A program made the position numbers and the translations under genes. Positions 1 to 64,000 of a stretch of DNA of 64,000 bases are shown here, piece after piece. The notes under the pieces were generated by a model that was given only the letters and a program-made list of their open reading frames with translations, had not been told where the DNA came from and made no database searches. How positions within the stretch are numbered: position 1 is the first letter of the stretch; each line of letters starts with the position of its first letter. The stretch is taken from assembly GCA_004431415.1 (NCBI GenBank), contig QPMI01000518.1, forward strand, positions 24,796-88,795. The letters run 5' to 3'. The stretch is from Cyanophora paradoxa CCMP329. Taxonomy: Eukaryota > Plantae > Glaucophyta.

Positions 1-3000
1 TAGAAGTGGCCGTCGACGTCGCCGACGTCGATAATCTCTCTTCGAATTTCGACATCTCTATGCGCAGCTGGCGTACTCCACGGACGAAGCATACTCGCAG
101 TCGCTGTACTTCTCGTCGTCCACAAGCATGACGGTCGAGTTGTGGGCGAGGTTGCCGCGGATGACCTATCTCGACAGCGGGAATAACGAGCACTACGAGC
201 GATTGGTCGAGGTCATGCGCTCCAACCAGCAAGACCTGCGGATCGTTGGTGCGCTCAGGCCTGCAAATGCATGCATGCGCATGTTCAAATGCAAGTTCCG
301 CCTTGTACAGTTCGGAAGGCATCAGCCGTCGAAGGATCCCAGGTGTTTGGATCGTTGGTCGTCCCTGTGTTTTCGAACGGCCACTGGTATGATTTCTACT
401 TCCCGCAACTGGACGGAAATGCCGCCGAGTACTGGACGCACTACGCCATCATTTTCCGCCTCGATTGGGACTCGCCGAACAGCAACCCCGCGCGGATCTC
501 TGTCGCCGTGAACGGCACGACGTTCGCTTCGGAGCGCGTCGCGTTCAATGCTCCGATATTGCAATTCCTCATCACATCTTTGCTATGGCAATTTGAGAGC
601 ACGACAGCTCCCTTCAGCCTCCGCCGCAATGTGAGCGCCGGCCCGCGGTCGCTGGGCCGATCGCAAAGAATCCGAAGTCGAGCTCGCTGACCTCGAGTTC
701 GCTTCCGCGGCAGTTCCGTGTGTGGAACCGAGCGCTGAGCGCAAGCGAAGTTCAGAATCTCGGCAAGCGCCGCATCTGGGGAGGCGTGGACGACTACGCC
801 ACCACTTTCCCCAATCTCAAGATCAACAGTGCGCGTGGGTTAAAGCCCAATAAACGCATATCGAAACGCTTGTACCGTAGTATCTCTAGGCTTGCATCGA
901 TATCTTTATATGTGCACAGCTAAAGGAGTAGTACTTAGAGATGCCTCGCAGTCCCGTTCGACTTCGGCGCTCCCGGGACGGAGTTCAACGCGTCGACGCC
1001 CCTCGTCAACGACGTCGACTGCACGCCCGTCTCAGTATCCCAGCAAACCGGCGCCGTCCACTGGCAGCAATCGGACTCGGGCTTCTGCAGCACCTTTCTA
1101 GGCGGCGTTCCCCCGGCGGGCGCCACGGCCTGCAGCTGCGCAAAGTGCCTCTCCACGCCGGCGCCGATCGCGAGCTCGAGCCCGAGGCAGATGCCGTGCA
1201 GTGAAATCCTCGTCAACGCGAGCGGGACGGTAACATGCATATTGTGCATATTGCTCCGAACAAAAAGCTAATTCGTGCCGAATCGATATCTTTCTTTAGT
1301 TGAGCTTGCTCGTGGAAACGGATGAGCTATACTCGCGCACGTTCTTCGCATCCGCGGGCCAGAACATGACACTGGAGCTTTGGGCGAGGGTGCCCCGCGC
1401 AGCCGAGCTCACTCAACCTGGCGACACGATCGAGCTGATATCGGCTTCCCACTTTGGAAGCGATTATTTCCAAGTGAATACGCAGAAAATCAGCCTCTAC
1501 GGTGCCCCGGCCCGGCATAATATGGCGCCGCTGTCAGGCAGATTCTGACCGCGAGCGCAGTGAGGAACCCAGACCCTTCTCGGCGCAACCTCCTTCTCTA
1601 TGTAAGAATGTTCAGGGACTATCATGAGGTCCAGCTTCAGCGTCCCTTCACGGTGGACGACGCGCTCGGCTGGACGCACTACGCCGTGGTCTACTCCGTG
1701 GATCCAGCGAACCCAAACAACCCGCGCGTCTCCGTCGTCATCAACGGCTCGCTCGCGGAGGAGTACACAATAGCGGGCTCCGCCGAGAATCCCATTCCAG
1801 GGCCCAACACAGCGCCCGCCCTCACATGGTTCCTTGAAAGCTCGAGCTCGAAAGCGCCTTACAACGTCCGCCGCGACGTGAGTGCAGGCCGCACGCGGTG
1901 TCGTGATTTGATTTGACTTCACCCACGCTAATATCACGCCTAGGTCCGCGTCTGGGGGCGGGCGTTGAGCGTGAGTGAGATCAACGCCAACCGATACTTC
2001 CGCATCCGGGGCGCCGCTCAGCAATACGACAACTTCCCTGACCTTAAGATAAATGGTGCGCGGCTCGCGTATTTGCACAGTATACGCATATAGATATGTT
2101 TAAGTATCTGTGCTTTTGAAGAATTGTGCTTTGAATTTGCATAGATATGAAGAAATGTTAATCCGTTCTCCCTTCAATTTTGCAGTTCCGCTCGACTTCG
2201 GCGTGCCGGGGACGACTTTTACAGATTCCTCGCCCATCAAAGGCATCGTTAACGACGTTGACTGCAAGCCACTGTCTGTAGGCCAAATTGGCACCGTCAG
2301 CTGGCAGCAGTCAGACCCTGCCTTCTGCAGCCTCTTCCAGGGTGGCGTCCCCGATCCAGAATCTCAATTCTACAACCCCTGCCGCTGCAGTGAGCAGCAA
2401 TGCTTCTTAGCTCTCGATAGCAGCTTCGGCACCGGCTCGGGCGGTGGGGAACCTACTTCATTGCCCACTTGTAGCGAGCTGCAGCCTGATGACGTGACCT
2501 TGGGGGAGCAATCGCGCGCCGGCTCAGTGGTCAGCTCGCCCATCGCGATACAGGCATCGCAGCTAACGCTGGCAATAGTCGGAATTTAACCTCTAAAAGC
2601 TTTTTCGCAATTCATACTTTTCGCCTTCGAAATTTCGCATTTGACTGCGAGCTCGAATGATTTCAGGTAAATCTCATCATCCCGATGGAGGAGCAGAAGG
2701 CGCGCTCGCTCTTCGCTTCTGCGAGCCAAAACATGACTGTGGAGCTCTGGGCGAAAATTGAACGCCCTCGTTTGGGCTCCGGGCTGATGTTGGTCGAGGC
2801 ATCTTCATCCGATCCATCTACCCTATACTCTTCCCAACTGTATGTGTCCGGTGCTTGCGCCTTCATTTGCATCGATATCCTCGATTGCAATTGTCTACAT
2901 TTTTTCGCACCACGAACCCCGCCGGATATCCTTCTAACCTCTAGAGTGCGCAGCGGATGCGACCGAATCTGGTGTGCTCACGCTCGGTGTCGGCTTGGCT

Positions 3001-5609
3001 GTGGGGGAAGATTGGTCTCGAGTGAAGACGGTGCCCACGCCGTGGACTCTGCAGGCTGCTGGCCACTGGACCCACTACGCCTTCGTATTCTCGACGGATC
3101 CAGCGAACCCCTTCACCACACACGTCGCCGTAGTCGTGAACGGCACGCTCGTCGCGAGGTTCCCGACAGGCGTCGCCCCGCGGCAACGGGACAGCGTGCC
3201 CGCCCTCCAATGGGGTCTCTATAGCGACATGTCATTGACCGAGTTTTCAAAATACCCTACGGTTGTCCGTCGCGAGGTGAGTCAAATTCGTAATAAGCTG
3301 TATATGTAGGCATGCGCACGACTTAAAGCTGGGCTTCCGAGTTCCGCGCGCGGAATGGATATCTTTTTTGACGTCTCGCGCAGTTCCGCGTTTGGAGCGC
3401 TGCATTGAGTGTTAGCGAAATCCGCTCCACGCTCTACCGTCGTATTCGAATTCGGGCCGGCGCGGACAATCACACCGACTTCCCGTCCTTGAAGATCAAC
3501 GGTGTGTATTCTTAAACCTGCAGCTGATCTATTTCTGGTTTAGTTATGATTTTACAGCTGCAGCTGATTTAGTTCATTTAGATCTGACGCTGTTCTGACC
3601 GCAGTGCCCCTCGACTTCGGCACGCCTGGGACGGCCGTCAACGATTCTACGGTTCTAGTCAACGATGTAGATTGCACGCGCATACAGGTGGCCCAGGGAT
3701 GGGATCCCTCAGGCTTTGGAGACATGGTGCCCAGCCGTGGCCGCTGGCTGCAGTCGGACTCTGCCTTCTGTGACGCTTTCCACGGAGGCGTCCCCACCGC
3801 GGGTGTCCCTGAACGCATATGCGCCAGCGTGAACGTTAACGACAATCCTGGCGCCACAAACAACGGCGATCAAGGGCTGAAGTGCCACCCTCCGCCAGAG
3901 GACACGCCTCTGACAACAAAGTACCAGGTGCGCCCTTCGATTGGATATTCGCAGCTCAGCTCAGCTCTGTGCGCTTATCATAGTATTGAACGAGCCCGGG
4001 GGCCGGACAGATAACGTGCCCGCCGAGCCTGACCATCTCGCGGGTGAAGCCCGTCAACGTCACGATCGGTGGCGTTGTGAAGCGCCTCTGCGGCGCACAA
4101 ATGCCCGACCTCCGCTTCCTCATCGCCGGTCCGTGCACACGCATATGGGCCCGGGGGGATCCCCTTGCACACGCAATTACGTTTACGTATATGAACTCTG
4201 TTGACGTCGCGTCGCCTGCAGCTGCGATATGCATATGAGTGCCTGTCGATGGATTCCGATCGCACGCGTGCGCAGGCAACTGGTCGGACTGGCGCGTGAA
4301 CATCACGCAGCATCCGAAGCCCGGCGATTTCCTCCCCGCGCACTCCGAAGTGGCCCCCACGAGCCCCGAGTGGCACGCCGCCGGCTTCGGCACTCCCAGC
4401 CCGGCGGACGGCATCCGCGTCAGCTTCAGCATCGAGAACCCCACTGATGTTGTGCGCGCACAAAACAAGCTAAAGCATCGATAAGCATCGACAAGCTGCC
4501 CGCGCGGGCGGCGCGGCTGCGTCCGCGTCCGTCGCTCCCCCTGACCGCCGCGCCGCGCCGCCGCAGGGCCCTGAGGGGAGCTGCTCATTCGGCCTGTTCG
4601 TTAGAGACGACGGGCCGCCGCTCTGCCCCGACACCTGCCCGCCACGCGTCGATACCGTGCCGGTCGACCCGGCAACGTGCAGCGTCACTTTCCCGGACCT
4701 TCGGCAGCGCCTGGCCCTACCGTCGCCCTCGGCAATGGAGTGCATACCCGCGTTCTCTGCCGGAGCCGGTGACTTTGTGCAGGAGAGCGAGGCGCACACC
4801 GGCAGCAGCGACCCCAGCGTACAGCCCAACGCGCTCTGGGCGATCGACGGCTCCTCACCGTTCGCCAAGGAAGTACGCATCCGCCACATCCTCTTCCCGC
4901 AGGGCCCCGCGTGCCCTGTCCGCGTCTTGGTCAGCGCGTTTAATCTATATTTGCGGCCGCATGCGCAGGGCATTCGGGACTCTGAACTAGTGCGCAGGCA
5001 TATTTTCCGCAGACGGAAGTCTCTTGGATCCCGTCTGTCTCCGGGAGCCCTGATGCTCTCAACTCTTCGGCCGTCGCCGCCCTAGGGCCGAACCCCAACT
5101 ACGGCCTGTGGGCCCGCCAGTTCCATGCAAGGTGCTCCGATCCCCGCGCCGACGCGTGTCCACGTGCACCGTTGCTCACGATGAGCGTTGTCGACGTCGG
5201 TCAGCATCGTTGGCTCGTGCCCGCAGCTGCTGGTGCAGCAGTGCACGCCCCGCGTGCGCGTACAGATGAACCCGAAACTGGGCCTCTCGGGGTCCGACGT
5301 GGACCGCGCCGGCAACTTCACCTTCGCGCCAGGCAAGCGCGCGCACGCGACTTGGATCGAGGGCGGCAGCGTCCGCGGGGCCTTCAGCCGGGAGGTCCCC
5401 GATGCTTACCTCACCGATTACCCCCAGTGCGCCCCCGGCCCAGCACTTCGAATTGAATGGAATTTCGAGGTTCGTGTCGCCTGACTGCGTGCGCAGCATC
5501 GATATCGCGCCCGGGGAGGTCCTACGCACCTACAGCGTCAGCCTTCAATGTGCGCCACCACCGGCCCCCCCGCAAATCCCCCCCCCCCTCCCCTCCCCCC
5601 CCCCCCCCC

Positions 5610-5641
<32 letters not shown>

Positions 5642-5862
5642 TATTAGGCCTCCCCACCGGGATCCTCCCCTCCCCCCCTTTTAATTCCCCTCCCATATAT
5701 ATCGACATCGATATCCCAACCCCAACGCGTTCCTTCTCCCCGCAGGCGCACTCAACAAGGGGGTGCCGGCCCCGGCCAAGTACTCTTTCGTCACCCTCGA
5801 AGCCTTCCGCGTCGAAATCAGAAAGCCTGCCCCCGGCGCCAATTGAAACCCCCACGGCGTAA
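1..5862 (+). CDS. Host multi-exon gene, large probably extracellular protein with three tandem LamG/pentraxin-like (ConA-fold) repeats followed by Cys-containing domains; boundaries approximate
   Basis: Three homologous units (~60-1220, ~1300-2520, ~2670-3930) each carry MT(V/L)ELWA, WTHYA, (V/I)NG(T/S), (F/V)RVW.(R/A)AL.., FP.LKIN, P.DFG.PGT and VNDVDC across exons separated by short GT/GC-AG introns. The RVWxRAL motif resembles LamG-like jelly rolls. Confidence 0.6.
5565..5641. repeat. poly-C tract plus (CA)n microsatellite
   Basis: Directly visible C runs and cacacaca repeats. Confidence 0.85.
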
Positions 5863-6495
5863 GGACGTCGACTCTAGATCTTGAGAAGGCTGCACGCGCA
5901 GTTCATTATAATTATATATTTCTCGATATCGATGCCAAAGTTGCCAGCGGTGCCAACATCGATGTTGTCGATATCGGCCCTGCCCGACTGTTTCTCGTAT
6001 ACACTGTAGTACAGACTACCGAGGCACGTATACGTAGAGCAATTGAATTTTGTGCAAATGCTCGCGTCGGTCTCGAGTCGATTGATTTCTTTCGGTCTAA
6101 TTTTCGTTAGCTAGTAGCGAGTGTAAGTGACATTCCATTATTCACTTTTATCAATATCTAGAGGCCCTTACGGCGGCCATGGCCATATGCATGGCCACTG
6201 CACTAGTATGGCGGATTCCGAGTTTTGGCTTCGCGAAGTGTTCATATTGTCCTGCAAAATTAAACTGCGTGTTTCAGTGGCCTGCGTGCTGTCCCCACCT
6301 TCACCCAGGTCAAGCAGGCGTAGGTCCTCCACGGAAGGAACATCTCATTTACACTGTACATGAGACGGATCATGAGCGCCTATCGCTAGAACAACCGGCG
6401 CACGGCTAATGTAGACGAAAACAACAGATCTAGATCTAGAGCTCGAGGGAACCGCGGGCACGGGCAAAGAGCTCGGGACTGAAGGGAGCTGCCGA

Positions 6496-8262
6496 TCAGG
6501 CACGAGACGTCTCGACTTTTAAGGGCACATACTCGAAGCCGGGGGCGTATCCGTAGGCCGCGCCGCGCCTCGAGCTCGAACTCGAGGTCGGCTCCCGGGG
6601 TGGCCGCGCCCGCGGCTCTGGCCGCGGGGCCGGCGCACGCGACCGCCGGGGTACGCGCTCCTGCGGCGCGTACCCCGGGCCCGGATCGGCGGAGTACACC
6701 TCCTCGTACATCTCCTCGTACCCCCCGAGCTCCTCGAAGGGAGCATCGTCTTCGATGACGAGAGGGCCGGGGGTGGTGGGACGGGGGTACTGTCGGGGGT
6801 CGGCAGAACGGGGGTACGGATCGAAGTAGGCGGGATGGGGATACGAGTCGGGATTGACAGGATGGGGGTACAACGCCGGGACGTCGTGCTCCTCTACGAG
6901 GACGTAGCCCACCGGCGCCGGCTCGTGGGGGTACAGGAGAGGCGCGGCCGCCGGGGAGGGGTACGGCTCGACCCGCACACCGCGACTAGGTACCCCGAAC
7001 CGGCCCCGCGCGCTCCGGACCGGCCCAGGAGCCGTGGTGCGGCCGATCTCCCCGCCGCGCGGGGCCGCGGCGCCCAGCCTCCGGCCCCGGGCGCCGGCTC
7101 CGCCCCTGGGGGCCCCGCCGCAGGCCGCCGGTCCGCCGCGAAGTGTCGCGCGGTCTGCGGCCGCCGCGCCGGGGCCGGCACGGGAGCCGGCGGGGCCGCT
7201 GGGGGGCGGCCCGCCCGGCCCCGGAGGAGGGGCCCCGGGGCGCGGGGGGCCGCCCTCCTCGTCGGGGGCGCTCCTCTCGCGGTTAAGGGCGTCGCTGACC
7301 TGCCGCCGCGCCCGCATCGCCCGCATCGCCCGCAGCGCCACCAGCGCCCCCTGCGACGCCCCCGCCACCTGCTCCGCGCTCAGCTGCCTCTCCCAGTCCT
7401 TCCGCATCAGCTCCTGCCGCAGGCGGAAGCTCTCGCCTGCGCGCCGGCCGCCGCCGGGGGGGCCGACTCGGCTCAGTCCTCGCCTCGGAGGGATGCGTAG
7501 AAACCGAAGGCCGCACCGCACTCGTGGCCGCAGACGAAGGACAGATCCGCTATCTTCGGCTCGGCGTACCTCCGCTGGAAGCACTGCAGAACCTGCGCGC
7601 GCACGGGCGGTCGGTGCGGGGCGGGGCGGGGCGGGGCGGGGCGGGGCGGGGCGGGGCGGGGCGGGGCGGGGCGGGGCGGGGAGGGGCGGGGCGGGGCGTG
7701 GCGCACGTCGCTGTAGCCCCTCACGTGGACGCCGTACAGCTTCCGCAGCAGCTCGATGCCCTGCGGGGCGCCGGTCAGCTGCGGGGCGCGCGCCGCACGG
7801 AGGGGGCGAAGGGGCGAGGGGGCGGACCCCGTAGCACCACGCGCCGACTTTGCGAATGTTCGTGTCCTCGAGGATGGCACTGCGCGGCGTCGGCGGGGGG
7901 CACCGGCGTCACGCCGCGCGCGCGGACCGCAGGTCGGGCGGCACGGCGCCGATCTGCGCCACGAGCCAGAGGACGCAGTGCTCCTCCGTGCCCGTTGCGA
8001 CAACCGCAATCCGCTCGATAGATTGGCCCTGCATCGGCCCTCAGGCGCGCCCGACCGGCGGCGACGAGCTCGGGCGCGCCTCCGGAACGATGTTCCACTG
8101 CACCCGCAGGCCGATCTCTGGCCCGTCAGGCGAGAGGGTCTCCCGGAGGCGCTGCGCCGCATCGAAGCCCTTGCGGTTCAGAGAGGCGACGATGTCGATG
8201 CTTCGTCGCTCGTATTGCGGCGCCGGCACGAGCTGGTTCAGGTTCAAGGGCGCGAGGACCAT
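6496..8262 (-). CDS. Host multi-exon hypothetical protein with Pro/Tyr-rich C-terminus
   Basis: Plausible exons MVLAPLNLNQLVPAP..., GIELLRKLYGVHVRGYSD, VLQCFQRRYAEPKIADLSFVCGHECG and ESFRLRQELMRKDWERQ, with final exon YPHEPAPVGY... ending at 6496; introns are GC-rich. Confidence 0.5.
7617..7697. repeat. (GGGGC)n intronic minisatellite; a shorter copy lies at ~9681-9717
   Basis: Directly visible pentamer tandem. Confidence 0.9.
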
Positions 8263-8653
8263 GTTTGCGAGCGCCGCGCTCCGAGCGCAGCGACGATTTT
8301 GCCTGAGCTGGTGCCGTTGGTTCGTTCGCCGCGCAGGCCCCCGTGCGCGCCGCTGCCCTGCGCCGTGCCGGGCAAAAAGCTGCTGGAGGCACCTCGCTTG
8401 CTATCTGCTCGTCGCGGAGCAAAGCTAGCGAGGCTCAAGCCCCAATCGAGGGCCGAGCTAGCGCGAGCCGGCGTTCCGGGACTTTCTCTTGAGTTTGCTG
8501 TACCCGGAACCAGTTCACCCCCCGGCTAAATTTGATCCGGCGTCCTTGGCCTGCGATCGAGACTCGACGCGTGCGATCGCGATCGCAACTTGATTCGCAA
8601 GCACAAGCACCGATTCGAAAGCGAGATCTAGATCCGGCTATGTAATATGGCGG

Positions 8654-11600
8654 TCATGGGCCAGCGCAGTTAGCTCTGCAGCTGCAGCTCCAGGTGCAGG
8701 TCAGCGGGGCCGGCGGGCCCCACCGTGGCCGCTTGGACCGGGTGCAGACGGCGGCCGCGCGGTGGGAGCGCCGCGGCCAGCGGGGCCGCTGGCGCCGCCG
8801 GGGTGGCAGGGGGCGTGGGCGAGGGCGGTGGGCGGGGCGGGGGCGGCGGGGGGCATCTTGGGGAGGCGGGCCTGGGCGCGGAGGGCGCGGGGCCCGAGCC
8901 GCTCGAGGGCGGTCTTGCCGTGGGGGAAGCGGCGCCAGCGGCGGCGGGGGAGGCCGGCGAGGTCCTCGGCCTCCTCGACGGCCTCCACGCAGGCCCGGCG
9001 CAGGCCCATGCAGAGGGTCTCGTACCCCTCCTCCCACGCCCGCCGCCGCCCCACCGCCGCGCACTCCTCCAGGAAGGTCCCCCGCAGGCCCTCCAGCCGC
9101 TCCAGGAGCTCGTCCACCTGCACGAGGGCGGCGGGCCGGTCCCGCCGCTGCCCGTCAGACTGAGGCTCTCACAAGGCCGCAGACGTCCAGCAAGCCGCGC
9201 GGGGCGCGGGGCGCGGCGCGGACCTTGTCGCCGCGCTCCTCGTCCTCCTCGTCGATCTCCATCTCCGACAGCGCCTCCATCGCCTCGTCCGCCCTGCGCG
9301 CACGCGCGCCCGCCCCGGTCACGGCGCCGCCCCGTTCACGCCAGGGCGGAGATCCGGCTAGGCAAGCTCCAACGATTTAGGGCTGCTTGGAGCCTGCGAT
9401 CAGAGGTGGAGGCTCCGCTCCCACGAGCAGGAAGAGCTCTGGCTTTGTGGGGATCCCAGCTGGAGGGCTCGAGGGTGCGCGGGGGCGGGGCCCCGCCCCC
9501 CGCCCCAGGGCGCCCGGCCCACACGCACGCTTGGAGGGCGTCCTCGCAGATGGAGGCGAGGTCGAGGAGCAGCTTGTGGTACAGCCGCTTCCGCTCCTGC
9601 GCGCCCGCCCCCGCGCTCAGCCCCCGGCCCCGCGCCCACTCCGCGATCTATAGCTAGTATACGTGGATATTCGTCGACGGCGGGGCGGGGCGGGGCGGGG
9701 CGGGGCGGGGCGGGGCGGACGCGGTGGGCGGGGGACTCTCTGTGCTTCCGGATGGCCGCCTGCGCGCGGCGGCGGCACCGGAACAGGCGCGTCAGCGGAG
9801 GGGCGCGCGTGTGCCTAGCGAGGCGCGCGTGGGCGGGAGGGCGGGGCGGGGGCGCGCCGTGCTCCGCGCCGGCTGCTTCTTGCACTCGCAGGCGTCGCAG
9901 GGCGTCTCCCCGTACCCCGCCGCCGCCGCCGCCTCCGCCGCCGCCGTGTACTGCGCGGAGGTGAGGGGGCCGGCGGCGGCGCCCCTTCGAGGCGGCCCGG
10001 CCCCGGGGGCGCCGCACGACGCACGACGGCGATGGCTAGCTCCGAGTCGTTGATGCTCGTGCGGGCGAACTCCTGCAGGACCTGCCGGGGGAGGGCGCTC
10101 AGCGGCGCGGGTGCGGCGGCTGGGCGAGACGGCGGCGGGCGCCTCAAGCCCGTCTCGCCGAGCTCCTCAGGCTAAAGCAAAACAGCCCAAGAACGCCTTA
10201 AAACTACCCGCAAAACAAAACAACCAAAAAAGCCTTGAAAACTGCCCTCATCGTATGCATCTCTCATGGCTAATTGCAGGCAGCTGTTCTGCATCGCGGG
10301 CACCTCGTCGGAGGGGAAGCCCCTGAACGGCTCCTCCTCGTCGTTCTCCTCCAGCTCGGGCGGGGGCGGCGCCGCCCCGTACCCCGCCTGGCCCCGCGGC
10401 CCCGGCTGCGCGCGCCCCGCCACGATCCCATCAGGCCGCGCGCGCCCTATCGAGGGGCGGGGCCGACCTGCGGGCCGAGGGGGCGGGCGGGGCCGGCCGG
10501 GGCGCGCCCGACCGGCCCGGGCCCGTCTCCATCCCACTCGTCACTCGGGACCTGAGCGGAGGCGATCGCGGGGCGCGAGTCAGACCGAGTCAGAGGGCCG
10601 AGGCGGCTCGCTGTCTCGAAGGCGGCGAGGCGGGGGACGGATCTCGCCCCATCAAGGCGGAATGGAGGGCGCACGGCGACGGCGCTGATGCCGTAGCGGT
10701 CGTCCCGCGTGGCCGCCTCCATCCCCGCCAGCCGCTCCGCCTCCTCCATCTCCTGCCCGCGCCTCGACGCCAGGCAGGCCCGATCGCGAGGCGCGGGGCC
10801 GGGCGGGGCGGGCGGGGCAGGACCTTCATCCAGTCCGGCTGCTTCGTCATGAGGGCGTGCACCAGCTGCGGGGCAAGGTTGTGAGGGGCGGCGGCCAGAG
10901 CGGGTAGACATAGATGCAGGCGGGGCGGCAGAGCCGCAGGCGAGCCCGCGCTCGAGGCGGGCGGGCGCGGGCGCGGGCGCGGGGCGGGAGGGAGGCGCGG
11001 ACCATGTCCCACTGGCGCTGGGCGGCGAAGCCCTGGGCGGCGGCCGCCATCTCCTGCCGGTCCCCCAGGAGCTTCTCCCCGTGCTGCCCGCGAGGTGAGC
11101 CGCGCCGGGCGGGGCGCCGCATGGCCGACTTGATCGTGGCTCCCGATCTTAAGATCTAGAATTCATCGGGTCCCGGCCGCGCCACGGTCCAGCGCGCCCG
11201 CGGGCGCGGACGCGGGCGATCTAGAGGCGCACTGGGGACGACGCTCAGCACGCGGGGGCGGGGCACCTTGGCGAGGGCGCGCCAGTTCTGCGGCCGGGCG
11301 CCGCTGGGCGGATTCGCCATCTCGCCCAGGCGCTCCACCTGCAGGCTTATGCTGCGCCGATCGCGAACGCAAACGCACAGTGAGCCGCAGGCGCGGCGAG
11401 ACGGCAGCTCGAGGGGCGCGGGGCGCGCCGCTGGAGCATCTCCTCGGGCTTGGTGCAGAGGAGGCGGAAGTACATGTCCCGCGCGTCCACGTTTTGCTGC
11501 GCCGGAAGTCGGCCGGGAGCGGGGAGAACGGTGCCGCCGACCCGAAGGGGCGCCGCACCGCGTGCTTCTCGGAGGCGTTGTGCTTGGCGACGGCCGCGGC

Positions 11601-12546
11601 GCTCCTCGGCTGCTCTTCCGGGGGGCAGAAGCTGCAGAACTTGAGCGGCCGCATCGCCTCCCCGGCGAGCTGCCGGCGGCGAGCGTCGCGGTCACGGGCT
11701 CATGATCATGATCAGGCTCTGAATCTAGGTCTAGACCGCCTTATTTAAGAGAGGGACGGACCGCGAGGCGGCAGAGCTCGGAGCGCCCGATGCGCTCCTG
11801 GAAGCCGCGCAGCGCCTCGCGCATCATCTCCTCCCCGCCGCCGCCGTCCACGATCTCCTGCACTTCCCTCATCGACGCCTGTGCGGCGCGGCCGATCGGC
11901 CGCCGGGCGTCAGCATGCGGCCAAGCCCCGGCGTGGTCGCTCTGGAGCGCCGAAGACGTCGACGCGCCTCAATGTCCTCCATCGAGTTGATGCCGTTGGG
12001 CATCAGCTCGCTCGACGCCAGCTGCGGCGAGCGGCGCCGTCGGCGGCTCAGCGGCCGGGGTTGGGGGCGGCGAGGGGCGGGAGCCGCGCCGCTCACCGGG
12101 ATGCCGACGCCGAGCTTCGCGTACATAGCTGCGCGGGGACGCCGGGTTAGAGTCGCGGAGTTCGTCCCGGCCGCCCAGAAGGCGGGGGGGCACCCTTGCG
12201 CTCGTCGAGGTCCATGTGGCGCTCGCGGCGCGCCAGCTCCTCCCGCACCTTCGCCTCCAGGCGCCGCCCCGCGATCAGCTCGCCCGCCTGCGCACGTGCG
12301 CGCACGCGCGGGGTCGGCGTGAGCGCCAGCACTGAATTTCCAAGAATTTCGGACTCGCCCGCCGCGGGTCATCTTCGAGGGCGAGGGCGTCGACGACGGC
12401 GGCGATGTCCCCCGCGTCCGCGGCCGCGCACGCAGCCTGCCGGAACGGGCGCTTTCGAGTTCGCGACGGCGGCAAATGTATCTAGCTTCAAAGCTTCGCG
12501 CACCTTTGCCACGAAGTACGCGCGGTCCTTGCGCAATCTTCCAGTG

Positions 12547-12582
<36 letters not shown>

Positions 12583-15500
12583 CCGTCCTTCGCGTTCGCC
12601 GCGGGGGCGGCGTGGTCGGTGTAGTACAGGCCGGGGTGCTCTTTCACGAGCCGCAGGCACTCCGCCGTCAGCCCCGCCCGGTCTGTTTCCAGCGCGCGTG
12701 AGAACATGGAAAACAGTGGGCGTTTCGACAGATGCGCACCGGCGACGGCGAGCGCGTGCCTCAGCCACCCCATCTTCGTGTAGAGCTGCACGCGAAAATC
12801 AGCAGAGATGCGAGGCGGCCCCCGCCCGGCCGGCGGCGCGCCTGGATGGCCTTCTCCCTGCTGCCAGCTGCCTCGTGCGCCTCGGCGACGAGCGCGAGCT
12901 CTCCCGCCTGCTCGAAGGCCGCCGCCGCCTTCGCGAAGTCGCCGGCGCTGTAGAGGCACCGCGCCGCGCTGACCGCCTCGCCCGCCGCCGCGAAGAGGCC
13001 CGCCGCCTCCCGGTACGCCCTCTGCCGCGGCTTCTCCCCCACTGCGCCTCGGCCCGTCGGACCGCAGGCGCCGCGACGCGAGCCGCGCGGGCGCACCGGC
13101 GGCGGCGGCGCGGGCGACGGCGCCGAGGGCGCGGGCGCGCTCGCCGCCCTTCGCGTCGCGCGCGTTCTCGAAGGCCCGCGCCGCCGCGTCGTACAGGCCC
13201 CGCGCGAGGTACTCCCGGCCCCGCGCCGCCTGCCCGCCCCGCCGTCAGCGGCCGTCGCGAGCGGACGGGGCGGGCGGCGCACCCACTCCTCGGGCCCGCT
13301 CTCGGCGGCTTGCGGGCGCGCGGCCGCCGCCTCGCCCTCCTCGGCGCCCCAGGGCCGCGCGACGCCGGCCGCCGCGAAGAGGTCGAGCATCGGGCGCCCG
13401 CGCTCCTCGTCCTCCTCATAGATCCTGCCGCCGCCCTCGGCGCGGGCGCCGGCGGGCGCGGCGCGGGGCGGGGCGGCGGACCAGACGTTGGTGCGGGCGC
13501 GGGAGACGGCGGTGTAGAGGTGCTTGAGCTCCGAGGCGAGCACGCGGCCGGCGCCGCCCGCCGCCGCCGCCGTCCCCGCCCGCTTCGCCTTTTTGTCGCC
13601 GCCGCCGGCGGCCCCGCCCGCCTCGAGGTCCTCGAAGCCCTTCGCGGCCGCCTCCGCCGCCCCCTCCGCCGCTGCGGCGGCGGCGCCGGCGCGGACGGCG
13701 TCGGCGCAGGCGCGGGCGGCCTCCTTCCACGCGCGCCCGTCCGCGAGCGCCGAGTCGCGGAAGAAGTTGAACCTGCGGCACGGCATGGGCACTGGCGGCG
13801 CGCGGGCGCGGGGCGCGGGGCGTGGGACGCGGGGCGGACACGAGGACGTCGCCCCACTCGAGGCCCTTGCTCTCCTCCACCGTCAGCACGATCGCCCGCT
13901 GCAGCCGCGCCGGCAGCCGGCTCCGCGCCGCCCCGCTCCGCACCAGCACCACCTGCCGCGCCTCAGCGGGCGGCGGCATGTCCGCAGCGCACAGCTCGCC
14001 TGGTCGGCGCCGAGGGGCGCGTCGCCCTCCGCGCCGCCGCCGTCGCCGAAGAGGAAGCGGCCGAGCAGCGCCGGCTCGCGGAAGAGCAGCGGCGCCGGGC
14101 CCGGCACCAGCCCTGCGCGAGCCGGCTCACAGGATGCGGCCGGCGGGGTGGGCGTGCGAGCGGGCGCGCCGGCGTCGCGGGCGAGGTGGTCGATCTCGCG
14201 CTCGAAGAGGGCCTCGATGGCGTCCAGCACCGCCGCCGAGAGGCCCAGCACCCCCGACTTCGACCGGTAGTTCTGCCCCCGCGTCAGGCCGGGCCGGGCC
14301 CGGCGCCGGAGCCGGGGCTGGGGCCGGCGGGGCGCACGCAGGTGAGCTGGCGGACGGGGAGGCCCGAGGCGGCGAGGCGGCGGGCGCGCCCCGCCACCTT
14401 CGCCTCGTGGTGGAACAGCGCCCGCAGATCCGCGAACCTGCCGCCCCGCCCCGCGTCGGGCCCCGAGCGCGCCGGCGCCCCGCCCCCGCCGGGGCGCACC
14501 GGAAGCCGACGCCGCGGGAGACGGTCTGGGCGGTGTCGCCGGCGAGGAAGAAGCCCTTCGGGTCCTCCGTGGCGCAGAAGAGGAGCCAGAGCTCGGCCTG
14601 CGTCAGGTCCTGCACCTCGTCCACCAGCACCTCGTGCACCGCCGCGCCCCGGTACCCCTCCCGCGCCAGCCCCCGGTACACCGCGTGCACCGCGTCCTGC
14701 CGCGGGCCTCGTCGCTTCGCCCGCGCCGGCGGGTGGCGCGGGGCGCACCATGCGGTCGTAGAGGCCGCGGCGGCGCTTCTCGGCGCGGTACCGCTCGAAG
14801 ATCGCGTAGACGCACTTCCGCTGCGACGGATCCAGCCGCGACCTGCGCACGCGCGCGGGCGCCGCCGTCAGGGGCGCCGGCGCGGGTCGGGGCGGGGAGC
14901 TCGGGCGCGCCGGCCGCGGCCGAGGGCGAGGTAGTCGTCCTCGCTGAGGCAGCCGTCGGGCTCCTCCAGGCTCGCCAGGCTCCCCTGCCGCGCGTCGCCG
15001 CCGGCGGAGGCGGGCGGCCCGGCGGGCGGCGCGCGCACGTGATGTGGGAGACGATCTCGGTCCAGGCGACGAGCGGGTGCAGGTTGCGCTCGCCCTTCGT
15101 CGCCGTCACCGCCAGCCACAGCTCCGACGCGAAGCCCTCGTACCCCACCGCCCGCTGCCCCCCGCCGCCAGCGGCTCCCCCTCCCGCCCCGCGCCCCGCC
15201 CACGAGCGCCTGGGCCCCTGCGCCGGGCCGTCACGATCGTTACCCCCGCACGGGCGGGCGCGCGGCCCGCGCACCGCGGGGAGGGGCGCGTCGGGCTCGG
15301 AGTCGGGCCCGGCGGCGTGGCGGCGGACGCGGCCGGCGTCGTCGCGGGCGAAGAAGGGCCGCGCGAGGCTCCCGTCGAGCATCTCGAGCCACTTCGCCGC
15401 CGTCACTGCCCGCACCGCGCTCGAAGGCGGCGGCGGGGCGGCGGCGGGCGAGGGCTGCGCGCGGACCGAAGAGGGGGAAGGCGTCGTCGCGGAGGGCGGC

Positions 15501-17155
15501 GACCGAGTCGGGCAGCTCGTGCGACTCGCGCCCCGGCAGCCGCGGCTCGCCCGCCGCCGCCGCCTCCGGCCCCGCCTCGCCGCCCGCTGCCCGCACCAGC
15601 GAGTGGCCCTCCTCCTGCGACCCGCTCGCCCCCGGGGCCGGCCGAGGCAGGCGGGGCGGGGCGGGGCGGGCACCAGGCGGGCAAACCAGGACCGGACCTC
15701 GCGGCAGAGGGCGGGCGACGAGGCCAGGAAGACCTGCGGGCGGGCCTCGGCGCGCGGCGGGCGGCCGGCCGGCGGCGGAGGCGGGGCGCGCCTGACGGGC
15801 GTGGCCCGAGACGAGCAGTTCGCGCCCCCGGCTCGCCTCCCAGTAGGCCCGGTAGCGGCTCCACAGGCGCAGCAGCGCGCAGCTCGTCTTGCCTGCCGCC
15901 GCGCCGCGTTGGCGGTGCGGGGCGGGCGGGGCCGGCGGCGGGCGCGTACCGGTGCCGGAGCGGCCGAGGAGGAGCACGGGCTCGTCCGCGCAGACCGCCG
16001 CCGCCTCCGCCGCCGCCGCCGCCGCCAGCGCCGGCGCCGCCCCGCCGGCGCCCGGTCCGCCAGCAGCCGCCGCGCGAGCGCCGCCGCCCGCTCCCGCACC
16101 CGCGCAGCACCCCCGCGTCTGCGCCCCGGGCCGCGCCCGCCTCAGCCGCGCCGCCGCCGGGGGCGCGGCCCGCGGCTCACCCGCGCTCCCACCGGCCTGG
16201 CGCTTCGGCTTGGCGGCGCGGCCCTCGGCCCCGAGCTCCGGCCCGGGCGCCGGCGGCGCGGCGGGAGACCCGAGCGATAGCGCCGCGAGGAGTAGCGTCG
16301 GGCCGGCGACGGGCGGGGCGGCGGGGCCGTCCGGCCCGTGGTCTCGGGGCAGCCGCAGCGGTTCGTTGGGGTCGCGCGGCGGGGCCCCGCCGGCCCCGCG
16401 CCCGGGCGCGCCGCGGCCCGGTGCCGCCGGCCGATGTCCTGGATCCGCCGCTGCGCGTCGTCGTGGTTGCAGAGGTCCCTGCGCAGCGGCCCGTGAGCCG
16501 CGGCGGGCGAGCGCGCGGCGCGGGCCGGGGGCGGGGGCGGGGCGGCCACCAGAGGAGGATGCAGTCGCGGGCGCTCTGGTGGCGCTCTGAGAACGAGACG
16601 GTCTCCTCCCACAGCAGCCGCCACCCGCCCGGCAGGTACGACTCGAACAGCGCGGCCCCGGGCGCGTTCTGCGCCGCCCTTGGGTCACCGGGCCCCAGCG
16701 CGGGGCGGGGATGAACGTACGCTGAGGTTAAGGGGCTTGGCGAGGCGCGCGGAGCGCATGCCGCTGGCGATCGCGTGCAGCTTGCGGAGCGCGGCCAGCC
16801 GGTAGACTTCGGCGGCGTCCCTCCACGAGAGCAGAGCGACGCGCGAGACCTCGACCTCCCTGCGTGCGTATAACACGAGAAATCATTGATAACCGTCGCG
16901 GGGGACGCGGGGTCGCATGCGCATGTCGAACGCGCACCACGGGCACTGCTCGATGCGCTCCAGCAGCGCCGGGGCGTCCAGAGTGCGCGAAGCCGCGTCG
17001 TCCATCGCATCTTCTTCAGCCTCTGCTGCGGTCGGACTTGCTGGTCGCGGCGGCTGGTCGGCGGGCGCCGAGGTCGAGGCGATCTGCAGCACGGGTAGCG
17101 GCTGGAGCCCTTCCTCGCGCGCCTTCTCGCGCGCGTACTCGTGCGGCGCCTCCAT
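8654..17155 (-). CDS. Host TRANK1/LBA1-like UvrD (SF1) helicase with helical repeats and C-terminal zinc fingers; left, uninterrupted copy; multi-exon
   Basis: Exon motifs LLGRSGTG(K)TSC (Walker A, split by an intron), VLVDEVQDLT (Walker B), LAGDTAQT, QNYRS, TVEESKGLEWGDV and ELKHLYTAVSRARTNVW. An in-frame splice ...SELCRLA|LAGEAMRPLKFCSFC...HNASEKH links the helicase to the CxxC..HxxxxxH fingers. Confidence 0.75.
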
Positions 17156-20100
17156 TGAAGCACCACCTTCGCCGCCTTCTGGACTCGACTCGGCTTGGGG
17201 GGATACACGGATCTTCCCCGTCGGGTTGACAGTCTGCGCCGGCGCCGGTCGCCTCCAATGGAGGCGCCGCACGAGTACGCGCGCGAGAAAGCGCGCGAGG
17301 AAGGGCTCCAGCCGCTCCCCGTGCTGCAGATCGCCTCGACCTCGGCGCCCGCCGACCAGCCGCCGCGACCAGCAAGTCCAACCGCAGCAGAGGCTGAAGA
17401 AGATGCGATGGACGACGCGGCTTCGCGCACTCTGGACGCCCCGGCGCTGCTGGAGCGCATCGAGCAGTGCCCGTGGTGCGCGTTCGACATGCGCATGCGA
17501 CCCCGCGTCCCCCGCGACGGTTATCAATGATTTCTCGTGTTATACGCACGCAGGGAGGTCGAGGTCTCGCGCGTCGCTCTGCTCTCGTGGAGGGACGCCG
17601 CCGAAGTCTACCGGCTGGCCGCGCTCCGCAAGCTGCACGCGATCGCCAGCGGCATGCGCTCCGCGCGCCTCGCCAAGCCCCTTAACCTCAGCGTACGTTC
17701 ATCCCGCCCCGCGCTGGGGCCCGGTGACCCAAGGGCGGCGCAGAACGCGCCCGGGGCCGCGCTGTTCGAGTCGTACCTGCCGGGCGGGTGGCGGCTGCTG
17801 TGGGAGGAGACCGTCTCGTTCTCAGAGCGCCACCAGAGCGCCCGCGACTGCATCCTCCTCTGGTGGCCGCCCCGCCCCCGCCCCCGGCCCGCGCCGCGCG
17901 CTCGCCCGCCGCGGCTCACGGGCCGCTGCGCAGGGACCTCTGCAACCACGACGACGCGCAGCGGCGGATCCAGGACATCGGCCGGCGGCACCGGGCCGCG
18001 GCGCGCCCGGGCGCGGGGGCCGGCGGGGCCCCGCCGCGCGACCCCAACGAACCGCTGCGGCTGCCCCGAGACCACGGGCCGGACGGCCCCGCCGCCCCGC
18101 CCGTCGCCGGCCCGACGCTACTCCTCGCCGCGCTATCGCTCGGGTCTCCCGCCGCGCCGCCGGCGCCCGGGCCGGAGCTCGGGGCCGAGGGCCGCGCCGC
18201 CAAGCCGAAGCGCCAGGCCGGTGGGAGCGCGGGTGAGCCGCGGGCCGCGCCCCCGGCGGCGGCGCGGCTGAGGCGGGCGCGGCCCGGGGCGCAGACGCGG
18301 GGTGCTGCGCGGGGTGCGGGAGCGGGCGGCGGCGCTCGCGCGGCGGCTGCTGGCGGACCGGGCGCCGGCGGGGGCGGCGCCGGCGCTGGCGGCGGCGGCG
18401 GCGGCGGAGGCGGCGGCGGTCTGCGCGGACGAGCCCGTGCTCCTCCTCGGCCGCTCCGGCACCGGTACGCGCCCGCCGCCGGCCCCGCCCCGCCCCGCAC
18501 CGCCAACGCGGCGCGGCGGCAAGCAAGACGAGCTGCGCGCTGCTGCGCCTGTGGAGCCGCTACCGGGCCTACTGGGAGGCGAGCCGGGGGCGCGAACTGC
18601 TCGTCTCGGGCCACGCCCGTCAGGCGCGCCCCGCCTCCGCCGCCGGCCGGCCGCCCGCCGCGCGCCGAGGCCCGCCCGCAGGTCTTCCTGGCCTCGTCGC
18701 CCGCCCTCTGCCGCGAGGTCCGGTCCTGGTTTGCCCGCCTGGTGCCCGCCCCGCCCCGCCCCGCCTGCCTCGGCCGGCCCCGGGGGCGAGCGGGTCGCAG
18801 GAGGAGGGCCACTCGCTGGTGCGGGCAGCGGGCGGCGAGGCGGGGCCGGAGGCGGCGGCGGCGGGCGAGCCGCGGCTGCCGGGGCGCGAGTCGCACGAGC
18901 TGCCCGACTCGGTCGCCGCCCTCCGCGACGACGCCTTCCCCCTCTTCGGTCCGCGCGCAGCCCTCGCCCGCCGCCGCCCCCGCCGCCGCCTTCGAGCGCG
19001 GTGCGGGCAGTGACGGCGGCGAAGTGGCTCGAGATGCTCGACGGGAGCCTCGCGCGGCCCTTCTTCGCCCGCGACGACGCCGGCCGCGTCCGCCGCCACG
19101 CCGCCGGGCCCGACTCCGAGCCCGACGCGCCCCTCCCCGCGGTGCGCGGGCCGCGCGCCCGCCCGTGCGGGGGTAACGATCGTGACGGCCCGGCGCAGGG
19201 GGCCCAGGCGCTCGTGGGCGGGGCGCGGGGCGGGGAGGGGGAGCCGCTGGCGGCGGGGGGGCAGCGGGCGGTGGGGTACGAGGGCTTCGCGTCGGAGCTG
19301 TGGCTGGCGGTGACGGCGACGAAGGGCGAGCGCAACCTGCACCCGCTCGTCGCCTGGACCGAGATCGTCTCCCACATCACGTGCGCGCGCCGCCCGCCGG
19401 GCCGCCCGCCTCCGCCGGCGGCGACGCGCGGCAGGGGGAGCCTGGCGAGCCTGGAGGAGCCCGACGGCTGCCTCAGCGAGGACGACTACCTCGCCCTCGG
19501 CCGCGGCCGGCGCGCCCGAGCTCCCCGCCCGACCCGCGCCGGCGCCCCTGACGGCGGCGCCCGCGCGCGTGCGCAGGTCGCGGCTGGATCCGTCGCAGCG
19601 GAAGTGCGTCTACGCGATCTTCGAGCGGTACCGCGCCGAGAAGCGCCGCCGCGGCCTCTACGACCGCATGGTGCGCCCCGCGCCACCCGCCGGCGCGGGC
19701 GAAGCGACGAGGCCCGCGGCAGGACGCGGTGCACGCGGTGTACCGGGGGCTGGCGCGGGAGGGGTACCGGGGCGCGGCGGTGCACGAGGTGCTGGTGGAC
19801 GAGGTGCAGGACCTGACGCAGGCCGAGCTCTGGCTCCTCTTCTGCGCCACGGAGGACCCGAAGGGCTTCTTCCTCGCCGGCGACACCGCCCAGACCGTCT
19901 CCCGCGGCGTCGGCTTCCGGTGCGCCCCGGCGGGGCGGGGCGCCGGCGCGCTCGGGGCCCGACGCGGGCGGGCGGCAGGTTCGCGGATCTGCGGGCGCTG
20001 TTCCACCACGAGGCGAAGGTGGCGGGGCGCGCCCGCCGCCTCGCCGCCTCGGGCCTCCCGTCCGCCAGCTCACCTGCGTGCGCCCCGCCGGCCCCAGCCC

Positions 20101-21537
20101 CGGCTCCGGCGCCGGGCCCGGCCCCGGCCTGACGCGGGGGCAGAACTACCGGTCGAAGTCGGGGTGCTGGGCCTCTCGGCGGCGGTGCTGGACGCCATCG
20201 AGGCCCTCTTCGAGCGCGAGATCGACCACCTCGCCCGCGACGCCGGCGCGCCCGCTCGCACGCCCACCCCGCCGGCCGCATCCTGTGAGCCGGCTCGCGC
20301 AGGGCTGGTGCCGGGCCCGGCGCCGCTGCTCTTCCGCGAGCCGGCGCTGCTCGGCCGCTTCCTCTTCGGCGACGGCGGCGGCGCGGAGGGCGACGCGCCC
20401 CTCGGCGCCGACCAGGCGAGCTGTGCGCTGCGGACATGCCGCCGCCCGCTGAGGCGCGGCAGGTGGTGCTGGTGCGGAGCGGGGCGGCGCGGAGCCGGCT
20501 GCCGGCGCGGCTGCAGCGGGCGATCGTGCTGACGGTGGAGGAGAGCAAGGGCCTCGAGTGGGGCGACGTCCTCGTGTCCGCCCCGGGCCCCGGGCCCCGC
20601 GCCCGCGCGCCGCCCGCGCCCACGCCGCCGCAGGTTCAACTTCTTCCGCGACTCGGCGCTCGCGGACGGGCGCGCGTGGAAGGAGGCCGCCCGCGCCTGC
20701 GCCGACGCCGTCCGCGCCGGCGCCGCCGCCGCAGCGGCGGAGGGGGCGGCGGAGGCGGCCGCGAAGGGCTTCGAGGACCTCGAGGCGGGCGGGGCCGCCG
20801 GCGGCGGCGACAAAAAGGCGAAGCGGGCGGGGACGGCGGCGGCGGCGGGCGGCGCCGGCCGCGTGCTCGCCTCGGAGCTCAAGCACCTCTACACCGCCGT
20901 CTCCCGCGCCTGCACCAACGTCTGGTCCGCCGCCCCGCCCCGCGCCGCGCCCGCCGGCGCCCGCGCCGAGGGCGGCGGCAGGATCTATGAGGAGGACGAG
21001 GAGCGCGGGCGCCCGATGCTCGACCTCTTCGCGACGGCCGGCGTCGCGCGGCCCTGGGGCGCCGAGGAGGGCGAGGCGGCGGCCGCGCGCCCGCGGGCCG
21101 CCGAGAGCGGGCCCGAGGAGTGGGTGCGCCGCCCGCCCCGTCCGCTCGCGACGGCCGCTGACGGCGGGGCGGGCAGGCGGCGCGGGGCCGGGAGTACCTC
21201 GCGCGGGGCCTGTACGACGCGGCGGCGCGGGCCTTCGAGAACGCGCGCGACGCGAAGGGCGGCGAGCGCGCCCGCGCCCTCGGCGCCGTCGCCCGCGCCG
21301 CCGCCGCCGGTGCGCCCGCGCGGCTCGCGTCGCGGCGCCGGCCGCCCGACGGGCCGAGGCGCAGTGGGGGAGAAGCCGCGGCAGAGGGCGTACCGGGAGG
21401 CGGCGGGCCTCTTCGCGGCGGCGGGCGAGGCGGTCAGCGCGGCGCGGTGCCTCTACAGCGCCGGCGACTTCGCGAAGGCGGCGGCGGCCTTCGAGCAGGC
21501 GGGAGAGCTCGCGCTCGCCGCCGAGGCGCACGAGGCC
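12870..21537. repeat. Near-identical inner arms (~4.3 kb each) of an inverted duplication around a 98-bp unique spacer at 17158-17255
   Basis: 12870-17157 is the reverse complement of 17256-21537 apart from scattered differences; further out the arms remain homologous but diverged. Confidence 0.9.
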
Positions 21538-23445
21538 GGCGGCCACCCTGGAAAAGCCTTCCAGGCGCGCTGCAGGCGGGGCGGCATGGGCCTATCGAGT
21601 CTTATCTGACGCCGGCGTGCAGCTCTACGAGAAGATGGGTTGGTTGAGGCACGCGCTCGCCCTCGCCGGTGCGCGGCAGTTGTGCACTGTGATCGGTGTT
21701 GCGCTTTCCGAGCGTCTCACGCGCGAGAAAAACGCGGCAGACCGGGCGGGAAACGCGGCAGCGTGCCTTCACCTCGTGAAAGAGCACCCCGATCTGTACT
21801 ACATCGACCGCTCCGCCCAATCGGAGAAAGGCGGGGCGGTCTCGAAGGGGGTGAGGATAGACCGGGCGTACGTCATAACGAAGGTGCGTGCAGCTTGGGC
21901 CGAGGATCGATCTGGACGCGCTTGCCGAACGCGCCCCGGCAGGCTGCGCTGACAGCGGCGGACGCGGGGGACATCGCCGCCGTCGTCGACATCCTCTCCC
22001 TCGACTGCAATCAAAAGCGGGCGAGTCGGATCGCCCACGGCAGAAGCGCTCGCGGCGCCTGGACCCTGGGCTTACGTATGGAGCGCGCAGGCGCGGAAGG
22101 TGATCGAGGCGAAGGGGCTGGACGCGCAAGTGCGGAAGGAGCTGGCGCGGCGCGACCAGCACCTCGACGTCGACGAACGCCAGGGTGCGCCCCGTGTCGC
22201 GGGGCGGGGAGCCGGAGCTTTCCTCCCGGCTCCGGGACGGGAAGTCGGGGCGCGGCGGGACGCGTTGCTCACGTCGCCCGCCTCCGGCGCGCGCAGAGCT
22301 CTACAAGAGACTCGGCATCAGCATTTCCGTAGGCCGCCCCGTCCGCCGGGGTCGCAGCCGCCGGCCGCTGATCGCCGACCGCGGCAGCTGACCTCCAGCG
22401 CTCTCGGCCGCGGCATCGAAACGGCTGCGGACCTCGAGGTGCAGGCCCGGCCCGGCCGCTGCCCGCTGCGCCACGCTCGCTGGAGGCCAACCTGGGCTCG
22501 CGCAGGCTACGTTGAAGGGCGAGGCCGCGGAGGTCGTATCGGCTGCGGACGCGAGCCGCCATCGGAGGCCCAACCACGTCGACGTGCGTGCGCCGGCGCG
22601 ACGCGCCGCGGCCGGAGGCCAGAGGCGTGAGCTGGACCCCGGGCGCAGCGGATGCTGGCGGGCATGACCGACGAGGAGAGGGTCCAGTGGATGGCCCGCG
22701 ACTTCCAGCAGCGCATCCAGCGCTCCGAACTCTGCCGCCTCGCGGTCCGCCCTCCCCCCAGAAGAGGCCGTCTAGACCTCGGTGCAGAGCCTGAGCTCAT
22801 AATGTTAATTCTAGATCCATCGAGCGATCCGAGCGGCGCCGCCTAGCAGTGTGCTCCTTGCAAATACCACAATCAGTCTAGATCTAGACCTCTTTCTCAA
22901 CTAAATAATTAAGGTCAAAAGGGTCTTAAGGTCGTTCTGCATATCTGTTCTGTTGAATTCTTCAGGTCGTAGCGCTAGCTCCAGATCTTCCGCTGGATGA
23001 CGTTGCTAAGGTCCCTTGAATTCGCAGAAGTCGGGCGAGTCGCGGGGCCGCATGCGGTTCTGCGGCGTCTGCCCCGAGGAGCACCAGCCAAAGAGCGCCG
23101 CCGCCCTGGCCGCCCACAACGCCTCCGCAAAGCACCAGGCGCCCCGCGCCGTCGAGTTTGTTCGGCGTACCGTTCGCTTCGCACGTTGAGACGACGCGCA
23201 CGCGCAGGAGATTGTGCGCGCTCGAGAGCTCTTCTTCCAGCTCATGTGCACGAGGCTCGAGGAAATGCTCCAGCGGTGCGGCTCTTCCGGAGCATGCGAG
23301 GCATAGAGCGCTCGAGAGCCCAGCATTCCGTTCGGATCTCGTTTCATTCTGGGCGCAGAATCAAGCTCCAGGTGGGGCGCCTGGGGGAGATGGCGAACCC
23401 GCCCGGCGGCGCCCGGCCGCAGAACTGGCGCGCCCTCACCAAGGT
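17258..23445 (+). CDS. Host TRANK1-like helicase, right copy, 5' part up to the intron holding element 1
   Basis: Same helicase motifs on the + strand (VDEVQDLT ~19795, KGLEWGDV ~20550, ELKHLYTAVSRACTNVW ~20875), the finger RFCGVC..HNASAKH at ~23055, and exon QVGRLGEMANPPGGARPQNWRALTK. Confidence 0.75.
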
Positions 23446-23496
23446 GCCCCGCCCCCGCGCGGGGCGCGCGTGCCGGCGGCAAAACTAAGGCCTCTA

Positions 23497-23562
23497 CTTT
23501 AAACTTGCAATGCCGGATTCCGGTCCGGATCTTTAAACTTGCAATGCCGGATTCCGGTCCGG
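23497..23562. repeat. 32-bp direct repeat (34-bp period) abutting the left end of element 1
   Basis: ctttaaacttgcaatgccggattccggtccgg occurs at 23497-23528 and 23531-23562. Confidence 0.9.
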
Positions 23563-23565
23563 TCC

Positions 23566-23660
23566 ACACATATTGAAAAACGAATTTAAATCCCTCGTTC
23601 ATCTCGATCGCTTCGCGATCTCGATTCACTCTGGATTTAAATTCGTTTTTCAATATGTGT
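23566..23660. other. 95-nt terminal hairpin, left end (mirror copy at 49875-49969)
   Basis: Perfect 28-bp outer stem (23566-23593 / 23633-23660), a 12-position mixed segment, a 6-bp inner stem GATCGC/GCGATC and a 3-nt loop. Confidence 0.95.
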
Positions 23661-23984
23661 TAATTTAATACTAAAATACATATTTATCGATTAATTTCTT
23701 TAACTTTTTATGCAAACTTTGTATAAATTAATGCAAACTTTGTATTAAAAATGATAAACGCGTTTAATTTAATGCATATTCACGATTGATTCAATCGATA
23801 TTATATCGATAGATTATGTTCTTTGTCGATTACATATATAACTTCGATTGATTAACATTAAACTACTTAAAGAACGATATAATCGCGATTAATTCGCATA
23901 AATTCGCATAAATTCGCATAAACTCGATATATCTCATCGGTATTGAAGTAGACCACCGCCCATTTTGTATCGGAAAACGCAAAA

Positions 23985-24240
23985 ACTGTCACAGAGTTGC
24001 ATTATGTCCAATTAAACAATCGATGGGATTGCGGATTTACATTTTTGCACCGAAAAAGTGTCACAGAGTTGCATTATCTCCAATTAAACAATCGATTAGA
24101 TTGCGGGATTTTCTATTGGAATATATCGGAACTGCATTATGTCCAATTAAACAATCGATGAGATTGCGGATGTATACTTTTGATCGAAAAAGTGTCACAG
24201 AGTTGCATGGTCTCCAATTGAATAATCGATGAGATTGCAT
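23985..24240. repeat. Four imperfect ~60-70 bp tandem repeats in the TIR (core TTGCATTATGTCCAATTAAACAATCGAT), preceded by (AATTCGCATA)3 at ~23891-23920
   Basis: Visible directly; mirrored at ~49295-49650. Confidence 0.85.
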
Positions 24241-24349
24241 ATGTTCTATAAAACAGAATAAATGAATTCAAGTGTGACAGGTAGTATTCAAATGATATTC
24301 AGTAAGAGATATATTTGTTTTTGAGAAAGTCAGTAAGAGGGGTAGAATG

Positions 24350-24797
24350 TCTGTGACGCCTGTGACGGCTGTGACGCCTGTTTTCAGAAGTCTGTCATTT
24401 TTGAAAATTTTAAAAAGTTTGAAAGTAGGTGTCACAGGCGTCACAGGCGTCACACTCAATTAAATTAGGTGTCACAGCGAAATTGCAGACCATTTCCAGT
24501 AAGACAACTTCGCATTTTCGGAAAGGTGGATTAATGGATAGTGTTTTGTAGGTGTCAGAGGTGTCACAAGACGGATTTCAGTAAGACAAGAATATATTTT
24601 TGAATATCTCAGTAAGAGAAAGAGATTCCATTTTTAATTGGGTGTGACGCCTGTGACGGCTGTGACGGCTGTTTTAAGAAGTCTGTCATTTTTGAAAATT
24701 TTAAAAAGTTTGAAAGTAGGCGTCACAGGCGTCACAGGCGTCACAGGCGTCACAGTCAATTAAAGAGGCGTCACAGTCAATTAAATAGGTGTCACAC
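24350..24797. promoter_or_regulatory. Two iteron-like palindromic units: (GTGACGCCT)3, AT-rich spacer, (AGGCGTCAC)3; putative replication origin
   Basis: Units at ~24350-24455 and ~24642-24797, mirrored in the right TIR (~48740-49185), with a fifth copy at ~39840-39945. Origin function is inferred. Confidence 0.6.
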
Positions 24798-24855
24798 CCG
24801 ATTATCTGACCATTTTCAGTAAGACCATCTGAAATTCTGAATTTCTCAGTGTCAA

Positions 24856-25257
24856 CTAACTCGGAAATCGCAATACTCTATGTTTCTCCGATTTCTCCAA
24901 CCCTGAAAACACACCTGTTATTCTCTCATCTATCTCATGAGATACTCTCGTGGTTTTTCTCTCTGCTTCTAATCCACAACTGAATATATCAATCGCCAAC
25001 ATACCTTCATTTGAGTAACAATGAGCAGTGCAATGGCTCTCATCCAGCAGAAGAACCATTGCAAAACCAGGAGGAGAAATACCACCATCGAAAATCTCGC
25101 AATGCTTGTGAACTACTCGAATACCTTGCTCTTGAATAATAGTTTGCAAGAACTGCATTAACCACCTGGTTGTTGTCTCCAAGTCCTCCATTCCTACTGC
25201 TAATTGGGTTCTGAATTTGTAATCCAGCATCACATGGAAGCCTCGATGAGTATTCAT
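24856..25257 (-). CDS. speD: S-adenosylmethionine decarboxylase proenzyme family (short prokaryotic-type, pyruvoyl-dependent)
   Basis: 133 aa with G.H..LD at the N-terminus, PPGF.MVLLLDESHCTAHCY (ESH self-cleavage site) and AIDIFSCG. Confidence 0.85.
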   Translation of the reverse strand: MNTHRGFHVMLDYKFRTQLAVGMEDLETTTRWLMQFLQTIIQEQGIRVVHKHCEIFDGGISPPGFAMVLLLDESHCTAHCYSNEGMLAIDIFSCGLEAERKTTRVSHEIDERITGVFSGLEKSEKHRVLRFPS

Positions 25258-25297
25258 TTATGAATAATTTAGAAAAATTAAAAACGCGAATGGTAGA

Positions 25298-25447
25298 ATG
25301 CGAACCATCTTAGCAAGAGTGCTACCTTATGAGTTGGTGGATATCATTCTGCTGCACTACCACAAGACCTGTCCCAGCTGCTTTGACACATGCATAATCA
25401 CAAAGGGAAAATGGGGAAAGATTCTCATTTCTCTCTCAAAGATCTAA
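25298..25447 (+). CDS. 49-aa small protein with an F-box-like start and CxxC motif (below the ORF-track cutoff)
   Basis: Hand translation MRTILARVLPYELVDIILLHYHKTCPSCFDTCIITKGKWGKILISLSKI*; it fills the gap between two genes. Confidence 0.45.
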   Translation: MRTILARVLPYELVDIILLHYHKTCPSCFDTCIITKGKWGKILISLSKI

Positions 25448-25716
25448 TCGAAATATAATACTACTGGTTTATCATCTATCACGATTCCTGATGTCGTCTT
25501 TTTTCTATATGCATGAGAGGATTTCTTGTTGCATTCTCTGCATCCACTTCCCCTTACATGATTAAATGGGTAGGTTTGCAGGATCTTGTTGCATTTAAGG
25601 CATCTAACAGAGACCTTCTCTTGTGCTTTCTTATAGACTGTCTCACTATAATCGAATTTAGCATCACCATGAACCATCATTGCAGATTCTATGAATTTCT
25701 TTGTTTTATCATCCAT
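25444..25716 (-). CDS. Stand-alone DUF723-like zinc-ribbon protein
   Basis: FIESAMMVHGDAKFDYSETVY...VRCLKC...P.NHVRGSGCREC matches the repeat unit seen in viral homing-type endonucleases; no nuclease domain is present. Confidence 0.65.
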   Translation of the reverse strand: MDDKTKKFIESAMMVHGDAKFDYSETVYKKAQEKVSVRCLKCNKILQTYPFNHVRGSGCRECNKKSSHAYRKKTTSGIVIDDKPVVLYFD

Positions 25717-25743
25717 CCCTCTCTCTATATATACCTGAGATTT

Positions 25744-26787
25744 CTATGGAGCAGTATCCTGTCCGAAAATGGGGAAGTAGCGATTTGTGCCGTAATATTC
25801 TGCATATGTATTCTGTTTTGCAATAGCATCGGTTCTCTCAGCATAGAGAATGCATTTGTAGATACCAAACCTGGTGGCTCTCACCAAGAACTGGTAATCT
25901 TCAAGACCGAAATTCACTCCATGATATATAATTTATGGGGTTGGGTCATCAATCACATCTGGTTCCTGGTAAAACCCTGTTGTGAAGATATCTGCAACGT
26001 TTACCCCTCGAAGTGCCGAAACAGCTGCTATATCTGTCCTCAGTCCCATAATCATAGTATTGTAAACTCCAACCTCAGTTACAAACAAATCATAGGTAAA
26101 TGTCAAATTGTTATAAACACAATATCCTCGACCGAAATGGTTTGATGCTTGAACAAAGAATAGGTAATTATGACCTGTTTGATTGTTGTTTGCTCTGCAC
26201 ATAGATAGCATTGCTGTGGGAAGCGGAATATTTCTTCTTACTCGATCAGTTCCTGTTATAATAACCAATTCCGAATTTTCAAGAGTGACAGAGGAAGCAA
26301 CATAGAAATGTAGAAAAGGTTGCTGTGCAACTGGTGTATAGAAACGTATTCGTTGGGGATTCTCTACATTTTGTTCAAGAGTATCTGGGACATCATTATA
26401 CGAAACTGATGAAGAGAGTTGTCCTGAAACACGACAACCACCACCAATAAATGCTCCTCCTGATCTCACAGTAACAGCAGCAGAATTCTTATCGAAATCG
26501 AGGGCTTTCAGATCAACACTGTAAGCATCAGGACCTCCATTAGTAGGTTGGAAGAAATTCGCATTTGAGACAAGGAGTCGAGTGGTTTTGACCACACCAG
26601 AATTCTTATCAGCTCTCAGTTCTTTAACTCGAATAATCGAATTTTTATCAAAGGAGTTACCATTGGAATTGGGTCTCTCTGTGGATTCTAAACCACGAAC
26701 TTCATCATTCACTTCATGCTGGCGAAAATGCATTGCAGGGGATCCAAGGGAATATATAGGCAGTTGAACTCGATTATATTCACCCAT
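25744..26787 (-). CDS. Fibre-like protein 3 (shared N-terminal domain, unrelated head); contains an in-frame TAA at 25933-25935
   Basis: The N-terminus IIRVKELRADKNSGVVKTT...NSAAVTVRSGGAFIG is homologous to the two neighbouring genes. The frame stays open for 62 codons after the TAA, up to TAG at 25744-25746. Confidence 0.6.
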
Positions 26788-26822
26788 TGCTTCTTTTACT
26801 AAGAAGGAAAGAAAAATAATGT

Positions 26823-27089
26823 TCATTGCTCTTCTGTGACATTGTTATACTCGATGCCTTTCTTTACAGTTCCCCTTTGGAATGCCTGTAATACAATGGC
26901 TTCCTTTGAGGTTGGTATCTGAACTCCTGCTGAAATACAAGAGTGGATCTCTTTCTGAACAATCTCATCAATTGCAATTCTTGCCCTGTTGTGAACCACA
27001 TTATCAATCCAATCCTGAACAGAAGCAGCGCAATATTCCATTCCCAACTTCTCAATATCAGATAGAACTACTTGGTATATATTTGACAT
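26823..27089 (-). CDS. 88-aa protein resembling small phage tail-fibre-associated proteins
   Basis: MEYCAASVQDWIDNVVHNRARIAIDEIV resembles, from memory, small genes found next to C1q-type fibres in aquatic tailed phages; it lies directly after a C1q fibre gene. Confidence 0.55.
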   Translation of the reverse strand: MSNIYQVVLSDIEKLGMEYCAASVQDWIDNVVHNRARIAIDEIVQKEIHSCISAGVQIPTSKEAIVLQAFQRGTVKKGIEYNNVTEEQ

Positions 27090-27110
27090 CTCTACTTAAT
27101 AGAGAGAAAA

Positions 27111-28130
27111 TTATGTGATACTTAGAAGTTCACCTGTGAAAAGTGTTCTACTTGAATAACTACCTGTGGAACCTGTGACAAGTGTTACATACTCACCAGC
27201 AGGAACATTGATAATTGCACTGAGAGTAAGAGGTTTGGTTGTGATAGTGGAATTAGCTTCTACTGAAATGTTAACTCCATTGGGTAAAAGATTATTTTTC
27301 AGAAAACTAAGACTTATTGCAGCACTTGTTGTTGAATTGGTATATGCTGTAAATCTATAATCACCTGCAACAAGAGCTGTAAACCTTCCATTAGTAACAT
27401 CGAATGACCCTGTATTATTTATCAAAACGGTTGTCCAATTGATCAGAGCGGCTGCACTTGTAGCAACATGAGTATATCCAAGTTGAACAGAAAATCGTGG
27501 CTGAGAAACATATTTTAAATAGCTTGAATTCAGAGTCAAACGATTGGCTTCCAGTGTTGCAAAAAGATCACTGTTACGTTTTAACAGCAGATTAACATCT
27601 GCTCCTGTATCTATTTCAGGAGTGACCACCTTGGTTGATGCTGTTATTATTGATTCTGTGGAATTGGGAATACTAATTCCAGCATTTGCTGTTACCAATC
27701 CTGTAAATGTGCTTGTTCCTGTTATGCTTACTTGATTGGCTGTAAGGGTTCCATCAATCCTTGCCCCATCTCCAATATAAGCGCCTCCACTTCTTACTAC
27801 AAGAGCTGAGTTATTGATGGTGTTGTCAAAGGTAACAATCTTTGGTGTGGTGAACCCTCCCACATCATCATAAATTGCTGAATCTGATACAATCTGACCT
27901 GATTGAACTTGGTTCTTGTTTGAGACTATTAGACCTGTGGTTCTCACCTTGCCTGCATTTCGATCACATCGAATTTCTTTGCATCTGATCACAGAATGTT
28001 GAGAGAATGAATCGGCTCCTGTGGTCTCTGTGCAAATGAAACCTGGGGTAGCATCTGTTACTGTATGGTTGAGTTGATGCAATTTCGGCGCTGCATAACA
28101 GAAAACAGGAACAGCTATTTGTGTAGACAT
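27111..28130 (-). CDS. Fibre-like protein 2 with C-terminal C1q/TNF-like domain
   Basis: Shared N-terminal domain; Thr/Gly-rich shaft; INNTGSFDVTNGRFTALVAGDYRFT...FTGELL C1q signature. Confidence 0.75.
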   Translation of the reverse strand: MSTQIAVPVFCYAAPKLHQLNHTVTDATPGFICTETTGADSFSQHSVIRCKEIRCDRNAGKVRTTGLIVSNKNQVQSGQIVSDSAIYDDVGGFTTPKIVTFDNTINNSALVVRSGGAYIGDGARIDGTLTANQVSITGTSTFTGLVTANAGISIPNSTESIITASTKVVTPEIDTGADVNLLLKRNSDLFATLEANRLTLNSSYLKYVSQPRFSVQLGYTHVATSAAALINWTTVLINNTGSFDVTNGRFTALVAGDYRFTAYTNSTTSAAISLSFLKNNLLPNGVNISVEANSTITTKPLTLSAIINVPAGEYVTLVTGSTGSYSSRTLFTGELLSIT

Positions 28131-28152
28131 TCTTTATATTATACAAACAATA

Positions 28153-29211
28153 TTATGTAGCACTTACCAGGTAAACCAACAAGATGTGATTGTTTGGAAA
28201 GTCAATACTACCTAACATACAGTAAATTTGAAGACTGTCTCCCATGGTGAGGGTAATAAGAGCTTCGTAGCACATCTGATTCCTGCTTGATTGACTTGCA
28301 TATGAAAGAATCAGATTTGTATTGTTTCCGTTTATTCTTAGTCCAATCTGGGAGGCAGTTGCAGTAATGTCTTCCGTAATTGTAAAATAGACCCTATAAA
28401 CTCCTGAAACAGGGGCTGTAAATGTTGCTGGATACAGTTTGTCAAAATGACCCTCATTATTCACAAGATATGTTCCAACTGGAAAAGAAAGTGTTGGGGT
28501 GCCGGAACTAACACTTGTTCCAAAAATCTGAGCGTTTGCTTGTTGTCCTGAAATACACATTCTTGGGCAATAGCTGCGTTTAAGACCACTGTTTGTTGGA
28601 AATGTGATTGCTTTCAGATCTGTTATTGTCTTTTCGAGAGTGAAAATGATATCTCCGTTTCGTTTATAATTCACATTTGCATCTGTCCCATTATCCATCT
28701 CAGGTGCATTAACTCTTGTAGTAGCTATTCGAGTAACATAGTTAACATCTCCTGAGAGACCACCATTAAAGGTCATCAATCCTGTGAATACACTTGTCCC
28801 ACTCACATTTAATTGGTTTGCTGTAACAGTTCCTGCTACATTTGCTCCATCTCCAATGTAGGCTCCTCCACTCTTGACTACAAGAGCAGAATTATTACTT
28901 GTGTTACCAAAAGTAACTATCTGAGCTGTGGTAAATCCACCCACATTATCATATATTGCTGAATCGGGGACTACTTGACCCGCTTGAACTTGATTTTTAT
29001 TCGAGATAATAATTCCTGTGGTTCTTATCTTGCCTCCATTTCGATCACAACGAATTTCTTTGACTCTAAGTATATTGTTCTCAGTGAAAGAGGTAATGCT
29101 TGTAGTTTCAGTGCATATATTCCCGGGTGTAGAGTCGACTACTTCATGAGAGGTGCTATGGAGTGATTTGGCTGCAAGTTCATAGTTTGGGATTTCTAAA
29201 AGGGAGGTCAT
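28153..29211 (-). CDS. Fibre-like protein 1 with C-terminal C1q/TNF-like domain
   Basis: Probable start MTSLLEIP after TAAAG; paralogous N-terminus; FTAPVSGVYRVYF...LTMGDSLQI C1q signature. Confidence 0.75.
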   Translation of the reverse strand: MTSLLEIPNYELAAKSLHSTSHEVVDSTPGNICTETTSITSFTENNILRVKEIRCDRNGGKIRTTGIIISNKNQVQAGQVVPDSAIYDNVGGFTTAQIVTFGNTSNNSALVVKSGGAYIGDGANVAGTVTANQLNVSGTSVFTGLMTFNGGLSGDVNYVTRIATTRVNAPEMDNGTDANVNYKRNGDIIFTLEKTITDLKAITFPTNSGLKRSYCPRMCISGQQANAQIFGTSVSSGTPTLSFPVGTYLVNNEGHFDKLYPATFTAPVSGVYRVYFTITEDITATASQIGLRINGNNTNLILSYASQSSRNQMCYEALITLTMGDSLQIYCMLGSIDFPNNHILLVYLVSAT

Positions 29212-29230
29212 CTTTATAATTACGAAATAG

Positions 29231-32200
29231 TTAAATTGCGACAGCAATGTAATGAATTGTAACTGGAAATCCTGGTCTGTCAAAAGAACTTAATGGAACT
29301 ATGTCAAGCTCACAAGTGAAATAGCTACTGTAAACTTGTTTAAGCCTAACATACATTCGATAGTAGTAGGCTGTCTCATTGTGTTGTATACCAGTTGTTA
29401 CAATAGGAGGGTTAGCAAAGCTGCTGTTGAAATTAATAGTGAGGTTAAACCTATGGTCAGGATTTGCCCAAAGATAAGGAGTAGTGTAAACATACGTTCC
29501 TGCTTGGATTTTCCCATTAAAATATGCATTGAGTTGACTGGAAAGATCTGCCTCTGTAATACATCGACTGATGGTCGCATTATTTGAGGGGTTCATAGCA
29601 TAGAAATTTCTTGCATAGGCATTTCCACGAACAAGTAAGGTTTTATCAAAGTAATTCTGCGAATTGTGGAAGAACCATGTTTCTTCAAACATAGGTCCTG
29701 CTGGTTCTACAATCTGACCTGATCCTACATACATTGTGTTGTTGGCTCTGATTGTGGTGGCTGTGAAAGGATCGAGGGTGGGTTTATTGGTCAGGTCATT
29801 GTAGTTGCCCGAAAATAAAGCGGGTTTGTTATAGATATCTGTATTCCAATCATGAGTATGTGCAAAATCTGTAATATCTGCTTTGACATGAGTGTGAGCA
29901 AAATCTGTAATCTCACTCTTGACATGAGTGTGTGCAAAATCTGTAATCTCACTCTTGACATGAGTGTGTGCAAAATCTGTAATCTGTGACTTTGTGTGAG
30001 TGTGTGCGAAATCTGTGATTTCAGATTTAAAATGAGTGTGAGCGAAATTCGTAATATCTGCTCTTGTGTGGGTGTGTGCAAAATCTGTTATCTGGGATTT
30101 TGTGTGAGTGTGTGCAAAATCTGTGATCTCTGCTCTTGTGTGGGTATGTGCTCGATTATTCAGATCAAGGAAGCTACCTGAATATGCAACAGGGTGTAGA
30201 TTAGATGGGGTGGGTTTATTAATGAGATCATTATAATCTCCTGTGAAAGATATGATTTTCAGTTCACCCCTTCCAACATAATCAGAAGGGAGGTCAATCT
30301 TAATGGGCATGATAGCTGGATCATCAGGGATCTCATACTCACCTCCTGGGTGAACCACAGGGAATGTTTGATTGCTTTCAGTGTGAACAAAGAAGTTGCA
30401 TGCTGTTACTGTTCCATCAATTACCCCACCTGTGAGAGGGAGGTAATCTCCTGTCACACCAATATTGATACCTGCAATGATTGTATTTAGTTCGGTTTCA
30501 TCTATGTAGTTTTGGGCTTGAAGGTAATCCTCTGTAACCACTCTTGATATAGTTTCATTGTGAATATTTTTTGCAGCCATTCTTTGATTAGCTTCCAGAA
30601 CCCCACCATAATTCGTTTTTATCCATGCAAGTTCTGCCCTTCCATAATTATCATTTGCAGTTCCCACTATGGGAATGTAGGAGTATTTATCTCGACTGAA
30701 AACTATCATTGGTCTTGATCCATCCAGACTGCTCACATCTGCAACATGAACCTGTATAGCTGCATTGTAATTTTGGTAGGTTGCTGGGTCTGTTGGAACT
30801 CTAAAAGTATCTGTGGGTATGTCAACCTCCATGTAGCTTGACACAAAGATATTTGGTATGGTTGCTCCTGGTTCTGGTGGTGGATTATAAGAGCCTGGTA
30901 ATGTTCTAATATGAAGTGGTCCTCTCATAGCTGAATTTGCAAGTGTCCCTTCCACATGAACATAGTGGTGATTCAAAAAGATCCTTTCAGGGACATTGCA
31001 AGTCTGGTAAAGAGAAACTCCCAGAGTAGCAAGAGGCTCTACTTTTGCGAATTCTGGTTGGTCATTGATCTCATCCCAAGTATGTTCATGTTTGCTTGGT
31101 GGGAACTCAGTTGGAATCCCATCAATTTCTCCCCAATCATGCCTGTGATCCTCTGGTGGAAACTTTTCAGGTTTGCCCAAGATCTCATCCCAATCATGAT
31201 TGTGATCCTCTGGTGGAAATCTTGCTGGTTTGTTATTGATCTGCTCCCAATCTGGGAAGAACTCCCAAATCTCTGGGCGAAATCCATCTGGTAATAATTC
31301 TTCATGGGGTTCATATGGTTGCTCATAATCAACAACTGGTGGTTCGAGACCATCTGCTAAATATTCCTCATGGGGTTCATAATTCTGCTCATATTCATAC
31401 TCTTGTGGATCTAAACCATCTGGTAAATACTCTTCCTCATTGGGATCATATTGATCATATTCATACTCTTGTGGGTCGAAACCATCAGGTAGGTATTCCT
31501 CCTCATCTGGAACGAATTGGTATTCGTCAAGCTCCAAAATATCAATTTCAGGAGGTAAATATTGCTCATCAATTTGCTTTCTTGGTTCAATTATAGGTTT
31601 ATTTCGAACCTGCTCCCAACTCACAATGTGTTGACCAAAAGGAACTGTCTCATCTGCTGTGTATTCTCTTCCTGGTTGCTTTTTGGGTGTTAAATCTGGT
31701 GGATCCCATGGTAGTGGGAAGGGAACTGGGACAGGTCCATAATACTCAAAGATCTCTCTTATGGTCTTCTCACTTACAAGTTTCTCTCCATTTGCATAGA
31801 CATTGCTTCCATGGATATTTCGCCATTGTCTGGTTCTAATACCAAGATCTTTGGTGTTTGTCACCAAAGGTAAAAGGTGCCTATCCATTTCGACAAGGTC
31901 TGGGTGTAAATGAACTGTTACTGGTTGAGTGGGGCTACTGTTGACAGTGATAGACGCCTTATTCTTTGCTGTATCACCAGGTAGTTGGAAACCGAATTGC
32001 GCATTAGAAGCCGAATTCGCCACAATATCTCGTGGATAAACATTGTTAGTGAACTCGATTTTGTTGGTTTCTCCATGGGGGCTATCTGTAATATTTCGGG
32101 AATTTGTGCAATTGCATTTGATCCTTCATTATAGATTCTCAAACCACTCTGATGCCCACCCTTCTCATTTTGAACATTGAATATTAACCTACCACTATCG

Positions 32201-32520
32201 AATCGAGTTGGAATATCTGGATGGGTTCCACTGGTTTTCAGTTTTCTTGGTCTGCTCCTGGTTGCTTTAATCTGGGCTACTTGATTCGATTTCACATTCC
32301 CCATGCTGAAAGCAACACTCACATCCTCCTTTTCGGGATCCATTTCGTTTATTGAAAGTGCATGCTCTCTTGGGTGAGTCTTTGAGGGTTCATCTGCACT
32401 GTGATCAATTGAGATTGACCCTCTGGCTGTCAAGTTATCGAAATTCACATGTTTGTTATCTGCCTTCCCTCTTCCTGATGAGGGAATGGTTTGAAGGTTT
32501 GCTGGGTAATTGAAACTCAT
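29231..32520 (-). CDS. Long tail-fibre-like protein (~1090 aa) with His-rich phage fibre repeats and a C-terminal lectin/gp53-like domain; one frameshift at ~32020-32120
   Basis: ORFs 31918-32520 and 29231-32023 overlap in adjacent frames. Repeats include AHTHxKS(E/Q)ITDF x~8, DWxxIxxKPxxFPPxxH x4, EEYLPDG x4 and (S/T)GxYNDLxNKP. C-terminus GKIQAG...INFNSSFANPPIV...HYIAV. Confidence 0.7.
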
Positions 32521-32569
32521 CCCTGTTTACTCTACTTATAGAGATTTATTAAATTTGAGTTAAGTAAAG

Positions 32570-34111
32570 ATGCCCCTTCGTGTAATTCTCTCATTATCAG
32601 GTGGGGGAGCTCGTGGTATAATTATTACGAGATTGTTAAAAGAAATCGAAACTCGAACAGGAAAAAGAGTAATTGACCTTGTTGATCTGGTGAGTGGAAC
32701 ATCCACTGGTGGGATAATTGCGATTGGTCTCAATGTGAAAAATCCCGAATTTCCAAACGAACCTAAACTTACTGCAACCGATTTGCATTCCACTTATCTC
32801 AATCAACTCCCCTTAATCTTTGCAAATCCCAGAAATATTATTGATAATGCACTTTTCAACACCAAGTATGATGTGACCCCATTGGAGACAGCCATTCTCA
32901 CTGTTACTGGTGAGTCTCTCATTCAAGACTCTCTCAAAGATGTAGTGATCACAAGTTTTGACACTGTGAGTATGAAGCCCATTTTTATCACCAATGATAA
33001 CTCCTACAAATCCATCCCCAGCAAGATTGCTGCAAGATCCACCTCTGCTGCTCCAACATATTTCTCACCTGTGAACTATGATGGGATGTCTCTAATTGAT
33101 GGTGCAATCTCAGGTAACAACAATCCCAGTGTCTGTGGTTACAGTCATGCTAAGAAGATCTATGATGATGATGATGATATTATAGTGATAAGTATATCCT
33201 GTGGTGAAGTCAATGAAACAGATGCTCCAAATGTGGGTTACTCTTATGAAGATGTGAACAGCTGGGGCATCCTCTCTTGGATTGCTTCGACCTCTGGAAG
33301 TCCATTAATCAATATGTTGATGGCTGCAAGTGAACTGTCTGCTCTGGAAAAGATGCAAGAGTTTCTCCCATACAATGATGATCAAGGATATGCAAGATAT
33401 TATAGACTCTCTGTTCCACTTCCAAAGACCATAGTAAACTCTTTGGATGATACCTCTAAAATACCAGATATGATAGATGCAACCGAAATATATATAGCAG
33501 CAAACACTGTGATGATTGATAGACTCTGTGATTTACTGGTTGCAAATTACGAAATCAAGAACCCTGCAAGGTTCTATATATCATCCACTCTGAATAACAT
33601 ACCTCCCATTGATGCTAACTGGTATCTTCTATCAGATGGTGCATTCACTGCTTCATCATCAAAAATTGGAAGGGAGGCATTTAAAGCAAGACCTTCCTTG
33701 ACAGGTTGGGAAGCAAATGCATCTGCTCCTGATGGGATATGGAGTGTTCACACTGAGTATCTCCAAGTAACCTTCCCATACATATTTGAGGTTGCATCTA
33801 TAATTGCATATGGTTCTGGTGTAACAAACGCTTTTATTAAGACCTTCAATGTTGCAACATCACAAGATGGTGTTTCCTGGTCATTTATCAAGTATGAAGG
33901 TGTCAACAGAGTGTTTATGTGTGAAACTATTAATAATGCCCACAACAGTGGTGATGTCTCATACAGTTCTGGGTATCCCACCTCTATTAGAGACGTTTTC
34001 TATATTGGCTACCCTCTGAGGACAAGGTATATTCGAATTTATCCACTTGTATACATCAACACCCCAACTATGAGAGTGGATGTCACAGGTGCATTTATTC
34101 GAAGTGTATGA
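32570..34111 (+). CDS. Patatin-like phospholipase fused to a C-terminal F5/8 type C (discoidin) domain
   Basis: GGGARG, GTSTGG, SAAPTYF and DGA catalytic motifs; C-terminal YLQVTF, SQDGVSW, RYIRIYP and MRVDVTG. Confidence 0.9.
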   Translation: MPLRVILSLSGGGARGIIITRLLKEIETRTGKRVIDLVDLVSGTSTGGIIAIGLNVKNPEFPNEPKLTATDLHSTYLNQLPLIFANPRNIIDNALFNTKYDVTPLETAILTVTGESLIQDSLKDVVITSFDTVSMKPIFITNDNSYKSIPSKIAARSTSAAPTYFSPVNYDGMSLIDGAISGNNNPSVCGYSHAKKIYDDDDDIIVISISCGEVNETDAPNVGYSYEDVNSWGILSWIASTSGSPLINMLMAASELSALEKMQEFLPYNDDQGYARYYRLSVPLPKTIVNSLDDTSKIPDMIDATEIYIAANTVMIDRLCDLLVANYEIKNPARFYISSTLNNIPPIDANWYLLSDGAFTASSSKIGREAFKARPSLTGWEANASAPDGIWSVHTEYLQVTFPYIFEVASIIAYGSGVTNAFIKTFNVATSQDGVSWSFIKYEGVNRVFMCETINNAHNSGDVSYSSGYPTSIRDVFYIGYPLRTRYIRIYPLVYINTPTMRVDVTGAFIRSV

Positions 34112-34333
34112 TACATCAGGACTTCTGATGTATGATACAGTGGCTTCTGTATCTTCGCCCACATTATGGCGATTTTTACAGTAGCTACTGTATTTTATTA
34201 CCAGGTGCTCCGTTTTTAAATCTGAAAACAGATTCGGAATCGCCACGATAGCGCCAATCAGGATTCGTCGTGATCGGGCACTTACAAAATAAAAAAATTG
34301 ACAAGGAGTTTCTGGATTCTCCCAACTTCTGCT

Positions 34334-34576
34334 ATGGATCCCATCTACCAAGACCCTGCTATCATCCATGCTGCCCAGTCAGACTGGATCCATGATTTCA
34401 AGACTGCTTTCTATTACAATTTCTTCATGTCACAGCCAGAGCATGTGAGACTGTTCTTTGTTTATAATTACCAACTGGTCTCAAACCTTGAAACTTTCTT
34501 CTTGGAAATTATTGAAAAAGATAGACAAATGAGGAAAATTCGCCAGAGGTCTAAGAGATTCCGAAAGCGTTGTTAA
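34334..34576 (+). CDS. Hypothetical protein, 80 aa, basic C-terminus
   Basis: ATG lies 32 nt downstream of an AAAATTGAC motif; the stop abuts the integrase stop. Confidence 0.6.
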   Translation: MDPIYQDPAIIHAAQSDWIHDFKTAFYYNFFMSQPEHVRLFFVYNYQLVSNLETFFLEIIEKDRQMRKIRQRSKRFRKRC

Positions 34577-34577
34577 T

Positions 34578-35977
34578 CTATTTCCTCTGCCCTCTTCGTA
34601 GATTGAATCGAGTTTGGGGTGCAGTATATGTTTCTTTGGTGGTTGAAAAGTCATTATACCACCTCTGACTGTTGACTTCTGATAATTTCTGGGTTCCTGC
34701 TATGGTCAACTTCTTTAATTCTTTCTCTACTCTACCCTTCTTTTGTGCTCTTGCTTCTGTGAGGGGTTCTTTTGGTATTTCACTTGCTTTTTCTATGCCC
34801 TCCTTTCTGATTGCTGAATCAACCCTGGCTTCCTCCTTTGCCTGTTCAAGAGCATCCACTGTGGGAGTTTCATGATACTCAACACCTTTAATGGGCAGCA
34901 GTTCATGAAAAGCGAATCTACCATCAACTATCTCACCACTGGGACTTCTGATTCTGAACTTGAAGCCCTCTCTGCCCTCCACACTATAAACAATTCGAGA
35001 CCAATTAACCCCTTGCTTTGCAAATGGATTCTTTTCAACTTTCACTCTCACAAACATTCCAGGTTTCAGGGCATCAAGATACTCAATCGATTTCTTGAAT
35101 CTCTGATCCTCCATATTCACTATCTCTTTGTAGTGGGCTTCTGTGGTCTCTGCTGGTTTTCTCTTGGTTGCAGAGTGAATGGTATTATTATAATTATACT
35201 CAATATCACCCAACACATCAAAAAATCGTGCAGTATTATTTGCAATGCAGTAGTTTGTGATCAATCTCTTGATCTGTCTGTTAAAGGCTTCAATTCGACC
35301 TTGGGTTCTGTGATCTGCAACATCACTTAGTTGATGCTCAATGAATTTTGTTCCCAAATAATCTGTGAACAACACATTGGTAAATTCGCTTCCACTGTCA
35401 CTCTGAATGCGAACAATTGGTCTGGGGACTCTCTGTTCAAGTTGCTTGAATGCTGCAAGTGTAGTAAGAGCACTCTTGTCTCTCATTGGAATTATGAACC
35501 CTGTTCTCAGGGTTGACTCCATTGCACTCATAAATGTATCATAACCATCATTCTGCTTTTTGTATGCAGGAAAGAAGAGCAGATCAATCACATAGGTATC
35601 AAGGGTTGCCTTATTGGAATCATGGGATCTCTCTTTCGAGATAGGGTGGGTGCATTAATCTGGACGACCTCCTGCTTATCATACCACTCTCTCATCTTCT
35701 TGTAGTTCTCCTCTGGTAGTTCCTGTCTCATTGCAGTAAATCCCTTGTAGCCTGTCCTGGGATCATAGAACTTCTTAGCAATCTTCGACTCTTTTGGTGC
35801 TGTCTCAGCTGGGAGGGTCTCTGGGATTAATTGCTTGACCATCTCTGATCTTTTCAATATTCGACTGCTCTTCTCCTCCACTGGAACTGTGATGGGCAGG
35901 ATATTCCCTCGATCTTCAATTGCCTCTTTTCTTACAATTCTGGGTGGTTGTCTCAATCCTATTTGTGTAGAAGGCAT
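34578..35977 (-). CDS. Retroviral-type (rve) DDE integrase, Polinton family; one frameshift at ~35610
   Basis: N-terminal FYDPRTGY...EWYDKQEVVQ; catalytic VIDL, QSDSGSEF and GRIEAFNRQIK; YNNTIHSATKRKP. Adding one A in ATAAGG joins the two ORFs (IPIKATLDTYVIDL). Confidence 0.9.
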
Positions 35978-36160
35978 CTTTACCTTATCTCTCATATAAT
36001 AAATGCAAGAGTCTGTGTGGAAGGAGAACACAATTCCAAACTACTTTGCAATTGAGCCCAATGATCCAGGATTAAGATGTATATGGCTGCTGCATTTAAT
36101 TCGCGGTTTATTACTTCTTGGAGAGCGAAACCAAAGAAAAAGAAAGATTGATGAAGTAGA

Positions 36161-39100
36161 TTAGAGCCCAAATGGAATGCTGTGAATTCCATCGTCTAAT
36201 ATCTTCCTTTTGCTATCGAGTTGGTTTAGAGCCACCCTTCTGCTCTCCAAATCATATAGGTTGTGGTCTTGCCTTCGCTTGTTTACTACTGCTACTGTTT
36301 TGGTGATGCCTTCAAACAGGCATCTCTTGAAATCATCAAAGTGAACCTCTTTGGAGGAAGTCCCAGACATCTTTATTTTATCAAAGGTCTCAGTTCTGAA
36401 AGCATAGAGTTTCGATCTCAGACCTACATACTCCACAATCTTTGCATTTGGAAACTCGTTTTTATATTTACCTGGAATCAAACGATTGCTCCTATCAAAG
36501 AGAGGGTGGGTGGGATCATAATTACTGCAATCCAGGTGTCCAGCAATTCGCTTCATCTCATTATTTAGATCATTGGTATGCAGCAGGAGACAGAAAGAAT
36601 CTGTATCATGGAATAGTAGCTCTGCTGTTTCCCAAGTTCTCCTCACCACATCATAAAAGAACCTGCTATTGTGGAGTTTCGCGAAATCCAGCACAAAAGC
36701 ACCAATTGCAACAGGTTTATCTAAGTGAACATGCTTGGAATACATCTCAAAGGCAACAGCATTTTCGTTTAATACATTGGTTGCCTTGATGAGTGGACTT
36801 GCAGCATATTTCTTGCAAAGTTTCTCACTGTTTGCAATCTTTACCACAGAGCGACCCCTGCATGATTCGAGGCATTTACCATAGATTGCATTGTTCATTA
36901 ATTTAAAGAAGTCACTCTCGAATCTGGACATAGATTGGCGCCTCAGTTTCGTATTTAGATCAATATAACTCTTCATGAATGCAGAGGTTGCAAATGAGAG
37001 AACCCTGTGAACCTTCGTGATTATAATACCTTTGCTCACAAGATAGATCAAGAGAGGTTGGGAAATCACATAGTTATTTTTGGGTGAGAATGTTGCAGTG
37101 AGTTTGGGGTCTTTGCTTATCTTCTCACCTGTGATATCCAGTAACTTTCTTTGATACCCACCAGCATTTCGGTGGTGACATGTTCTTTATTAACTACAAG
37201 TGGAAAATCGTAATGATCTGTGAGAGTTTGTGGGTATTCCAGGTCAACTTCAATAAAGGCACTTCGTCCTTGGGTCTCTTTAAGTGCCTCTGAGACATCT
37301 TCCCATCGAAAATCTCCAATGGGCAGTTCTTGACTGAGAGCAAAACCATACAGATTATTTGCATCCAAGAGAACTATATGGTCATCTGGGTTTTCCACCT
37401 TTGCATATCGAGTAGGCATTGTAGCAAACCCACCTCGAATTGCTCTCTCAATGAATTCGTATTGCCCTACATCACTGATCTGCTCGATCTTTGCTCTGGT
37501 ATAAATGAGCATTGCATCCCAGGATAATCCAGGAGCCGAAACATAGTGGGCAGGATCCAATCCATATTGGGAAAACGCCAATTCTCGGAAAGTCTGGAAT
37601 TTACTCATAAGATCACCAGAATCCACTGCCTGGAAGTCCATGAAGTGCGAAGCATCTATGAATTTCCACATGCCCCATTGCAGGGAGAGGTATTGATCGA
37701 AATTCTTGCTCAGGATCTCAACACGAAGTTTATCATCTTGCTGTGCAATTTTGCGGAATATTTCGTGTCCACATTCATCCATGTGATCCACCACAATTGC
37801 TACTTTCGTTTGCTTTGAGATTCTCCTGTGGAGGTTGCAGTTTCGACATGCTTTCCCAATAAATGCTCCTGATTGATGACAATGGTCTCTCACTGGGAAA
37901 TTCTCATGGGTAAATCGTTCAGCACAGATATAACAGTGTTTAGTGATCTTGTATTGTGCTTTCTGCTCTTCTGTGAGTGGGTGCATTGGAATATTGGTGA
38001 ATAGAGTGCGGATTACTTGGGGTCTGATCTCTGTGAGAGTGGTAAACAGAGCACCAAGTGGATCTGATCCCTCGAAATAATGAGAGATCACCTCATCCCC
38101 CATCACAACTGTTAAAGAAACCGATTTGACCGCTCTTTTACTGCGGTTCTCATCAATTGGAACCGAGTGACTATCCATTTTTACATAGCAGATAGTGGGA
38201 AGCCACACAGTTTTGCGAAGGTGTTGAAGCCCAAATGCAATGTGACTTCCAGATTTCGGGCATTTACCTTTGCTCTCCCTCCAATCAATGCAGCGATTGG
38301 CTTCTAAGTGAATGTCCAGCTTCTCCTGAGTTCTGAAACGAGACAGACAGGTCTCACAGTAATAAATGCGACCATCATGGGCTTTATCAAAGGTGGTTTT
38401 CAGAAGTCTACTCAGAGACATGATGGTGATATAATGCCCTCTATCATCCTCTTCGTTTTCGATTAATAAAAGGTTAATCTTGGTCTTTCTCCTGGGGTTG
38501 CTGGATTGATGGAGAGGATAGAAACACTGTGCTTGATTATCTGCACCATAAATGTTGATTGAGAGTTCAGGGTTCTGCTCCTCAAATCGATCAATAACCT
38601 CTGCATCACAGGCAACTGGAAACTGGATGCCTTCGAAATTGAGTTCGTTTAACCATCTTCTATACTGGCTGGGTTCATTGCTCTTGTGTTTATTAATATC
38701 ATTTCGGTGCAGGTAAGCCAAGATTGCATACTTGAAGCAGTCTTGACCATCAATATTCTTAACATTCACAGTTGCTCTCTTTGATCCAATCCACTCAGGT
38801 GTTGAGAAGAAGCAACCACCCACAGGAGCATAAGACATTATTACCACTCTCAGCATCTCAATGCGATCCAGTCTGTAACTGTCAACCTGCATCATCTGTT
38901 CCTGCATAGATTGAAGGGCATTTCGCAGTTCAACATCAATATTTCGTGATCTTGTGATGACAAAGTAATCACTGTAAATGAATTTGGTGATCCACACCCT
39001 TGGATCACTCACTTTGGTGAATTTACAAATGAAGGTCAACCGAGTTTTAATTGCTCTCAGGTCTTGGAGTTTCTGTCTGAGTCTCTGTGGTAGAGTAGTT

Positions 39101-39441
39101 GCAATTCTCTCCAAGAATTCAATCCCATCTTGGATAACCTCCCCTCTTGCTCGATAGGTCAACCAAGAATATGCTTTGTTCATTGCTTCCCCATCTTCAA
39201 TCTCTGGTGCAATCGCTCCCAACCTTAAACCTTCATCCCTGAATTCCTCCATTTTCTCAAAACGATCATACAGTCGATTTGTAATTTCTGTGAGTTGAGA
39301 TAATCTTGGTCTCCTATCCAGGATTGCTGCCTGGCGATCATATTCGAATTCTGTAATATCACCAGTAACTAAAAGGGTTCCTAAAAGACCGAGTATTTCG
39401 TTTTTCTTTTCTTTGATGATTCTATTTGATTGGCGGGGCAT
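36161..39441 (-). CDS. polB: Protein-primed family B DNA polymerase (pPolB) with degenerate exonuclease domain; one frameshift at ~37160
   Basis: DANNLYG, KLMNNAIYGK, HDTDS and GLRSKLY polymerase motifs; RDHCH..G..C..CN zinc module; N-terminal CFKYAIL...GHY protease-like region after VGG. Confidence 0.92.
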
Positions 39442-39497
39442 CTTTTACTTTAAGGGAACATATTATTTTGGGGCGTTTTAAACGCATTTTCCATTTT

Positions 39498-39689
39498 TCA
39501 GGTTCTAATGATTCGCACATTCGTGCCTTTGGGGACATATACATTAACTGTGTCGAGTCTGCTTGCATAAACACGCTTCTTTTGATAGGTTCTACCATAA
39601 CCTGCTCTGATCTTTGCAATATAATCCGCCACCTCTGCAATATCATTCTTTTCGACAAGCTGCTGCCGAATTTCATCAAAATAATCCAT
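39498..39689 (-). CDS. Hypothetical protein, 63 aa
   Basis: Clean ATG ORF with AAAAATTGAC 48 nt upstream. Confidence 0.55.
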   Translation of the reverse strand: MDYFDEIRQQLVEKNDIAEVADYIAKIRAGYGRTYQKKRVYASRLDTVNVYVPKGTNVRIIRT

Positions 39690-39834
39690 TTTCTGTCTTA
39701 GTCAAGTGAAATACGCAACCATCCCTTAAATCGCCAGTCAATTTTTGTCACAACACAACGATTTTCGATACGTTTTTATATTGTCCGATTAAGAATCGAA
39801 ACAGTCATCGACCCACAGGGGGCGTCTGTGGTTA

Positions 39835-39972
39835 ATTGGGTGTGACGCCTGTGACGCCTGTGACACCTGTTTTCAGAGGTTTGTAGATTTTTGAAATTTT
39901 AAAAAGTTTGAAAGCAGGCGTCACAGGCGTCACAGGCGTCACACTCAATTAAAAAGGTGTCACAGCTGTCAC
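39835..39972. promoter_or_regulatory. Internal copy of the TIR iteron palindrome immediately downstream of the primase-helicase gene
   Basis: gtgacgcctgtgacgcctgtgacacct...aggcgtcacaggcgtcacaggcgtcac, with a spacer similar but not identical to the TIR units. Confidence 0.7.
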
Positions 39973-40041
39973 ACAAACCATTTACAGTAAGTTTTTAAAA
40001 AATAAGAAATTAAATCAGTATTAGAATCGATTCTGTTTTGT

Positions 40042-42403
40042 TTACTCATCCCCACCTTCAACATCACTGTCATCCACCAACTTGCGACTATGCTTCTTTT
40101 TGATCCCAAAGTAGCCACGAGCAAGAACACCATTGACTCGCTTTCTCTCAGCCTTCACATTAAAGACTTCGCGAAGTCTCTTCAAGATAGTGCATTCTGT
40201 GATTTTCTCATCAGATTTGCCCATGTGATCTATCTTAAAGTGACTGATAATGGACTCACTTGTGGCGAAATCCCCTTGACTCTTGGTGAGTTCATAACTC
40301 TCACGAATCCATTCTCCAATCTTGTCATTCTCATTGAAATATTCAACACCTTGATCAACAATGGACTGGGGTGGTTTGGTGACGAATTCATTGAGAGAAT
40401 GGGTTCTCCACATTTCCAGGAGAATGGACATATGCGCCATTTTATAATCGTCATCATTCTTCATTAGGCGCATGAGAGTGGTGTCTGCTTTCTTCTCACC
40501 AGGCTGAGGATCGACCTTGAAGACATTTTCGAATCGGTAGTAGATAATTCGCCTTTGAATTGCTGCATCTGGTTTACTGATTCCCAAGTTGTCATTTGTG
40601 GACAAGAACAACTGGAACATGGGAATGAATGTAACAAGATCTTTGAAAAGAGCTCGAACCTTCATCTCATTCCCACCAGTAACCTGTTTGATTTTGTTCA
40701 GTTGAAGCATATCACCATCTTCTGCTTCATTACTGAAAACAATTCGTTTACCAAGAATGCAAGCGAGTTCTGGGGAAGCCTCTGACGAACTCTTCTTGGG
40801 TTTAGTCCAATATGTCATGTCCAGTGACCCATAATACTCACCAAATGTGTCTTTCACCAACTCTTGGAGCAGTGATTTCCCATTTGCTCCAATTCCAGTC
40901 CAGCAAGTGTATCTCTGATTTTCTGTCAAACCACTCAGGGCATAGGCAATTAATCCCATCATAAATTCGCGGTTTTCATCAGATTCGATAATATCTGCAT
41001 AGATGGATTTAATCTTCGCAACTTTCTCTTGGTCAATTTCTGTGGTGTAATCGTAGCCAACAGTCTTACTCACCATATCATCTGGGAGTCCCTGTCGAAA
41101 AGTCATGGAGTTCAGGTCAAACACACCATTTGTAAATCCAATGATGTTGGGAACAGTATCAAGTCTCTCGAAAAAGGTCTTGTCACTGAACAGAACTGAA
41201 AGATCAGACATAAGTGCAGTTCTGTATGTAGTCTGTTTGAGGCTCTTAGCAATTCCAGCAGAATCTTTGACCTTTCCTCCAAGGAATTGCGGTTCTCTTC
41301 ATCACGAAGTGCTCTCTGTGCGAGTTGAACAGAACGTTGAAGATAAACTGGACAGACCTTGCAGCTCAAACAGAGAAAGATTCGCTTCCCAGTTTCATCC
41401 ATCTCCCAAATCCCACATACATCATTGAACTTGAACCAGGTCTTGTTGGAATACTTGTATTTGTCTTGCAGAACAAGATAGGCAACCTGTGCAACATCAT
41501 AATGGGCACCATCAGATCCAGCAGACCGATCAATCAGATTTTCGATCTTCACATCTGTCTCTTCCTTCACACGAACTGTGATGCTTCGCTTTTTGCAGTT
41601 TGCACTGTAACTCGAAACAATATATTTGTCCTTCTCCTTCCCTTGAACAATATACCAATTGTTCGAGTCATGGCTTCCCTTGCAGCAGGGACAGATCAGA
41701 CCTTTGTTCTCAGCAGTGAAATTGTATCCCATCTTGGTCTCATTGATGATTGTGGGCAAGATGAAACCGAATTCTTCGAGTTTAGAAAGAATATGTTTCT
41801 GCAAATTCTCCTCAGCGCACCTTGCATAATAAGAATGTGCACCTTTGGGGAATTCGTAGTTTTCAACAATCCACTTTTGCAACTCAGCAGTGGGTTCATT
41901 TAACTCACACTCAGATGCCCATGGCTCTCTGATCCATGTTTTGTTGGGACTGGGACAAACATTAATTACCCAGCAGTCCCAGTGGATGCAATCGTTTTGC
42001 AGTCGATCTTGGGGTTTCCTTTGAATGCACCTGCTTTATCCCAGATCTTAATGGTGTCGAATTCAGCAGGTCGAGCGAAATAAGCATGATATCCTTTTTT
42101 GGTTTTAGCAAGTGGATTAACACCACCGAAATCATCAGGGAATTGCTCCTCGAATTTGGCGAAATCCTCCTCTTGGTCGAAGTCAATAACCATGATATTA
42201 CGAGCAAGAATGCCCCAAGCAGTATATTTACCGGATTTCAGGGCTTCATCGAATTTATCCCAAGTCCAGGATCCGTCTTTATGAGCGAAAAGCGGTCTCT
42301 TGGTATCAGGATCAACAGGAATTACGAGATTCTCAGACAGGACATCGTCTTCACGAAGCCAGTCAACAAGGCGTTTCAGGGATTTCTTGGCGGCAGCGTT
42401 CAT
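40042..42403 (-). CDS. PrimPol (bifunctional primase-polymerase) + Zn finger + D5-like SF3 helicase; frameshifts at ~41970 and ~41255
   Basis: VIPV...KRP, IMVIDFD and KTKKGYHAYF (AEP motifs); CPCCKGSH; IGFTNGVFDL; WTGIGANGKS Walker A; IKQVTGG and RALF. A single added G in each of two G runs restores one ~790-aa frame. Confidence 0.9.
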
Positions 42404-42597
42404 TTCGAAAATCGGGGGCTTCTTACACTTAATGGAGAAATTAATTTCTCCGGATCCTTGTCATTTTTTGGCGGCTAACCTTTAAATACCTTTGGGTTTT
42501 CCGATTGGCGCTCGATATATGGTAATGATCCATCGAAAAGTCGATTGATCATGGTAACAAAAAGGATTCAGCGGATATCTGGGACTTTGGGGGCGGT

Positions 42598-42825
42598 TCA
42601 GTATTTTCTGGGACGACCTACTGGGCGTTTGACTGGATTATTGGGATCCATCTCAGCAGCTTTCCTGCGATAATATCGTTCCAGTGCCTTTTTACGATAT
42701 AATTCACGAAATTCCTCATCTTGATAACGTTTCTGGAAATACAAGCGGTCATACAACCTTTTCCTCTCATTGGGATCCATTTCGCTCATTGCAAGTTCGA
42801 ATTCGACCACAGATTCAGTTTCCAT
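42598..42825 (-). CDS. Small basic protein with C-terminal AT-hook-like motif (RPVGRPRK)
   Basis: 75 aa with an R/K/Y-rich helix and GRPRK; upstream AAAAAATGAC motif. Confidence 0.7.
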   Translation of the reverse strand: METESVVEFELAMSEMDPNERKRLYDRLYFQKRYQDEEFRELYRKKALERYYRRKAAEMDPNNPVKRPVGRPRKY

Positions 42826-43025
42826 TTGATATGTTCCTTATAATGGGACGAGAAAATAATTTGTCCGGTTCACCAATCAAACACACCTTACCCTTAAATC
42901 CCTTGTCATTTTTTGCAGATCGAGACCAGTTCCTGTCTACGCTTTTTTATTGCGGCTTCTGTTGCATATTCAGCGGATTTCCTTTCAAGGATAGCATAGA
43001 TCTCAGAGAGACTGAGCATTCGATA

Positions 43026-43259
43026 TTAATTACCGAGATTTAATTTCGGATCTGTGAAAGATACAGACCTGCGCCTCACTGTCTCTGTTTTAATATGCTC
43101 TTCGAAATCCACCGAATCTGTGGATAATCGCCTACCACCAGATCCATGACTCTCAGTGTCAGAGAATTCGATTTCGACTTTGGTTTCACAGCAGCCACTG
43201 TGACAATTGCTCACAATGTGGAGATTGAACATCTCTATGAGTTTTCGCAAGAAATCCAT
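43026..43259 (-). CDS. Hypothetical protein, 77 aa, SNCHSGCC motif
   Basis: Clean ORF in a tightly packed gene array. Confidence 0.6.
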   Translation of the reverse strand: MDFLRKLIEMFNLHIVSNCHSGCCETKVEIEFSDTESHGSGGRRLSTDSVDFEEHIKTETVRRRSVSFTDPKLNLGN

Positions 43260-43286
43260 GATGCTCTCTCTCTTAATGCGAGATAA

Positions 43287-44021
43287 TTAAAGCCAAACTC
43301 GTCGTTTATATACTGTTGGGGCAACACCTTTATCGACCTCTGATTTGGTAGCACCAGGTTCAATGGTGCCCTTCTGGGTTTTGGTCTTCATCTCATCAAC
43401 TGCCTGCTCATCAATTTGAGTCTCTTTCTTACCAATGAACTGCTTATCTGGGAGACCAGTGATTCCCATTCTATACACCTCCTTTCGCAGCATCTCCTTC
43501 AATTTCGCTCTCTCTTTCTTCTCAGAGACATACTGTTCGAGAGCACTCGATTTCGCTTCCAGATCTTTCAGTTTCGCAGTCATTTCGTCCCATTGGGCTT
43601 TGGGAATTCGATGAATATTCTGTGTAGGTGCGACCTTGTAGGTGACCTCACCAGCCATGGATTGAATTACCTTGTCTGATTCTTTGGAGACACCTTCACC
43701 TTTGCGAGCCAGTGAGAGATCTTGCAGACCCAGTCCTTTATCATCAGCAGCACCAATAATTCGACGAGCACCTTCACCAACTGCCTTCATCTTAGAGGTT
43801 TCGGGCGAAATATTGAGTTGATCACTGGTGGATGCTTGGGGCGCTTTATCATCTGGTGATTCTTCGTAAGCAGCATTGAGGGGATCTTCTTGTTGCTGTG
43901 ATGCTTTAACTTCATTGACACCATTGAATTTCATGGGCTCTGTGTTAATAGAACCGGTTCCAGAGGATGCAGAATATGACATAGCACCAGCAGGAACACC
44001 AACTTTGCGTTTGGAAGGCAT
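43287..44021 (-). CDS. Hypothetical low-complexity charged protein (candidate virion core protein)
   Basis: 244 aa, downstream of the ATPase; C-terminal TKSEVDKGVAP resembles TKTKVDKKVAP in element 2. Confidence 0.65.
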   Translation of the reverse strand: MPSKRKVGVPAGAMSYSASSGTGSINTEPMKFNGVNEVKASQQQEDPLNAAYEESPDDKAPQASTSDQLNISPETSKMKAVGEGARRIIGAADDKGLGLQDLSLARKGEGVSKESDKVIQSMAGEVTYKVAPTQNIHRIPKAQWDEMTAKLKDLEAKSSALEQYVSEKKERAKLKEMLRKEVYRMGITGLPDKQFIGKKETQIDEQAVDEMKTKTQKGTIEPGATKSEVDKGVAPTVYKRRVWL

Positions 44022-44072
44022 TGTATATTTATTAGAAGCAGAGATTATTTTATAAACCTCTCTTATATCGCA

Positions 44073-44830
44073 TCAGTTTATTCGAATGAACACCACTCTT
44101 GACCTCTTTGGGGCTTCCTCTTTCTGTGGAGGTGGTAATTCGTCCTCTTTCTTTTTGGGCTTCCTGTGGAACCGAGGAAACTTAAAGTCTTTAACGAGTT
44201 CCGCTTTATCAACGTAGTATTCCACCGAATAATTCGCAGAACTCCAAATGAGAAACTGATAGGAGTGAACGTATTCCTCAAACATCTTATAGAAAGCGTC
44301 TTTATCCCGCATGATATTGTATTCTTCTTCAATGGCTTCCAGTTCTTTGCGATTGGCGGCACTGAGGAACATTGCATAATCCGAATTGACGCGAATGGTT
44401 GAAGAAACCTTACGCAGTTTCTGAGTTATGCAGAAAATTGTAATCGCCGAGTGGCGGCCGCGCGAATACAGAGATCCAATAATTTTATCACGGGTAAGGT
44501 CTACAATCTCATTGTCTATAAGATCATCGAGAACAACACATAATTGATTAACGGGTTCTCCTTTCTCAATTTTCTCTTGTCTTTCATCGAGAAGTTTAGC
44601 GATGTAAGGCGCATCCCATTTACCGAGCTGTAATGTTGCGACATCATCCCAAAAATGATTGAATGATGTCCCACTTATAACAAGAACAACATCTAACTTT
44701 TTCGCATCGTGAAGTTGTTTTAGCCAATATTTTACGGCTTCTGACTTGCCCGTCGCGCTTTTCCGATTGCTAATACGCGAAAAGGGGGTTTAATCATCTC
44801 AGCAGCATTAAATTCGGGAACGTCAGACAT
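44073..44830 (-). CDS. A32-like (FtsK/HerA) genome packaging ATPase; one frameshift at ~44760
   Basis: Hand translation: MSDVPEF...RVLAIGK[+A]SATGKS (Walker A), CVVLDDL (Walker B), SRGRH, CITQ and TIRVNSDY, in frame with ORF 44073-44372. Confidence 0.9.
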
Positions 44831-44892
44831 GGCTTTGTAGATCTTTCTTATTAAAGATAGATAAAAATAACGAAACGTTACTGATAATGGTT

Positions 44893-46290
44893 TTACAGAT
44901 TAATGCGACGAAGACCATCTTTGTCAACAATAATGAAACTGTGCATGAGAGCACGAACATTAACTGTGATTGTCTGGTCAGAAGGCATGTATAGAGTAAG
45001 GAAAGAAGAGGAGGAGTTCGTGAGATCAACATAGCCAGACTGGGCAATGTTGCGAATCGCTTTCTCTCCATCAACACAGAATGGTAGACCACTGAGGACA
45101 TATTTGTCTGCAACCTTGTCCATATTTGAGCACTTGAAGGCATCCGCAATTAATTCGGCACCTTTGAGGAGAGGGATGGGCTCAGTAGCATAGAGACGTT
45201 GACCATTAATTTCAACAGTGAAAGTAATGTCTTTTGAGTTAGCATGCGTTTTTAGGACACTGTGGGAACCATTGAAACCATCAATACCTGCGGCATCACG
45301 AACTGAAACAAGAAGACCATAGACAAGACCAGAGATCTGTGACAGGTTAATACGATTTGGTTGAGCATTGCCTTTTGCAGCAAAATTGACACTGTCAACA
45401 AAACCAATATCCAGAGCAGGAATAGCCATACCAGTGGTCTTCACCTTCTCAATGACAGTAGCAAACAGTTCATCAGAAACATTAATAGCATGCATGTAAA
45501 GACGAGGAGAAGTGACTTTAATTTCGGGGGTTGTTCCAGAGATGGTGAAAGTGGTGATCTGTTGACCAACATGGGCAAGAGTAGCATTAGCAGTAGCACC
45601 AAGTCCATCATCCTCTGTCTTATCAGCAGCTGTTCCACCAACAACTGGAAGAGCACGACCACCATAAGAAGTCTCAACATAACCCTTTCCAGCATCCTTG
45701 AACCAGACAGTCACCACCATTTCTCCTGTGAGAGCACCAAGAGGGAGGTAGTGGTTTAGCCATGGGACGGGGATTTCAACAAAGAATGACCCACCAAGTC
45801 GGTTGGTTCCATGGGCAGGGATACCATGAACCATACCCATTGAACGCTTCTTCTTGGCGAGTTGATCCTCACTGTAATAGATAAGAGGGAAATGAGCAAG
45901 GAAATCAGAAGGCACATGGAAAGTGTAAGATCCATAGGTGATTTCAAGTCGAGAGACAAGAGCACCAACTGGGCGAACGTATCCATTGCGAACAAGGTCG
46001 GTATCACCAGCAAAAGTGACAGCTGGAAGGTCAAACGCAAGTTCGAGTTTTCCACAGAAATTGTAGCGAGGGAGCTTGAAAGAAATGCGATTTCCAGCAT
46101 TATTCTCGAAAGTGTTGCTTGGGTTCACAACAACAAGAACTGGCTTCGACTTGGATTCAAGACCAAGCATGAGAGAGTTGTCCAGGAAGAACGCCTTGGC
46201 TTCTTCCGGGTTGTTAGAGCTTCTTTCAGAGAAAGACGTTGGAGGGTCGAAGTAATATCCATGATTATCTCTTTTATTATACTGCAACAT
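44893..46290 (-). CDS. Major capsid protein (double jelly-roll, PLV type); true start may be the ATG at 46262 with a frameshift at ~46208
   Basis: ~460 aa, beta-rich, between penton and ATPase; ISFKLPR...ALVSRLEITYG pattern. The alternative N-terminus MDITSTLQRLSLKEALTT matches LKELLTT of the element 2 MCP. Confidence 0.75.
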   Translation of the reverse strand: MLQYNKRDNHGYYFDPPTSFSERSSNNPEEAKAFFLDNSLMLGLESKSKPVLVVVNPSNTFENNAGNRISFKLPRYNFCGKLELAFDLPAVTFAGDTDLVRNGYVRPVGALVSRLEITYGSYTFHVPSDFLAHFPLIYYSEDQLAKKKRSMGMVHGIPAHGTNRLGGSFFVEIPVPWLNHYLPLGALTGEMVVTVWFKDAGKGYVETSYGGRALPVVGGTAADKTEDDGLGATANATLAHVGQQITTFTISGTTPEIKVTSPRLYMHAINVSDELFATVIEKVKTTGMAIPALDIGFVDSVNFAAKGNAQPNRINLSQISGLVYGLLVSVRDAAGIDGFNGSHSVLKTHANSKDITFTVEINGQRLYATEPIPLLKGAELIADAFKCSNMDKVADKYVLSGLPFCVDGEKAIRNIAQSGYVDLTNSSSSFLTLYMPSDQTITVNVRALMHSFIIVDKDGLRRINL

Positions 46291-46316
46291 AAAAAATTCA
46301 CCAATGATCCTTGATT

Positions 46317-47327
46317 TTACGCAAAACTCGCAATTACAGGATAAGATGGATGGGTTTCCGCCATCCTCCTCTTGAAATATTCATACACAGGATCACCAGC
46401 AGGTTCATCACCATATCGAATTTCGAAGGTGAGGTGCACAGGTTGACCTTCGAAATCAATTGGTTCATTAATTGCATTCACAATGTCAACCGAAAATGTG
46501 GAGAGCCCCAGATTCTTGTTATAGTATTTATAAATCGGATGGGCTTCTGTTGAATTATAAACGACATGCTCACCATAATCTTTATCAGGAACCACGATTT
46601 TGTGGAAATATCCAGTGAGGAGACCATCACCACATTGCACAAGATCACCCAGCTCTTTTACTCTCACAAATAGGACACTATCCCTGGTCTTCTCGGGTTC
46701 AAATGAAGATATAATACCATGCACCATCGACCCAGTGAAGATACCATCAGTAAGAGTATTATAAACCTGAGATTGGATTGGTGTGTTACCATATCTTCCA
46801 GGATCAAGACCAAGCAGTCGAGCAGAACTCAAAAACCTCTGAATCTGTGCCTGGGTTGGGTTAATTGCGGTTGAGAAAGCCAGGTAAAACGGTATGGTGG
46901 AATGGAATATTACTCGTTTCAGTGTATCATCCCATTTGCAACGAATAGCTACTGCTGGTTCTCTCAATGCAAGTTTGGAGTTAATTACATTCACCAGTTG
47001 TTGGTGGTTTTGAATGGGTGTGCTGCGACTTATCACAATGTGTTTCCATGATTCATAATCGGCAGCAGGTCGATCAGTTGGAATACCAGTGCTTCCTGCA
47101 CCAGCATAACTTTCAGACCAATAAAGGTAGAATGCATTATCTATTGTCACATCTCCTACTTTGGTTTCACCACTCACCATGGGGATGCTGTTATAGAATT
47201 CTGCTGAGACCAGTCTTACTGCTCTTACAAATTCATATGTGCTGGGGAGGCGAGCAATAAAACTCGAAGTAGGTCCATCTCCCGAAATTGTATTAAAAGA
47301 GCTCACTTCAATGTAATCCACAGGCAT
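46317..47327 (-). CDS. Minor capsid (penton) protein A
   Basis: SSF..RLP...VRAVRLVSAEFYNS at the N-terminus and FSVDIVNAINEPIDFEGQPVHLTFEI at the C-terminus. Confidence 0.75.
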   Translation of the reverse strand: MPVDYIEVSSFNTISGDGPTSSFIARLPSTYEFVRAVRLVSAEFYNSIPMVSGETKVGDVTIDNAFYLYWSESYAGAGSTGIPTDRPAADYESWKHIVISRSTPIQNHQQLVNVINSKLALREPAVAIRCKWDDTLKRVIFHSTIPFYLAFSTAINPTQAQIQRFLSSARLLGLDPGRYGNTPIQSQVYNTLTDGIFTGSMVHGIISSFEPEKTRDSVLFVRVKELGDLVQCGDGLLTGYFHKIVVPDKDYGEHVVYNSTEAHPIYKYYNKNLGLSTFSVDIVNAINEPIDFEGQPVHLTFEIRYGDEPAGDPVYEYFKRRMAETHPSYPVIASFA

Positions 47328-47355
47328 CTTCTTTTATCTATAAACATATATTAAA

Positions 47356-48288
47356 ATGATTCGGCTGGTCAATATAGATAGCAGAGACCGATCAGATGGA
47401 CAAATAGAAAACTCCTACAAGGTTTCACTCACAACCCCAGTGACCAAACCAAGAGAATGTCGAGTTTTGTATGCAGAGATCCCCAACAGCATCTATAACT
47501 CCATTGGAACAGACCACCTTCTTGTCAGATTCTACTACCAAGGCATCTCTGAAACCAAGCAGGTCTTCCTTCTCCCAAGTGGTTACATAAATCAAGGTCA
47601 TTTCGGGGTCACCACTCCATATAATTATGGTCTGAATTTCACATTTACTGGGAGCAACAATCTCACATATGCATTCAAGGTCTACTACAACCCTACCTCC
47701 TACAAATTGGAGTTTTACAGTAATGTTCAATTCGATATGGTTGCATCTACACAGAGATTGGGTAAACTTCTTGGTGTGAGTTCAGTGGAGTGGGTGGCTT
47801 CCACCGAACAGATTTACGATTTCCCAGAGTCTGCAAGGTCTTTATATGCCCCCGAGAATTTCCTTTATTTTTCAGGAATACCAATCACCCCAAACCATCC
47901 CCAATGGGGAATCACATTCACAGGATATGAATTCGAGGCATCTCGCTTAAACTACAAGTTAGAAGCATCCAAGATGACAGATATGAATGCAGAACAGTAT
48001 TTATACATGCACATTAAAGAACTCTCCCCATTTGCTACAAACCACAATATTGTCCCAAGATCACAACCACAGAATCAAGGGGCGATTCTCAGATTGCAGT
48101 TAAGTAAAGATATTGGGCAGTATGTTTATCACAGTGGAGAGCACAGTGAATACATAAAAATAACCGATCGAAACCTGGTGATTAGAGAGTTAACAGTTGA
48201 GTTTCGCGATTATTATGGTGATCTTGTAGATATGAATGGAATTGACAACTCATTCCAGTTAGAGTTCTTGGCTATTGGTAATGATTAA
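47356..48288 (+). CDS. Minor capsid (penton) protein B
   Basis: NIDSRDR...YAEIPNSIYN and LTVEFRDYYGDLVDMNGIDNSFQLEF, typical PLV/NCLDV penton termini. Confidence 0.8.
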   Translation: MIRLVNIDSRDRSDGQIENSYKVSLTTPVTKPRECRVLYAEIPNSIYNSIGTDHLLVRFYYQGISETKQVFLLPSGYINQGHFGVTTPYNYGLNFTFTGSNNLTYAFKVYYNPTSYKLEFYSNVQFDMVASTQRLGKLLGVSSVEWVASTEQIYDFPESARSLYAPENFLYFSGIPITPNHPQWGITFTGYEFEASRLNYKLEASKMTDMNAEQYLYMHIKELSPFATNHNIVPRSQPQNQGAILRLQLSKDIGQYVYHSGEHSEYIKITDRNLVIRELTVEFRDYYGDLVDMNGIDNSFQLEFLAIGND

Positions 48289-48574
48289 ACCGATCCTGAT
48301 AGAAGAACTCCCCATCTGTCTCGAAAATATTAAGAATGGGACTCTTTCGATCTTCTGTATACCATCGGCGAATTGTCTTATCCCATTTAGCACCATTCTT
48401 TTTCAAGAATCTACAAAGAGTTGATCTCCTTGTAATTCGCAATCCCATCTCTTGAAAGATCTCATAATGATCTTGTATTCTTTTCACAATCAAGATGTAA
48501 GTCCCATGGAAATTGTGATATTGCTGGTTAATCGGCATGTTTCCTTTACAGCATGATGGGAAATCGTTTGTCAT
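48272..48574 (-). CDS. Small protein with DUF5710-like motif (start at 48574 or 48538)
   Basis: LKKNGAKWDKTIRRWY motif. Confidence 0.55.
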   Translation of the reverse strand: MTNDFPSCCKGNMPINQQYHNFHGTYILIVKRIQDHYEIFQEMGLRITRRSTLCRFLKKNGAKWDKTIRRWYTEDRKSPILNIFETDGEFFYQDRFNHYQ

Positions 48575-48585
48575 TTTTTGGCGAA

Positions 48586-49969
48586 ACGAGAGTATCTCAT
48601 GAGATAGATGAGAGAATAACAGGTGTGTTTTCAGGGTTGGAGAAATCGGAGAAACATAGAGTATTGCGATTTCCGAGTTAGTTGACACTGAGAAATTCAG
48701 AATTTCAGATGGTCTTACTGAAAATGGTCAGATAATCGGGTGTGACACCTATTTAATTGACTGTGACGCCTCTTTAATTGACTGTGACGCCTGTGACGCC
48801 TGTGACGCCTGTGACGCCTACTTTCAAACTTTTTAAAATTTTCAAAAATGACAGACTTCTTAAAACAGCCGTCACAGCCGTCACAGGCGTCACACCCAAT
48901 TAAAAATGGAATCTCTTTCTCTTACTGAGATATTCAAAAATATATTCTTGTCTTACTGAAATCCGTCTTGTGACACTCTGACACCTACAAAACACTATCC
49001 ATTAATCCACCTTTCCGAAAATGCGAAGTTGTCTTACTGGAAATGGTCTGCAATTTCGCTGTGACACCTAATTTAATTGAGTGTGACGCCTGTGACGCCT
49101 GTGACACCTACTTTCAAACTTTTTAAAATTTTCAAAAATGACAGACTTCTGAAAACAGGCGTCACAGCCGTCACAGGCGTCACAGACATTCTACCCCTCT
49201 TACTGACTTTCTCAAAAACAAATATATCTCTTACTGAATATCATTTGAATACTACCTGTCACACTTGAATTCATTTATTCTGTTTTATAGAACATATGCA
49301 ATCTCATCGATTATTCAATTGGAGACCATGCAACTCTGTGACACTTTTTCGATCAAAAGTATACATCCGCAATCTCATCGATTGTTTAATTGGACATAAT
49401 GCAGTTCCGATATATTCCAATAGAAAATCCGCAATCTAATCGATTGTTTAATTGGAGATAATGCAACTCTGTGACACTTTTTCGGTGCAAAAATGTAAAT
49501 CCGCAATCCCATCGATTGTTTAATTGGACATAATGCAACTCTGTGACAGTTTTTGCGTTTTCCGATACAAAATGGGCGGTGGTCTACTTCAATACCGATG
49601 AGATATATCGAGTTTATGCGAATTTATGCGAATTTATGCGAATTAATCGCGATTATATCGTTCTTTAAGTAGTTTAATGTTAATCAATCGAAGTTATATA
49701 TGTAATCGACAAAGAACATAATCTATCGATATAATATCGATTGAATCAATCGTGAATATGCATTAAATTAAACGCGTTTATCATTTTTAATACAAAGTTT
49801 GCATTAATTTATACAAAGTTTGCATAAAAAGTTAAAGAAATTAATCGATAAATATGTATTTTAGTATTAAATTAACACATATTGAAAAACGAATTTAAAT
49901 CCAGAGTGAATCGAGATCGCGAAGCGATCGAGATGAACGAGGGATTTAAATTCGTTTTTCAATATGTGT
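48586..49969 (-). repeat. Right TIR of element 1 (~1384 bp)
   Basis: Reverse complement of 23566-24951. Confidence 0.95.
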
Positions 49970-50019
49970 CGGTCCTTTCGATGTCTCTTCCAACAACGAG
50001 GCTCCTCCTCGTGTGCGCG

Positions 50020-51347
50020 GCAGCACGCGGAGAAGCTGGGGCGGGACCAGCAGGAGATGTGCGCCGTCGCGCACGGCGTCGCGGATAGCCGCCAGTGGGA
50101 CATGGTGCCCCCGCCCGCCCCCGCCCGCCTCGAGTGCAGCCGCGACCCGACCCGACCGACCCGCGCGGCCCGCCAGATCGTGCAGATGCTCATGATAAAG
50201 CAGCCCGAGTGGATGAGGGTGAGTCGGTGATCACGATACGATAAATTTAAAGCGACCCGGGCCTCCCTCCAGTTATTGTGCGCCGGCCGCGAGCTGAGGG
50301 CCTCGGGCAGGACATCGAGGAGGCGGACCGGCTGACGGGGATGGAGCCGGCCACGTGGGACGACCGCTACAGCATCAACTTCTTCGGGGTGCGGTCGCGC
50401 GCGATCCGCATTGAAGTTTCGGGGCTGTGCGATGCAGTCGCATTCTCCCTCGCGCGCGTCTCGAGCCGGCATGCACGTGCAGGCCCCCGACGACGCCGAG
50501 GAGGCGGAGATCCCCTCCCCCGTCGTCGTTGCGACCCCCAACTCGCGGCCGCGCCGCCCCCTCGGCCCCCAGCCGGCCGCCCGCGTCCTCGCGAGCTACG
50601 GGGCGCCGCCGGCGCCGGCGCGGACGGGGAAGGGGGCGAGGAGGAGGCGCCGGCGACGATGACGGAGGCGGAGTGGAGCGCAATGATCAACGAGCGGATG
50701 AAGAATTCCGTCCTCGCCCTCAGCGTCGTGCGCCGCCCCGCCGGGACGGGCCGTTTGGGCGCCTCCGCGCCGGCTGATGCGCGGGCGCGCCGCGGTGGCA
50801 GCTGGCGGGGGCGAAGGAGGCGGCGGAGAAGGCGCGCGTGAGGTCGCTCACCTGCGAGACGTGCGAGTTCGACAAGCAGCCCGCGCGCAACGCGGCGCGC
50901 CAGAGAGCCATTTTCCCCCCTGCATGTGCATCCTTCAGCCCTCTCCCGTCTGACTGCTACCACTGTACGCTCAGGCGGCGATCGCGAGGCACAAAATGAC
51001 GCCCGCCCACGTGGTGCGCTAGTCGCGGCCGATCCGAACGTCGACTTTCAGCTATAGCTTCTTGAAGCCTTGAATTTCGTTAATATACTATTTTTGCATC
51101 GACTCGAACTGACCCTGGGCGCAGGAGCGGGACCGGTCGTACCGAAAGCTGCTGGCCGACCTCGCCATAATCTGCGAGGATGCCATCGAAGGGTGCGCTG
51201 CGATCGTACACGCGTCCGGCTTGAGTCTCGCATCCCCGTGCAGCCTTGTCGAGCCCCTCGAGCTGTGGATTCGTCGACCCGCACGTGGATTCACACGCGA
51301 GCGCAGGATGCAGGAGACGATAGCGGCGCTGTGCGACCTCGGGGGCC
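50020..51347 (+). CDS. Host TRANK1-like gene, right copy, exons between the two viruses
   Basis: HAEKLGRDQQEM..QWDM, LTCETCEFDKQP and ERDRSYRKLLADLAIICEDA match left-copy exons HGEKLLGDRQEM..QWDM, CDACECKKQP and ERKRLYHKLLLDLASICEDA. Confidence 0.7.
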
Positions 51348-51774
51348 AAAAAAAATGAGAGAGGACCTGATTCTGTGGCCCACCCCTCTTCACCACCCTC
51401 ACCTCTCCGAACCCACCCCAACCCACCCAATCCAGCGTCTTCCCAGCCATCACTCTCGCCAACCCTTCCGCTACGTCTACCGCCCTTCTCTCCCTCTGGT
51501 CTACCTCCCTTCCATCCAGCAACCACTAGGTAGTATCTAACGTCTACTCCAATCGATCTTGCAAAAGATATAGCAGTGATTTGAGACGGGCCCCAACGCG
51601 ACGGTCTGCAGAGATAGCTTAATCAGCAGCTAGGCGTTAATACTGTGTTCTTCCTATCTAAATAGCGGAGAGGTTTCCAGGTTCTAGCTAGACGATAAAA
51701 CTATATAATCGAAGCTGATTGCATATGCGAGTTTAGGTTCTAGTTAGTCAATAATACTGTGTGGATGATAGCGC
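51348..51774 (+). repeat. Left TIR of element 2 (~427 bp), starting with an A run
   Basis: Reverse complement of 61996-62417 with a few small indels. Confidence 0.93.
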
Positions 51775-51850
51775 AGTAGCAATGTTGAAGATTTGGACAG
51801 GAAGTCCTAAAAAACGAAAGATCGAGAGATGTTGAAGATTTGGACAGAAA

Positions 51851-52255
51851 GTATAGTAATGTAGACGAGCTTCTATGCGCTGGCATAAAAGTATAGTAAT
51901 GTAGACGAGCTTCTATGCGCTGGCATAAAAGTATAGTAATGTAGACGAGCTTCTATGCGCTGGCATAAAAGTATAGTAATGTAGACGAGCTTCTATGCGC
52001 TGGCATAAAAGTATAGTAATGTAGACGAGCTTCTATGCGCTGGCATAAAAGTATAGTAATGTAGACGAGCTTCTATGCGCTGGCATAAAAGTGATAGTGC
52101 GCTGATAGTGCGCTGATAGTGCGCTGATAGTGCGCTGATAGCTAGCCGGAGACAAGCCGGAGACAAGCCCGAGACAAGCCTGTGCCAAGCCGGATCCCGG
52201 AGACCAAGCCCGAGCCAAGCCGTCAAGCCAATCGTTACAGGCATCGTTACAGGCA
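51851..52255. repeat. Subterminal tandem array: 6 x 40 bp, then ~4 x 11 bp (TGATAGTGCGC), ~3 x 11 bp (GCCGGAGACAA) and 2 x 12 bp
   Basis: gtatagtaatgtagacgagcttctatgcgctggcataaaa starts at 51851, 51891, 51931, 51971, 52011 and 52051. Confidence 0.95.
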
Positions 52256-52370
52256 TTCACTCCCAGCGATGCCGGAGCCCTAGCTTAGTGAAGCGCTCAG
52301 CATTGGCTTGTACTCGATCGCCGGCCCGACAGGATCAGCACTGCTAGAGGCGATGCGCAGGATCGATGCG

Positions 52371-52800
52371 TTAGCTACAGCAGCTCGCTAGCATTCTCAT
52401 CGACCTCGGGATCGCAACAATCGTCTTAGCAGGAACAGCAGATGCAGGAGGGGCAACCTTCTTATCGACCTTTGTCTTCGTGATCGGTTCATTTAAAATC
52501 TTGTTCTCCATCTTAGTCTCAGCCGCGATGCCAGCTATAAGATCACTAGCTCGCTTCTTTGAAACTGTTTTAAGACCGGTCACAGTTTTAATGAAATACC
52601 TGCTACGATTAGCCGTCTCTGAGATGTACAGCGGCCCATCGTCGTATCCTTAGCTTGCTAGTCTTGGTCTTCTTAGTCCGAGAATTCGGATCTTATCAAG
52701 AATAGCGTTCTCATCGGCGGTAAGAGCATAGTCGTTGGATGCACCCTCACCGCCACCAGCGCGACGGGCTAGCGGTAAGCATCAGTATCACCACTCAAGA
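52371..52800 (-). pseudogene. Frameshifted Lys-rich hypothetical protein, probable homolog of 43287-44021
   Basis: Shared TKxxVDKxVAP motif; fragmented reading frame. Confidence 0.4.
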
Positions 52801-52979
52801 ACTCGATGTGATTCTTCTTAGTAGGGCTGGAAGTGCGCAGCCAAGACTGCATGTCTGTCGACTTCTTCGCGGAGTGCGCAGCCGAGACTGCTTGTCTGTC
52901 GACATCTTTTAACTAGTAGTGGGAAAAAACTTATGCGAACGATCTGTCGAAGGGACGTACTCGCTGGCTGCATTCTTGA

Positions 52980-53785
52980 TTGCGGATTTAGCAGCAGCAG
53001 ACGTGTAAGAGACATCTCGATATCGAACTCTAGCACGAACGAGAACTCCGTGTTTGTGACAGCGTCTGTTCCATTATGATAGCGCAGCGATATGTCAAGT
53101 TCAGACAGCTCAGCGTTTCGATCGAAGCCTGTGACGGGAACACGATCCTCAGATGTGAACTTGATGAGCTCCCCGAATTTTGAGTCGATGTGAATCTTTG
53201 CGATCGAGCCGTTGTATAGGGGTTAAGTGTCAAGATCGAGCCTTTGATCTGCTGAATGTACAGGAACAAATACGTGTGATAAAGTAGATCAACTGGCATA
53301 TCGCTGAACAGCTCGTACGAATATTGTACGCATCGATTGTCTCAGGTGTGTCAAGCTCACTGGAAAGGTCACTGAGAGTCTTCGCAAACCCGAGCAGGTT
53401 CGCTAGTTCGGCCGATGTGAAGCTCAAAATAAAGTCCGCTTCACACAGGAACTAAGCCGCATTGAGATCTCTTCGAACTGAACGACGAACTTGCGCTGAT
53501 AAGTAGTTCCACCGTAACTATACTGCTGGGTTTTAAGAAGCGTGCTTAGATAGTTTGCAAGGGAGGTTGGCGTATAGACTCCGGGCTTGAAAGTGTTGGC
53601 ACGTGTTTTCTCAACGCCAGAGGGATCAAGGGTGCCGTGATAATTGCGGCTTGTGTGGACAGGTTGAACATGTTATGAAACAGTTCTAGCGAATCAACTC
53701 GCACCGACTTTACATTAACGAGGGCCTGGGAGATTGATCTTGAAATTCGAGGACGTGCCTTCGAACCGGTCCCTAGAATCGACAT
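52980..53785 (-). pseudogene. Minor capsid (penton) protein, frameshifted
   Basis: Fragments GTSSNFKINL, VNVKSVRVDSLELFHNMFN, LANLLGF, YLFLYIQQI and EFDIEMSL follow penton order. Confidence 0.6.
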
Positions 53786-53844
53786 TTACGCGGAGCTTCA
53801 TCTTACAACAATATGCATGAAAATTTTCTGGTCTATAATAGCAA

Positions 53845-55013
53845 ATGGCGCAAGCAGGAACAACTCTAAAGGAGCTCCTCACTACCAAGGTTCAAGCGAG
53901 CTTTATCTATCCCGGGTCTCACTGTCGGTGTCAGCCCCAAGTTCAAGCCTTCTTGAAACGATCCGTCCGCGAGGCAACTCGTACGGCTTCGCGCAGACTG
54001 CGCTTTCGACCTTCCGCGCAAGCAACTTCTAACGGTGTCTCGCTATACTTTAAGGTCAGCGTCGCTGGCGGAGCGGCCGCCTCAGTGCTGCCGAATGGCG
54101 CAGGTGCATTTATTGAAAACGTGCGCTTTGTTCATGGATCCTTCAAGATGGTGATCCCAGGAGACTGGCTTACTGTGAACGCGCTCATCGATAATAGCGT
54201 TGCATCCGCCCAGGCTTTTGCTAGCAGCTACGGCTTTGGAAAGGACGCTGCTCTTGAGATTCTCGATGCCAGTCGCGAGTATGTGCTAAAGATCCCTCCC
54301 AGCTCTGGGACAATTCATACTTCCCGCTCCTCGCACTGGCTGACATGCCCACCGTCGAGATTGATTCCGTCGGCTTCGGTGGTTGGAACTGTCGCTAGTG
54401 CTGTTGCAACTCTAACGGATTGTGCCTGGTTTGCCAGTTCGTGAATATCCTAGCGAAGAGGCTGAGTCTATGCTTAAATCTGCAAACGAGAGCGGTGTAT
54501 TCGAATTCCTTTCACGAGATTATTTCAAAGCGCTCGAGGCAGTTAAAGACTGACGACGCGGGGAATGCAGTCGAAATCTCCTTGCCAACGTCAGCGGCTT
54601 GTGCACGCGATCCTGATGACAGTGCGTAATGCGAATCACCTGGGCACTCGCATCACAATTCATTTGCTGGCAACGGAAATGCGCTGAAAATCGATTCGTT
54701 TGAGATCATGCACAACAACGAACTCTCGACATCAGCAATAAGCCAATCTCTGGGTTTGTATCATCGTGCTATCACATTCCAACTCAATACCGCGGTGCAA
54801 CCACTGGCAATTCAGCTCTTGGCTTCGAGGACGGAAATGTCTATGGATTGTGGCTTTCGAAATCTGGCAAAGACTCACTGCATAACGCTGTCCTCGCTAC
54901 ACGACTTCTTTAATTCCAGCAGCAGCTACTGCTCGCTAACTGTGACCGGCTGCACAACGCAGCGCCAGCAGTTGTTGACTCCACGTCCTGCGCCACAATG
55001 TTCTCGTAATTAA
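53845..55013 (+). pseudogene. Major capsid protein, frameshifted
   Basis: GAGAFIENVRFVHGSFKMVIPGDWL aligns with PVGALVSRLEITYGSYTFHVPSDFL of the element 1 MCP; it lies directly upstream of the ATPase. Confidence 0.65.
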
Positions 55014-55053
55014 CTCGTATCAAATGTCAACTCTAAAGGTAAGTAACTTCTAG

Positions 55054-55720
55054 ATGGATATCAAACTGTTTGATCCTACAGAAATAAAACTGCCTAAACG
55101 GTTCTTGTTTGTCGGTCCAACAAACTCGGGCAAGAGCACCTACGTAAAACACGTGCTAAATGCTGTAGCGCACTTAGACGATATTTACGTCTTCAGTACG
55201 ACCGCATTTACTGGGCAATGGAATGATACAACACGACCAAGTATATCCAGGAAGAATGGGATCCAGTTTTGGTTGAAGCGCTGCTAGAACGACAAAAGAA
55301 AGAAGACGCAAAAATGATGATCGCAGAATTGCAATTGTTTAGACGATTACTTGACAATGACCTAGTAATGTCCACAGTGACAGACTCATGCAAAAGCTAT
55401 TTACTTCTGGCCGTCATTACAACACACCCTTTTCATAACGACTCAACGTCTTTGTGGCATCAGTCGACGATTCGGCGGAACTGTGAGTACGTTTGCTTTT
55501 CGTCGATTTTTGAGCAATGTTTAAAGAGTTTCAACACTTGCTTCGACGAATATAATGCCGGAGCGAGTCGAGCAAATCTAATGCGTCTTTTCGTTGAATG
55601 GGGTCATTCGTTTCAGTTTTGATATATGAAGGCGTGAGCGCGGACCGCGTTTATGCTGTTGACAAAGCTCTGGAACGACTTCGGCTTATTGCGCTTTGTG
55701 CGCGTAAAAAAGCAGCGGCG
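55054..55720 (+). pseudogene. A32-like packaging ATPase, frameshifted
   Basis: FLFVGPTNSGKST Walker A; GRHYN and STIRRNCEY fragments in shifting frames. Confidence 0.85.
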
Positions 55721-56450
55721 ATCGAAAGTCCGTAGCCAGGACTGTTTGAGCAAACAACTTGTATATCTGGACGTGATGTCGCGATCCACAGGTAGGAGGC
55801 TCCTTTAAAATACAAAGCTGATGCAGTGACTGGGGTGTAGTTGACTCCTGCTGGCCAACAGTCTCTAGATTTAACTCTTCCTCTGCCGTTTCGAGTTCGA
55901 GTTCCATTAAAAAGATAAAGGGGTGTATTCCCTTCATTCAAACTGTGGGAAGTTCAGCCGCAGAAACGGCTTGTCCTCTTCGCTGGTATGTTCTATAACG
56001 TAAGCAATCACGAGCTTGAGCTGCTGCTTCGGCGGTTGCAAAGTAGCCGATGTTCTTTAGACGGCCATTGATCTGTAATTGCTTTCCATTTACAAAGTCG
56101 CTCATAGAAGCTGACGCCAATGAATCCTGATGTGTTTGTGAGCCGACGGTTTTGGTTCAACATCTGCTGACGCTTTGTCGCAAACGTAGATTCTCGCGAC
56201 GATTATCGAGTTTGTTATTATTAATGTGATCTACAGTAAGGTCATTCTCAGTCTCCAACAATGAACGTATGCAAATACATATTCTTCCATTGATCTTGCT
56301 CCGAGGCTATAACCATTGTTCAAACACCATCGTTTCTCCAGCACTCGATCAGCATCATCCTGTGATACAAAAGCGTAGGCGACGATTACTTTGCGCCGAT
56401 TGCGAATACCGCTAACGGAATCAAAGCAGCTCCTCTGGAACATCTGGAAC
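55700..56450 (-). pseudogene. HNH endonuclease with AP2 DNA-binding domain, frameshifted
   Basis: Fragments AFVSQDDADRVLEKRWCLNNGY, DHINNNKLDNRRENL, NTSGFIGV and QINGRLKNIGYFATAEAAAQARD. Confidence 0.8.
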
Positions 56451-56879
56451 GATGACCCTCCATCTGCGCAGCGAGCTGCTTGTCTGCGACTTTTTCGTTA
56501 CATTTACAGTTTGCATTATCTTTAAGACTTAAAAGTCGCGCTAATTTGTCTTAAAAGGATTTATGTCTCTTATTATTGAGAGACAAACCGAACAATGACT
56601 TCTGCAATTACTGGCGGATTGCGTGTGGCGGTTTAAACGTGGCCGTGGCGACCCCTAAGGTTCGTCTTTTAACAATGGAGCCTATCAGCGAAGAAGAAGG
56701 GGGCTAAACCGTGGAGGGTCACCCCGGAGATTTTAGCAGAGCGACGCAGAAAGAATGCTGAACGCAATCGCAAACTGCGCCACACGAACGAAACATACCG
56801 TTTGAAACAGCTGCCATCACAGCGAAGTATCGAGCTGAGAATCCTGATAGGATCCGGGAGTACCACAGGAATGCTATTG

Positions 56880-57811
56880 CGCGTAGATGCCTCGCGAAGA
56901 GCGGAGCTTCTGTAGAGCTCGAGGTGATGCAGCTTTAGCACCTGCTCGTAGCTTTGGCTCCCCTGCAATCTCAAGCTCTTGAGCTCTCGATACTGGCCGG
57001 CTTTGACCGCTGTATTTTTTGTTTCGATCAACCCTCACGTCTCAATCGTCTCTGCTGTCGCATTTGCACTTCTTCTTTTCGATTCGTGTTTGAGGTGCAG
57101 CTCACGCGTTGACGTATTTCCGATGGTTTAACACGTCTAGAAATTCCACACCGCTGTTTTGTAACGAGTCGAACACGGTTCTTGTCTGCGCCAGCAACTA
57201 TGTACGTCTCCTTGCTTGGCTTTGTGTTCCCTCGCAAAAACGTTGCTTCGGCTCCAGGACTTGCACTTCGGTCCTGTGCGCGGTATGTTCGAATTGTCTC
57301 GTTCAATATCGTTCTGTCGCTGTCTAACTTGATGCAGCTGCTCGGCTACCTGTGTATTTTCCCGCATCCACTTTGGTGAGTGCTCCCGCCGAAAGAGCTG
57401 TGGGCTGTTTCATTGTACGGCCTTGACAATTGCCGGCAAACGTGAGAGGAAATGCGGGGAGCCACGAGCTTCTGTATCAGTCTGAATCAGTGCTCGCAAT
57501 GTCCTCTGCGAACCTGTCGATAATTCCCAGCTTGGAGCCTTTTGAAATGTGATCATCCTTAGCCACATCAGTGTGCATTTTCAACGAGTTCTCTTCAGCC
57601 ATTTCCCGAATTGCTGCTGTGTTGAAGCCGTTGTCTCTGAAAGCCCCATATTCCAGGTAGCTGCTCGATCATTTTTGGAAGCTGCTTAAAAGTCTCGAGC
57701 TTACGGACCACAGCGAAACGGGTTGCAATCTCGACCGCTGCGACAGGCGAAATCTCCAATGAACAGCACGTCAATTTGCCACGCACGGGTGGCGGCAGTA
57801 ATCTGGTACAT
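56880..57811 (-). pseudogene. rve integrase, frameshifted; begins directly at the catalytic core
   Basis: MYQITAATRAWQIDVLF, AVEIATRF, DNG, KLGIIDRF and YNETAHS fragments; 3' end approximate. Confidence 0.7.
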
Positions 57812-57820
57812 CTTTGTAAA

Positions 57821-60800
57821 TCAGGCGCGATTTTTATAATGTCCATCGCTCGGTGTGTTGATCCCGTCAGTCTCGAGGAAGCGTTTGGTATCAAGGGATG
57901 TAGAGCCGACGCGAGGTTCGTTGTAAATAAATCTCCATGTAGTTTTCGAGCGGAAACCGAGAATCCTTTGATGTCATACGATTGCTTTCTCCCTCTTTAG
58001 GGCAGACGCACCGGAAGAATACATCTTGTGAGTCTGTTGTAGTACGTCTTTTGAATACCCTTGCATACCTGCTTGTCGTGGAATCTTCACGCGAATAATA
58101 GTAAGATTTCGGCGTTAGCGATCCACCTGTCATTTGCAGACCATGGAGCTCATCCTTGAATAATCCGGAGTTTTCCCCATCGATCGTAGAGTCGAACCTC
58201 ATCGGCTGTCATGCCATCGAAGAATCGATGTGTCTCTGGGTAGTCGCTAACATCCAGCTCATGCTTGATTGAGCGTAAATCAGCATAGATAATCTTTGGT
58301 GCGAAACTCGATGATAGACTGTCAGTATCCGTACCTAATAGTGTCAGCCGCTGGCCCAAAGCAGCTTGAGCACCTGGTAGTAAAAGCGGTACATGTGCAG
58401 CTTGGAAAGTTCGAGGATGACGAACCGCAGTAGATAGGTTTTGTTCAGATTGTACTCACTTTTGCGCTTGGAACGAATACAAGGTTCTCTTCGTACATCA
58501 CCACCTGCTTCAACCGATTTGGTTCGCTGTTGATCTTCACCAGACGGTCTCCCGAAGTCACAAGCTCTGAAAAGCAGTGCTTTCTCACGTTCTCCATTGT
58601 TTTGCCAAAGACACTGTTGTTCATCAACTTGTAAAGGTCCTTCTGGTATGTGAACTGCGATTCTTTACGTTTTTGAGTATTGAGATCTATGAAACGCCCT
58701 AGCCATGCGCTTTGTTCGTACGATAGGATCCGATGGATGTTGGTTACTATCATTCCCAGTGACGTATAGAGCTGAAGCAAGCGTCCATCAACAACATAAT
58801 TCTTTTTTGGAAGCAGATTTGGAACGAGCTTTGGAGTTCGTTCAACTGAGGTAAGCTTCTCGTCGTTAATCATATCCTGTTGTCGCTTTGATAGGTGTTC
58901 CTTGGACACACACATCCGTTCAGGGGCCAGCGGATAGTCTGAGAACTCGTCATGGAGATGCTCAGGCATGTACATATCGACTTCGAGAGCATAGCCACGA
59001 GCTCCATCCGCGTCAAGGCTTGCAACGTACTGCATTACATCAACGTCTTGATCTAGTTTATCCCAGCGGAAATCTCCTGTGGGTAGCTTGCGCTTCATTG
59101 CGACGCCGTACAAGTTGTTTGCATCGAGGTACATGAGCCACGATTCCTTGTGTGTTCGGTAGTAGTTAGAAATGCATGTAGACTGTGAGACTGTAGGCTC
59201 AACAGCGTGGGTGTACTTGTTGAACTTTATGCTCAAATATTTGTTCTCAGCTCGTGCGTAGCGTTTTGAGATCATTGAGATTCCGCCCCTGATCCCGGAT
59301 TCTATAAATCTGTGCATATCCTGCTGCCCCTCGTGAAAGAGCTCGAGCTTCACTCCAGTGTGCTTAAGTGCTGCCTGCCAAGCAAATCCCGGCGATGACA
59401 TAAAATAGCTAGGATCTAGGCCATACGTTTCAATACACGTATCACGATAGTTTTCAAACACGTCAGCTAGTAACGCGATATCTGTCATCATATACTCCAT
59501 TGTATAGCCTGATAGCGTTCTGCAGCCGAGCTCTCGCCAAACAGCCTTCGCATGTGCGTACTCATCTTTCGTGCATTTCTTCTGTTTAAGCTGATTTTTG
59601 AAATAACGACGTGCAGGCAGTTTAGACTCCTGAAAGCGAGCCCAGCTCGTCATGTAGTCATAAGGGTAAATCCCTTTGCTAGTCATCAGCTTGAACCGAG
59701 TCTCGTCCAGATACAGCGAGCGCGTGATCTTCTTCTTCTCCGCGGGCAGAGCCTTTGCAAGGTCGTCCAAGCTCGCATTCAAGTGCTGAGCCGAGTCCCG
59801 TAGAACGTAAATTCCATACTTGAACTGCGAAATTCGCTCGCTATTCTGGAAGACCTGATCGAATTTTATCGAAAGGAGACTCTGCGGGCGGAGCCGGCGT
59901 TCGAGCCCCTTCTTCGCCTTCTTTTTCTGCTCTGGGGTCATCTCACGCCCACCGTACTTGCTTTCAAACTCGCTTTCGACATGCGCTTGAAACTCCTTCC
60001 AAGCTGCTAAACGACGGTTATAGCCAGATGCTAGAGCACGTACGAGCAGGTGGAAGTCAAATCCTCGACCGTTGTGCCAGAATAATGGAACAGCAGCTGA
60101 TTTCGCGCGGCGTCGATTGCAAGCTCTGCAGGCAGCCCCGAAATATCGGCCAGATTCGTGGCAGTGATCACGGTGCTTGTCTTTCGCATCCTTGAACGTG
60201 TTCTTGCACATGTAGCACTCGGTCGTCGTTTGAAAACGCTGCTCCTCTTCCTGAGTAATCTGGATTGGTGCAGTCTCTCGCAAAAGCTCTCGGAATTGTG
60301 GTTCCATTTCGTCCAACCATTGCACGAACTTCTCAGTGCAGTCCTCGCTCTCCGAACCCATGTATTTGAAACAAAACTGTTCACCTTTTGAAGATACAAC
60401 CAGACAGCCGACTGAAGCAATCACATGCACACCTTTCTTTTCGGTCTTTCCACTAATGCAGGGAATTGGCATTGTAATCGTCTCTGAATCAGCATATCCG
60501 ACCAGACGTTGCCGGATTGAGTACTCAAAGTTAATAAACTTCTGGATATGTGCTCCTTTCTCCGGCAGAACATCTCTTGCGTGTTCATCCCGATCAAGGC
60601 AACGGTCATATTTCAGATGATTTTCAAATGCTTGATCTGAGCTAAAACCGACCTGGCAGGCTAAGCAATAGTGCTTTGCATTTGATTCGTTCTTTCGGAA
60701 CAGTCGTGAGACGCTCTTAATCCAGAGGTAATGCCCGACATCGTTTCCCTCCCCAGCCGGCACATACAGTATTGGGATTGCGTCTCTCGCAGCACTGATA

Positions 60801-61867
60801 TGGATTGGTATGATATCCTGCTTATCTAGAGCAGTTGTATAAACGCAGAGCTTGACGTTATTTGCTTGCTCGAATTTGGTGAACATCCTCGAGTCAAGCG
60901 GGGTCGGATATGTAAGCATTGAGCAGTCCAGCGATGTCTCGTGCTGGCGGTAGTTCCCTGCATGCCGAGAATCAACACCTTCGCCCAATGGATTGCGAGC
61001 AGCAAGGACTGCGTATTTAAAGCACTCGTTGTTCGGTGCATTTATATTGATAAGCGCGTGCTTGTCTGAGAGCCACTTTGGCAGTACAAAGCCTCGGCCA
61101 CGGCCACCAATCCTGCGGAAATAGCGCACAGTTTTAAAGACCAGATACACCCACGTGTCAAATACTGAGGAATCCCTGCTTTTCTCTGCCGAGATCATGT
61201 CTAATTCTTCGAGCTGTGAACGCAAGGCCGCCTCAATGCTTGTCCCTGGCTCGATGCGATCGAAACGACGATGTTCAATAACGATAGCGATCGTAGAATC
61301 TGTCTCTGGCTTTCTGTAGACACCCAATCCAGAGATTTGTAGTGCAATGCCCATTCTTACCGCCTCTGCAAGATTTACCTGGGCGCTTACGAATGATATA
61401 GCATTCTGTTTGAACTGCTCAGAATTCTCGAAGCGAGCTTGCATTGATGTTACGCGGCCAGAACCGCGAGGCAATTGGTATTTCCACTCCGCATATCGCC
61501 CGTCAAGCGCTGTTGTAGTATTTCCGTCATTGATTTGAACATCATTTCCACCGTCATCCTCAGGCAGCTCGGCAAAGCCACGGACGATCTCTGCCTGCAC
61601 CTCTGCGATCGCCAGCTCTAGTCGACGACCTGACACAGGACGCGCTGGCCTAGGAAGTCTTGCAAGTTCGTTCAAAAGTGAAGCGTACTTTTCCAAAGTT
61701 GCAAACCGTGTTCTCGACCCTTGTGCTGAAATTCTAATCAATTTATTTTTGAAAGCTCCATGTATGACGCGTCGATTATACAATGAAATCGCGAGCGCTT
61801 CGATCTGGTCTTTGATTCTGGCCAACCGGAAGCGCCGAGTCGCTGCATTATTTTGGGTAACGTCCAT
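57821..61867 (-). CDS. polB: Protein-primed family B DNA polymerase; 1140 aa intact, C-terminal ~200 aa frameshifted
   Basis: Exo I YADSE, Exo II WHNGRGFD, Exo III YMMTD; DANNLYG, KLMNNSVFGK and GTDTDS; C-terminal DTKRFLETDGINT..GHYK ending at TGA 57821-57823. Confidence 0.95.
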
Positions 61868-61995
61868 TGGAAGTATATCACAATTTTTTTGCTTGTTCCA
61901 AACGCAACTTCACATAGCAATATTGGAAAGGGATCTCTTTAAGACAAAATAAGAGAAACCTCAATTGCGGTGACCCTTTGGTGATTCAAAGACCG

Positions 61996-62417
61996 GCGCT
62001 ATCATCCACACAGTATTATTGACTAACTAGAACCTAAACTCGCATATGCAATCAGCTTCGATTATATAGTTTTCGTCTAGCTAGAACCTGGAAACCTCTC
62101 CGCTATTTAGATAGGAAGAACACAGTATTAACGCCTAGCTGCTGATTAAGCTATCTCTGCAGACCGTCGCGTTGGGGCCCGTCTCAAATCACTGCTATAT
62201 CTTTTGCAAGATCGATTGGAGTAGACGTTAGATACTACCTAGTGGTTGCTGATGGAAGGGGAGGTAGACCAGAGGGAGAGAAGGGCGGTAGACGTAGCGG
62301 AAGGGTTGGCGAGAGTGATGGCTGGGAAGACGCTGGATTGGGTGGGTTGGGGTGGGTTCGGAGAGTGAGGGTGGTGAAGAGGGGTGGGCCACAGAATCAG
62401 GTCCTCTCTCATTTTTT
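61996..62417 (-). repeat. Right TIR of element 2 (~422 bp)
   Basis: Reverse complement of 51348-51774. Confidence 0.93.
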
Positions 62418-62961
62418 GGGGCCCCGACGAGGACGAGCTCCCGAGCCGGCCGCCCGCCCCGCCTCCGGCCCGGCCCCGGCGCAACTCGGAGCGTGGCTTC
62501 CTCTGACCGCCGCCCGAACCGCGCAGATCCAGGCCATGGCGATGCGATGCTGGAGATGCAGAGGGCCTCGTGGCGGGGGCCCAGGCCGCCGGCCTGCGGC
62601 GGGTGGAGGACAGCTGGCGCGCGCTCGTGATCGAGCGGCGCCGCGAGTGCGTGGGCCTCGTCGAGGAGGCCGAGGAGGCCTTCGGGCTGCCGCCCCGCAA
62701 GTGGCGCCGCTGGCCCCACGGCCGCTCCGCCCTCACCGACCTCGGCCCCCGCGCCATCCGCACGCAGGCCCGCCAGCCCAGCCTCGGGCCCGTCGCCCCG
62801 CCCCCCCCCGCCCTCTCCCACGCCCCCTGCGCCCCCGCCCCCGCCCGCCGACGCCGACCCCTCCGACCGTGGCAATCCCGCCGCGCGGCCTCCATCCGCC
62901 CCTGGGCCGAGCGGCCGCGGGGCGCCCCGCCGACCCCGCTGACCAGCGGCTGCAGCGCTAG
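62418..62961 (+). CDS. Host TRANK1-like gene, right copy, 3' exons
   Basis: RRECVGLVEEAEEAFGLPPRKWRRWPHGRSALTDLGPRAIRTQAR matches left-copy RRACVEAVEEAEDLAGLPRRRWRRFPHGKTALERLGPRALRAQAR (8701-9123). Confidence 0.7.
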
Positions 62962-63357
62962 CCGGCGCCGGCGCCGGCCCGGCGCGGCGGCCGGTCGTTT
63001 AGCGACGGCGCCCTCCTCCGGTACCCTAGGCCTCCAAATATCGGTCTAGCTATAGATCGAGCGAAGATCATGTTCTGGGAATATATATTGATTTAAGCTC
63101 AAGAATGGAATTTCGCAGCTTCGAATTCGAGAAGCGCAATCTCGCGGACTGGCCATGGCCGCCATTGCGGCAAGTTCATTGATATAACACACGACAGCAG
63201 CGTGTGCACGTGTTACCTACTGTTGTATATTTAAAATAGCGAGTAGCGATAGGCACCGGATGCAGAAAAAGATAAAAAGGCAGCGGGCAAAAGAATGGCA
63301 GCGGCCCGGCGAAACAATATTAATCGGGAGGCAGGCGGTGATTTGGTCAGGCGCGCT

Positions 63358-64000
63358 TCACGCTGTACCCCGGAGGTTCAGTCGTTCCGGGTGCAGCGTC
63401 GCCCCCGCCGCCGCCCCGAGAAGGAGCCCTGCCGCCCCAGCGACGGCTTCCCGACCCGGCGCGTCAAGCCGGCCCGGGGCCGGGGCGAGGCGCGGCGGCG
63501 CACCCGTTCCGAGGTGACCTGCTTCCTGCGGCCGTCGCCTGCGCGGCGGCGGCAGCAGCAGCAGCAGCAGCGGCGGCGGCGGCGGCGGCGCCGTCCCCGA
63601 GCCCAGCGACGGGGCGCCGGTGAGGCCCCCGCCGCCCCGGCGGTCGCCTTGCCGAGTTGGAGCGGGGCAGGGGCGGCCGCTCGCCCGCGCACCCCTGGGG
63701 CGGCGCCCTCCGCTCGGGCCCTGCCCTTGGACGGTGGGGGCCGGAGCCGGCGCGCCGGGGGCCGCGGGGGCGGGGGGCGGCGCTGCCGGCGGGGGCGTCG
63801 GAGGGGGAGGAGGGGAAGGGGGCGCGGGCCCGCCGGCCCGAAGACGGCGTCGGCCGCCATGCCGAGGCGGGGCCGGCGTCCCGCTCGCGGAGGGCGGGAG
63901 GGCGCGGCGGAGGGCGCGCGGGTCCGGCCGCCGCCGCGAACTGGCCCGTTGGCTTGCCCAGCTCCGCCACGTCCAGCACCTGCGAAACAAAGTCAGGGCC
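63358..64000 (-). CDS. Possible 3' exons of another host gene, low complexity
   Basis: GC-rich region with an acceptor-like ttcgcag before VLDVAELGKPTGQF and a trinucleotide run at ~63550-63590; the frame is uncertain. Confidence 0.25.
   Translation of the reverse strand, partial: ALTLFRRCWTWRSWASQRASSRRRPDPRALRRALPPSASGTPAPPRHGGRRRLRAGGPAPPSPPPPPTPPPAAPPPAPAAPGAPAPAPTVQGQGPSGGRRPRGARASGRPCPAPTRQGDRRGGGGLTGAPSLGSGTAPPPPPPLLLLLLPPPRRRRPQEAGHLGTGAPPRLAPAPGRLDAPGREAVAGAAGLLLGAAAGATLHPERLNLRGTA

What the first reader, a model, noticed from the sequence alone, without database searches (positions are those of the whole stretch)
8654..62961. Head-to-head palindromic helicase pair with an identity gradient; both viruses hit the same copy
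Seen: two TRANK1-like genes have putative ATGs ~100 bp apart. The inner ~4.3 kb of the arms is almost identical, introns included, while the outer exons are clearly diverged. Element 1 lies in an intron of the right copy. Element 2 lies 1.4 kb further on, inside an exon: removing it restores ...CDLGGPDEDEL... in frame. Inference: an old inverted duplication with arm-to-arm gene conversion homogenising the helicase core while the C-terminal Zn-finger region diversifies, a pattern typical of immune sensors. The redundant copy is either a safe harbour or a gene whose loss favours the viruses.
Basis: partly seen in the sequence, partly recalled or inferred. Interest (0 to 1): 0.7.

Follow-up and report, generated by a model that had tools for sequence, protein, structure and literature searches.

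The report
Virus-hit copy of palindromic helicase pair
Two head-to-head copies of a helicase gene in a very GC-rich eukaryote share a nearly identical 4.3-kb core, likely kept alike by gene conversion. One copy carries two separate integrated small DNA viruses, which is likely tolerated because that copy is a spare, not because it was targeted.

Summary
Two UvrD-family (TRANK1-like) helicase genes lie head to head, with ATGs at 17155 and 17258 around a 92-nt spacer. The inner arms (12822-17160 and 17253-21584) are about 99.5% identical, introns included. Identity then falls as a sharp step, not a gradient, inside the last 60 nt of exon 19. The outer exons are 40-76% identical in protein.

The right copy carries two unrelated TIR-bounded pPolB elements, each with a 6-bp target duplication:
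- E1 is 23566-49969, in an intron-like stretch.
- E2 is 51348-62417, in an exon-like open frame.

Short-read contigs of two runs cover three of the four junctions, reaching 27-30 nt into the elements. They also show that both element families are multi-copy, and that the window has many single-base deletion errors.

The right copy also has a changed splice acceptor at the Walker-A intron and an Arg-to-Cys change beside motif VI, where the left copy and a third paralogue agree.

Best reading: an old inverted duplication, homogenised by gene conversion, with a decaying spare copy that tolerates insertions. Targeting, immune-sensor function and a Zn-finger region are not supported. This is an ordinary combination of known phenomena, of moderate interest.

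The parts
8654..17155 (-). Left copy of the TRANK1-like UvrD-family helicase gene. It has no insertion and keeps the canonical GT..AG intron at the Walker-A exon junction.
   Evidence: Colinear homology to the right copy. tblastn of P0001/P0002. Intron and GRSGTG|KT junction read.
12822..17160 (.). Left inner palindrome arm (4,339 nt).
   Evidence: about 99% identical to 17253-21584, with 19 substitutions inside 12889-17160.
17161..17252 (.). Unique 92-nt spacer between the two start codons. Inferred to be a shared divergent promoter and 5' UTR region.
   Evidence: GC 0.685. The promoter role is inferred, not tested.
17253..21584 (.). Right inner palindrome arm. Covers exons 1-19 of model P0001 (helicase core plus first TPR-like part).
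18521..18522 (+). Splice acceptor of the intron that splits the Walker A motif. It reads AG in the left copy and AA in the right copy. The next AG is 1 nt on and would shift the frame. The annotated model P0001 skips the P-loop exon part.
   Evidence: P0002 has ...LLLGRSGTGKTSCALL... uninterrupted. Not checked in reads.
20911..20913 (+). Codon next to helicase motif VI (YTAVSRA[R/C]TNVW). It is Cys in the right copy and Arg in both the left copy and P0002.
21585..23565 (+). Right copy, diverged outer exons 20-31 of P0001, up to the E1 insertion.
23560..23565 (.). Left copy of the E1 target-site duplication, CGGTCC. The right copy of it is at 49970-49975.
23566..49969 (.). Element 1: 26.4-kb polinton-like virus / Maverick-type element, GC about 0.40. 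TIRs at 23566-24951 and 48586-49969.
36161..39441 (-). E1 protein-primed family B DNA polymerase, in two ORFs (37117-39441 and 36161-36976).
   Evidence: Pfam DNA_pol_B_2 scores 22.7 bits, below the 25.8 cut-off. It is 28-30% identical to the E2 polymerase, E 7e-37.
34578..35531 (-). E1 rve-type integrase candidate. Only the rear part of the core domain matches.
   Evidence: Pfam rve E 0.003, 18.2 bits, below the 32.6 cut-off. No chromodomain.
40042..42403 (-). E1 primase / D5-like helicase, in three ORFs.
   Evidence: D5_N 36.6 bits, DUF5906 33.2 bits, Prim-Pol 22.3 bits.
44076..44789 (-). E1 A32-like packaging ATPase.
   Evidence: Pfam Pox_A32 E 2.4e-5, 24.4 bits against a cut-off of 22.8.
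44893..46290 (-). E1 major capsid protein candidate.
   Evidence: Its position is next to the ATPase. Atlas lead 0.98 to clusters in which 12-30% of members carry Capsid_N / Capsid_NCLDV. No Pfam or PDB hit, and the AF2 model was too poor to use.
49976..51347 (+). Right copy: host segment between the two elements, with four or more exon blocks conserved with the left copy.
   Evidence: 50021-51196. One short-read contig covers 49943-51377 in each of X1 and X9, at depth 58 and 53.
51342..51347 (.). Left copy of the E2 target-site duplication, GGGGCC. The right copy of it is at 62418-62423.
51348..62417 (.). Element 2: 11.1-kb pPolB element, GC about 0.48. TIRs at 51350-51774 and 61996-62417. 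Apart from the polymerase, its ORFs are broken in this assembly.
   Evidence: Short-read contigs carry 19 extra letters in 52470-54031.
58445..61909 (-). E2 protein-primed family B DNA polymerase (1,154-aa open frame) with a C2H2 finger and an Endonuclease VII-like insert.
   Evidence: DNA_pol_B_2 42.2 bits, Endonuclease_7 30.8 bits, zf-C2H2_jaz 25 bits, all above their cut-offs.
62424..62961 (+). Right copy: terminal part of the gene after E2.
   Evidence: 62585-62785 is 54% identical in protein to left 9057-8854. Contigs cover 62390-63000 in X1 and X9.

Best explanation
An old head-to-head duplication of a TRANK1-like UvrD-family helicase gene has had its first 4.3 kb made nearly identical again, most likely by arm-to-arm gene conversion. 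The right copy carries two independent polinton-like virus insertions with 6-bp target duplications, and is likely a dispensable, decaying duplicate in which such insertions are tolerated.

Shown by the sequence or by calls:
- the palindrome, its spacer and the sharp identity step;
- the diverged but colinear outer exons;
- two unrelated TIR-bounded pPolB elements with TSDs;
- both element families being multi-copy;
- the right copy's changed splice acceptor and its Arg-to-Cys change.

Inferred:
- Homologous repair between the inverted arms copies one arm onto the other, in one or several events. This holds the arms at about 99.5% identity and raises their GC.
- Conversion stops where the flanks are too diverged to pair, which gives the step.
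- E1 and E2 integrated by an rve-type integrase, as the 6-bp TSDs suggest. Both are recent, since their TIRs have no substitutions.
- The insertions persist because the intact left copy supplies the function.
- Their closeness would be chance, or relaxed selection on the spare copy, and not targeting.
For: Palindrome and step:
- Structure and identity profile.
- The introns are identical inside the arms and unalignable outside. The contrast is therefore homogenisation, not slower protein evolution.
- GC is 0.80 in the arms, 0.74 in the left outer part and 0.67-0.68 in the right outer part.
- Differences are denser near the outer arm end: 12 of the 19 substitutions lie in the first about 1 kb.

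Elements:
- TSDs and TIRs.
- There is no nucleotide similarity between E1 and E2, and only the polymerase is shared, at 28-30%. They are two independent events.
- Junction contigs appear in two runs (records 1/24 and 8/31).
- 541 and 615 contigs were laid on the 14-kb stretch. Summed depth is 800-1,900 over E2 and 6,900-16,000 over the E1 TIR, against 44-58 on unique host DNA. Both families are multi-copy.

Right copy decaying:
- The acceptor AG has become AA at 18521-18522.
- At 2 of 3 amino-acid differences that could be polarised with P0002 (20911, 21034), the right copy has the derived state. The third (21518, inside the step zone) is derived in the left copy.
- The annotated model P0001 lacks the P-loop and stops just before E1.

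Genic integration of such elements is common elsewhere (PMC8547959, passages).
Against: - No read-level check of the spacer, the arms or the E1 left junction was possible.
- The window has many single-base deletion errors: 14 gaps in 611 nt of unique host DNA. Intactness of the left copy cannot be claimed, and the two right-copy substitutions are unverified.
- Each arm shows about 3 frame-breaking 1-nt indels against P0002. In 5 of 6 of these, the out-of-frame arm is the one that lacks a base, which is the error type seen in this assembly.
- The sharp step would also fit a single recent event.
- Copy numbers rest on summed contig depth, which the tool says is not a copy number.
- No expression data were obtained.
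- P0002's model ends exactly where arm identity ends, which is unexplained.
Confidence: 0.6

Rival explanations
1. Local hot spot. The first element made the site attractive for the second, through open or silenced chromatin, an AT-richer landing pad, or integrase tethering. On this reading the clustering reflects insertion bias near existing elements and has nothing to do with the helicase gene.
For: The two elements lie 1,378 bp apart. In another protist, 18 of 29 virophage integration sites lay within 10 kb of host repeats (PMC8547959, passage). Right-copy outer DNA next to the elements has lower GC (0.61-0.68) than the left copy (0.70-0.78).
Against: No chromodomain or other tethering domain was found in the E1 integrase candidate at E up to 1. 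No integrase at all was found in E2. There are only two sites, and both TSDs are GC-rich host sequence. The order of insertion is unknown, because both TIR pairs lack substitutions.
Confidence: 0.15
2. Targeting or selection. The helicase is an antiviral or anti-mobile-element factor. Either the integrases aim at this gene family, or cells that lose one copy are favoured hosts, so hits accumulate in it.
For: There are two independent hits in one gene. The family has at least five members in this proteome: the left and right copies, P0002, P0033 and P0034. The outer part diverges quickly and has no detectable relatives.
Against: No immune-type domain or Zn-finger family was found. Only one of the two near-identical copies is hit. 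The TSDs differ (CGGTCC, GGGGCC), and the two sites, one in an intron and one in an acidic linker, share no motif beyond NGGNCC. A rough count suggests that about one such close pair is expected by chance if some 100 or more insertions sit in about 100 Mb; that figure is an assumption drawn depths. No literature link between TRANK1 and virus defence turned up (search listings only).
Confidence: 0.06
3. Assembly artefact. The near-identical core is a fold-back chimera, or a polishing collapse of two less similar paralogues.
For: The assembly is error-prone: contigs carry many extra single letters relative to the window.
Against: A fold-back would be identical to the end of the contig. Instead both arms run on into different, colinear, 45-79% identical flanks. 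The spacer is unique and asymmetric. The arms differ by 19 substitutions, including 4 synonymous and 3 non-synonymous codon changes. Sixteen DNA runs hold 0.85-0.86 of the sampled words of 14000-23999, though this does not test the arrangement.
Confidence: 0.06

Closest known systems
Sex-chromosome palindromes kept alike by arm-to-arm, GC-biased gene conversion (human Y P6; primate X palindromes). PMC3723533 and PMC8981503: only the abstract starts in the search listing were seen.
   Same: Inverted arms are over 99% identical around a unique spacer and contain genes. The arm boundary is sharp. GC is higher in the arms.
   Different: The scale is 4.3 kb instead of tens to hundreds of kb. The organism is a unicellular GC-rich eukaryote. 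The palindrome covers only the 5' two-thirds of each gene, so each gene is a mosaic of a homogenised core and an old diverged tail. Conversion events themselves were not observed here.
Endogenous virophages and polinton-like viruses of protists. EMALEs of Cafeteria burkhardae: PMC8547959, passages read. Large-scale survey: PMC10120064, passages read.
   Same: The elements are 11-26 kb with lower GC than the host. They have TIRs, short TSDs, a pPolB or primase-helicase, an rve-type integrase and a capsid module. They have many copies per genome, often lie inside host genes, and show no sequence-specific integration.
   Different: The E1 capsid candidate has only 2 relatives among 1.84 billion representatives, and none in the viral or metagenome contig scans. 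No protease was found. Dependence on a giant virus is unknown.
Polinton / Maverick transposons. TSD length of 5-6 bp as quoted in PMC8547959, which cites Kapitonov and Jurka 2006 and Pritham 2007. Those two papers were not read.
   Same: TIRs, 6-bp TSD, pPolB plus an rve candidate (E1), and an A32-like ATPase next to a capsid candidate.
   Different: No Ulp1-like protease was detected. E1 also carries a primase/D5 helicase and a large cargo (patatin, C1q-like and AdoMetDC-like genes).
[quoted passage not shown] The name comes from the abstract of PMC8724122. 'Lupus brain antigen 1' as a synonym is recalled, not from a call.
   Same: A UvrD-like SF1 helicase core with a TPR-like part after it. 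Homologues named TRANK1-like or lupus brain antigen score E 1e-50 to 6e-62.
   Different: No ankyrin repeats were found in P0001 or P0002. These proteins are much shorter. The C-terminal region is specific to this pair, with no hit from P0033-P0036 or P0040 beyond the core.

Membership tests
Palindrome maintained by arm-to-arm gene conversion | Inverted arms over 99% identical around a unique spacer. | tested here: met
Palindrome maintained by arm-to-arm gene conversion | Homogenisation, as opposed to a young duplication: the flanks or an outgroup show that the duplication is older than the arm identity suggests. | tested here: met
   Outer arms are colinear but only 45-79% identical, and their exons are 40-76% identical in protein.
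Palindrome maintained by arm-to-arm gene conversion | Recurrent conversion events seen across lineages or strains. | not testable with these tools
Palindrome maintained by arm-to-arm gene conversion | GC enrichment of the converting arms. | tested here: met
   0.80 against 0.74 and 0.67-0.68. Other causes are not excluded.
Polinton / polinton-like virus | Terminal inverted repeats and a short (5-6 bp) target-site duplication. | tested here: met
   E1: TIR 1,386 nt, TSD CGGTCC. E2: TIR about 425 nt, TSD GGGGCC.
Polinton / polinton-like virus | Protein-primed family B DNA polymerase. | tested here: met
   E2 scores 42.2 bits against a cut-off of 25.8. E1 scores 22.7 bits, below the cut-off, but is homologous to the E2 polymerase at E 7e-37.
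Polinton / polinton-like virus | rve-family integrase. | tested here: inconclusive
   E1 scores 18.2 bits against a cut-off of 32.6, and only the rear of the domain matches. None was found in E2.
Polinton / polinton-like virus | Double jelly-roll major capsid protein. | tested here: inconclusive
   There is an Atlas lead of 0.98. There is no Pfam or PDB hit. The AF2 model had pLDDT 37, so no fold search was made.
Polinton / polinton-like virus | FtsK/A32-type packaging ATPase. | tested here: met
   E1 Pox_A32 scores 24.4 bits against a cut-off of 22.8. E2 has only a sub-threshold P-loop scrap at 55054-55284.
Polinton / polinton-like virus | Ulp1-like cysteine protease (Polintons proper). | tested here: not met
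   No protease family appears in any Pfam scan of E1 or E2 ORFs. Frames in the window are error-prone, so absence is weak evidence.
TRANK1-like helicase | UvrD-like SF1 helicase domains. | tested here: met
   PF00580 scores 26.7 bits against a cut-off of 23 in P0001. UvrD_C_2 is sub-threshold. Motif II DEVQD and motif IV NYRS were read.
TRANK1-like helicase | TPR repeats. | tested here: inconclusive
   TPR_2 scores 17.5-17.8 bits against a cut-off of 27.
TRANK1-like helicase | Ankyrin repeats. | tested here: not met
   None in P0001 or P0002. They are present in the relatives P0006, P0009 and P0026.
TRANK1-like helicase | Sequence homology to proteins named TRANK1. | tested here: met
   P0040, 'TPR and ankyrin repeat-containing 1-like', E 1.2e-50. 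P0035, 'putative lupus brain antigen', E 5.7e-62. The names are the sources' own.

The most novel reading that the evidence does not exclude
The palindromic helicase pair is a defence locus against DNA viruses or mobile elements. Arm-to-arm conversion preserves its helicase core while the tails diversify. The two polinton-like viruses sit in it because knocking out one copy, or integrating at this locus, helps them persist. That would be a eukaryotic counterpart of mobile elements inactivating host defence genes.
Probability: 0.05. Interest if true: 0.75.

Novelty: new member of a known kind. Interest (0 to 1): 0.38.

Why it matters
This locus is a compact, well-delimited example of gene conversion across a short palindrome in a unicellular eukaryote. 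The homogenised core and the old diverged tails lie side by side in the same two genes. It also adds a sparsely sampled polinton-like virus lineage with clean ends. The locus could serve as a natural marker for how fast arms are homogenised compared with how fast viruses integrate. It does not by itself show any link between the helicase and the viruses.

Tried and rejected
- Whole genome: none is held, so no genome-wide enrichment test was possible.
- Earlier findings: nothing relevant.
Those places and their mirror were not sent again, and the second and last call went to 49000-63000.
- RNA:
  - No RNA holder is listed.
  - On 49000-63000 their contigs lie only on the E2 left end (51350-51877, running on into other flanks) and in 20-25-nt scraps.
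  - There is no cover of host exons, which is no evidence either way.
- E2 empty-site joint: not among the 15 listed joints (2 more were not shown). The listed joints have sides of 20-31 nt in GC-rich low-complexity DNA, so I set them aside.
The step was stopped, so the diversifying-selection claim remains untested.
- Capsid confirmation:
  - Pfam found nothing.
  - A PDB profile search found nothing.
  - AF2 on a 3-sequence alignment gave pLDDT 37, so no fold search was run.
  - Scans of viral contigs and metagenome contigs found no relatives.
  - The E2 polymerase also had no match in viral contigs.
- The left copy's C-terminal exon found no annotated protein.
- A PDB search with P0002 found nothing.
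- The Atlas was unavailable for P0002.
- No Zn-finger or other family was found in outer exons at E up to 1 (one search was a coordinate slip).
- No chromodomain was found in the E1 integrase.
- No tRNA genes.
- E1 proteins have no match in the window flanks.
- 'E2 is a degraded relic' is rejected as unproven. Its TIRs have 0 mismatches, and the indels are of the same type as the assembly's errors.

Full report
**Setting.** The window is host DNA of 70-82% GC, interrupted by two blocks of 39-44% and 48% GC. No whole genome is held, and the scan has no earlier notes on it.

**The palindrome**
- Inverted-repeat search and blastn show arms 12822-17160 and 17253-21584 around a unique 92-nt spacer.
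- The arms start 4-5 nt before two ATGs, at 17155 (minus strand) and 17258 (plus strand).
- In 200-nt windows, identity is 0.93-1.00 inside the arms and 0.45-0.76 outside.
- The change takes place within 12828-12888 / 21518-21578, which is the last part of exon 19 of the annotated model. This is a step, not a gradient.
- Inside 12889-17160 there are 19 substitutions (about 0.45%) and 19 indel events. Seventeen of the indels are 1 nt in G/C runs.
- Twelve of the 19 substitutions lie in the outermost kb, some in clusters. That gives at most a mild internal gradient.

**Assembly quality**
- Short-read contigs of two DNA runs carry many extra single letters relative to the window. There are 14 gaps in 611 nt of unique host DNA, 19 in 1,562 nt of E2, and 2 in 1,435 nt. 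All 12 listed differences are letters added in the contigs.
- Six arm indels lie in stretches that match paralogue P0002. In 5 of these 6, the arm lacking a base is the one that loses the frame.
- The arm indels, and the broken ORFs of E2, are therefore largely assembly error. Frames in this window cannot prove that a gene is intact or dead.

**The gene**
- An exon carrying motif II (..LVDEVQDLTQAELW..) retrieved 30 proteins among 168 candidates.
- Two of the 30 come from the same proteome. P0001 is 100% identical and is the model of the right copy, with 31 exons at 17258-23485. P0002 is 97% identical in that exon and lies on another contig.
- Pfam finds UvrD-helicase above its cut-off, and UvrD_C_2 and TPR_2 below theirs. 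It finds no ankyrin repeats, though the relatives have them.
- A search among longer proteins gave 10 hits. Two are distant paralogues of the same proteome (P0033 and P0034, 34% identity). Two carry the names 'putative lupus brain antigen' and 'TPR and ankyrin repeat-containing 1-like'.
- 'TRANK1-like' is therefore fair for the helicase core.
- None of P0033-P0036 or P0040 matches anything outside the inner arms.
- No Zn-finger or other family is found in the outer exons.

**Outer arms.** With the elements removed, the right copy aligns colinearly with the left copy down to about 62956 / 8690. All 15 protein-level HSPs are colinear at 40-76% identity, including blocks after E1 (50021-51196) and after E2 (62585-62785). 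The introns do not align. The duplication is therefore old, and the core was homogenised later. GC is 0.80 in the arms, 0.74 in the left outer part and 0.67-0.68 in the right outer part. This fits GC-biased conversion, and perhaps decay next to the viruses.

**Element 1 (23566-49969)**
- The TIRs are 1,386 nt with no substitution, and the TSD is CGGTCC.
- Genes found:
  - a pPolB in two ORFs;
  - an rve candidate, sub-threshold;
  - a primase/D5 helicase in three ORFs;
  - an A32-like ATPase, above the cut-off;
  - a capsid candidate, supported only by an Atlas lead;
  - patatin plus discoidin;
  - two C1q-like proteins;
  - an AdoMetDC-like gene.
- E1 sits in an unconserved stretch of about 150 nt between two conserved exon blocks, 47 nt upstream of a CAG acceptor that both copies share. 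An intron location is therefore likely.

**Element 2 (51348-62417)**
- The TIRs are about 425 nt with 0 mismatches, and the TSD is GGGGCC.
- It has a 1,154-aa pPolB with a C2H2 finger and an Endonuclease VII-like insert.
- This polymerase is 28-30% identical to the E1 polymerase and has the same layout. Nothing else is shared between the two elements.
- The empty site reads ..AALCDLGG|PDEDELPS.. in an open frame with exon-like GC by codon position. The left copy has a weakly similar acidic stretch.
- An exon location is plausible but not proven.

**Reads**
- In each of runs X1 and X9, one contig covers 49943-51377. That is 27 nt of E1, the whole 1.38-kb host segment and 30 nt of E2, at depth 58 and 53.
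- Another contig in each run covers 62390-63000 (depth 44 and 51).
- By the tool's 31-letter rule these fall just short of formal bridging. They end where unitigs would end at repeats.
- Summed depth over E2 is 800-1,900, and over the E1 TIR 6,900-16,000. In all, 541 and 615 contigs were laid.
- Both families are therefore multi-copy, although the tool warns that depth is not a copy number.
- No E2 empty-site joint is listed.

**State of the right copy**
- The intron that splits Walker A (GRSGTG|KT) ends in AG in the left copy and in AA in the right copy. The next AG is 1 nt on and shifts the frame.
- Model P0001 avoids this by skipping the P-loop.
- Beside motif VI, the right copy has Cys where the left copy and P0002 have Arg. 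At 21034 the right copy again has the derived residue. One difference inside the step zone (21518) is derived in the left copy.
- From memory, the invariant arginine of motif VI is the preceding one, so the Arg-to-Cys change is not clearly inactivating.
- Four further exon differences are synonymous.

**Reading**
- This is an old inverted duplication whose first 4.3 kb was homogenised by conversion between the arms, as in sex-chromosome palindromes (PMC8981503 and PMC3723533; abstract starts only).
- The right copy is a decaying spare hit by two recent, independent integrations of different polinton-like viruses.
- Integration inside genes without sequence specificity is known. In Cafeteria, 15 of 22 sites lay in genes, and TSDs of 5-6 bp are reported for mavirus and Mavericks (PMC8547959, passages).
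- Such elements are common in protist genomes (PMC10120064, passages).
- Suppose on the order of 100 insertions in about 100 Mb, an assumption drawn. About one pair within one gene is then expected by chance, so the double hit is not evidence of targeting.
- Simple arithmetic compares ages. The arm substitution rate would predict about 6 differences in the 1,386-nt E1 TIR, and none is seen. If the rates are equal, E1 is younger than the last homogenisation of most of the arm.

**Unexplained**
- P0002's model ends exactly at the end of exon 19, where arm identity ends. In the step zone P0002 resembles the right copy more than the left.
- A perfect 34-nt tandem duplication abuts E1's left end.

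Noticed in passing
whole window; measured on 49000-63000: The assembly has frequent single-base deletions relative to short-read contigs, up to 14 in 611 nt of unique host DNA. ORF-based calls of 'broken' genes in this window are therefore unreliable.
   Followed up: partly
23497-23562: A perfect 34-nt tandem duplication (1.9 copies), AT-richer than the host, ends exactly at the E1 left TSD. Its origin is unknown: an intron repeat, a footprint, or a by-product of integration.
   Followed up: no
24856-34111 (E1 cargo): E1 carries an AdoMet-decarboxylase-like gene (43 bits) just inside its left TIR, and a patatin phospholipase fused to an F5/8 type C domain. It also has two C1q-like proteins and an 885-aa protein with histidine-rich 12-residue repeats and a weak H-lectin-like end.
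   Followed up: partly
37117-39441 and 58445-61909: Both polymerases share a long N-terminal region with a C2H2 finger and an Endonuclease VII-like segment ahead of the PolB domain. They are only 28-30% identical.
   Followed up: partly
44893-46290: The capsid candidate has only two relatives (60% and 36% identity) among 1.84 billion representative proteins, and none in the viral or metagenome contig scans. The lineage is sparsely sampled.
   Followed up: yes
P0002 (another contig of the same proteome) against 21518-21584: The third paralogue's model starts at the same Met and ends exactly where the palindrome arms stop being identical. In the step zone it is closer to the right copy than to the left.
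   Followed up: partly
51848-52141: A 40-nt unit repeated 6.2 times at 99% identity, followed by an 11-nt array, lies just inside E2's left TIR.
   Followed up: no
1-6500: The left flank has much lower GC (0.50-0.63) than the rest of the host DNA. It has no family hits and no similarity to E1 or E2, and its nature is unknown.
   Followed up: partly
23560-23565 and 51342-51347: Both target duplications fit NGGNCC (CGGTCC, GGGGCC). With only two sites this is probably just host composition.
   Followed up: no

Follow-up and report, generated by a model that had tools for sequence, protein, structure and literature searches.

A SpeD-family gene running into the terminal inverted repeat of an integrated Polinton-like element of Cyanophora paradoxa is a predicted arginine decarboxylase

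Polyamine genes are familiar from phages and giant viruses; to our knowledge they have not been discussed for polinton-like viruses (PLVs), and our literature search found nothing joining PLVs with S-adenosylmethionine decarboxylase (AdoMetDC) or polyamine. Within the SpeD family, the proteins of Synechococcus phage S-PM2 and Thermus phage phiYS40 are proven AdoMetDCs, and the AdoMetDCs of Algavirales group with the bona fide enzymes in the published tree (PMC9992855). A different activity was described in 2023 for the SpeD homologs of Ca. Poseidoniales, marine group II/III archaea and Gimesia maris, and also for those of Solirubrobacter, Nannochloropsis gaditana and Tribonema minus, which are L-arginine-only decarboxylases (SpeDA) belonging to one highly supported clade (PMC10407285). 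In the complementation assays reported there, the Poseidoniales, marine group II/III and Solirubrobacter proteins did not complement a speD deletion, and a single Pro is given as the residue that tells bona fide AdoMetDC from the arginine decarboxylases. The SpeDA gene of Gimesia maris lies directly upstream of speY (PMC10407285), and SpeY enzymes were reported in 2026 to use agmatine (PMC13625781).

For PLVs themselves, the Pfam domain of this family (PF02675) has been counted. In Supplementary Table S6 of a 2025 paper (PMC12220804) the tally of PF02675 is 66 for 156 Glaucocystophyceae elements, 45 for 706 elements in the Rhodomonas lacustris group, 17 in Cryptomonas pyrenoidifera (57 elements in the group), 10 in Cryptomonas borealis (177 elements in the group) and 0 in each of 17 further rows, and the main text of the paper has 0 occurrences of decarboxylase, polyamine, adenosylmethionine, AdoMet or PF02675. 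According to the same paper, one Cyanophora paradoxa PLV encodes a PTR-PTR-H_lectin protein, and a discoidin-patatin fusion occurs in Glaucocystophyceae PLVs. The initial annotation of the locus analyzed here had treated the gene as potentially new to PLVs; these counts in glaucophyte elements and three cryptophyte species remove that novelty, and since the presence of PF02675 in PLVs is already on record, the presence of the gene as such has low novelty. What is new is the predicted assignment to an arginine-decarboxylase subfamily, the giant-virus relatives, the overlap with a terminal inverted repeat (TIR) and a hint of transcription.

The stretch of Cyanophora paradoxa DNA that we analyzed, hereafter the window, is 64,000 nt long and carries an integrated element of the Polinton/PLV type. 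As first proposed at ~26 kb, the element spans 26,404 bp (23566-49969) between TIRs of 1386 nt, and the CGGTCC found on both sides fits a 6-bp target-site duplication from integration (Table 1). The TIR match is made up of three stretches that abut or overlap, 100% complementary in every one and together 1386 nt. The unique part of the element has 41.0% GC against 71.5% in the left flank (~71% GC in the surroundings). Both the integrated element and the position of the gene with respect to its TIR are established, and the capsid module is only a candidate.

Table 1. Features of the integrated element and of the SpeD-like gene at its left end (positions in the window)
Feature	Position	Strand	Remarks
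SpeD-family (PF02675) pyruvoyl decarboxylase gene	24856..25257	-	133 aa, ATG to TAG
Predicted self-cleavage site E73/S74; catalytic H79 and C94; subfamily signature F65, D72, Y81, F131	24856..25257	-	
Last 31 codons and stop of the SpeD-like gene, within the left TIR	24856..24951	-	encode nearly invariant R130-F131
Copy of the 3' end of the SpeD-like gene	48586..48681	+	residues 103-133 and stop; inner edge of right TIR
Left terminal inverted repeat	23566..24951	.	1386 nt, 35% GC, several tandem-repeat arrays
Right terminal inverted repeat	48586..49969	.	100% complementary to left arm
Target-site duplication CGGTCC (6 bp), left copy	23560..23565	.	directly outside TIR
Target-site duplication CGGTCC (6 bp), right copy	49970..49975	.	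directly outside TIR
Possible rve-type integrase	34578..35531	-	weak Pfam rve match, E 0.003, 18.2 vs cut-off 32.6
Protein-primed family B DNA polymerase with Endonuclease VII-like insert	36161..39441	-	split: 37117-39441 and 36161-36976
D5-type primase-helicase region	40042..42403	-	three ORFs: D5_N and DUF5906, and Prim-Pol
Candidate major capsid protein, lead only	44893..46290	-	
885-aa fibre-like protein	29231..31888	-	weak PTR and H_lectin matches
Patatin-like phospholipase fused to discoidin (F5/8 type C) domain	32570..34111	+	

The DNA_pol_B_2 match of the polymerase falls below its cut-off (22.7 vs 25.8), and the downstream ORF has a DTDS motif. D5_N and DUF5906 exceed their Pfam cut-offs and Prim-Pol stays just under its own (22.5 vs 22.8); a six-frame scan placed the sole Walker A motif of the element in the D5 helicase. 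No FtsK/A32-type packaging ATPase or maturation protease was found in the element by Pfam searches to E 5 and the six-frame Walker A scan. The capsid candidate has one database relative, a EukProt protein of 59% identity, its language-model neighbours are Capsid_N/Capsid_NCLDV clusters (0.97-0.98, at low recognition), and its AF2 model, made from a two-sequence alignment, has a pLDDT of 32; its profile matched neither an NCLDV capsid (hhalign E 0.07) nor the capsid candidate of the small virus-like contig L002 (E 0.18) significantly. Two C1q-tailed paralogs are also present, together with a third that shares only their N-terminal domain. Consistent with the initial annotation, spermidine synthase was not seen among the ORFs of the element by Pfam, nor was any other polyamine gene, in a search that covered the element; the host may have a spermidine synthase of its own. 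No tRNA was found in the 64,000-nt window, and the upstream regions of 22 ORFs yielded no common promoter motif. The tetranucleotide TCTA occurs in 8 of these 22 regions, that of speD included, compared with 14% of background 60-mers, a signal too faint to build on.

Codons 1-102 of the SpeD-like ORF lie in unique sequence, and codons 103-133 with the stop (96 nt) are TIR sequence. The duplication of the 3' end at the right end of the element, noted at the outset, is exact (31 codons and stop, 100%), and residues 103-133 recur there at 48586-48678 with 100% identity (tblastn). The right-hand copy is a 3' remnant without the catalytic part. The TIR-encoded R130-F131 is nearly invariant in an alignment of 71 sequences, and homologs from very different contexts align through the TIR-encoded C-terminus; we therefore infer that the TIR took in gene sequence, and not that the gene ran into an old non-coding repeat. 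Since this C-terminus is conserved in homologs that do not sit on TIR elements, the TIR boundary most likely moved inward, which would have copied the 3' end of the gene to the opposite terminus. The GC content of the gene (41.3%) equals that of the unique part of the element, so the gene appears to be an old resident of the element lineage rather than a recent arrival. On account of this agreement in GC we reject a recent transfer, be it from the host or from the GC-rich contigs of giant viruses.

The SpeD-like protein passes the Pfam AdoMet_dc model PF02675 (43.1 bits vs a cut-off of 25, E 6e-11), the profile check proposed for it, and does not pass the NCBIfam AdoMetDC equivalog TIGR03330 (42.1 vs a cut-off of 75.65 bits). 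In sequence alignment its closest solved structure is the Thermotoga maritima AdoMetDC (E 4e-4). The motifs 'LLDESH' (E73-S74-H75) and 'DIFSCG' (C94), together with H79, align with the processing and catalytic residues of that enzyme (1tlu), with E73-S74 falling on its cleavage site (S63), H79 on His68 and C94 on Cys83; the ORF is complete, and the gene is thus intact with both the ESH and the DIFSCG motifs, as the initial annotation had it. Residues D72, S74, H79, Y81 and C94 are invariant in the 71-sequence alignment. An AlphaFold (AF2) model built from this alignment has a pLDDT of 93.8, and its top five Foldseek matches are T. maritima and Aquifex AdoMetDCs (1vr7, 2iii and 1tlu among them; TM 0.69-0.79), with the model pointing to an alpha-beta sandwich as in T. 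maritima AdoMetDC, of the class-1b SpeD type. Family membership, fold, and cleavage-site and catalytic residues are established. The gene encodes an intact class-1b SpeD-fold enzyme of the pyruvoyl type, for which autoprocessing is predicted: the proenzyme would cleave its own chain at the Glu73-Ser74 bond, Ser74 would become the pyruvoyl cofactor, and His79 and Cys94 would assist.

The Pfam family name and the fold are what one would expect of a true AdoMetDC, which would supply decarboxylated AdoMet to a host spermidine synthase or lower SAM. That was the default identity first given to the gene, along with a drain on SAM, and we now consider it improbable, given the TIGR03330 result and the alignment of the subfamily with SpeDA by context (below). 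A word-indexed search returned 54 matches to the SpeD-like protein, and 295 of 1.84 billion representatives reached E 1e-3 with it. A motif search of 254 fetched homologs gave 243 stretches, all with SPPGF...LLDESH...AHCY(S/A). A Pro at the H-x-x-P-E position was present in 0 of these 243 stretches and in 0 of 48 locus-encoded homologs, so no homolog with the HTWPE motif that an AdoMetDC would be expected to have was seen in either set, and the SpeD-like protein itself has Ser82 at this position. For comparison we assembled 13 bona-fide-like sequences, consisting of the SpeD proteins of S-PM2 and phiYS40, two annotated phage SpeD and weaker PF02675 homologs of Planctomycetaceae. The Pro of H(T/S)(W/Y/F)PE is present in 12 of the 13, including that of S-PM2, and missing from phiYS40, which shows that AdoMetDC activity is possible without it. 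That the published diagnostic Pro is the HTWPE Pro is our inference from the legend of Fig. 8 in PMC10407285.

Four further positions separate the two groups. Among the 53 rows of the subfamily, 52-53 have F65, D72, Y81 and F131, positions at which the 7 bona-fide-like rows have V, A/S, W and G or a gap. Asp72 immediately precedes the Glu-Ser cleavage site, where the bona-fide-like sequences have A or S. All four signature residues of the SpeD-like protein, Asp72 included, are common to speY-linked cellular proteins and none is shared with the 7 bona-fide-like rows, which further argues against an AdoMetDC. A tblastn search of 50,697 phage records with the SpeD-like protein gave nothing at E 1e-3; phage SpeD was reached only when a more typical member of the subfamily was used as the query.

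We then placed the protein in two trees that agree with each other, a quick one with 180 rows and a careful one with 60, the latter omitting rows >80% identical as well as phiYS40, which is a long branch; the trees include neither the characterised SpeDA proteins nor the AdoMetDCs of Algavirales (HaV01, YSLPV2). In the 60-row ML tree, the 7 bona-fide-like rows are separated by a branch of 100/94 (starred). With the root placed on them, planctomycete sequences come first, followed by a 100/98 (starred) branch to archaeal (Poseidoniales/Thermoplasmatota) sequences, and beyond these lies a 100/98 (starred) group of 35 viral and eukaryote-like sequences. The SpeD-like protein, only ~40% identical to its archaeal relatives, is nested there in an 8-row set (95/86, starred) with P0001, P0175, P0002, P0004, P0005, L018 and L019. 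A tree joining this set to the bona-fide-like rows was not rejected by an AU test (log-likelihood difference 9.3, p 0.19), therefore the root within the subfamily and phylogenetic bracketing are insecure. The same result allows our clade to be a first branch beside the bona fide enzymes, which is in favour of an AdoMetDC, as is the report that proven class-1b AdoMetDCs occur in Algavirales, in some cases with no accompanying spermidine synthase (PMC9992855).

Cellular members of the subfamily provided a link to enzymes of known activity. The gene immediately downstream of the homolog belongs to the deoxyhypusine-synthase family (speY) in Thermoplasmatota and Poseidoniales (L021, L035, L036), Pirellulales (L038) and Planctomycetaceae (L042), and not in L040. 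The five genomes behind L035-L038 and L040 have one PF02675 gene each as well as an agmatine route, with an arginase-family gene in 3 archaea and agmatine deiminase in 2 planctomycetes. Spermidine synthase was found in 0 of these 5 genomes, which are incomplete MAGs, so that absence here means not found; the search control was positive in 10 of 14 known genomes. The subfamily is tied to the characterised SpeDA through taxon names, synteny and pathway context, and because its cellular members match proven SpeDA in these three respects, we predict that the gene encodes an L-arginine decarboxylase of the SpeDA type and not an S-adenosylmethionine decarboxylase, with a probability of roughly 60%. 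This accords with the initial annotation in one point, namely in allowing that some homologs use arginine or ornithine.

If the arginine decarboxylase reading is right, the enzyme would turn arginine into agmatine within the host cell, and the agmatine would likely feed putrescine and higher polyamines via host or helper-virus enzymes. These polyamines may support translation and DNA condensation while the element or a co-infecting giant virus replicates. No agmatine-using gene (speY, speB, aguA/aguB) was found among the ORFs of the element by Pfam, and this lack of a downstream pathway gene in the element would also suit another substrate (ornithine, lysine or something else) or a role outside polyamines, for instance arginine depletion or agmatine signalling in virus-virus competition. 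SpeD homologs have switched substrate several times (PMC10407285), and starred branches, one of length 2.75 and a nested one of 0.73, lead to the viral and eukaryote-like sequences of the subfamily. We nevertheless give such a substrate or role little credence, as 6 of the 6 tested members of the corresponding published clade are arginine-only, and the ornithine enzymes form a separate single clade with diagnostic residues of their own (PMC10407285).

The nearest relatives of the SpeD-like protein (45-50% identity) are encoded on giant-virus contigs. The closest of these (L018; 50% identity, 62% GC) also encodes a D5 helicase and the major capsid protein of an NCLDV (Pfam E 9e-64); two others (L019 and L020; 45-47% identity) have 57% GC, and L020 encodes Erv1/Alr, RNase III, a D5 helicase and a GH46 chitosanase. 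A second viral clade (100/97, starred) unites giant-virus contigs with small AT-rich contigs. Its giant-virus contigs are L003 (a GVMAG record), L005 (with an RNA polymerase subunit) and L028, the gene of which is also found in near-identical form on L029, beside an ATG8 homolog and ankyrin repeats. Its small contigs (L002, L030/L031 and L016) encode AEP primase-helicases, an A32 ATPase, collagen-like proteins and a capsid candidate. Small virus-like elements thus carry the gene on at least two branches, each time next to giant-virus copies. The gene appears to share ancestry with the copies on giant-virus contigs, and transfer may have gone in either direction.

A hint of expression came from sequencing runs. 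None of the runs with matching contigs is recorded as RNA, and three of them (X16-X18) are only guessed to be RNA; parts of the element that these three leave uncovered are not evidence of silence. Their assemblies are small (13-26 million letters), and of the 30 bins into which a 20-kb stretch was divided they cover 10-11, against 30 of 30 for the DNA run X1. Contigs of the three runs span 24825-25910, 24825-25184 and 24825-25506. Relative to the window they show one difference in the 402-nt ORF (25033, third base of codon 75, synonymous) and 21 differences in the adjacent 653 nt (Fisher p 5e-4). This pattern is consistent with a conserved, transcribed SpeD-like gene in another copy of the element; gene conversion near the TIR, or carry-over of DNA into the libraries, would look alike.

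The same observations bear on whether the gene is a decaying passenger in a dead copy of the element, with no present function. This copy has split polymerase and primase-helicase genes, compared with the window the DNA run X1 has an extra base at each of 32076, 37160, 41254, 41968 and 42866, and the packaging ATPase was not found in the element, all of which a dead copy would explain. The split genes and the single-base insertions reflect either decay of this copy or assembly errors, and the second possibility tells against a dead gene. The ORF is not truncated and retains all conserved residues, another copy differs in its 402 nt by a single synonymous change but in the 653 nt that follow by 21, and contigs of the runs guessed to be RNA cover the ORF. 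We therefore regard a dead gene as very unlikely. A wider scenario, which we put forward as speculation and judge unlikely as a whole, is that the integrated element expresses the decarboxylase even when no giant virus attacks the cell, giving the host an arginine-to-agmatine step in a manner akin to lysogenic conversion, and that the gene has been traded between giant viruses and the small viruses parasitic on them in at least two lineages.

If the gene does encode an arginine decarboxylase, the AdoMetDC label in databases would be wrong for PLV, giant-virus and many algal copies, and these small viruses would act on arginine and agmatine, not on SAM. Elements of glaucophytes and of some cryptophytes commonly carry the gene, which also has giant-virus relatives and may be transcribed when integrated. 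The gene opens no new kind of system, and it offers a workable case in which to ask what use a metabolic gene is to a virus that depends on another virus.

Compared with described systems, the element resembles the PLVs of PMC12220804 in its fibre protein with PTR and H_lectin matches, its patatin-discoidin fusion and PF02675, and this match suggests a glaucophyte host; that paper just counts the PF02675 domain, with no substrate, phylogeny, TIR overlap or expression given. Chlorovirus PBCV-1, which infects algae, likewise enters polyamine synthesis by converting arginine to agmatine (cited in PMC10407285 and PMC9992855), but it does so with a PLP-dependent arginine decarboxylase of the unrelated alanine-racemase fold, accompanied by downstream enzymes leading from arginine to homospermidine, whereas the predicted pyruvoyl enzyme of the element stands alone. 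The bona fide class-1b AdoMetDCs of Algavirales and cyanophages (HaV01, YSLPV2, S-PM2; PMC9992855) are also virus-borne, small, prokaryote-type SpeD proteins of the same fold with the same Ser, His and Cys; they differ in that S-PM2 and 11 other bona-fide-like sequences have the HTWPE motif, with A or S before Glu-Ser, and are split from the subfamily by the 100/94 (starred) branch. A further comparison is with the SpeDA enzymes of clade 1. Unlike them, the gene described here lies on a eukaryotic virus-like element and is not accompanied by speY, speB or aguA; like them, its product has the small class-1b fold and the same processing residues, and its Poseidoniales and Planctomycetota relatives, in which spermidine synthase was not found and an agmatine route is present, adjoin speY and carry the same LLDESH, F65, Y81 and F131.

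In the integrated Polinton/PLV-type element that carries the SpeD-like gene (hereafter the first element), the DNA sequencing run X1 shows single-base insertions relative to the window at 32076, 37160, 41254, 41968 and 42866. These positions coincide with the stretches in which the genes for the polymerase and the primase-helicase break into several ORFs. The differences reflect either decay of the element copy in the window or homopolymer errors in its assembly. The terminal inverted repeats (TIRs) contain a 72-nt tandem array with 3.8 copies, together with several arrays built from a 9-nt unit resembling GTGACGCCT, and a related 112-124-nt copy is present in the interior of the element. Immediately to the left of the insertion, the host DNA consists of a tandem duplication of 34 nt, with the CGGTCC target site at its end.

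In all three of the runs guessed to be RNA (X16-X18), we recovered a contig spanning part of the polymerase ORF (37400-37985; depth 13-17). In two of them (X16 and X17) it continues at 37963 into GC-rich sequence unlike that of the element. The contig looks like a polymerase fragment within a host transcript or locus. Three neighbouring paralogous genes of the first element have in common a domain of ~130 aa at the N terminus (34-50% identity). C1q domains form the ends of two of them, and the genes probably encode host-recognition spikes.

Beyond the right end of the first element, at a distance of 1.4 kb, we observed a second and smaller element bounded by TIRs (~11.1 kb, 48% GC). The protein-primed PolB of this second element is 28-30% identical to the polymerase of the first element.

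Features of the two elements and the insertion site (window positions)
Feature	Positions	Strand	Remarks
Host tandem duplication	23497-23562
TIR repeat arrays, first element	23981-24238; 24351-24796		mirrored in right TIR
Paralogous genes	25933-26826; 27111-28130; 28153-29211
Related internal copy (112-124 nt)	39830-39955
Second element	51342-62425
TIRs, second element	51342-51774; 61996-62425		~430 nt each
PolB, second element	58445-61867	minus	1140 aa; Endonuclease VII insert and zinc finger

Some of the SpeD-like relatives (metagenome proteins noted here: P0110, P0113, P0241 and P0243) are tandem fusions of two SpeD-like domains of the subfamily; P0110, for example, is 328 aa long and scores ~150 bits for each domain. 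Many other relatives are extended at the N terminus by 60-100 aa, which gives them the look of eukaryotic, targeted proteins. At two loci of Planctomycetaceae genomes (L066 and L069; G021 and G108), a tandem PF02675 pair combines one LLDESH-subfamily homolog with one of the HTWPE type, an arrangement resembling the paired speD/speDA genes described in PMC10407285.

Follow-up and report, generated by a model that had tools for sequence, protein, structure and literature searches.

The pPolB gene at positions 36161..39441 (minus strand) of the window, a stretch of 64,000 nucleotides from Cyanophora paradoxa CCMP329, raises the question of whether a Polinton-type polymerase can lose its proofreading exonuclease and still serve as a replicase, or whether its altered exonuclease motifs mark a gene in decay. 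An earlier note on this DNA had claimed that the protein has lost its exonuclease site but retains polymerase, zinc, and protease-like modules, and an alignment of 270 sequences supports this description. The gene probably encodes a full-length Polinton-type pPolB that keeps its polymerase, vOTU, and zinc motifs, has lost the whole Exo III segment and all but one of the five catalytic residues of the exonuclease, and is predicted to be a non-proofreading replicase.

Genomic context of the polymerase gene

The gene lies in element 1, an integrated virus-like element of 26.4 kb (23566..49969) with ∼40% GC inside DNA of 75 to 82% GC. Its 1.39-kb terminal inverted repeats (23566-24951 and 48586-49969) are 100% complementary in three blocks, and the 6-bp direct repeat CGGTCC at both ends is the target duplication, a Polinton/Maverick-like combination of terminal inverted repeats and 6-bp target-site duplication. 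Each end also carries a 95-nucleotide imperfect palindrome (dG, −33.1 kcal/mol; z, −12.3).

Adjoining the pPolB gene is a gene for an AEP primase-D5_N-S3H (DUF5906) primase-helicase (40042..42403, minus strand; three ORFs here), which shows Pfam matches to Prim-Pol, D5_N, and DUF5906, the last of these (PF19263, S3H) with 33.4 bits versus a cut-off of 27.6 in ORF 40042-41211. We found 38 relatives of this protein, of 823 to 1,216 amino acids and with an AEP-PriCT-D5_N-DUF5906 architecture. An rve-type integrase is encoded in two ORFs at 34578..36031 (minus strand), with a Pfam rve match (E value, 0.0027; 18.3 bits) that lies under the cut-off of 32.6 bits. The product of 44893..46290 (minus strand) is a candidate capsid protein, given an ESM Atlas feature score of 0.98 to viral clusters, in which 12 to 30% of the members carry Capsid_N or Capsid_NCLDV; a Pfam scan of this product gave no match. 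Genes for a packaging ATPase and a protease were not identified in element 1.

Loss of the exonuclease active site

The DEDDy site of 3′-5′ exonucleases is made up of Exo I (DxE), Exo II (NxxxD), and Exo III (YxxxD), in the customary motif names and phi29 numbering, and the window pPolB lacks it. At the Exo I position (residues 419 to 423; 38173..38187, minus strand), YVKMD aligns under YADSE of P0001, the pPolB of a second element in the window, and under YADFE of canonical relatives, so that Asp is replaced by Lys and Glu by Asp. At the Exo II position (residues 551 to 560; 37762..37791, minus strand), VDHMDECGHE aligns under WHNGRGFDFH or FHNLKNYDGH, with the Asn and Asp columns lost. Both alignments agree with what the earlier note had read from the element 2 protein, namely, a change from YADSE to YVKMD and from WHNGRGFDFH to VDHMDECGH. 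It had further claimed that a segment of ∼100 amino acids with KGIYPYDY and Exo III is cut to a short linker, and this too was found: where canonical proteins have a KGxYPYDY...YxxxD segment, the window pPolB has the linker FIDASHFMDFQAVDSGDLMSKFQTFRE (residues 594 to 620; 37582..37662, minus strand), which replaces (S/T)Lx2h, KGxYPYDY, and the Exo III segment. The distance from the FIDS aspartate to the LDP motif is 31 residues, versus a median of 125 (5 to 95% range, 120 to 137; n = 269), showing that ∼94 residues are missing. Across the six Exo columns, the window pPolB reads K, D, H and three gaps, and the full set D, E, N, D, Y, D is present in 253 of the 270 aligned sequences.

The acidic residues that remain are D423 and, near the Exo II position, D552, D555, E556, and E560, none of which is conserved in P0002, the nearest relative. 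The linker shows 17% identity between these two proteins and contains a low-confidence loop at residues 606 to 608 in the structure model. The former active-site half (residues 420 to 482) is only 19% identical, compared with 45 to 57% in the neighboring domains, and, judging by this divergence, it is relaxed.

Retained domains and overall fold

Outside the active site, the domains of the protein are in place, all encoded on the minus strand. The window structure model delimits an N-terminal, putatively terminal-protein-like domain (D1; residues ∼77 to 205, 38827..39213), whose fold match is the Y-family polymerase little-finger domain (Z, 9.0; root mean square deviation [rmsd], 2.7; 105 residues aligned), and a terminal protein is absent among its listed PDB fold matches. 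The equation of D1 with the TP domain is taken over from a structural study of these polymerases (Krupovic et al. 2024, PMC11161782, cited throughout for selected sections). The vOTU-like cysteine protease domain (38392..38814) keeps both catalytic columns, Cys235 and His336, and is the best-conserved domain, with 57% identity to P0002. It is followed by a C2H2-type zinc finger (C362, C365, H378, and C384; 38290..38364) with profile matches to PDB C2H2 fingers (best E value, 0.00027) and, in the interval from Exo I to Exo II, by an inserted endonuclease VII/HNH-like zinc module (C503, C506, H520, H522, and C535; 37828..37938) that is 52% identical to P0002 and matches Pfam PF02945 with an E value of 0.0043 and 17.4 bits, under the cut-off of 23.6. 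The ligands of both zinc modules are invariant in 58 sequences, and the retention of protease-like and zinc modules is as the earlier note had it.

The exonuclease domain itself persists as a scaffold without an active site (residues 414 to 600; 37642..38202), modeled with a pLDDT of mostly 84 to 98 and matching the fold of phi29 polymerase. Residues 412 to 654 of the window model align with residues 3 to 212 of phi29 polymerase (2pyj_B; Z, 9.6; rmsd, 3.1; 156 aligned), and residues 414 to 753 align with residues 5 to 313 (1xhx_A; Z, 10.6). Beyond Exo II, the scaffold half shares 45% identity with P0002. Similarly, the eukaryotic family B polymerases Pol alpha and Pol zeta have kept the exonuclease fold as a scaffold and lost the catalytic carboxylates; these are cellular, RNA/DNA-primed enzymes that are unrelated to pPolB at the subfamily level.

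In the polymerase domain, which shares 48% identity with that of P0002, motif A (LLDANNLYG with D693 and Y698; 37345..37371), motif B (KLMNNAIYGK; 36875..36904), and motif C (FHDTDSF, containing HDTDS; 36593..36613), the counterparts of DxxxLYG, KxxxNSxYG, and DTDS, respectively, all occupy conserved columns, in agreement with the claim that motifs A, B, and C are retained, and KxY is present as well. The model of P0002 (pLDDT, 89.5; pTM, 0.82) aligns with residues 5 to 575 of phi29 polymerase (1xhx_A; Z, 19.7; rmsd, 3.3; 486 aligned), an alignment that, like the others with phi29, gives aligned ranges and not a residue-level superposition. The overall fold is thus of the phi29 type, and this extends to the regions in which TPR1 and TPR2 lie (not delineated separately). 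A Foldseek search with the partial model of the window protein gave no match at an E value of ≤0.001, and the rows listed (best E value, 1.0e−03) were Y-family little-finger domains; a second structural comparison of the window model recovered phi29 polymerase. Searching the PDB by sequence failed to retrieve phi29 polymerase: P0002 by itself yielded one chance match (E value, 1.2), and the profile yielded just C2H2 fingers and a weak match to Hpy99I. With Pfam PF03175, the N-terminal piece of the window pPolB scores 22.7 bits versus a cut-off of 25.8, the C-terminal piece has no match, and P0002 carries a precomputed match. The C terminus is canonical, aligns with that of other pPolBs, and ends after the thumb, and neither Pfam nor this alignment reveals a fused helicase.

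One might suppose that proofreading is achieved by other means: by a noncanonical site in the scaffold, by the endonuclease VII/HNH-like module, or by a trans-acting exonuclease of host or helper virus origin. The conserved His/Cys/Asn pattern of the zinc module, its similarity to P0002 along with that of the scaffold half after Exo II, and the still acidic D423 would suit such a reading. However, exonuclease-proficient relatives carry the zinc module equally, so it is no replacement for the lost site; the window pPolB and P0002 have none of the acidic residues at the former site in common, and the former Exo I half is poorly conserved between them. We regard proofreading by other means as quite unlikely and favor a loss of proofreading.

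Relatives and phylogenetic placement

The nearest relative, P0002, is an uninterrupted protein of 1,083 amino acids with 46% identity over 99% of query residues 200 to 774. Its six Exo columns read Q, K, D and three gaps, and its Exo III stretch is likewise 31 residues long. Among the 270 Polinton-type pPolBs examined, four are in this exonuclease-less state, forming the pairs window pPolB plus P0002 and P0207 plus P0243. When 1.84 billion representatives were searched with a profile, P0002 was the only close relative retrieved, with 2,227 bits compared with 566 for the next match, the former score being inflated because P0002 is one of the three profile rows; the top matches after it are all pPolBs of 785 to 1,385 amino acids. 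When we searched with the P0002 polymerase domain, at least 120 matches were listed, all of them canonical pPolB fragments with 35 to 43% identity, and among the 120 matches listed there was neither a closer relative nor a named mavirus protein. Scans of viral contigs with P0002 found no close relative and one canonical locus (30% identity), scans of the same contigs with P0207 and with the S3H piece found no match, and a profile scan of metagenome contigs found five loci with 24 to 39% identity, all partial or canonical, and no close relative.

The fold search against BFVD points in the same direction, with bidnavirus- and adintovirus-type polymerases as top matches (E values, 6e−56 to 4e−41). 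In the phylogenetic trees, which contain no mavirus or pMVRE sequence, the window pPolB is placed among canonical proteins; the analysis also covered a fast IQ-TREE search under LG+G4 with an AU test.

Reading frame and the question of decay

The pPolB gene is split into two ORFs, 37117-39441 (774 amino acids) and 36161-37069 (302 amino acids), the frame of the latter being open upstream to 37180. Read from the sequence, a one-base frameshift separates them at 37160..37162 (minus strand), between motifs A and B. The earlier note had held that the changes in pPolB are in frame and not indel artifacts. This stands for the exonuclease changes, which are in frame. The frameshift, by which 36161-39441 is two ORFs and not one, was overlooked in the note.

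The frameshift is one of the observations that could suggest a pseudogene in a dead insertion, with the exonuclease changes as part of the decay. The integrase and primase-helicase genes are split too, and element 2, also in the window, shows clear degradation. However, short-read contigs from the same organism close each of the ORF breaks in element 1. At ∼37160, all covering contigs (runs X1, X4, X6, X2, and X5) have one extra base, leaving the pPolB frame open in five of the six DNA runs, the sixth (X8) having no cover there; one extra base each is likewise found at 41254 and at 41968 in the primase-helicase gene in all cases and at 35602 in the integrase gene in most contigs. The resulting pPolB falls, with P0002, in a length class of 1,083 to 1,093 amino acids. 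Moreover, 33 of the 47 listed differences between the window copy and these contigs are synonymous, where 21% would be expected (binomial P = 7.5e−13), a list that holds the best-supported sites only, with 91 and 69 further sites outside it, and in which sites are linked. One of the changes, spanning three bases (38560-38562), turns Ser into Ser. The 1.39-kb terminal repeats are also 100% alike.

The earlier note had named the finding that would speak against it, namely, normal relatives beside a single decayed copy. This is not what we found, because P0002, the nearest relative, is intact and has the same exonuclease changes. Taken together, these comparisons indicate that the window pPolB copy is not simply decayed; the explanation by decay is already largely refuted, and we consider it extremely improbable.

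Two further observations were made on the sequencing runs. Word depths that sum into the thousands and shredded contigs might point to many copies, but depth is no copy number. The stretch is absent from all runs recorded as RNA, and runs X15 and X17, guessed to be RNA, hold few contigs, one of which continues into unlike, GC-rich sequence; both findings are uninformative on expression.

Comparison with known polymerases

The canonical Polinton/adintovirus pPolBs (P0001, P0003, P0004, and P0007) are 27 to 37% identical to the window pPolB, belong to its length class, and have their domains arranged in the order seen there. Common to all of them and the window pPolB are motifs A and B, the endonuclease VII-like insert, the C2H2 finger, and the Cys/His pair of the vOTU domain. 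The complete canonical proteins have motif C as well; P0001 (58445..61867, minus strand), whose exonuclease motifs are intact, has an ORF that ends after motif B and before motif C. The difference is that canonical proteins have the D, E, N, D, Y, D set and an Exo III stretch of 120 to 137 residues, both missing in the window pPolB. Its vOTU Cys/His pair and its nearest relatives place it with the Polinton/adintovirus type.

The earlier note had overlooked that exonuclease loss in pPolBs of this group of viruses has been published before: the cited sections of PMC11161782 describe, for mavirus as well as for the pPolB-S1H fusions of PLVs, that the exonuclease domain was lost and a helicase gained. 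The fusions (Tlr1-like helicases; PLVs and transpovirons) lack the exonuclease domain and carry a superfamily 1 helicase at the C terminus (PMC5499653, in the sections cited, and PMC11161782). The window pPolB resembles them in combining exonuclease loss with a helicase but has no C-terminal superfamily 1 helicase; it is unfused, and its helicase is a separate S3H.

Mavirus resembles element 1 in gene content. Both integrate and are bounded by terminal inverted repeats, and the mavirus TP-vOTU pPolB with nonfunctional proofreading lies beside an S3H (DUF5906) and an rve integrase; the selected sections of Wei et al. (2026, PMC13215967) give the same set of pPolB, DUF5906 S3H, and rve integrase for the exonuclease-less mavirus-type group (pMVRE group 1). 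On the strength of this shared gene set, which in element 1 includes a separate S3H (DUF5906) helicase gene, the window pPolB might be a plain member of that clade (TP-vOTU-PALM). The protein itself argues otherwise. Mavirus-type polymerases are about half as long and lack most of the exonuclease domain, and mavirus pPolB has 617 amino acids, versus ∼1,090 for the window pPolB with its C2H2 finger and ∼190 residues of exonuclease scaffold including the zinc insert. By fold and sequence, the window pPolB is much nearer to adintovirus/bidnavirus-type polymerases: the mavirus protein ranks only 42nd in the BFVD search (E value, 5.4e−12; 9% identity), the polymerase domain is 35 to 43% identical to canonical Polinton fragments, and the trees, without mavirus sequences, place it among canonical proteins. 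The helicase next to the window pPolB also differs in carrying an AEP primase domain. Plain membership in the mavirus-type clade is thus highly improbable, and we regard the window pPolB as a new form of a known loss, a full-length protein that keeps the exonuclease scaffold and neighbors an AEP-S3H primase-helicase.

Predicted function

As the proofreading residues are replaced or deleted, the window pPolB likely copies DNA without proofreading, and its fidelity would be expected to be low. As proposed in PMC11161782, the N-terminal TP-like domain would prime synthesis at the element ends, and the vOTU domain would cleave it off, as put forward there for Polinton pPolBs. The polymerase would then elongate without 3′-5′ editing, the exonuclease scaffold presumably being retained for a structural role. 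Unwinding may be provided by the S3H helicase, which would make the loss of the exonuclease tolerable, and in this sense the helicase may compensate for it. The AEP-S3H neighbor is in keeping with PMC11161782, where exonuclease loss and a helicase are described as going together; we observed a helicase adjoining an exonuclease-less pPolB in one genomic context, element 1, a count that excludes the contigs of P0002, P0207, and P0243. That the window pPolB extends mismatched hairpins, a possibility raised in the earlier note, is speculation, even given the palindromic ends.

A different arrangement would be a division of labor, in which the AEP-S3H protein, perhaps with a host or helper virus polymerase, copies most of the genome and pPolB is left with end priming or end repair at the terminal repeats and palindromes, where proofreading would be dispensable or harmful. 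Element 1 does encode both proteins, which PMC11161782 treats as alternative PLV replication proteins, and has an imperfect palindrome at each end. Nevertheless, the whole polymerase domain is conserved with P0002 and the alignment extends along all of phi29 polymerase, which fits a processive replicase. We find a division of labor unlikely and retain the non-proofreading replicase as the preferred reading.

Implications

For annotation, these results mean that long-read assemblies of such elements may contain false frame breaks and that a pPolB call alone is no proof of proofreading. The proposal that ties proofreading loss in pPolBs of small eukaryotic DNA viruses to helicase gain (PMC11161782) took as its basis mavirus and the pPolB-S1H fusions, both of them highly derived. 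The window pPolB is otherwise canonical and of full length, with its active site and one segment gone, and is accompanied by a different helicase type, AEP-S3H. Its closeness to proofreading relatives makes the proposal testable with matched enzymes, whose fidelity and whose strand displacement in the presence or absence of the helicase could be measured, along with what the dead domain contributes structurally.

Tentatively, and with more doubt than confidence, the window pPolB can be seen as a living intermediate between the proofreading Polinton pPolB and the stripped-down polymerases of mavirus and PLVs: the active site would have died first and part of the domain been deleted, with the scaffold remaining, all this in a virus already equipped with a helicase. 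This road would have been taken at least twice among full-length pPolBs, once by the window pPolB and P0002 and once by P0207 and P0243. If this is true, exonuclease loss with helicase gain would be a recurrent rule in the evolution of small eukaryotic DNA viruses.

Exonuclease motifs of the window pPolB

The minus-strand locus 36161-39441 of element 1 had been described in the earlier note as a pPolB that seemed to have lost its exonuclease while keeping polymerase, zinc, and protease-like modules. All of the motifs and modules described were found, but the locus is not a single ORF: a one-base frameshift at ~37160-37162, between motifs A and B and unmentioned in that note, splits the gene into ORFs of 774 amino acids (37117-39441) and 302 amino acids (36161-37069, with the frame open upstream to 37180). 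We aligned the protein, read through with an X at the break, to 269 other proteins. Compared with the element 2 pPolB (P0001) and canonical relatives, YVKMD aligns under Exo I (YADSE/YADFE) and VDHMDECGHE under Exo II (WHNGRGFDFH/FHNLKNYDGH), while the segment with KGxYPYDY and the Exo III motif YxxxD is reduced to a 27-residue linker, as had been proposed from the sequence. The retained features likewise agree with the proposal, comprising motifs A (D, Y), B (K, N, G), and C (D, D), the Cys and His of the vOTU cysteine protease domain, and all listed zinc ligands.

The residues D,E,N,D,Y,D occupy the six exonuclease columns in 253 of the 270 aligned sequences. Among the remaining 17, 4 have neither the Exo III columns nor the two Exo I carboxylates, namely the window protein (K,D,H,-,-,-), its nearest relative P0002 (Q,K,D,-,-,-), and a second pair consisting of P0207 (-,-,G,E,-,-) and P0243 (H,-,G,D,-,-); the other 13 deviate at a single column or are truncated. 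The listed residues of motifs A, B, and C and the vOTU Cys/His are present in each of the four. The FIDS aspartate is separated from the LDP motif by a median of 125 residues (5-95%: 120-137, n = 269), and by 31 in both the window protein and P0002, 43 in P0207, and 49 in P0243. The zinc ligands C362, C365, H378, and C384 and C503, C506, H520, H522, and C535 are invariant (58 sequences).

Lineage trait versus decay of this copy

If only this copy had decayed, close relatives should have a normal domain. However, P0002, the nearest relative in a word search (46% identity over 99% of the query region), is uninterrupted over its 1,083 amino acids and has the same exonuclease-minus state. A profile search covering 1.84 billion representatives gave it 2,227 bits versus 566 for the next match, a score inflated by construction since P0002 is itself a profile row.

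Compared with the window, short-read contigs from this organism, which come from runs of several studies, show many differences. Among the best-supported sites (40 in one set, which has 91 further sites outside this count, and 7 in another, which has 69), 33 of the 47 in-gene differences are synonymous, against an expectation of 21% (2,079 of 9,828 possible single-base changes; binomial p = 7.5e-13, for sites that are linked and best supported only). The adjacent changes at 38560-38562 have equal depth and contig counts and jointly exchange Ser for Ser. All contigs covering 37160 carry one extra base relative to the window (two each from runs X1, X2, and X5 and one each from X4 and X6; X8 is without cover there), so that the pPolB frame is open in them. 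Extra bases occur at five places (35602, 37160, 39817, 41254, and 41968), four of which are the ORF breaks of the integrase, pPolB, and primase-helicase; the base is present in most covering contigs at the integrase break (35602) and in all of them at the primase-helicase breaks (41254 and 41968). Since these breaks are closed in the contigs, those in the window are either assembly consensus errors or private to the window copy, and the pattern suggests consensus errors rather than true gene decay. Given the state of P0002, the synonymous excess, and the open frame in the contigs, the exonuclease loss is a lineage trait and not a decay artifact of the window copy.

Rarity and number of origins

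No further exonuclease-minus long pPolB was found in the 270-sequence alignment or in 41 ORFs from IMG/VR. Scanning IMG/VR with a profile returned 68 loci, of which 41 were examined; the 27 left out were part of a series of 10- to 16-kb contigs with 23 to 25% matches to residues 729-1040. The alignment again comprised 41 ORFs, two shorter than 250 amino acids having been removed and L001 and L003 added. In 22 of these the D,E,N,D,Y,D set was complete, the others being cut ORFs or short (545 to 588 amino acids) prokaryote-virus-like polymerases; the exonuclease-minus state occurred in none (0/41).

P0207 (1,061 amino acids) and P0243 (1,051 amino acids, with a strongly Ala/Arg/Gly-rich composition) are full-length pPolBs, 48% alike in the polymerase domain, with P0390 as a cluster member. 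In both, the Exo I carboxylates and most of the Exo III stretch are missing, and the deletion boundaries are unlike those of the window protein and P0002. A FastTree tree (231 rows and 493 polymerase-domain columns, after dropping 39 rows with fewer than 430 residues there) and an IQ-TREE quick search (48 rows) both recovered the window protein with P0002 (support 100) and P0207 with P0243 (support 99) as firm pairs, which were not joined. The AU test does not reject a tree forcing all four together (delta lnL 30.6, p-AU 0.271; LG+G4 fast search). With the forced tree unrejected and the deletion boundaries pair specific, the data are compatible with either one or two origins.

Remnant of the exonuclease domain

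Residues 420-1060 of the P0002 AlphaFold2 model (59-row alignment, pLDDT 89.5, pTM 0.82) match residues 5-575 of phi29 DNA polymerase (1xhx_A; Z 19.7, rmsd 3.3, 486 aligned). The model of the N-terminal 760 residues of the window protein (pLDDT 83.2) matches phi29 residues 3-212 (2pyj_B; Z 9.6, rmsd 3.1, 156 aligned) and 5-313 (1xhx_A; Z 10.6). These matches, which are aligned ranges and not residue-level superpositions, indicate that a fold is still predicted for the strands and helices once bearing Exo I and Exo II, and a low-confidence loop (606-608) lies at the expected place of Exo III in the window model.

The window protein and P0002 are 57% identical in the vOTU domain and 52% in the zinc insert; the values for the polymerase domain, the C2H2 finger, and the scaffold past Exo II are 48, 46, and 45%, and that for the terminal protein (TP)-like domain is 39%. 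Identity is low in the first half of the scaffold (residues 420-482; 19%) and the linker (17%). This unevenness suggests that the active-site half of the old exonuclease drifts while the other parts are held. No acidic residue of the lost site is common to the two proteins.

The TP-like N-terminal domain (residues ~77-205; 38827-39213) has its best PDB fold matches, in both models, to the Y-family polymerase little-finger (PAD) domain (Z 9.0 to 9.4, ~105 aligned, rmsd 2.5 to 2.8).

Element 1 and its surroundings

The window is a compositional mosaic, with DNA of 75 to 82% GC around two AT-richer blocks at ~23.5-50 kb (~40% GC) and 51.3-62.4 kb (~48% GC). Such GC-rich flanks are more in keeping with a protist or alga than with an animal or a crop plant. 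The first block is element 1 (23566-49969), bounded by terminal inverted repeats of ~1.39 kb (23566-24951 and 48586-49969; 100% complementary in three blocks). A 6-bp direct repeat, CGGTCC, lies at both flanks, as insertion by an rve-type integrase predicts. The outermost 95 nt of each repeat (23566-23660 and 49875-49969) form an imperfect palindrome with 46-nt arms (85% complementary), which folds as DNA with a dG of -33.1 kcal/mol (z -12.3); such an end is unusual given the expected replication by protein priming.

The minus-strand gene order is primase-helicase (AEP primase-D5_N-DUF5906 [S3H]; 42403-40042), pPolB (39441-36161), and a putative rve integrase (36031-34578). The ORF at 44893-46290 probably encodes a double jelly-roll capsid protein, the lead being from ESM Atlas alone (score 0.98). 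Between the pPolB and primase-helicase genes, a ~120-nt block at 39830-39955 is rich in GTGACGCC-type repeats; two further copies, 79 to 89% alike, lie in each terminal repeat (24352-24464 and 24631-24746; 48791-48904 and 49072-49195), and the block may act as a common promoter or origin element. The cargo at 27111-34111 carries domains directed at the cell surface or lipid: two C1q-domain proteins (27111-28130 and 28153-29283), a 930-amino-acid protein (29231-32023) with weak, below-cutoff matches to H-type lectin and phage-tail repeats, and a fusion of a patatin-like phospholipase with a discoidin (F5/8 type C) domain (32570-34111).

Element 2 (51342-62425, ~11 kb; terminal repeats of ~430 nt, 97 to 100% alike) appears degraded. 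The exonuclease motifs of its pPolB are intact, but the ORF ends past motif B; a small ORF of its own (57891-58202) holds a KxY-like piece, and the remainder is broken into short ORFs. The GC-rich flank contains an inverted duplication (16177-18236) with two near-identical 439-amino-acid ORFs on opposite strands (16177-17496, minus; 16917-18236, plus), which need not be genes, since at such GC content ORFs open in all frames. A 2,261-nt contig of run X17, guessed to be RNA, matches 37495-37963 with 16 differences and then runs on into dissimilar GC-rich sequence, so that a truncated pPolB copy adjoining host DNA is possible.

Comparison with known polymerases and proposed mechanism

Krupovic et al. 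(2024, PMC11161782) describe pPolB-S1H proteins of PLVs and transpovirons without an exonuclease domain and report that a helicase is gained as the domain is lost, and Wei et al. (2026, PMC13215967) describe DUF5906 as specific to the mavirus-containing pPolB group, so that the general theme is already in print. By the features tested, the window protein is outside the mavirus type: it has ~1,090 amino acids versus 617 in mavirus pPolB and keeps the exonuclease scaffold, an endonuclease VII-like zinc insert, and the C2H2 finger. In a BFVD fold search, bidnavirus- and adintovirus-type polymerases (E 6e-56 to 4e-41) came ahead of the mavirus polymerase, which ranked 42nd (E 5.4e-12, 9% identity). 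Unlike pPolB-S1H, the window protein has no fused helicase. A literature search did not turn up any account of a full-length Polinton-type pPolB whose exonuclease domain is inactivated yet retained. The exonuclease loss in the window pPolB is real; the phenomenon itself has been described before, and its form is new.

The observed motif state, fold, selection signal, and gene neighborhood can be set beside a scheme in which the TP-like domain would prime synthesis and be released by the vOTU domain, as proposed in PMC11161782. The window pPolB would elongate without editing, supported by the S3H helicase, and the dead exonuclease domain would be kept for a structural role. Extension of a mismatch-containing hairpin, suggested in the earlier note, would be a speculative further role. 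Mutations in the exonuclease site of phi29 polymerase impair strand displacement, and this would give a rationale for the S3H helicase.

Follow-up and report, generated by a model that had tools for sequence, protein, structure and literature searches.

In the SaPI pri-rep-ori region and in the satellite P4 (alpha with ori and crr), the initiator gene adjoins iterated sites that form inverted arrays around an AT-rich stretch. P4 depends on ori and crr as distinct sites in cis, both bearing the same octamer, and the origin-binding domain of P4 alpha is a C-terminal winged helix. The origins of SV40 (large T), papillomavirus (E1), and HSV-1 (UL9/oriS) consist of inverted initiator sites and an AT-rich melting element, with head-to-head helicase rings; these genomes contain one to three origins, in which the sites are single or paired. 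The initiators of P4 and SaPIs unite helicase and primase activities (Barth et al. 2019, PMC7145576).

For eukaryotic virus-like elements, the accessible portions of the literature cover much of the gene content and ends considered here. Virophage-like elements with both a protein-primed family B polymerase (pPolB) and a D5 primase-helicase have been described (Hackl 2021, PMC8547959; Haro 2026, bioRxiv 10.64898/2026.07.28.741278), the latter study also presenting terminal palindromes beside the TSD and a hairpin-priming model. A functional link between helicase and TIR was drawn by Koslova 2024 (PMC10945749) and Barth 2024 (PMC11296320), and PLV inverted repeats were proposed as origins for the primase-helicase in the second of these. 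Explicit iteron modules in such elements were not found in the same portions of the published literature. A previous reading of the present locus from sequence alone (the sequence-only reading) had suggested that its replication genes, hairpin ends, and repeats make up a hybrid system not recognized as described; the pairing of pPolB with a D5 helicase, the terminal palindromes, and the helicase-TIR link are in print.

The window, which is the whole 64,000-nt stretch that was analyzed, contained a Polinton-like, virus-like element of ~26 kb (positions 23566 to 49969) surrounded by GC-rich eukaryotic genome sequence (Table 1). The left and right TIRs showed 0 substitutions relative to one another, and their sole differences were two single-G length differences. 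Folded as single-stranded DNA (ssDNA), the 95-nt terminal palindrome had a predicted energy of -32.9 kcal/mol (z = -11.2). Every copy of the 72-nt tandem repeat contained a degenerate GTGTCACAG half-site. One sequencing run carrying another organism label (X20) contained a few low-depth fragments that were identical or 80 to 90% similar to the element. Runs labelled as possible RNA contributed almost nothing.

Table 1. Coordinates of features of the Polinton-like element in the window
Feature	Position	Strand	Description
TSD, left copy	23560..23565	.	CGGTCC, 6 bp, read directly from sequence
TSD, right copy	49970-49975		CGGTCC
Left TIR	23566..24951	.	1386 nt; 100% complementary blocks (repeat search)
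Terminal imperfect palindrome	23566..23660	.	95 nt; adjoins TSD; mirror copy at 49875-49969
72-nt tandem repeat	23981..24238	.	3.8 copies (Tandem Repeats Finder); mirror copy in right TIR
Module A	24352..24475	.	3 forward 9-mers 24352-24379, spacer 24380-24426, 3 reverse 9-mers 24427-24454, spaced copy 24467
Module B	24643..24795	.	3 forward 9-mers, spacer 24671-24717, 4 reverse 9-mers 24718-24753, spaced copies 24766 and 24787
Candidate rve-type integrase	34578..35531	-	Pfam rve, E 0.003, 18.2 bits (curated cut-off 32.6)
pPolB (protein-primed family B polymerase)	36161..39441	-	Pfam DNA_pol_B_2, 5.6e-5, 22.7 bits (cut-off 25.8)
ORF84	39422..39676	-	84 aa; between module C and pPolB; start 155 nt from module C
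Module C (internal)	39832..39965	.	Flank TTAATTGGG, 3 forward 9-mers 39841-39868, spacer 39869-39915, 3 reverse 9-mers 39916-39942, spaced copy 39955
AEP primase-D5_N-SF3 helicase	40042..42403	-	Three frames: 41966-42403, about 41250-41975, 40042-41253
Helicase C-terminal 114 residues	40045..40386	-	Predicted winged helix; AlphaFold2 pLDDT 77
Right TIR	48586..49969	.	1384 nt; contains modules B' (48742-48893) and A' (49061-49183)

Exact matches to the 9-mer GTGACGCCT numbered 25 on both strands of the window, compared to 0.39 expected, and this count was reached in 0 of 100 shuffled sequences. All exact copies fell in five homologous modules, one after the helicase stop codon (C) and two in each TIR (A and B on the left and their mirror images, B' and A', on the right). 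When up to one mismatch was allowed, 47 matches were found in the window: 40 inside the five modules, a single one at 36303 as the element's only match outside them, and 6 isolated ones in host DNA. Each module comprised three or four 9-mers at a 9-bp period, a 47-nt spacer of 75 to 79% AT (75% in module C), and three or four inverted 9-mers. The arrays were imperfect and included the variants GTGACGGCT, GTGACACCT, and AGGTGTCAC, and the spacers ranked in the top 1 to 3% of the element's 48-nt windows by AT content. The conclusion that the repeat unit has iteron-origin anatomy is supported.

The TIR modules were positioned 0.8 to 1.2 kb from the ends of the element, with module A at 787 to 889 nt from the left end. 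A palindromic 9-mer unit ~70 to 200 bp downstream of the helicase stop, present twice more in each TIR, was what the sequence-only reading had reported, and both statements were borne out: module C extended from 78 nt (its nearest 9-mer) to 200 nt past the stop (40042). Homology between module C and modules A and B spanned ~170 nt and took in the right flank CCATTTnCAGTAAG; module C formed a near-perfect 121-nt palindrome (ssDNA fold, -47.8 kcal/mol, z = -13.7); the corresponding values for module B were -48.3 kcal/mol and z = -13.7. Conserved 9-mers with drifting spacers had also been claimed. The arrays of module C and of the TIR copies were indeed identical at 53 of 56 positions; drift of the spacer was mild, with 38 to 39 of 47 positions identical between module C and the TIR copies, 46 of 47 between A and B (100 of 103 over the whole unit), and a 21-nt stretch that was invariant across modules.

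An inverted-array detector (k = 8) returned only the five modules within the element. Its matches at 6648-6965 and 17114-17299 were rejected as further modules, being GC-rich host sequence. The second element in the window (51342-62425) provided a single contrast to the Polinton-like element, as pPolB was present but no helicase ORF was seen and no inverted arrays were returned by the detector.

The primase-helicase gene was identified by Pfam matches to D5_N (2.4e-8) and DUF5906 (7.8e-8) and by a weak match to Prim-Pol (E = 1.7e-4; 22.5 bits, just under the cut-off of 22.8). The N-terminal region was 50% identical to residues 8 to 154 of a related protein (P0041), with which the three frames were collinear over residues 8 to 772, and the Prim-Pol match of another relative (P0113) was stronger (4e-9). 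Among PDB sequences, ASFV C962R (4e-15) and poxvirus D5/E5 (1e-5) were matched. The Pfam and PDB matches and the collinearity with P0041 agree with the PrimPol-SF3 assignment made previously, the Prim-Pol part being the weak one. The frame was broken twice in the window sequence (~41,97x and ~41,25x), and one extra base was present at each break in 4 of the 4 sequencing runs examined. Since the TIRs, too, differ by single-base lengths only, the breaks may be assembly errors or peculiar to the window copy.

The predicted structure of the C-terminal domain of the helicase was most similar to RFX DNA-binding domains (Foldseek, best E = 1.2e-3, TM 0.76 to 0.78), and the P4 origin-binding domain (1ka8) was found at rank 4 (E = 0.15); these fold matches were marginal, with none at E ≤ 0.001. 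Relatives of the helicase numbered 33,156 at E ≤ 1e-3, the best at 39% identity. No close relatives were found in IMG/VR (queried with the protein, P0041, and an N-terminal-domain alignment) or in metagenome contigs, and the N-terminal domain type was common to only 5 of 190 retrieved homologues.

The remaining genes were less clearly assigned. A 6-bp TSD fits an rve-type enzyme such as the candidate integrase. The pPolB was 28 to 36% identical to the pPolB of the second element, which itself matched Pfam at 9e-11. Its frame was split in the window, where tblastn with the second element's pPolB ran on in another frame, and an extra base behind 37160 was present in 3 of 4 sequencing runs. Polymerase motifs were found by a regex motif scan and ExoI/ExoII motifs were not, which fits the exonuclease-less polymerase of the sequence-only reading. 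A family search with ORF84 gave no match. The capsid candidate was an MCP-like ORF (44893-46290) with no sequence match in Pfam or the PDB, mavirus capsid structures included; by language-model features, its nearest clusters contained 12 to 30% members of NCLDV-type capsid families (score 0.98). Several small ORFs without known function were located near the modules.

Arrays beside helicases were examined in 79 loci that had been gathered by helicase homology with repeats ignored, most of which were giant-virus contigs. Arrays adjoined the helicase gene in only two of these 79 (L019 and L026), or 2 of the 37 contigs of <45 kb. A third candidate (L032) was discarded as an AT-rich match that looks like chance. 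L019, a PLV-like contig of 16 kb, encoded an A32-type ATPase and a helicase that was 34% identical to the window helicase over 378 residues, including the C terminus. Its array, (GGGCCGTCA)x2, an AT-rich spacer of ~50 nt, and (TGACGGCCC)x3, began 17 nt past the helicase stop and was unique within 12,992 nt; the contig starts in coding sequence, short of any end repeats. No pPolB was found in the 12,992 nt examined; the array neighbor common to both elements is therefore the helicase and not the polymerase. The spacer is flanked by the TGAC ends of the site in L019 and by the GCCT ends in the window, and the partial likeness of the two 9-mers may be due to chance. The palindrome of L026, each arm of which comprised two 20-nt repeats, was located 54 nt past the helicase stop, and no other array was found in the sequence examined. 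Giant-virus contigs carried the same helicase C-terminal domain with no adjacent arrays, and this domain alone is thus no predictor of iterons.

Two complete genomes of phage size (L009 and L014) had GTGACGCC clustered directly after a primase-helicase gene, Toprim-VapE or PrimPol-VapE, with 10 of 10 and 7 of 8 copies in the ~240 nt that begin with its stop codon. No BLASTP similarity was found between these helicases and that of the window. The identical 8-mer was picked by the search pattern itself, is probably a coincidence, and was rejected as a sign of kinship. A small neighboring protein was likewise rejected as the reader of the iterons, as the window, L009, and L014 had mutually unrelated ORFs next to their arrays. 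A scan of metagenomes for the 17-mer yielded at least 121 loci. Among the matches listed, 8 had inverted arrays; their GC content was 0.47 to 0.65, and they showed no relation to the element beyond the 9-mers. Among these listed matches, a VapE helicase was found by Pfam ~0.9 kb from the arrays in L179 and L180, arrays lay at the 3' end of a gene for a Prim-Pol/PriCT-1 protein in L140, and neighbors in L190 matched DUF3631 in Pfam. Pfam searches on neighbors were uninformative in L154 and L135, and L217 and L236 were too short for ORFs. The corresponding 17-mer of L019 occurred at 38 loci in IMG/VR, with inverted arrays on L019's own contig only.

Judging from sequence, we lean toward reading the five modules as origins of replication, which the D5-type primase-helicase encoded by the element itself would recognize; of the explanations considered, this one is the best supported. 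The 9-mers would be read by the winged helix predicted for the helicase C terminus. Two helicase rings, one loaded at each array, would face each other head to head with the spacer between them; the spacer would melt, and the N-terminal AEP primase would lay primers. Replication would then begin at five sites per genome, one internal and four subterminal, and the extreme ends would be finished separately, by the protein-primed polymerase or through the hairpin-forming terminal palindromes. Among the findings that count against such origins, the TIR modules, 0.8 to 1.2 kb inward, are not where a protein-primed polymerase starts, and neither the helicase nor the pPolB frame is intact in the window copy. 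The complete scheme, in which a PLV is copied from helicase-recognized iteron origins (one beside the helicase and two per TIR) with protein-primed or hairpin-completed ends, is put forward tentatively. The interpretation in the sequence-only reading was supported in part; its capture of a satellite-style cassette, with copying of the origin into the TIRs, is conjectural.

The modules could instead be sites for another DNA-binding protein, of the element, a helper giant virus, or the host, and act as enhancers, silencers, or operators of the genes for replication and of the outermost genes, which we regard as unlikely. Palindromic arrays are a typical operator layout, the best fold match was to winged helices of the RFX type, which are transcription factors, and small ORFs with no assigned function lie nearby. 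Genes also lie downstream of two copies, ORF84/pPolB at 155 nt from module C and ORF 48272-48574 at ~170 nt from B'; a regulatory role is conceivable. In the left TIR, however, the nearest gene (minus strand, 24856-25257) has the modules on its downstream side, and module position relative to gene starts is therefore inconsistent. The genes of the replication block (helicase, ORF 42598-42825, and ORF84) share a different upstream motif, AAAAA(T)TGAC...ATTTAAGG, which argues that the 9-mers are not gene promoters. The arrays of L019, L026, L009, and L014 follow the helicase stop whatever lies beyond it, and the lack of relationship among the small ORFs of the window, L009, and L014 also speaks against a reader of that kind.

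As in transposons with subterminal repeats, the modules might be accessory sites at which the rve integrase or a partner acts during integration or excision or in maintaining the TIRs, with the internal copy a relic or enhancer-like. The location of four of the five modules in the TIRs, the fresh 6-bp TSD, and the near-identical TIRs would suit this improbable role, and Barth 2024 (PMC11296320), in its accessible portions, proposes a part in recombination as well as replication for PLV inverted repeats. Yet the internal copy is whole, with spacer and flank, and is placed at the helicase stop; in the sequence examined, L019 and L026 have arrays only beside the helicase gene; the modules are 0.8 to 1.2 kb from the cleaved ends; and the integrase match is itself weak. 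We give equally little credence to a selfish or neutral palindromic mini-repeat without a role, of which A and B would have arisen by tandem duplication and C by recombination. The near identity of A and B suggests a recent duplication, and TTAATTG/CAATTAA-like flanks bound the units, but these lack a target-site duplication, and their homology is asymmetric, the right flank being common and the left not. No copies of the unit were found in the rest of the window (37.6 kb, second element included), and summed contig depth (a weak measure) over module C was only 4.5 to 8 times that of its neighbors, roughly the ratio expected of five copies per element. The greater conservation of the arrays than of the spacer, and the same placement of analogous arrays of other sequence in L019 and L026, also weigh against a mini-repeat.

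Read as origin modules, the repeats resemble those of P4 and SaPIs in that a primase-helicase gene is beside inverted arrays of short sites flanking an AT-rich stretch. The several module copies parallel P4 ori and crr with their shared octamer, and the P4 origin-binding domain is among the fold matches of the element's helicase, a comparison made at the fold level. P4 and SaPIs are bacterial satellites and circular replicons, whereas the element is eukaryotic-hosted and linear, with TIRs, terminal palindromes, its own protein-primed polymerase, and five modules, of which the TIRs contain four. Inverted sites with an AT-rich element are shared with SV40, papillomavirus, and HSV-1, which differ in helicase subfamily and DNA-binding domain and in lacking the arrays of three to four sites at a 9-bp period.

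Among eukaryotic elements, the "replicative end-module" hypothesis of Barth 2024 (PMC11296320) and the work on the helicase-TIR association in mavirus-like EMALE04 virophages (Koslova 2024, PMC10945749) similarly propose that a primase-helicase and inverted repeats are functionally linked, and low-GC EMALEs combine primase/helicase, pPolB, and rve integrase in a high-GC host (Hackl 2021, PMC8547959), a combination that the present element may share. In the accessible portions of Barth 2024 and Koslova 2024, the link is drawn from gene position or covariation and no binding-site repeats are named, whereas the candidate sites of the present element are explicit, as 9-mer arrays with an AT-rich core. 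The helicase gene of the element is in midgenome rather than at an end, with its own module copy, and no similarity was detectable between its MCP-like protein and PDB structures of the mavirus capsid. Palindromes within TIRs next to the TSD are shared with the virophages and PLVs of Halocafeteria (Haro 2026, bioRxiv 10.64898/2026.07.28.741278); that study concerns palindromes at the extreme termini, and its accessible portions make no mention of iteron modules, which in the element are TIR internal and beside the helicase.

Current models of DNA copying in Polintons, PLVs, and virophages are built solely on gene content, namely, the protein-primed polymerase, the primase-helicase, and terminal hairpins. 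An explicit short candidate site that is present five times and paired with one helicase makes the replication question testable. If true, and here we are more doubtful than confident, such iteron origins could be the first concrete cis-acting origin for elements of the Polinton, PLV, and virophage types. They would then explain the joint change of helicase versions and TIR sequences in virophages, offer a mechanism for modular swapping of replication genes along with their ends, and provide a sequence signature for matching elements in genomes to the proteins that replicate them. In that case, the arrangement known from phage satellites, an initiator gene with an iteron origin next to it, would reach eukaryotic virus-like elements.

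The main element comprised a 26.4-kb block (positions 23566 to 49969) with a GC content of about 40%, surrounded by DNA of 70 to 85% GC. Its terminal inverted repeats (TIRs) were 1386 and 1384 nt in length, contained no substitutions relative to each other, and differed solely by two single-G length changes; the hexamer CGGTCC was found on both flanks. The outermost 95 nt at each end formed an imperfect palindrome (single-stranded DNA fold, -32.9 kcal/mol; z = -11.2). The protein-primed family B polymerase (pPolB) had a weak Pfam match, 28 to 36% identity to the clearer pPolB of a second element in the window, and the polymerase motifs DANNLYG, KLMNNAIYG, and HDTDS. ExoI (DxE) and ExoII (NxxxFD) were not found in it by a regular-expression scan; the pPolB of the second element has both. 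Other ORFs included a weakly matching rve integrase and a capsid-like ORF, for which the only sequence homologue came from one eukaryote proteome and the nearest clusters by language-model features were NCLDV-type capsids. Accessory genes encoded a patatin with a discoidin domain, two C1q-like proteins, and an AdoMet-decarboxylase-like protein. The main element is an integrated Polinton-like virus (PLV). Host DNA left of the insertion (23497 to 23565) carried 1.9 tandem copies of a 34-nt unit, with the target-site duplication hexamer inside this repeat, which was the landing site of the element. A large ORF (29231 to 31888) contained 36/108-nt coding repeats (29851 to 30151) and a weak H-type lectin match, and the two ORFs adjoining it (27111 to 29211) had C1q-like domains at their ends; these ORFs may encode proteins for fibres or attachment.

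Locations of features in the window and of arrays in two phage genomes
Feature	Location	Strand	Description
Module A	24352-24475		left TIR
Module B	24643-24795		left TIR
Module C	39832-39965		internal
Modules B' and A'			right TIR; mirror images of B and A
pPolB, main element	36161-39441		two frames, split near 37,1xx
Primase-helicase gene	40042-42403	minus	three frames in window
Second Polinton-like element	51342-62425		about 11 kb, about 48% GC
pPolB, second element	58445-61867		1140 aa; Endonuclease VII/HNH-like insert and C2H2 zinc finger
GTGACGCC inverted arrays around AT-rich DNA	L009, 2850-3092; L014, 2118-2345		after Toprim-VapE or PrimPol-VapE primase-helicase

The sequence-only reading had described an iteron palindrome behind the helicase gene, with four further copies in the TIRs, and this arrangement was recovered as five modules. 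The 9-mer GTGACGCCT occurred 25 times, on both strands, compared to 0.39 occurrences expected; with up to one mismatch there were 47 matches, of which 40 lay in the modules, 1 elsewhere in the element, and 6 in isolation in host DNA. Module C was located 78 to 200 nt downstream of the helicase stop, in agreement with the distance of about 70 to 200 bp noted earlier, and the next ORF began 155 nt beyond it. Modules A, B, and C were homologous over about 170 nt, including the spacer and the right flank CCATTTnCAGTAAG, and each placed three 9-mers in forward orientation before a 47-nt spacer and three or four in reverse orientation after it, with one or two more reverse copies past the reverse array at a spacing of about 21 nt. 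The spacers were 75 to 79% AT (top 1 to 3% of the element), and module C formed a 121-nt near-perfect palindrome (single-stranded DNA, -47.8 kcal/mol; z = -13.7). Modules A and B were identical at 100 of 103 positions. In comparisons of module C with its TIR counterparts, 53 of 56 array positions and 38 or 39 of 47 spacer positions were identical; the arrays were thus kept somewhat better, as claimed, but the spacers were far from the free drift that had been ascribed to them. The outer TIR (23981 to 24238 and its right-TIR mirror) also contained a 72-nt repeat (3.8 copies), every copy of which has GTGTCACAG, a degenerate 9-mer, adjoining CCAATTAAACAATCGAT; these half-sites may be weaker sites for the reader of the 9-mers.

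The closest homologue of the helicase (P0041, 775 aa) showed 39% identity over the helicase part and 50% over the N-terminus. Its residues 8 to 772 were collinear with the window helicase through all three frames without gaps, which indicates that the gene is interrupted by two frame breaks of one base each and not by an intron. Predicted domains were Prim-Pol (slightly below the Pfam cutoff here, clear in the relative P0113), D5_N, and an SF3 P-loop core, and related solved structures included ASFV C962R and poxvirus D5/E5. The final 114 residues were predicted to form a winged helix (pLDDT, 77), with RFX DNA-binding domains as the top fold matches (E about 1e-3; TM, 0.76 to 0.78), the origin-binding domain of phage P4 in fourth place (E = 0.15; probability, 0.84), and the ASFV PrimPol tail also among the matches.

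At least half of the window's sampled words were contained in each of 19 sequencing runs under a single organism label (share, 0.68 to 0.73), and four of these runs (dated 2012, 2019, and 2024) were compared at the frame breaks. Both helicase breaks had one extra base each in all four runs at full depth; three of the four also had an extra base at the polymerase break near 37160. Contigs from these runs differed from the window by about 0.5 to 2% substitutions and so represent other copies or strains, not the window molecule. Every TIR difference and all three frame breaks (24105, 24560, 37160, 41254, and 41968) came down to a change of one base in the length of a G or C run, a pattern indicative of an assembly prone to indels and not of element decay. 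Together with indel artefacts described in passages on comparable assemblies (Hackl 2021, PMC8547959), these observations make assembly error a live explanation of the breaks. Whether the breaks are real or not, an intact helicase version exists in data of this organism.

Retrieval by helicase homology, which is blind to repeats, yielded 79 IMG/VR loci, mostly giant-virus contigs. These were scanned for inverted arrays, defined as an 8-mer present two or more times on each strand inside 300 nt; on the main element and on two phage genomes (L009 and L014), the same detector returned the known modules only. Arrays next to the helicase gene were detected in only two of the 79 loci, L019 and L026. 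A third match (L032) was AT-rich and chance-like. L019, a PLV-like contig of 16 kb, carried A32-type ATPase and GIY-YIG genes, and its helicase was 34% identical to that of the window over 378 residues; 17 nt past the helicase stop it carried (GGGCCGTCA)x2, an AT-rich spacer of about 50 nt, and (TGACGGCCC)x3, with no further copies in the 12,992 nt examined. Since pPolB was not found in the examined part of L019, the array's neighbor in both L019 and the main element is the helicase. The L019 site matched the window 9-mer at 6 or 7 of 9 bases but with the opposite end toward the spacer, and this likeness was discounted as evidence. L026 (8.3 kb, same domain set) had a palindrome 54 nt past the helicase stop, each arm containing two repeats of 20 nt.

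A repeat-based retrieval, biased toward the repeat, gave 17 IMG/VR loci, most of them coding or simple tandem repeats. Two were complete genomes of phage size, L009/G001 (39 kb) and L014/G002 (43 kb), in which all 10 and 7 of the 8 occurrences, respectively, of the 8-mer GTGACGCC fell within a 240-nt block beginning at the primase-helicase stop codon. These arrays are likely origins of the phages, and they show that exactly this layout is commonly used directly behind primase-helicase genes. The phage helicases were unrelated to the window helicase by BLASTP, and the sharing of the 8-mer with the window is best explained by coincidence arising from the search, not by kinship. A metagenome scan by the repeat gave nothing related to the main element among the matches listed.

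A promoter or operator role for the modules was weakened by their position, after genes in the left TIR but before genes in the right TIR, and by another upstream motif common to the replication genes. This promoter-like motif, AAAAA(T)TGAC..G...ATTTAAGG, preceded ORF84 (an 84-aa ORF at 39422 to 39676), the helicase, and the ORF at 42598 to 42825 (39720 to 39755, 42440 to 42480, and 42860 to 42900); several other genes instead had TCTCTAT/TAAGTAGAG-like motifs directly before the ATG, and the two motif types suggest two expression classes. A role as integrase sites would account neither for an entire module inside the element, next to the helicase stop, nor for the arrays of L019 and L026. Spread as a selfish mini-repeat would have to accommodate modules with neither target duplications nor symmetric ends, the lack of any copy in the window outside the main element, and a summed contig depth over module C, a weak measure, of just 4.5 to 8 times its neighbors. 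The second element had TIRs of about 430 nt (97 to 100% identical), few long ORFs besides pPolB, and tandem arrays (a 40-nt unit in six copies and 11- to 12-nt units) just inside the left TIR only (51848 to 52256); it contained no helicase ORF and no 9-mers.

The capture of a satellite-style cassette and the undescribed hybrid replication system that the sequence-only reading proposed both stay conjectural, and the system was partly anticipated in print. Endogenous virophages of low GC content, in a host of 70% GC, were reported to combine pPolB with a primase/helicase and an rve integrase (Hackl 2021, PMC8547959). New primase/helicase versions were stated to be always accompanied by a change of TIR sequence (Koslova 2024, PMC10945749), and the inverted repeats of PLVs have been hypothesized to serve as origins that the primase-helicase recognizes (Barth 2024, PMC11296320). 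A full-text search for iterons with virophages or polintons, in which subscription journals are mostly outside coverage, returned only unrelated papers, and a search on virophage replication origins, primases, and repeats found no such sites described in the literature covered, which excludes preprint supplements.

From their anatomy and the two independent relatives, the modules are, by a modest margin of confidence, probably replication origins, which is the best-supported reading; the regulatory, integrase-site, and mini-repeat readings are less likely alternatives. The origins of SaPI and P4, in which a satellite-style initiator gene is paired with an iteron origin, served for comparison. 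The same pairing would, somewhat more probably than otherwise, be represented in this Polinton-like virus of a eukaryote, with additional copies of the origin in its TIRs.

Follow-up and report, generated by a model that had tools for sequence, protein, structure and literature searches.

Both tips of an integrated polinton-like virus of Cyanophora paradoxa carry a strand-asymmetric G.A hairpin with natural covariation

A polinton-like virus (PLV) of 26.4 kb (positions 23566-49969) lies in the window, the 64-kb stretch of Cyanophora paradoxa DNA analysed here, and both of its tips carry the same 95-nt hairpin, with every mismatch on the 3' strand a G.A pair. The hairpin is real and under selection. 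Palindromic PLV and virophage tips have been described and hairpin priming has been proposed for them; we found no report of the one-strand G.A design, its covariation or the fixed orientation. The reading we prefer, to which we give an even chance, is a nuclease-resistant 3' cap combined with a local origin or protein-loading site on a protein-primed linear genome, by analogy with Streptomyces.

The virus has 1.39-kb terminal inverted repeats (TIRs), a 6-bp target duplication and a G+C content of ~40%, compared with 50-85% in the flanking host DNA. The TIRs, the target duplication, an rve integrase, a protein-primed family B polymerase (pPolB) and a predicted double jelly-roll capsid protein support the first-pass annotation of an integrating PLV, which resembles group-2-like Polintons and PLVs. 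Its features are as follows.

23560-23565, + strand: left target-site duplication, CGGTCC
23566-24951, + strand: left TIR, 1386 nt, with 0 substitutions and two 1-nt indels relative to the right TIR
23566-23660, - strand: left terminal hairpin, purine version at the 3' end of the - strand
24341-24464 (mirror ~49071-49195): origin-like palindrome 1, inverted 9-bp repeat arrays around an A+T-rich core
24632-24796 (mirror ~48741-48904): origin-like palindrome 2
27111-34111: fibre-like and accessory genes (two C1q-domain ORFs, a PTR + H-lectin ORF and a patatin + F5/8 ORF)
34578-35995, - strand: rve integrase in two frames (35588-35995 and 34578-35531; Pfam rve E 0.003, under the curated cut-off)
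36161-39441, - strand: pPolB, frameshifted (37117-39441, a short third-frame piece, and 36161-36976)
39830-39953: fifth origin-like palindrome, immediately downstream of the PrimPol-helicase gene
40042-42403, - strand: PrimPol (AEP) + D5/SF3 helicase, in pieces (Pfam Prim-Pol, D5_N and DUF5906)
44073-44830, - strand: packaging-ATPase-like gene, start approximate (translations read by eye)
44893-46290, - strand: major capsid protein, predicted double jelly-roll (fold matches of a low-confidence model)
46317-47327, - strand, and 47356-48288, + strand: two penton-like ORFs, no family match
48586-49969, - strand: right TIR
49875-49969, + strand: right terminal hairpin, purine (G.A and GAA-loop) version at the 3' end of the + strand (sequence and folding)
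49970-49975, + strand: right target-site duplication, CGGTCC

All core replication genes are frameshifted in the window copy, for which decay and long-read error are both possible causes. One homologue of the integrase was found (71% identity, 463 aa). The pPolB matches Pfam DNA_pol_B_2 below the curated cut-off (E 6e-5) and keeps its polymerase motifs. The packaging-ATPase-like gene has no family match; by eye, a frameshift splits its Walker A-like string. For the capsid protein, two homologues and no sequence match in PDB were found, and the top eight fold matches of its model (mean pLDDT 37) are all double jelly-roll capsid or scaffold proteins (Z 8.6-9.9; the best with Z 9.9, rmsd 4.0 and 158 aligned residues). 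The penton-like ORFs are presumably such by position and resemblance. No capsid maturation protease was found among 21 element ORFs in a Pfam scan. An S-adenosylmethionine decarboxylase gene (24856-25257) extends into the left TIR, and an 885-aa fibre-like ORF contains a 36-bp repeat array (29815-30166).

A second, shorter element occupies ~51340-62430. Its inverted ends comprise at least 51403-51705 and 62063-62365 (97% identity) and have AG-rich tips, with a 40-bp tandem array at 51808-52127. Its pPolB (58445-61867) has intact exonuclease motifs and a truncated C-terminus. No terminal hairpin was found in this element, which serves as an internal control. The host DNA contains an inverted duplication at 12822-21584 with arms 97-100% alike in blocks and a 92-nt spacer (17161-17252); it is either a real palindrome or an assembly fold-back. 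Near the left target duplication of the PLV are a 34-bp tandem duplication (23497-23562, just before it) and an 88% inverted repeat (11242-11358 and 23352-23468).

The right tip begins with a 28-bp stem of 75% A+T (49875-49902 paired with 49942-49969), which encloses a 39-nt middle (49903-49941). Beyond the stem are a 12-position segment, six Watson-Crick pairs and a GAA loop in the apex GCGAAGC. Its 46 opposed pairs comprise 39 Watson-Crick and seven G.A or A.G pairs; the seven lie in the 12-position segment, as three 5'-GA/3'-AG tandems and one extra A.G beside five Watson-Crick pairs. Recomputation reproduced exactly the fold described in the first-pass annotation and verified that the left tip is the exact reverse complement of the right, with the purine version at both 3' ends. 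The palindrome ends flush against the target duplication, where not even a 1-base extension is possible. The 3'-terminal T is fully paired in the stem with template running inward, which is the geometry of self-priming.

A scan of both strands of the window for hairpins with at least 15 Watson-Crick pairs, at least two G.A pairs and zero other mismatches returned the two tips only. If mismatches were uniform, seven out of seven in the stem would be G.A on one strand with a probability of 7e-6; with transition bias the figure is 6e-8 to 1e-6. GCGAAGC by itself is not enriched in the window (18 occurrences, 19 expected). Both strands fold better than all 200 shuffles, with z-scores of -13.75 (purine) and -11.16 (pyrimidine). 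Their nearest-neighbour energies (-34.3 and -32.9, respectively) differ by only 1.4 kcal/mol, in a model that leaves the G.A positions unpaired, as open loops. The difference in stability claimed for the strands is taken from published melting data and not from this folding: among the 64 GCNNNGC loops, those described as forming a mini-hairpin are GNA alone, with a Tm of 70-76 C and resistance to 3' exonuclease (PMC13037366). It is likely that only the purine strand, at both 3' ends, folds back well. A miRNA or RNA role was rejected, as every one of 16 Rfam matches was below its gathering score. A protelomerase-type mechanism was set aside by reasoning: the half-arms that a protelomerase joins come from opposite strands and would form a perfect stem, leaving no selection for mismatches.

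Contigs of five public runs (X1, X2, X3, X12 and X18, of 24 listed) were compared with the window. The first four share an organism label, perhaps represent one strain and possibly include the source of the window itself. Run X18, from organism B, gave 0 matching contigs, which is not proof of absence. Contigs lose rare variants, and the variant figures refer to the pieces and loose ends listed. The window hairpin (type A) is a single contig at a depth of 2683 in X1 and 2852 in X12, where the host junction has depths of 47 and 23, giving hairpin-to-junction ratios of 57 and 122. The hairpin is present in many copies, depth not being equal to copy number. At the 1% threshold no other letter is listed in 49875-49969, and 32 variant places are listed in 49532-49840. 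A second inner haplotype (eight differences in 117 nt) appears to carry the same hairpin (P 0.001); conversion between ends could also explain a hairpin common to both haplotypes.

Two sister hairpins were identified in the same runs, each with a middle of 29 nt against 39 nt in type A. Type B has the type A stem and the triplets GGA, GAA, GAA, GAA and GGA. Its sequence was pieced together from a loose end behind 49904 and an overlapping one before 49939, with its orientation inferred, and one of its loose ends (X2, X3) covers, with the aligned part, 28 of the 29 middle letters; its depth is at most 717 in X1 and 436 in X12. Type C is one 158-nt contig per run in X1, X2 and X12 (depth 124 in X1 and 84 in X12), running from A+T-rich inner DNA into a stem with four other letters and then GGA, GGA, GTA, GTA and GGA, separated by GC or GCGC; 30 of its 57 loose letters were read and the remainder was taken as return stem from the length. 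Inspection by eye gives each of them a fold with a GNA loop and two internal GNA/GNA motifs. The mismatches are purine.purine only in type B, and type C adds a G.T and a T.G. Three of the four differences between B and C fall at the five N positions of G-N-A (P 0.01). The covariation check on the claimed selection for G.A structure came out in its favour: the sister hairpins change letters and keep G-N-A on the same strand, and the three types together provide natural covariation for sheared G.A pairing. A fourth end type, a loose end behind 49870, has a different stem and the same first eight bases. A 46-nt piece in X2 (five other letters, depth 413) fits no described type.

These data bear on an origin by accident or artefact, whether by fold-back copying, a mistake in assembly or the neutral erosion of what was once a perfect palindrome. 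Such an origin would be in keeping with the indel-type breaks seen in several assembled genes, and accidental annealing is named as an alternative in the text of 10.64898/2026.07.28.741278. However, the identical hairpin is a high-depth contig in both X1 and X12, the identity of the mismatches has P < 1e-5, and independent variants keep G-N-A. Contig variants and mismatch statistics thus largely refute this reading, which we regard as hardly credible.

Orientation can be read from the mismatched tips. AAV-type resolution, Cavalier-Smith fold-back and poxvirus-type junction resolution each invert the palindrome, and with inversion in each round the pyrimidine arm would be expected next to the inner TIR at half of the ends. 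An unbroken X12 contig (49810-49903, depth 2128) leads out of the inner TIR, crosses the stem and reaches the first purine, and in X2 another (49850-49904, depth 1414) runs into the purine arm. A flipped branch would break both, so their continuity counts against flip/flop. In X1 and X3 the contigs are interrupted at 49902, as expected from either an infrequent host junction or an infrequent flipped end. Depth arithmetic gives an upper limit for the flipped join of ~10-13% (367 against 2900 in X1; 312 against 2128-3100 in X12). Both ends in the window share one orientation. Equal flip/flop forms are absent from the contigs of integrated ends; rare flips are possible.

Poxvirus- or AAV-type ends, that is, closed or terminally resolved hairpins that invert every round, are therefore very improbable, at odds with the same form at both window ends, with the unbroken inner-to-purine contigs and with a flipped join far below the 50% expected. 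A G.A pair on one strand also forces C.T on the other, which would be hard to understand if both forms had to cap. In favour of such ends, an imperfect A+T-rich terminal palindrome resembles these telomeres, those of vaccinia reportedly being flip-and-flop, and the integrase might select one form, the data being from integrated ends.

The polymerase was compared with five other pPolBs. It carries a predicted terminal-protein domain with S188/Y189, a vOTU protease with C235/H336 and an EndoVII-like domain; S188, C235 and H336 are invariant in all six sequences. A model of the terminal-protein region has the order strand-helix-strand-strand-helix-strand and places S188/Y189 in a loop (pLDDT < 50) that follows helix 166-185 and precedes strand 193-204. 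This loop, ahead of the last strand, is where Krupovic et al. locate the linking residue of terminal proteins in the text of 10.1101/2024.03.18.585575. The pPolB is thus predicted to retain its terminal-protein domain and the associated protease. Its exonuclease (proofreading) motifs are replaced and ~100 residues are deleted in frame, which the other two frames do not restore, whereas the second pPolB in the window keeps these motifs. Because the Gly neighbouring the predicted linking Ser is absent, the loop has low pLDDT and the exonuclease has decayed, the element pPolB may be a relic. A search for an HUH nickase gave no family match and no HUH-like motif in a coding frame; two HUH-like strings occur, both outside coding frames, and several element ORFs have no family label. 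The comparison with rolling-hairpin systems in the first-pass annotation was not borne out as worded, given the lack of an HUH nickase among the genes found, the absence of equal flip/flop and the retention of the terminal-protein Ser/Tyr and the protease residues.

Under the 3'-cap reading, single-stranded 3' ends would arise when the PrimPol-helicase fires at the origin-like palindromes or when pPolB displaces a strand. The 3' strand would then snap into the G.A/GNA hairpin, whose 28-bp stem would recreate the genome-end duplex in cis and act as a local stand-in for a panhandle. The terminal protein would prime on the 3'-terminal ...TGTGT, where an ACAC start would permit slide-back; pPolB, lacking proofreading, would copy through the hairpin and remake the pyrimidine 5' strand; and rve would insert the 3' ends into host DNA across a 6-bp stagger. 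Because fresh priming at the tip never inverts the palindrome, selection would act on the 3' strand alone and the C.T mismatches on the 5' strand would be a by-product. There are two simple routes by which the pyrimidine 5' strand can be restored with no inversion: terminal-protein priming and host repair after integration. Priming by a terminal protein at the 3' tip needs no extra enzyme, would work for free genomes and has a precedent in Streptomyces.

An alternative that we hold to be possible, if on the doubtful side, is self-priming with asymmetric opening. The paired 3'-OH of the folded hairpin, flush with its template, would prime the second strand; the closed end would be nicked at the original 3' end, likely by rve, and joined to the host, and repair would copy the hairpin, so that integrated copies keep one orientation without a terminal protein. 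Such priming has been put forward for virophages and PLVs of Halocafeteria that have non-pPolB replicases, and the present element has a PrimPol-helicase and rve. Some parvovirus ends are described as self-priming yet existing in a single form (PMC8242256), Streptomyces fold-backs are reported to be extendable in vitro (PMC4513846), and the element pPolB is partly degenerate. Against this, amplification of free genomes would require a one-strand nickase and no HUH protein was found, the flipped ends that symmetric resolution would yield were not observed in equal numbers, and the terminal-protein Ser and protease residues are kept. Where the first-pass annotation had the 3' ends fold back to prime or protect replication, protection is the better fit and priming fits less well, self-priming of one pre-integration second strand being possible.

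The tip might instead be a signal recognised on one strand during integration, excision or packaging, with only the purine strand extruded and bound or cut. The fourth end type keeps its first eight bases despite a different stem, GNA mini-hairpins are strand-specific signals in phage origins and promoters, and the EndoVII-like domain of pPolB could cut a cruciform. However, a pPolB with EndoVII is also encoded by the second element of the window, where no terminal hairpin was found. In addition, the fold persists although the middle differs in sequence and in length between types, a pattern that fits stability better than sequence read-out. We consider a recognition signal improbable.

The two origin-like palindromes in each TIR and the fifth beside the PrimPol-helicase gene are putative replication origins. 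The set possibly flags a replicase module that invaded; the text of 10.64898/2026.10.13.758929 describes a second replicase bracketed by repeats. The TIRs also contain 72-bp subterminal repeats (23981-24238, mirror 49300-49560) with relatives at very high depth in all four runs; the depth at 49500-49543 is 52000-82000 in X1, X2, X3 and X12. A further, tentative reading is a Streptomyces-style telomere reached by convergence in a eukaryotic host, in which the PrimPol-helicase would replicate from the TIR origins and the proofreading-dead pPolB would be an end-patching enzyme, loaded by a G.A-zipped hairpin that folds on the 3' overhang only.

We searched public databases for related ends. In IMG/VR there were 0 matches to the type A apex and 0 to the origin-like repeat; the capsid and helicase proteins gave 0 confirmed loci and the integrase one weak locus. 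A long G.A-zipped terminal hairpin was present in 0 of 12 IMG/VR loci (L027-L038, 11 of them found via pPolB alignment), which are distant relatives with ends probably missing. One of these viral contigs, L034, has a near-perfect A+T-rich hairpin with 37-bp arms (5755-5831) just downstream of its pPolB gene. The triplet motif of types B and C matched one viral and 25 metagenome stretches, of which one (L021) lies by eye in a long perfect stem and the others are short internal hairpins. L021 (~565-660, - strand) is a metagenome contig with a 21-bp perfect stem around a GNA-triplet zipper and direct repeats before it, and it may represent the end of an unrelated element built in the same way. 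GNA/G.A hairpins also occur in L024, in L025 and in the phage contig L001 (1450-1485, 2048-2068 and 2188-2206), there downstream of a gene that we take to be terminase-like. Since GNA zippers are also found in unrelated phage and metagenome DNA, the motif is a reused part.

The closest described tips are those of Halocafeteria seosinensis, where the text of 10.64898/2026.07.28.741278 reports terminal palindromes in virophage subtypes 1, 2, 5 and 6 and PLV subtype 4, mostly with non-pPolB replicases, and offers a hairpin-priming model as a proposal. As in those elements, the palindrome here lies at the TIR tip next to the target duplication and accompanies rve and a non-pPolB replicase, the PrimPol-D5 helicase. 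That text gives a 52-nt palindrome and is silent on G.A mismatches, GNA loops, asymmetry and orientation, although its figures or supplements may show mismatches. Unlike the palindrome-tipped elements it describes, the present one also has a pPolB with a predicted terminal-protein domain. The terminal protein of a pPolB cannot prime non-pPolB replicases, so the Halocafeteria association of palindrome and replicase counts against the cap reading.

Streptomyces telomeres, as described in the texts of PMC5449611, PMC4513846 and PMC7205883, combine internal replication, 3' overhangs that fold into G.A-closed GNA hairpins, and patching by a terminal protein. Common to both are GNA loops with G.A on the 3' terminal strand (direct for types A and C, inferred for type B). 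N varies between replicons in Streptomyces, where nuclease resistance is proposed, and between sister hairpins here. The Streptomyces system is bacterial, with several short palindromes, Tap/Tpg and no B-family polymerase; the PLV has one long hairpin, G.A zippers in the stem and a predicted terminal protein fused to pPolB, and Pfam matches of the element ORFs include no Tap/Tpg homologues. The likeness is one of analogy and not homology.

Parvovirus ends, as described in PMC8242256, share a mismatched 3' terminal hairpin with a paired 3'-OH and are in some cases single-form, but parvoviruses are ssDNA viruses with an NS1/Rep nickase, whereas this element encodes a predicted double jelly-roll capsid protein, rve and pPolB, and a search of it for an HUH protein found none. 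A literature search on sheared G.A in parvovirus ends gave nothing useful. With protein-primed PLVs and Polintons, as described in 10.1101/2024.03.18.585575 and PMC12220804, the element shares the TP-vOTU-pPolB layout, rve, TIRs, a 6-bp duplication, and PTR + H-lectin and F5/8 proteins of glaucophyte-PLV type; the text of PMC12220804 reports F5/8 domains from PLVs of glaucophytes and a single case of a PTR + H-lectin protein, from a Cyanophora paradoxa PLV. Unlike those described elements it has a terminal hairpin, a dead exonuclease and a second replicase with origin-like palindromes. The word 'hairpin' is absent from the main text of both papers, and 'palindrom' from that of PMC12220804. GCGNAGC mini-hairpins of phage G4, RSF1010 ssiA and the N4 promoters have the same apex and strand-specific stability, but are described as internal priming or promoter signals of bacteria and phages and not as genome ends (PMC13037366). 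In the literature outside subscription journals and preprint supplements, no text was found on strand-asymmetric G.A tips in such viruses, their covariation or their fixed orientation.

For the copying and protection of PLV ends, the sole proposal for palindromic tips that we met is the hairpin priming set out in the text of the 2026 preprint, which is conjectural. Perfect palindromes cannot show inversion, whereas mismatched tips record orientation, and the present data already argue against flip-flop. The three hairpin types suggest, from natural covariation, that G.A zippers and GNA loops fold in cells. If the convergent reading were true, the element would represent a third mode of end replication for polinton-like viruses and a snapshot of replicase replacement. 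With many near-identical copies in one host, protein-capped and self-primed ends are directly testable.
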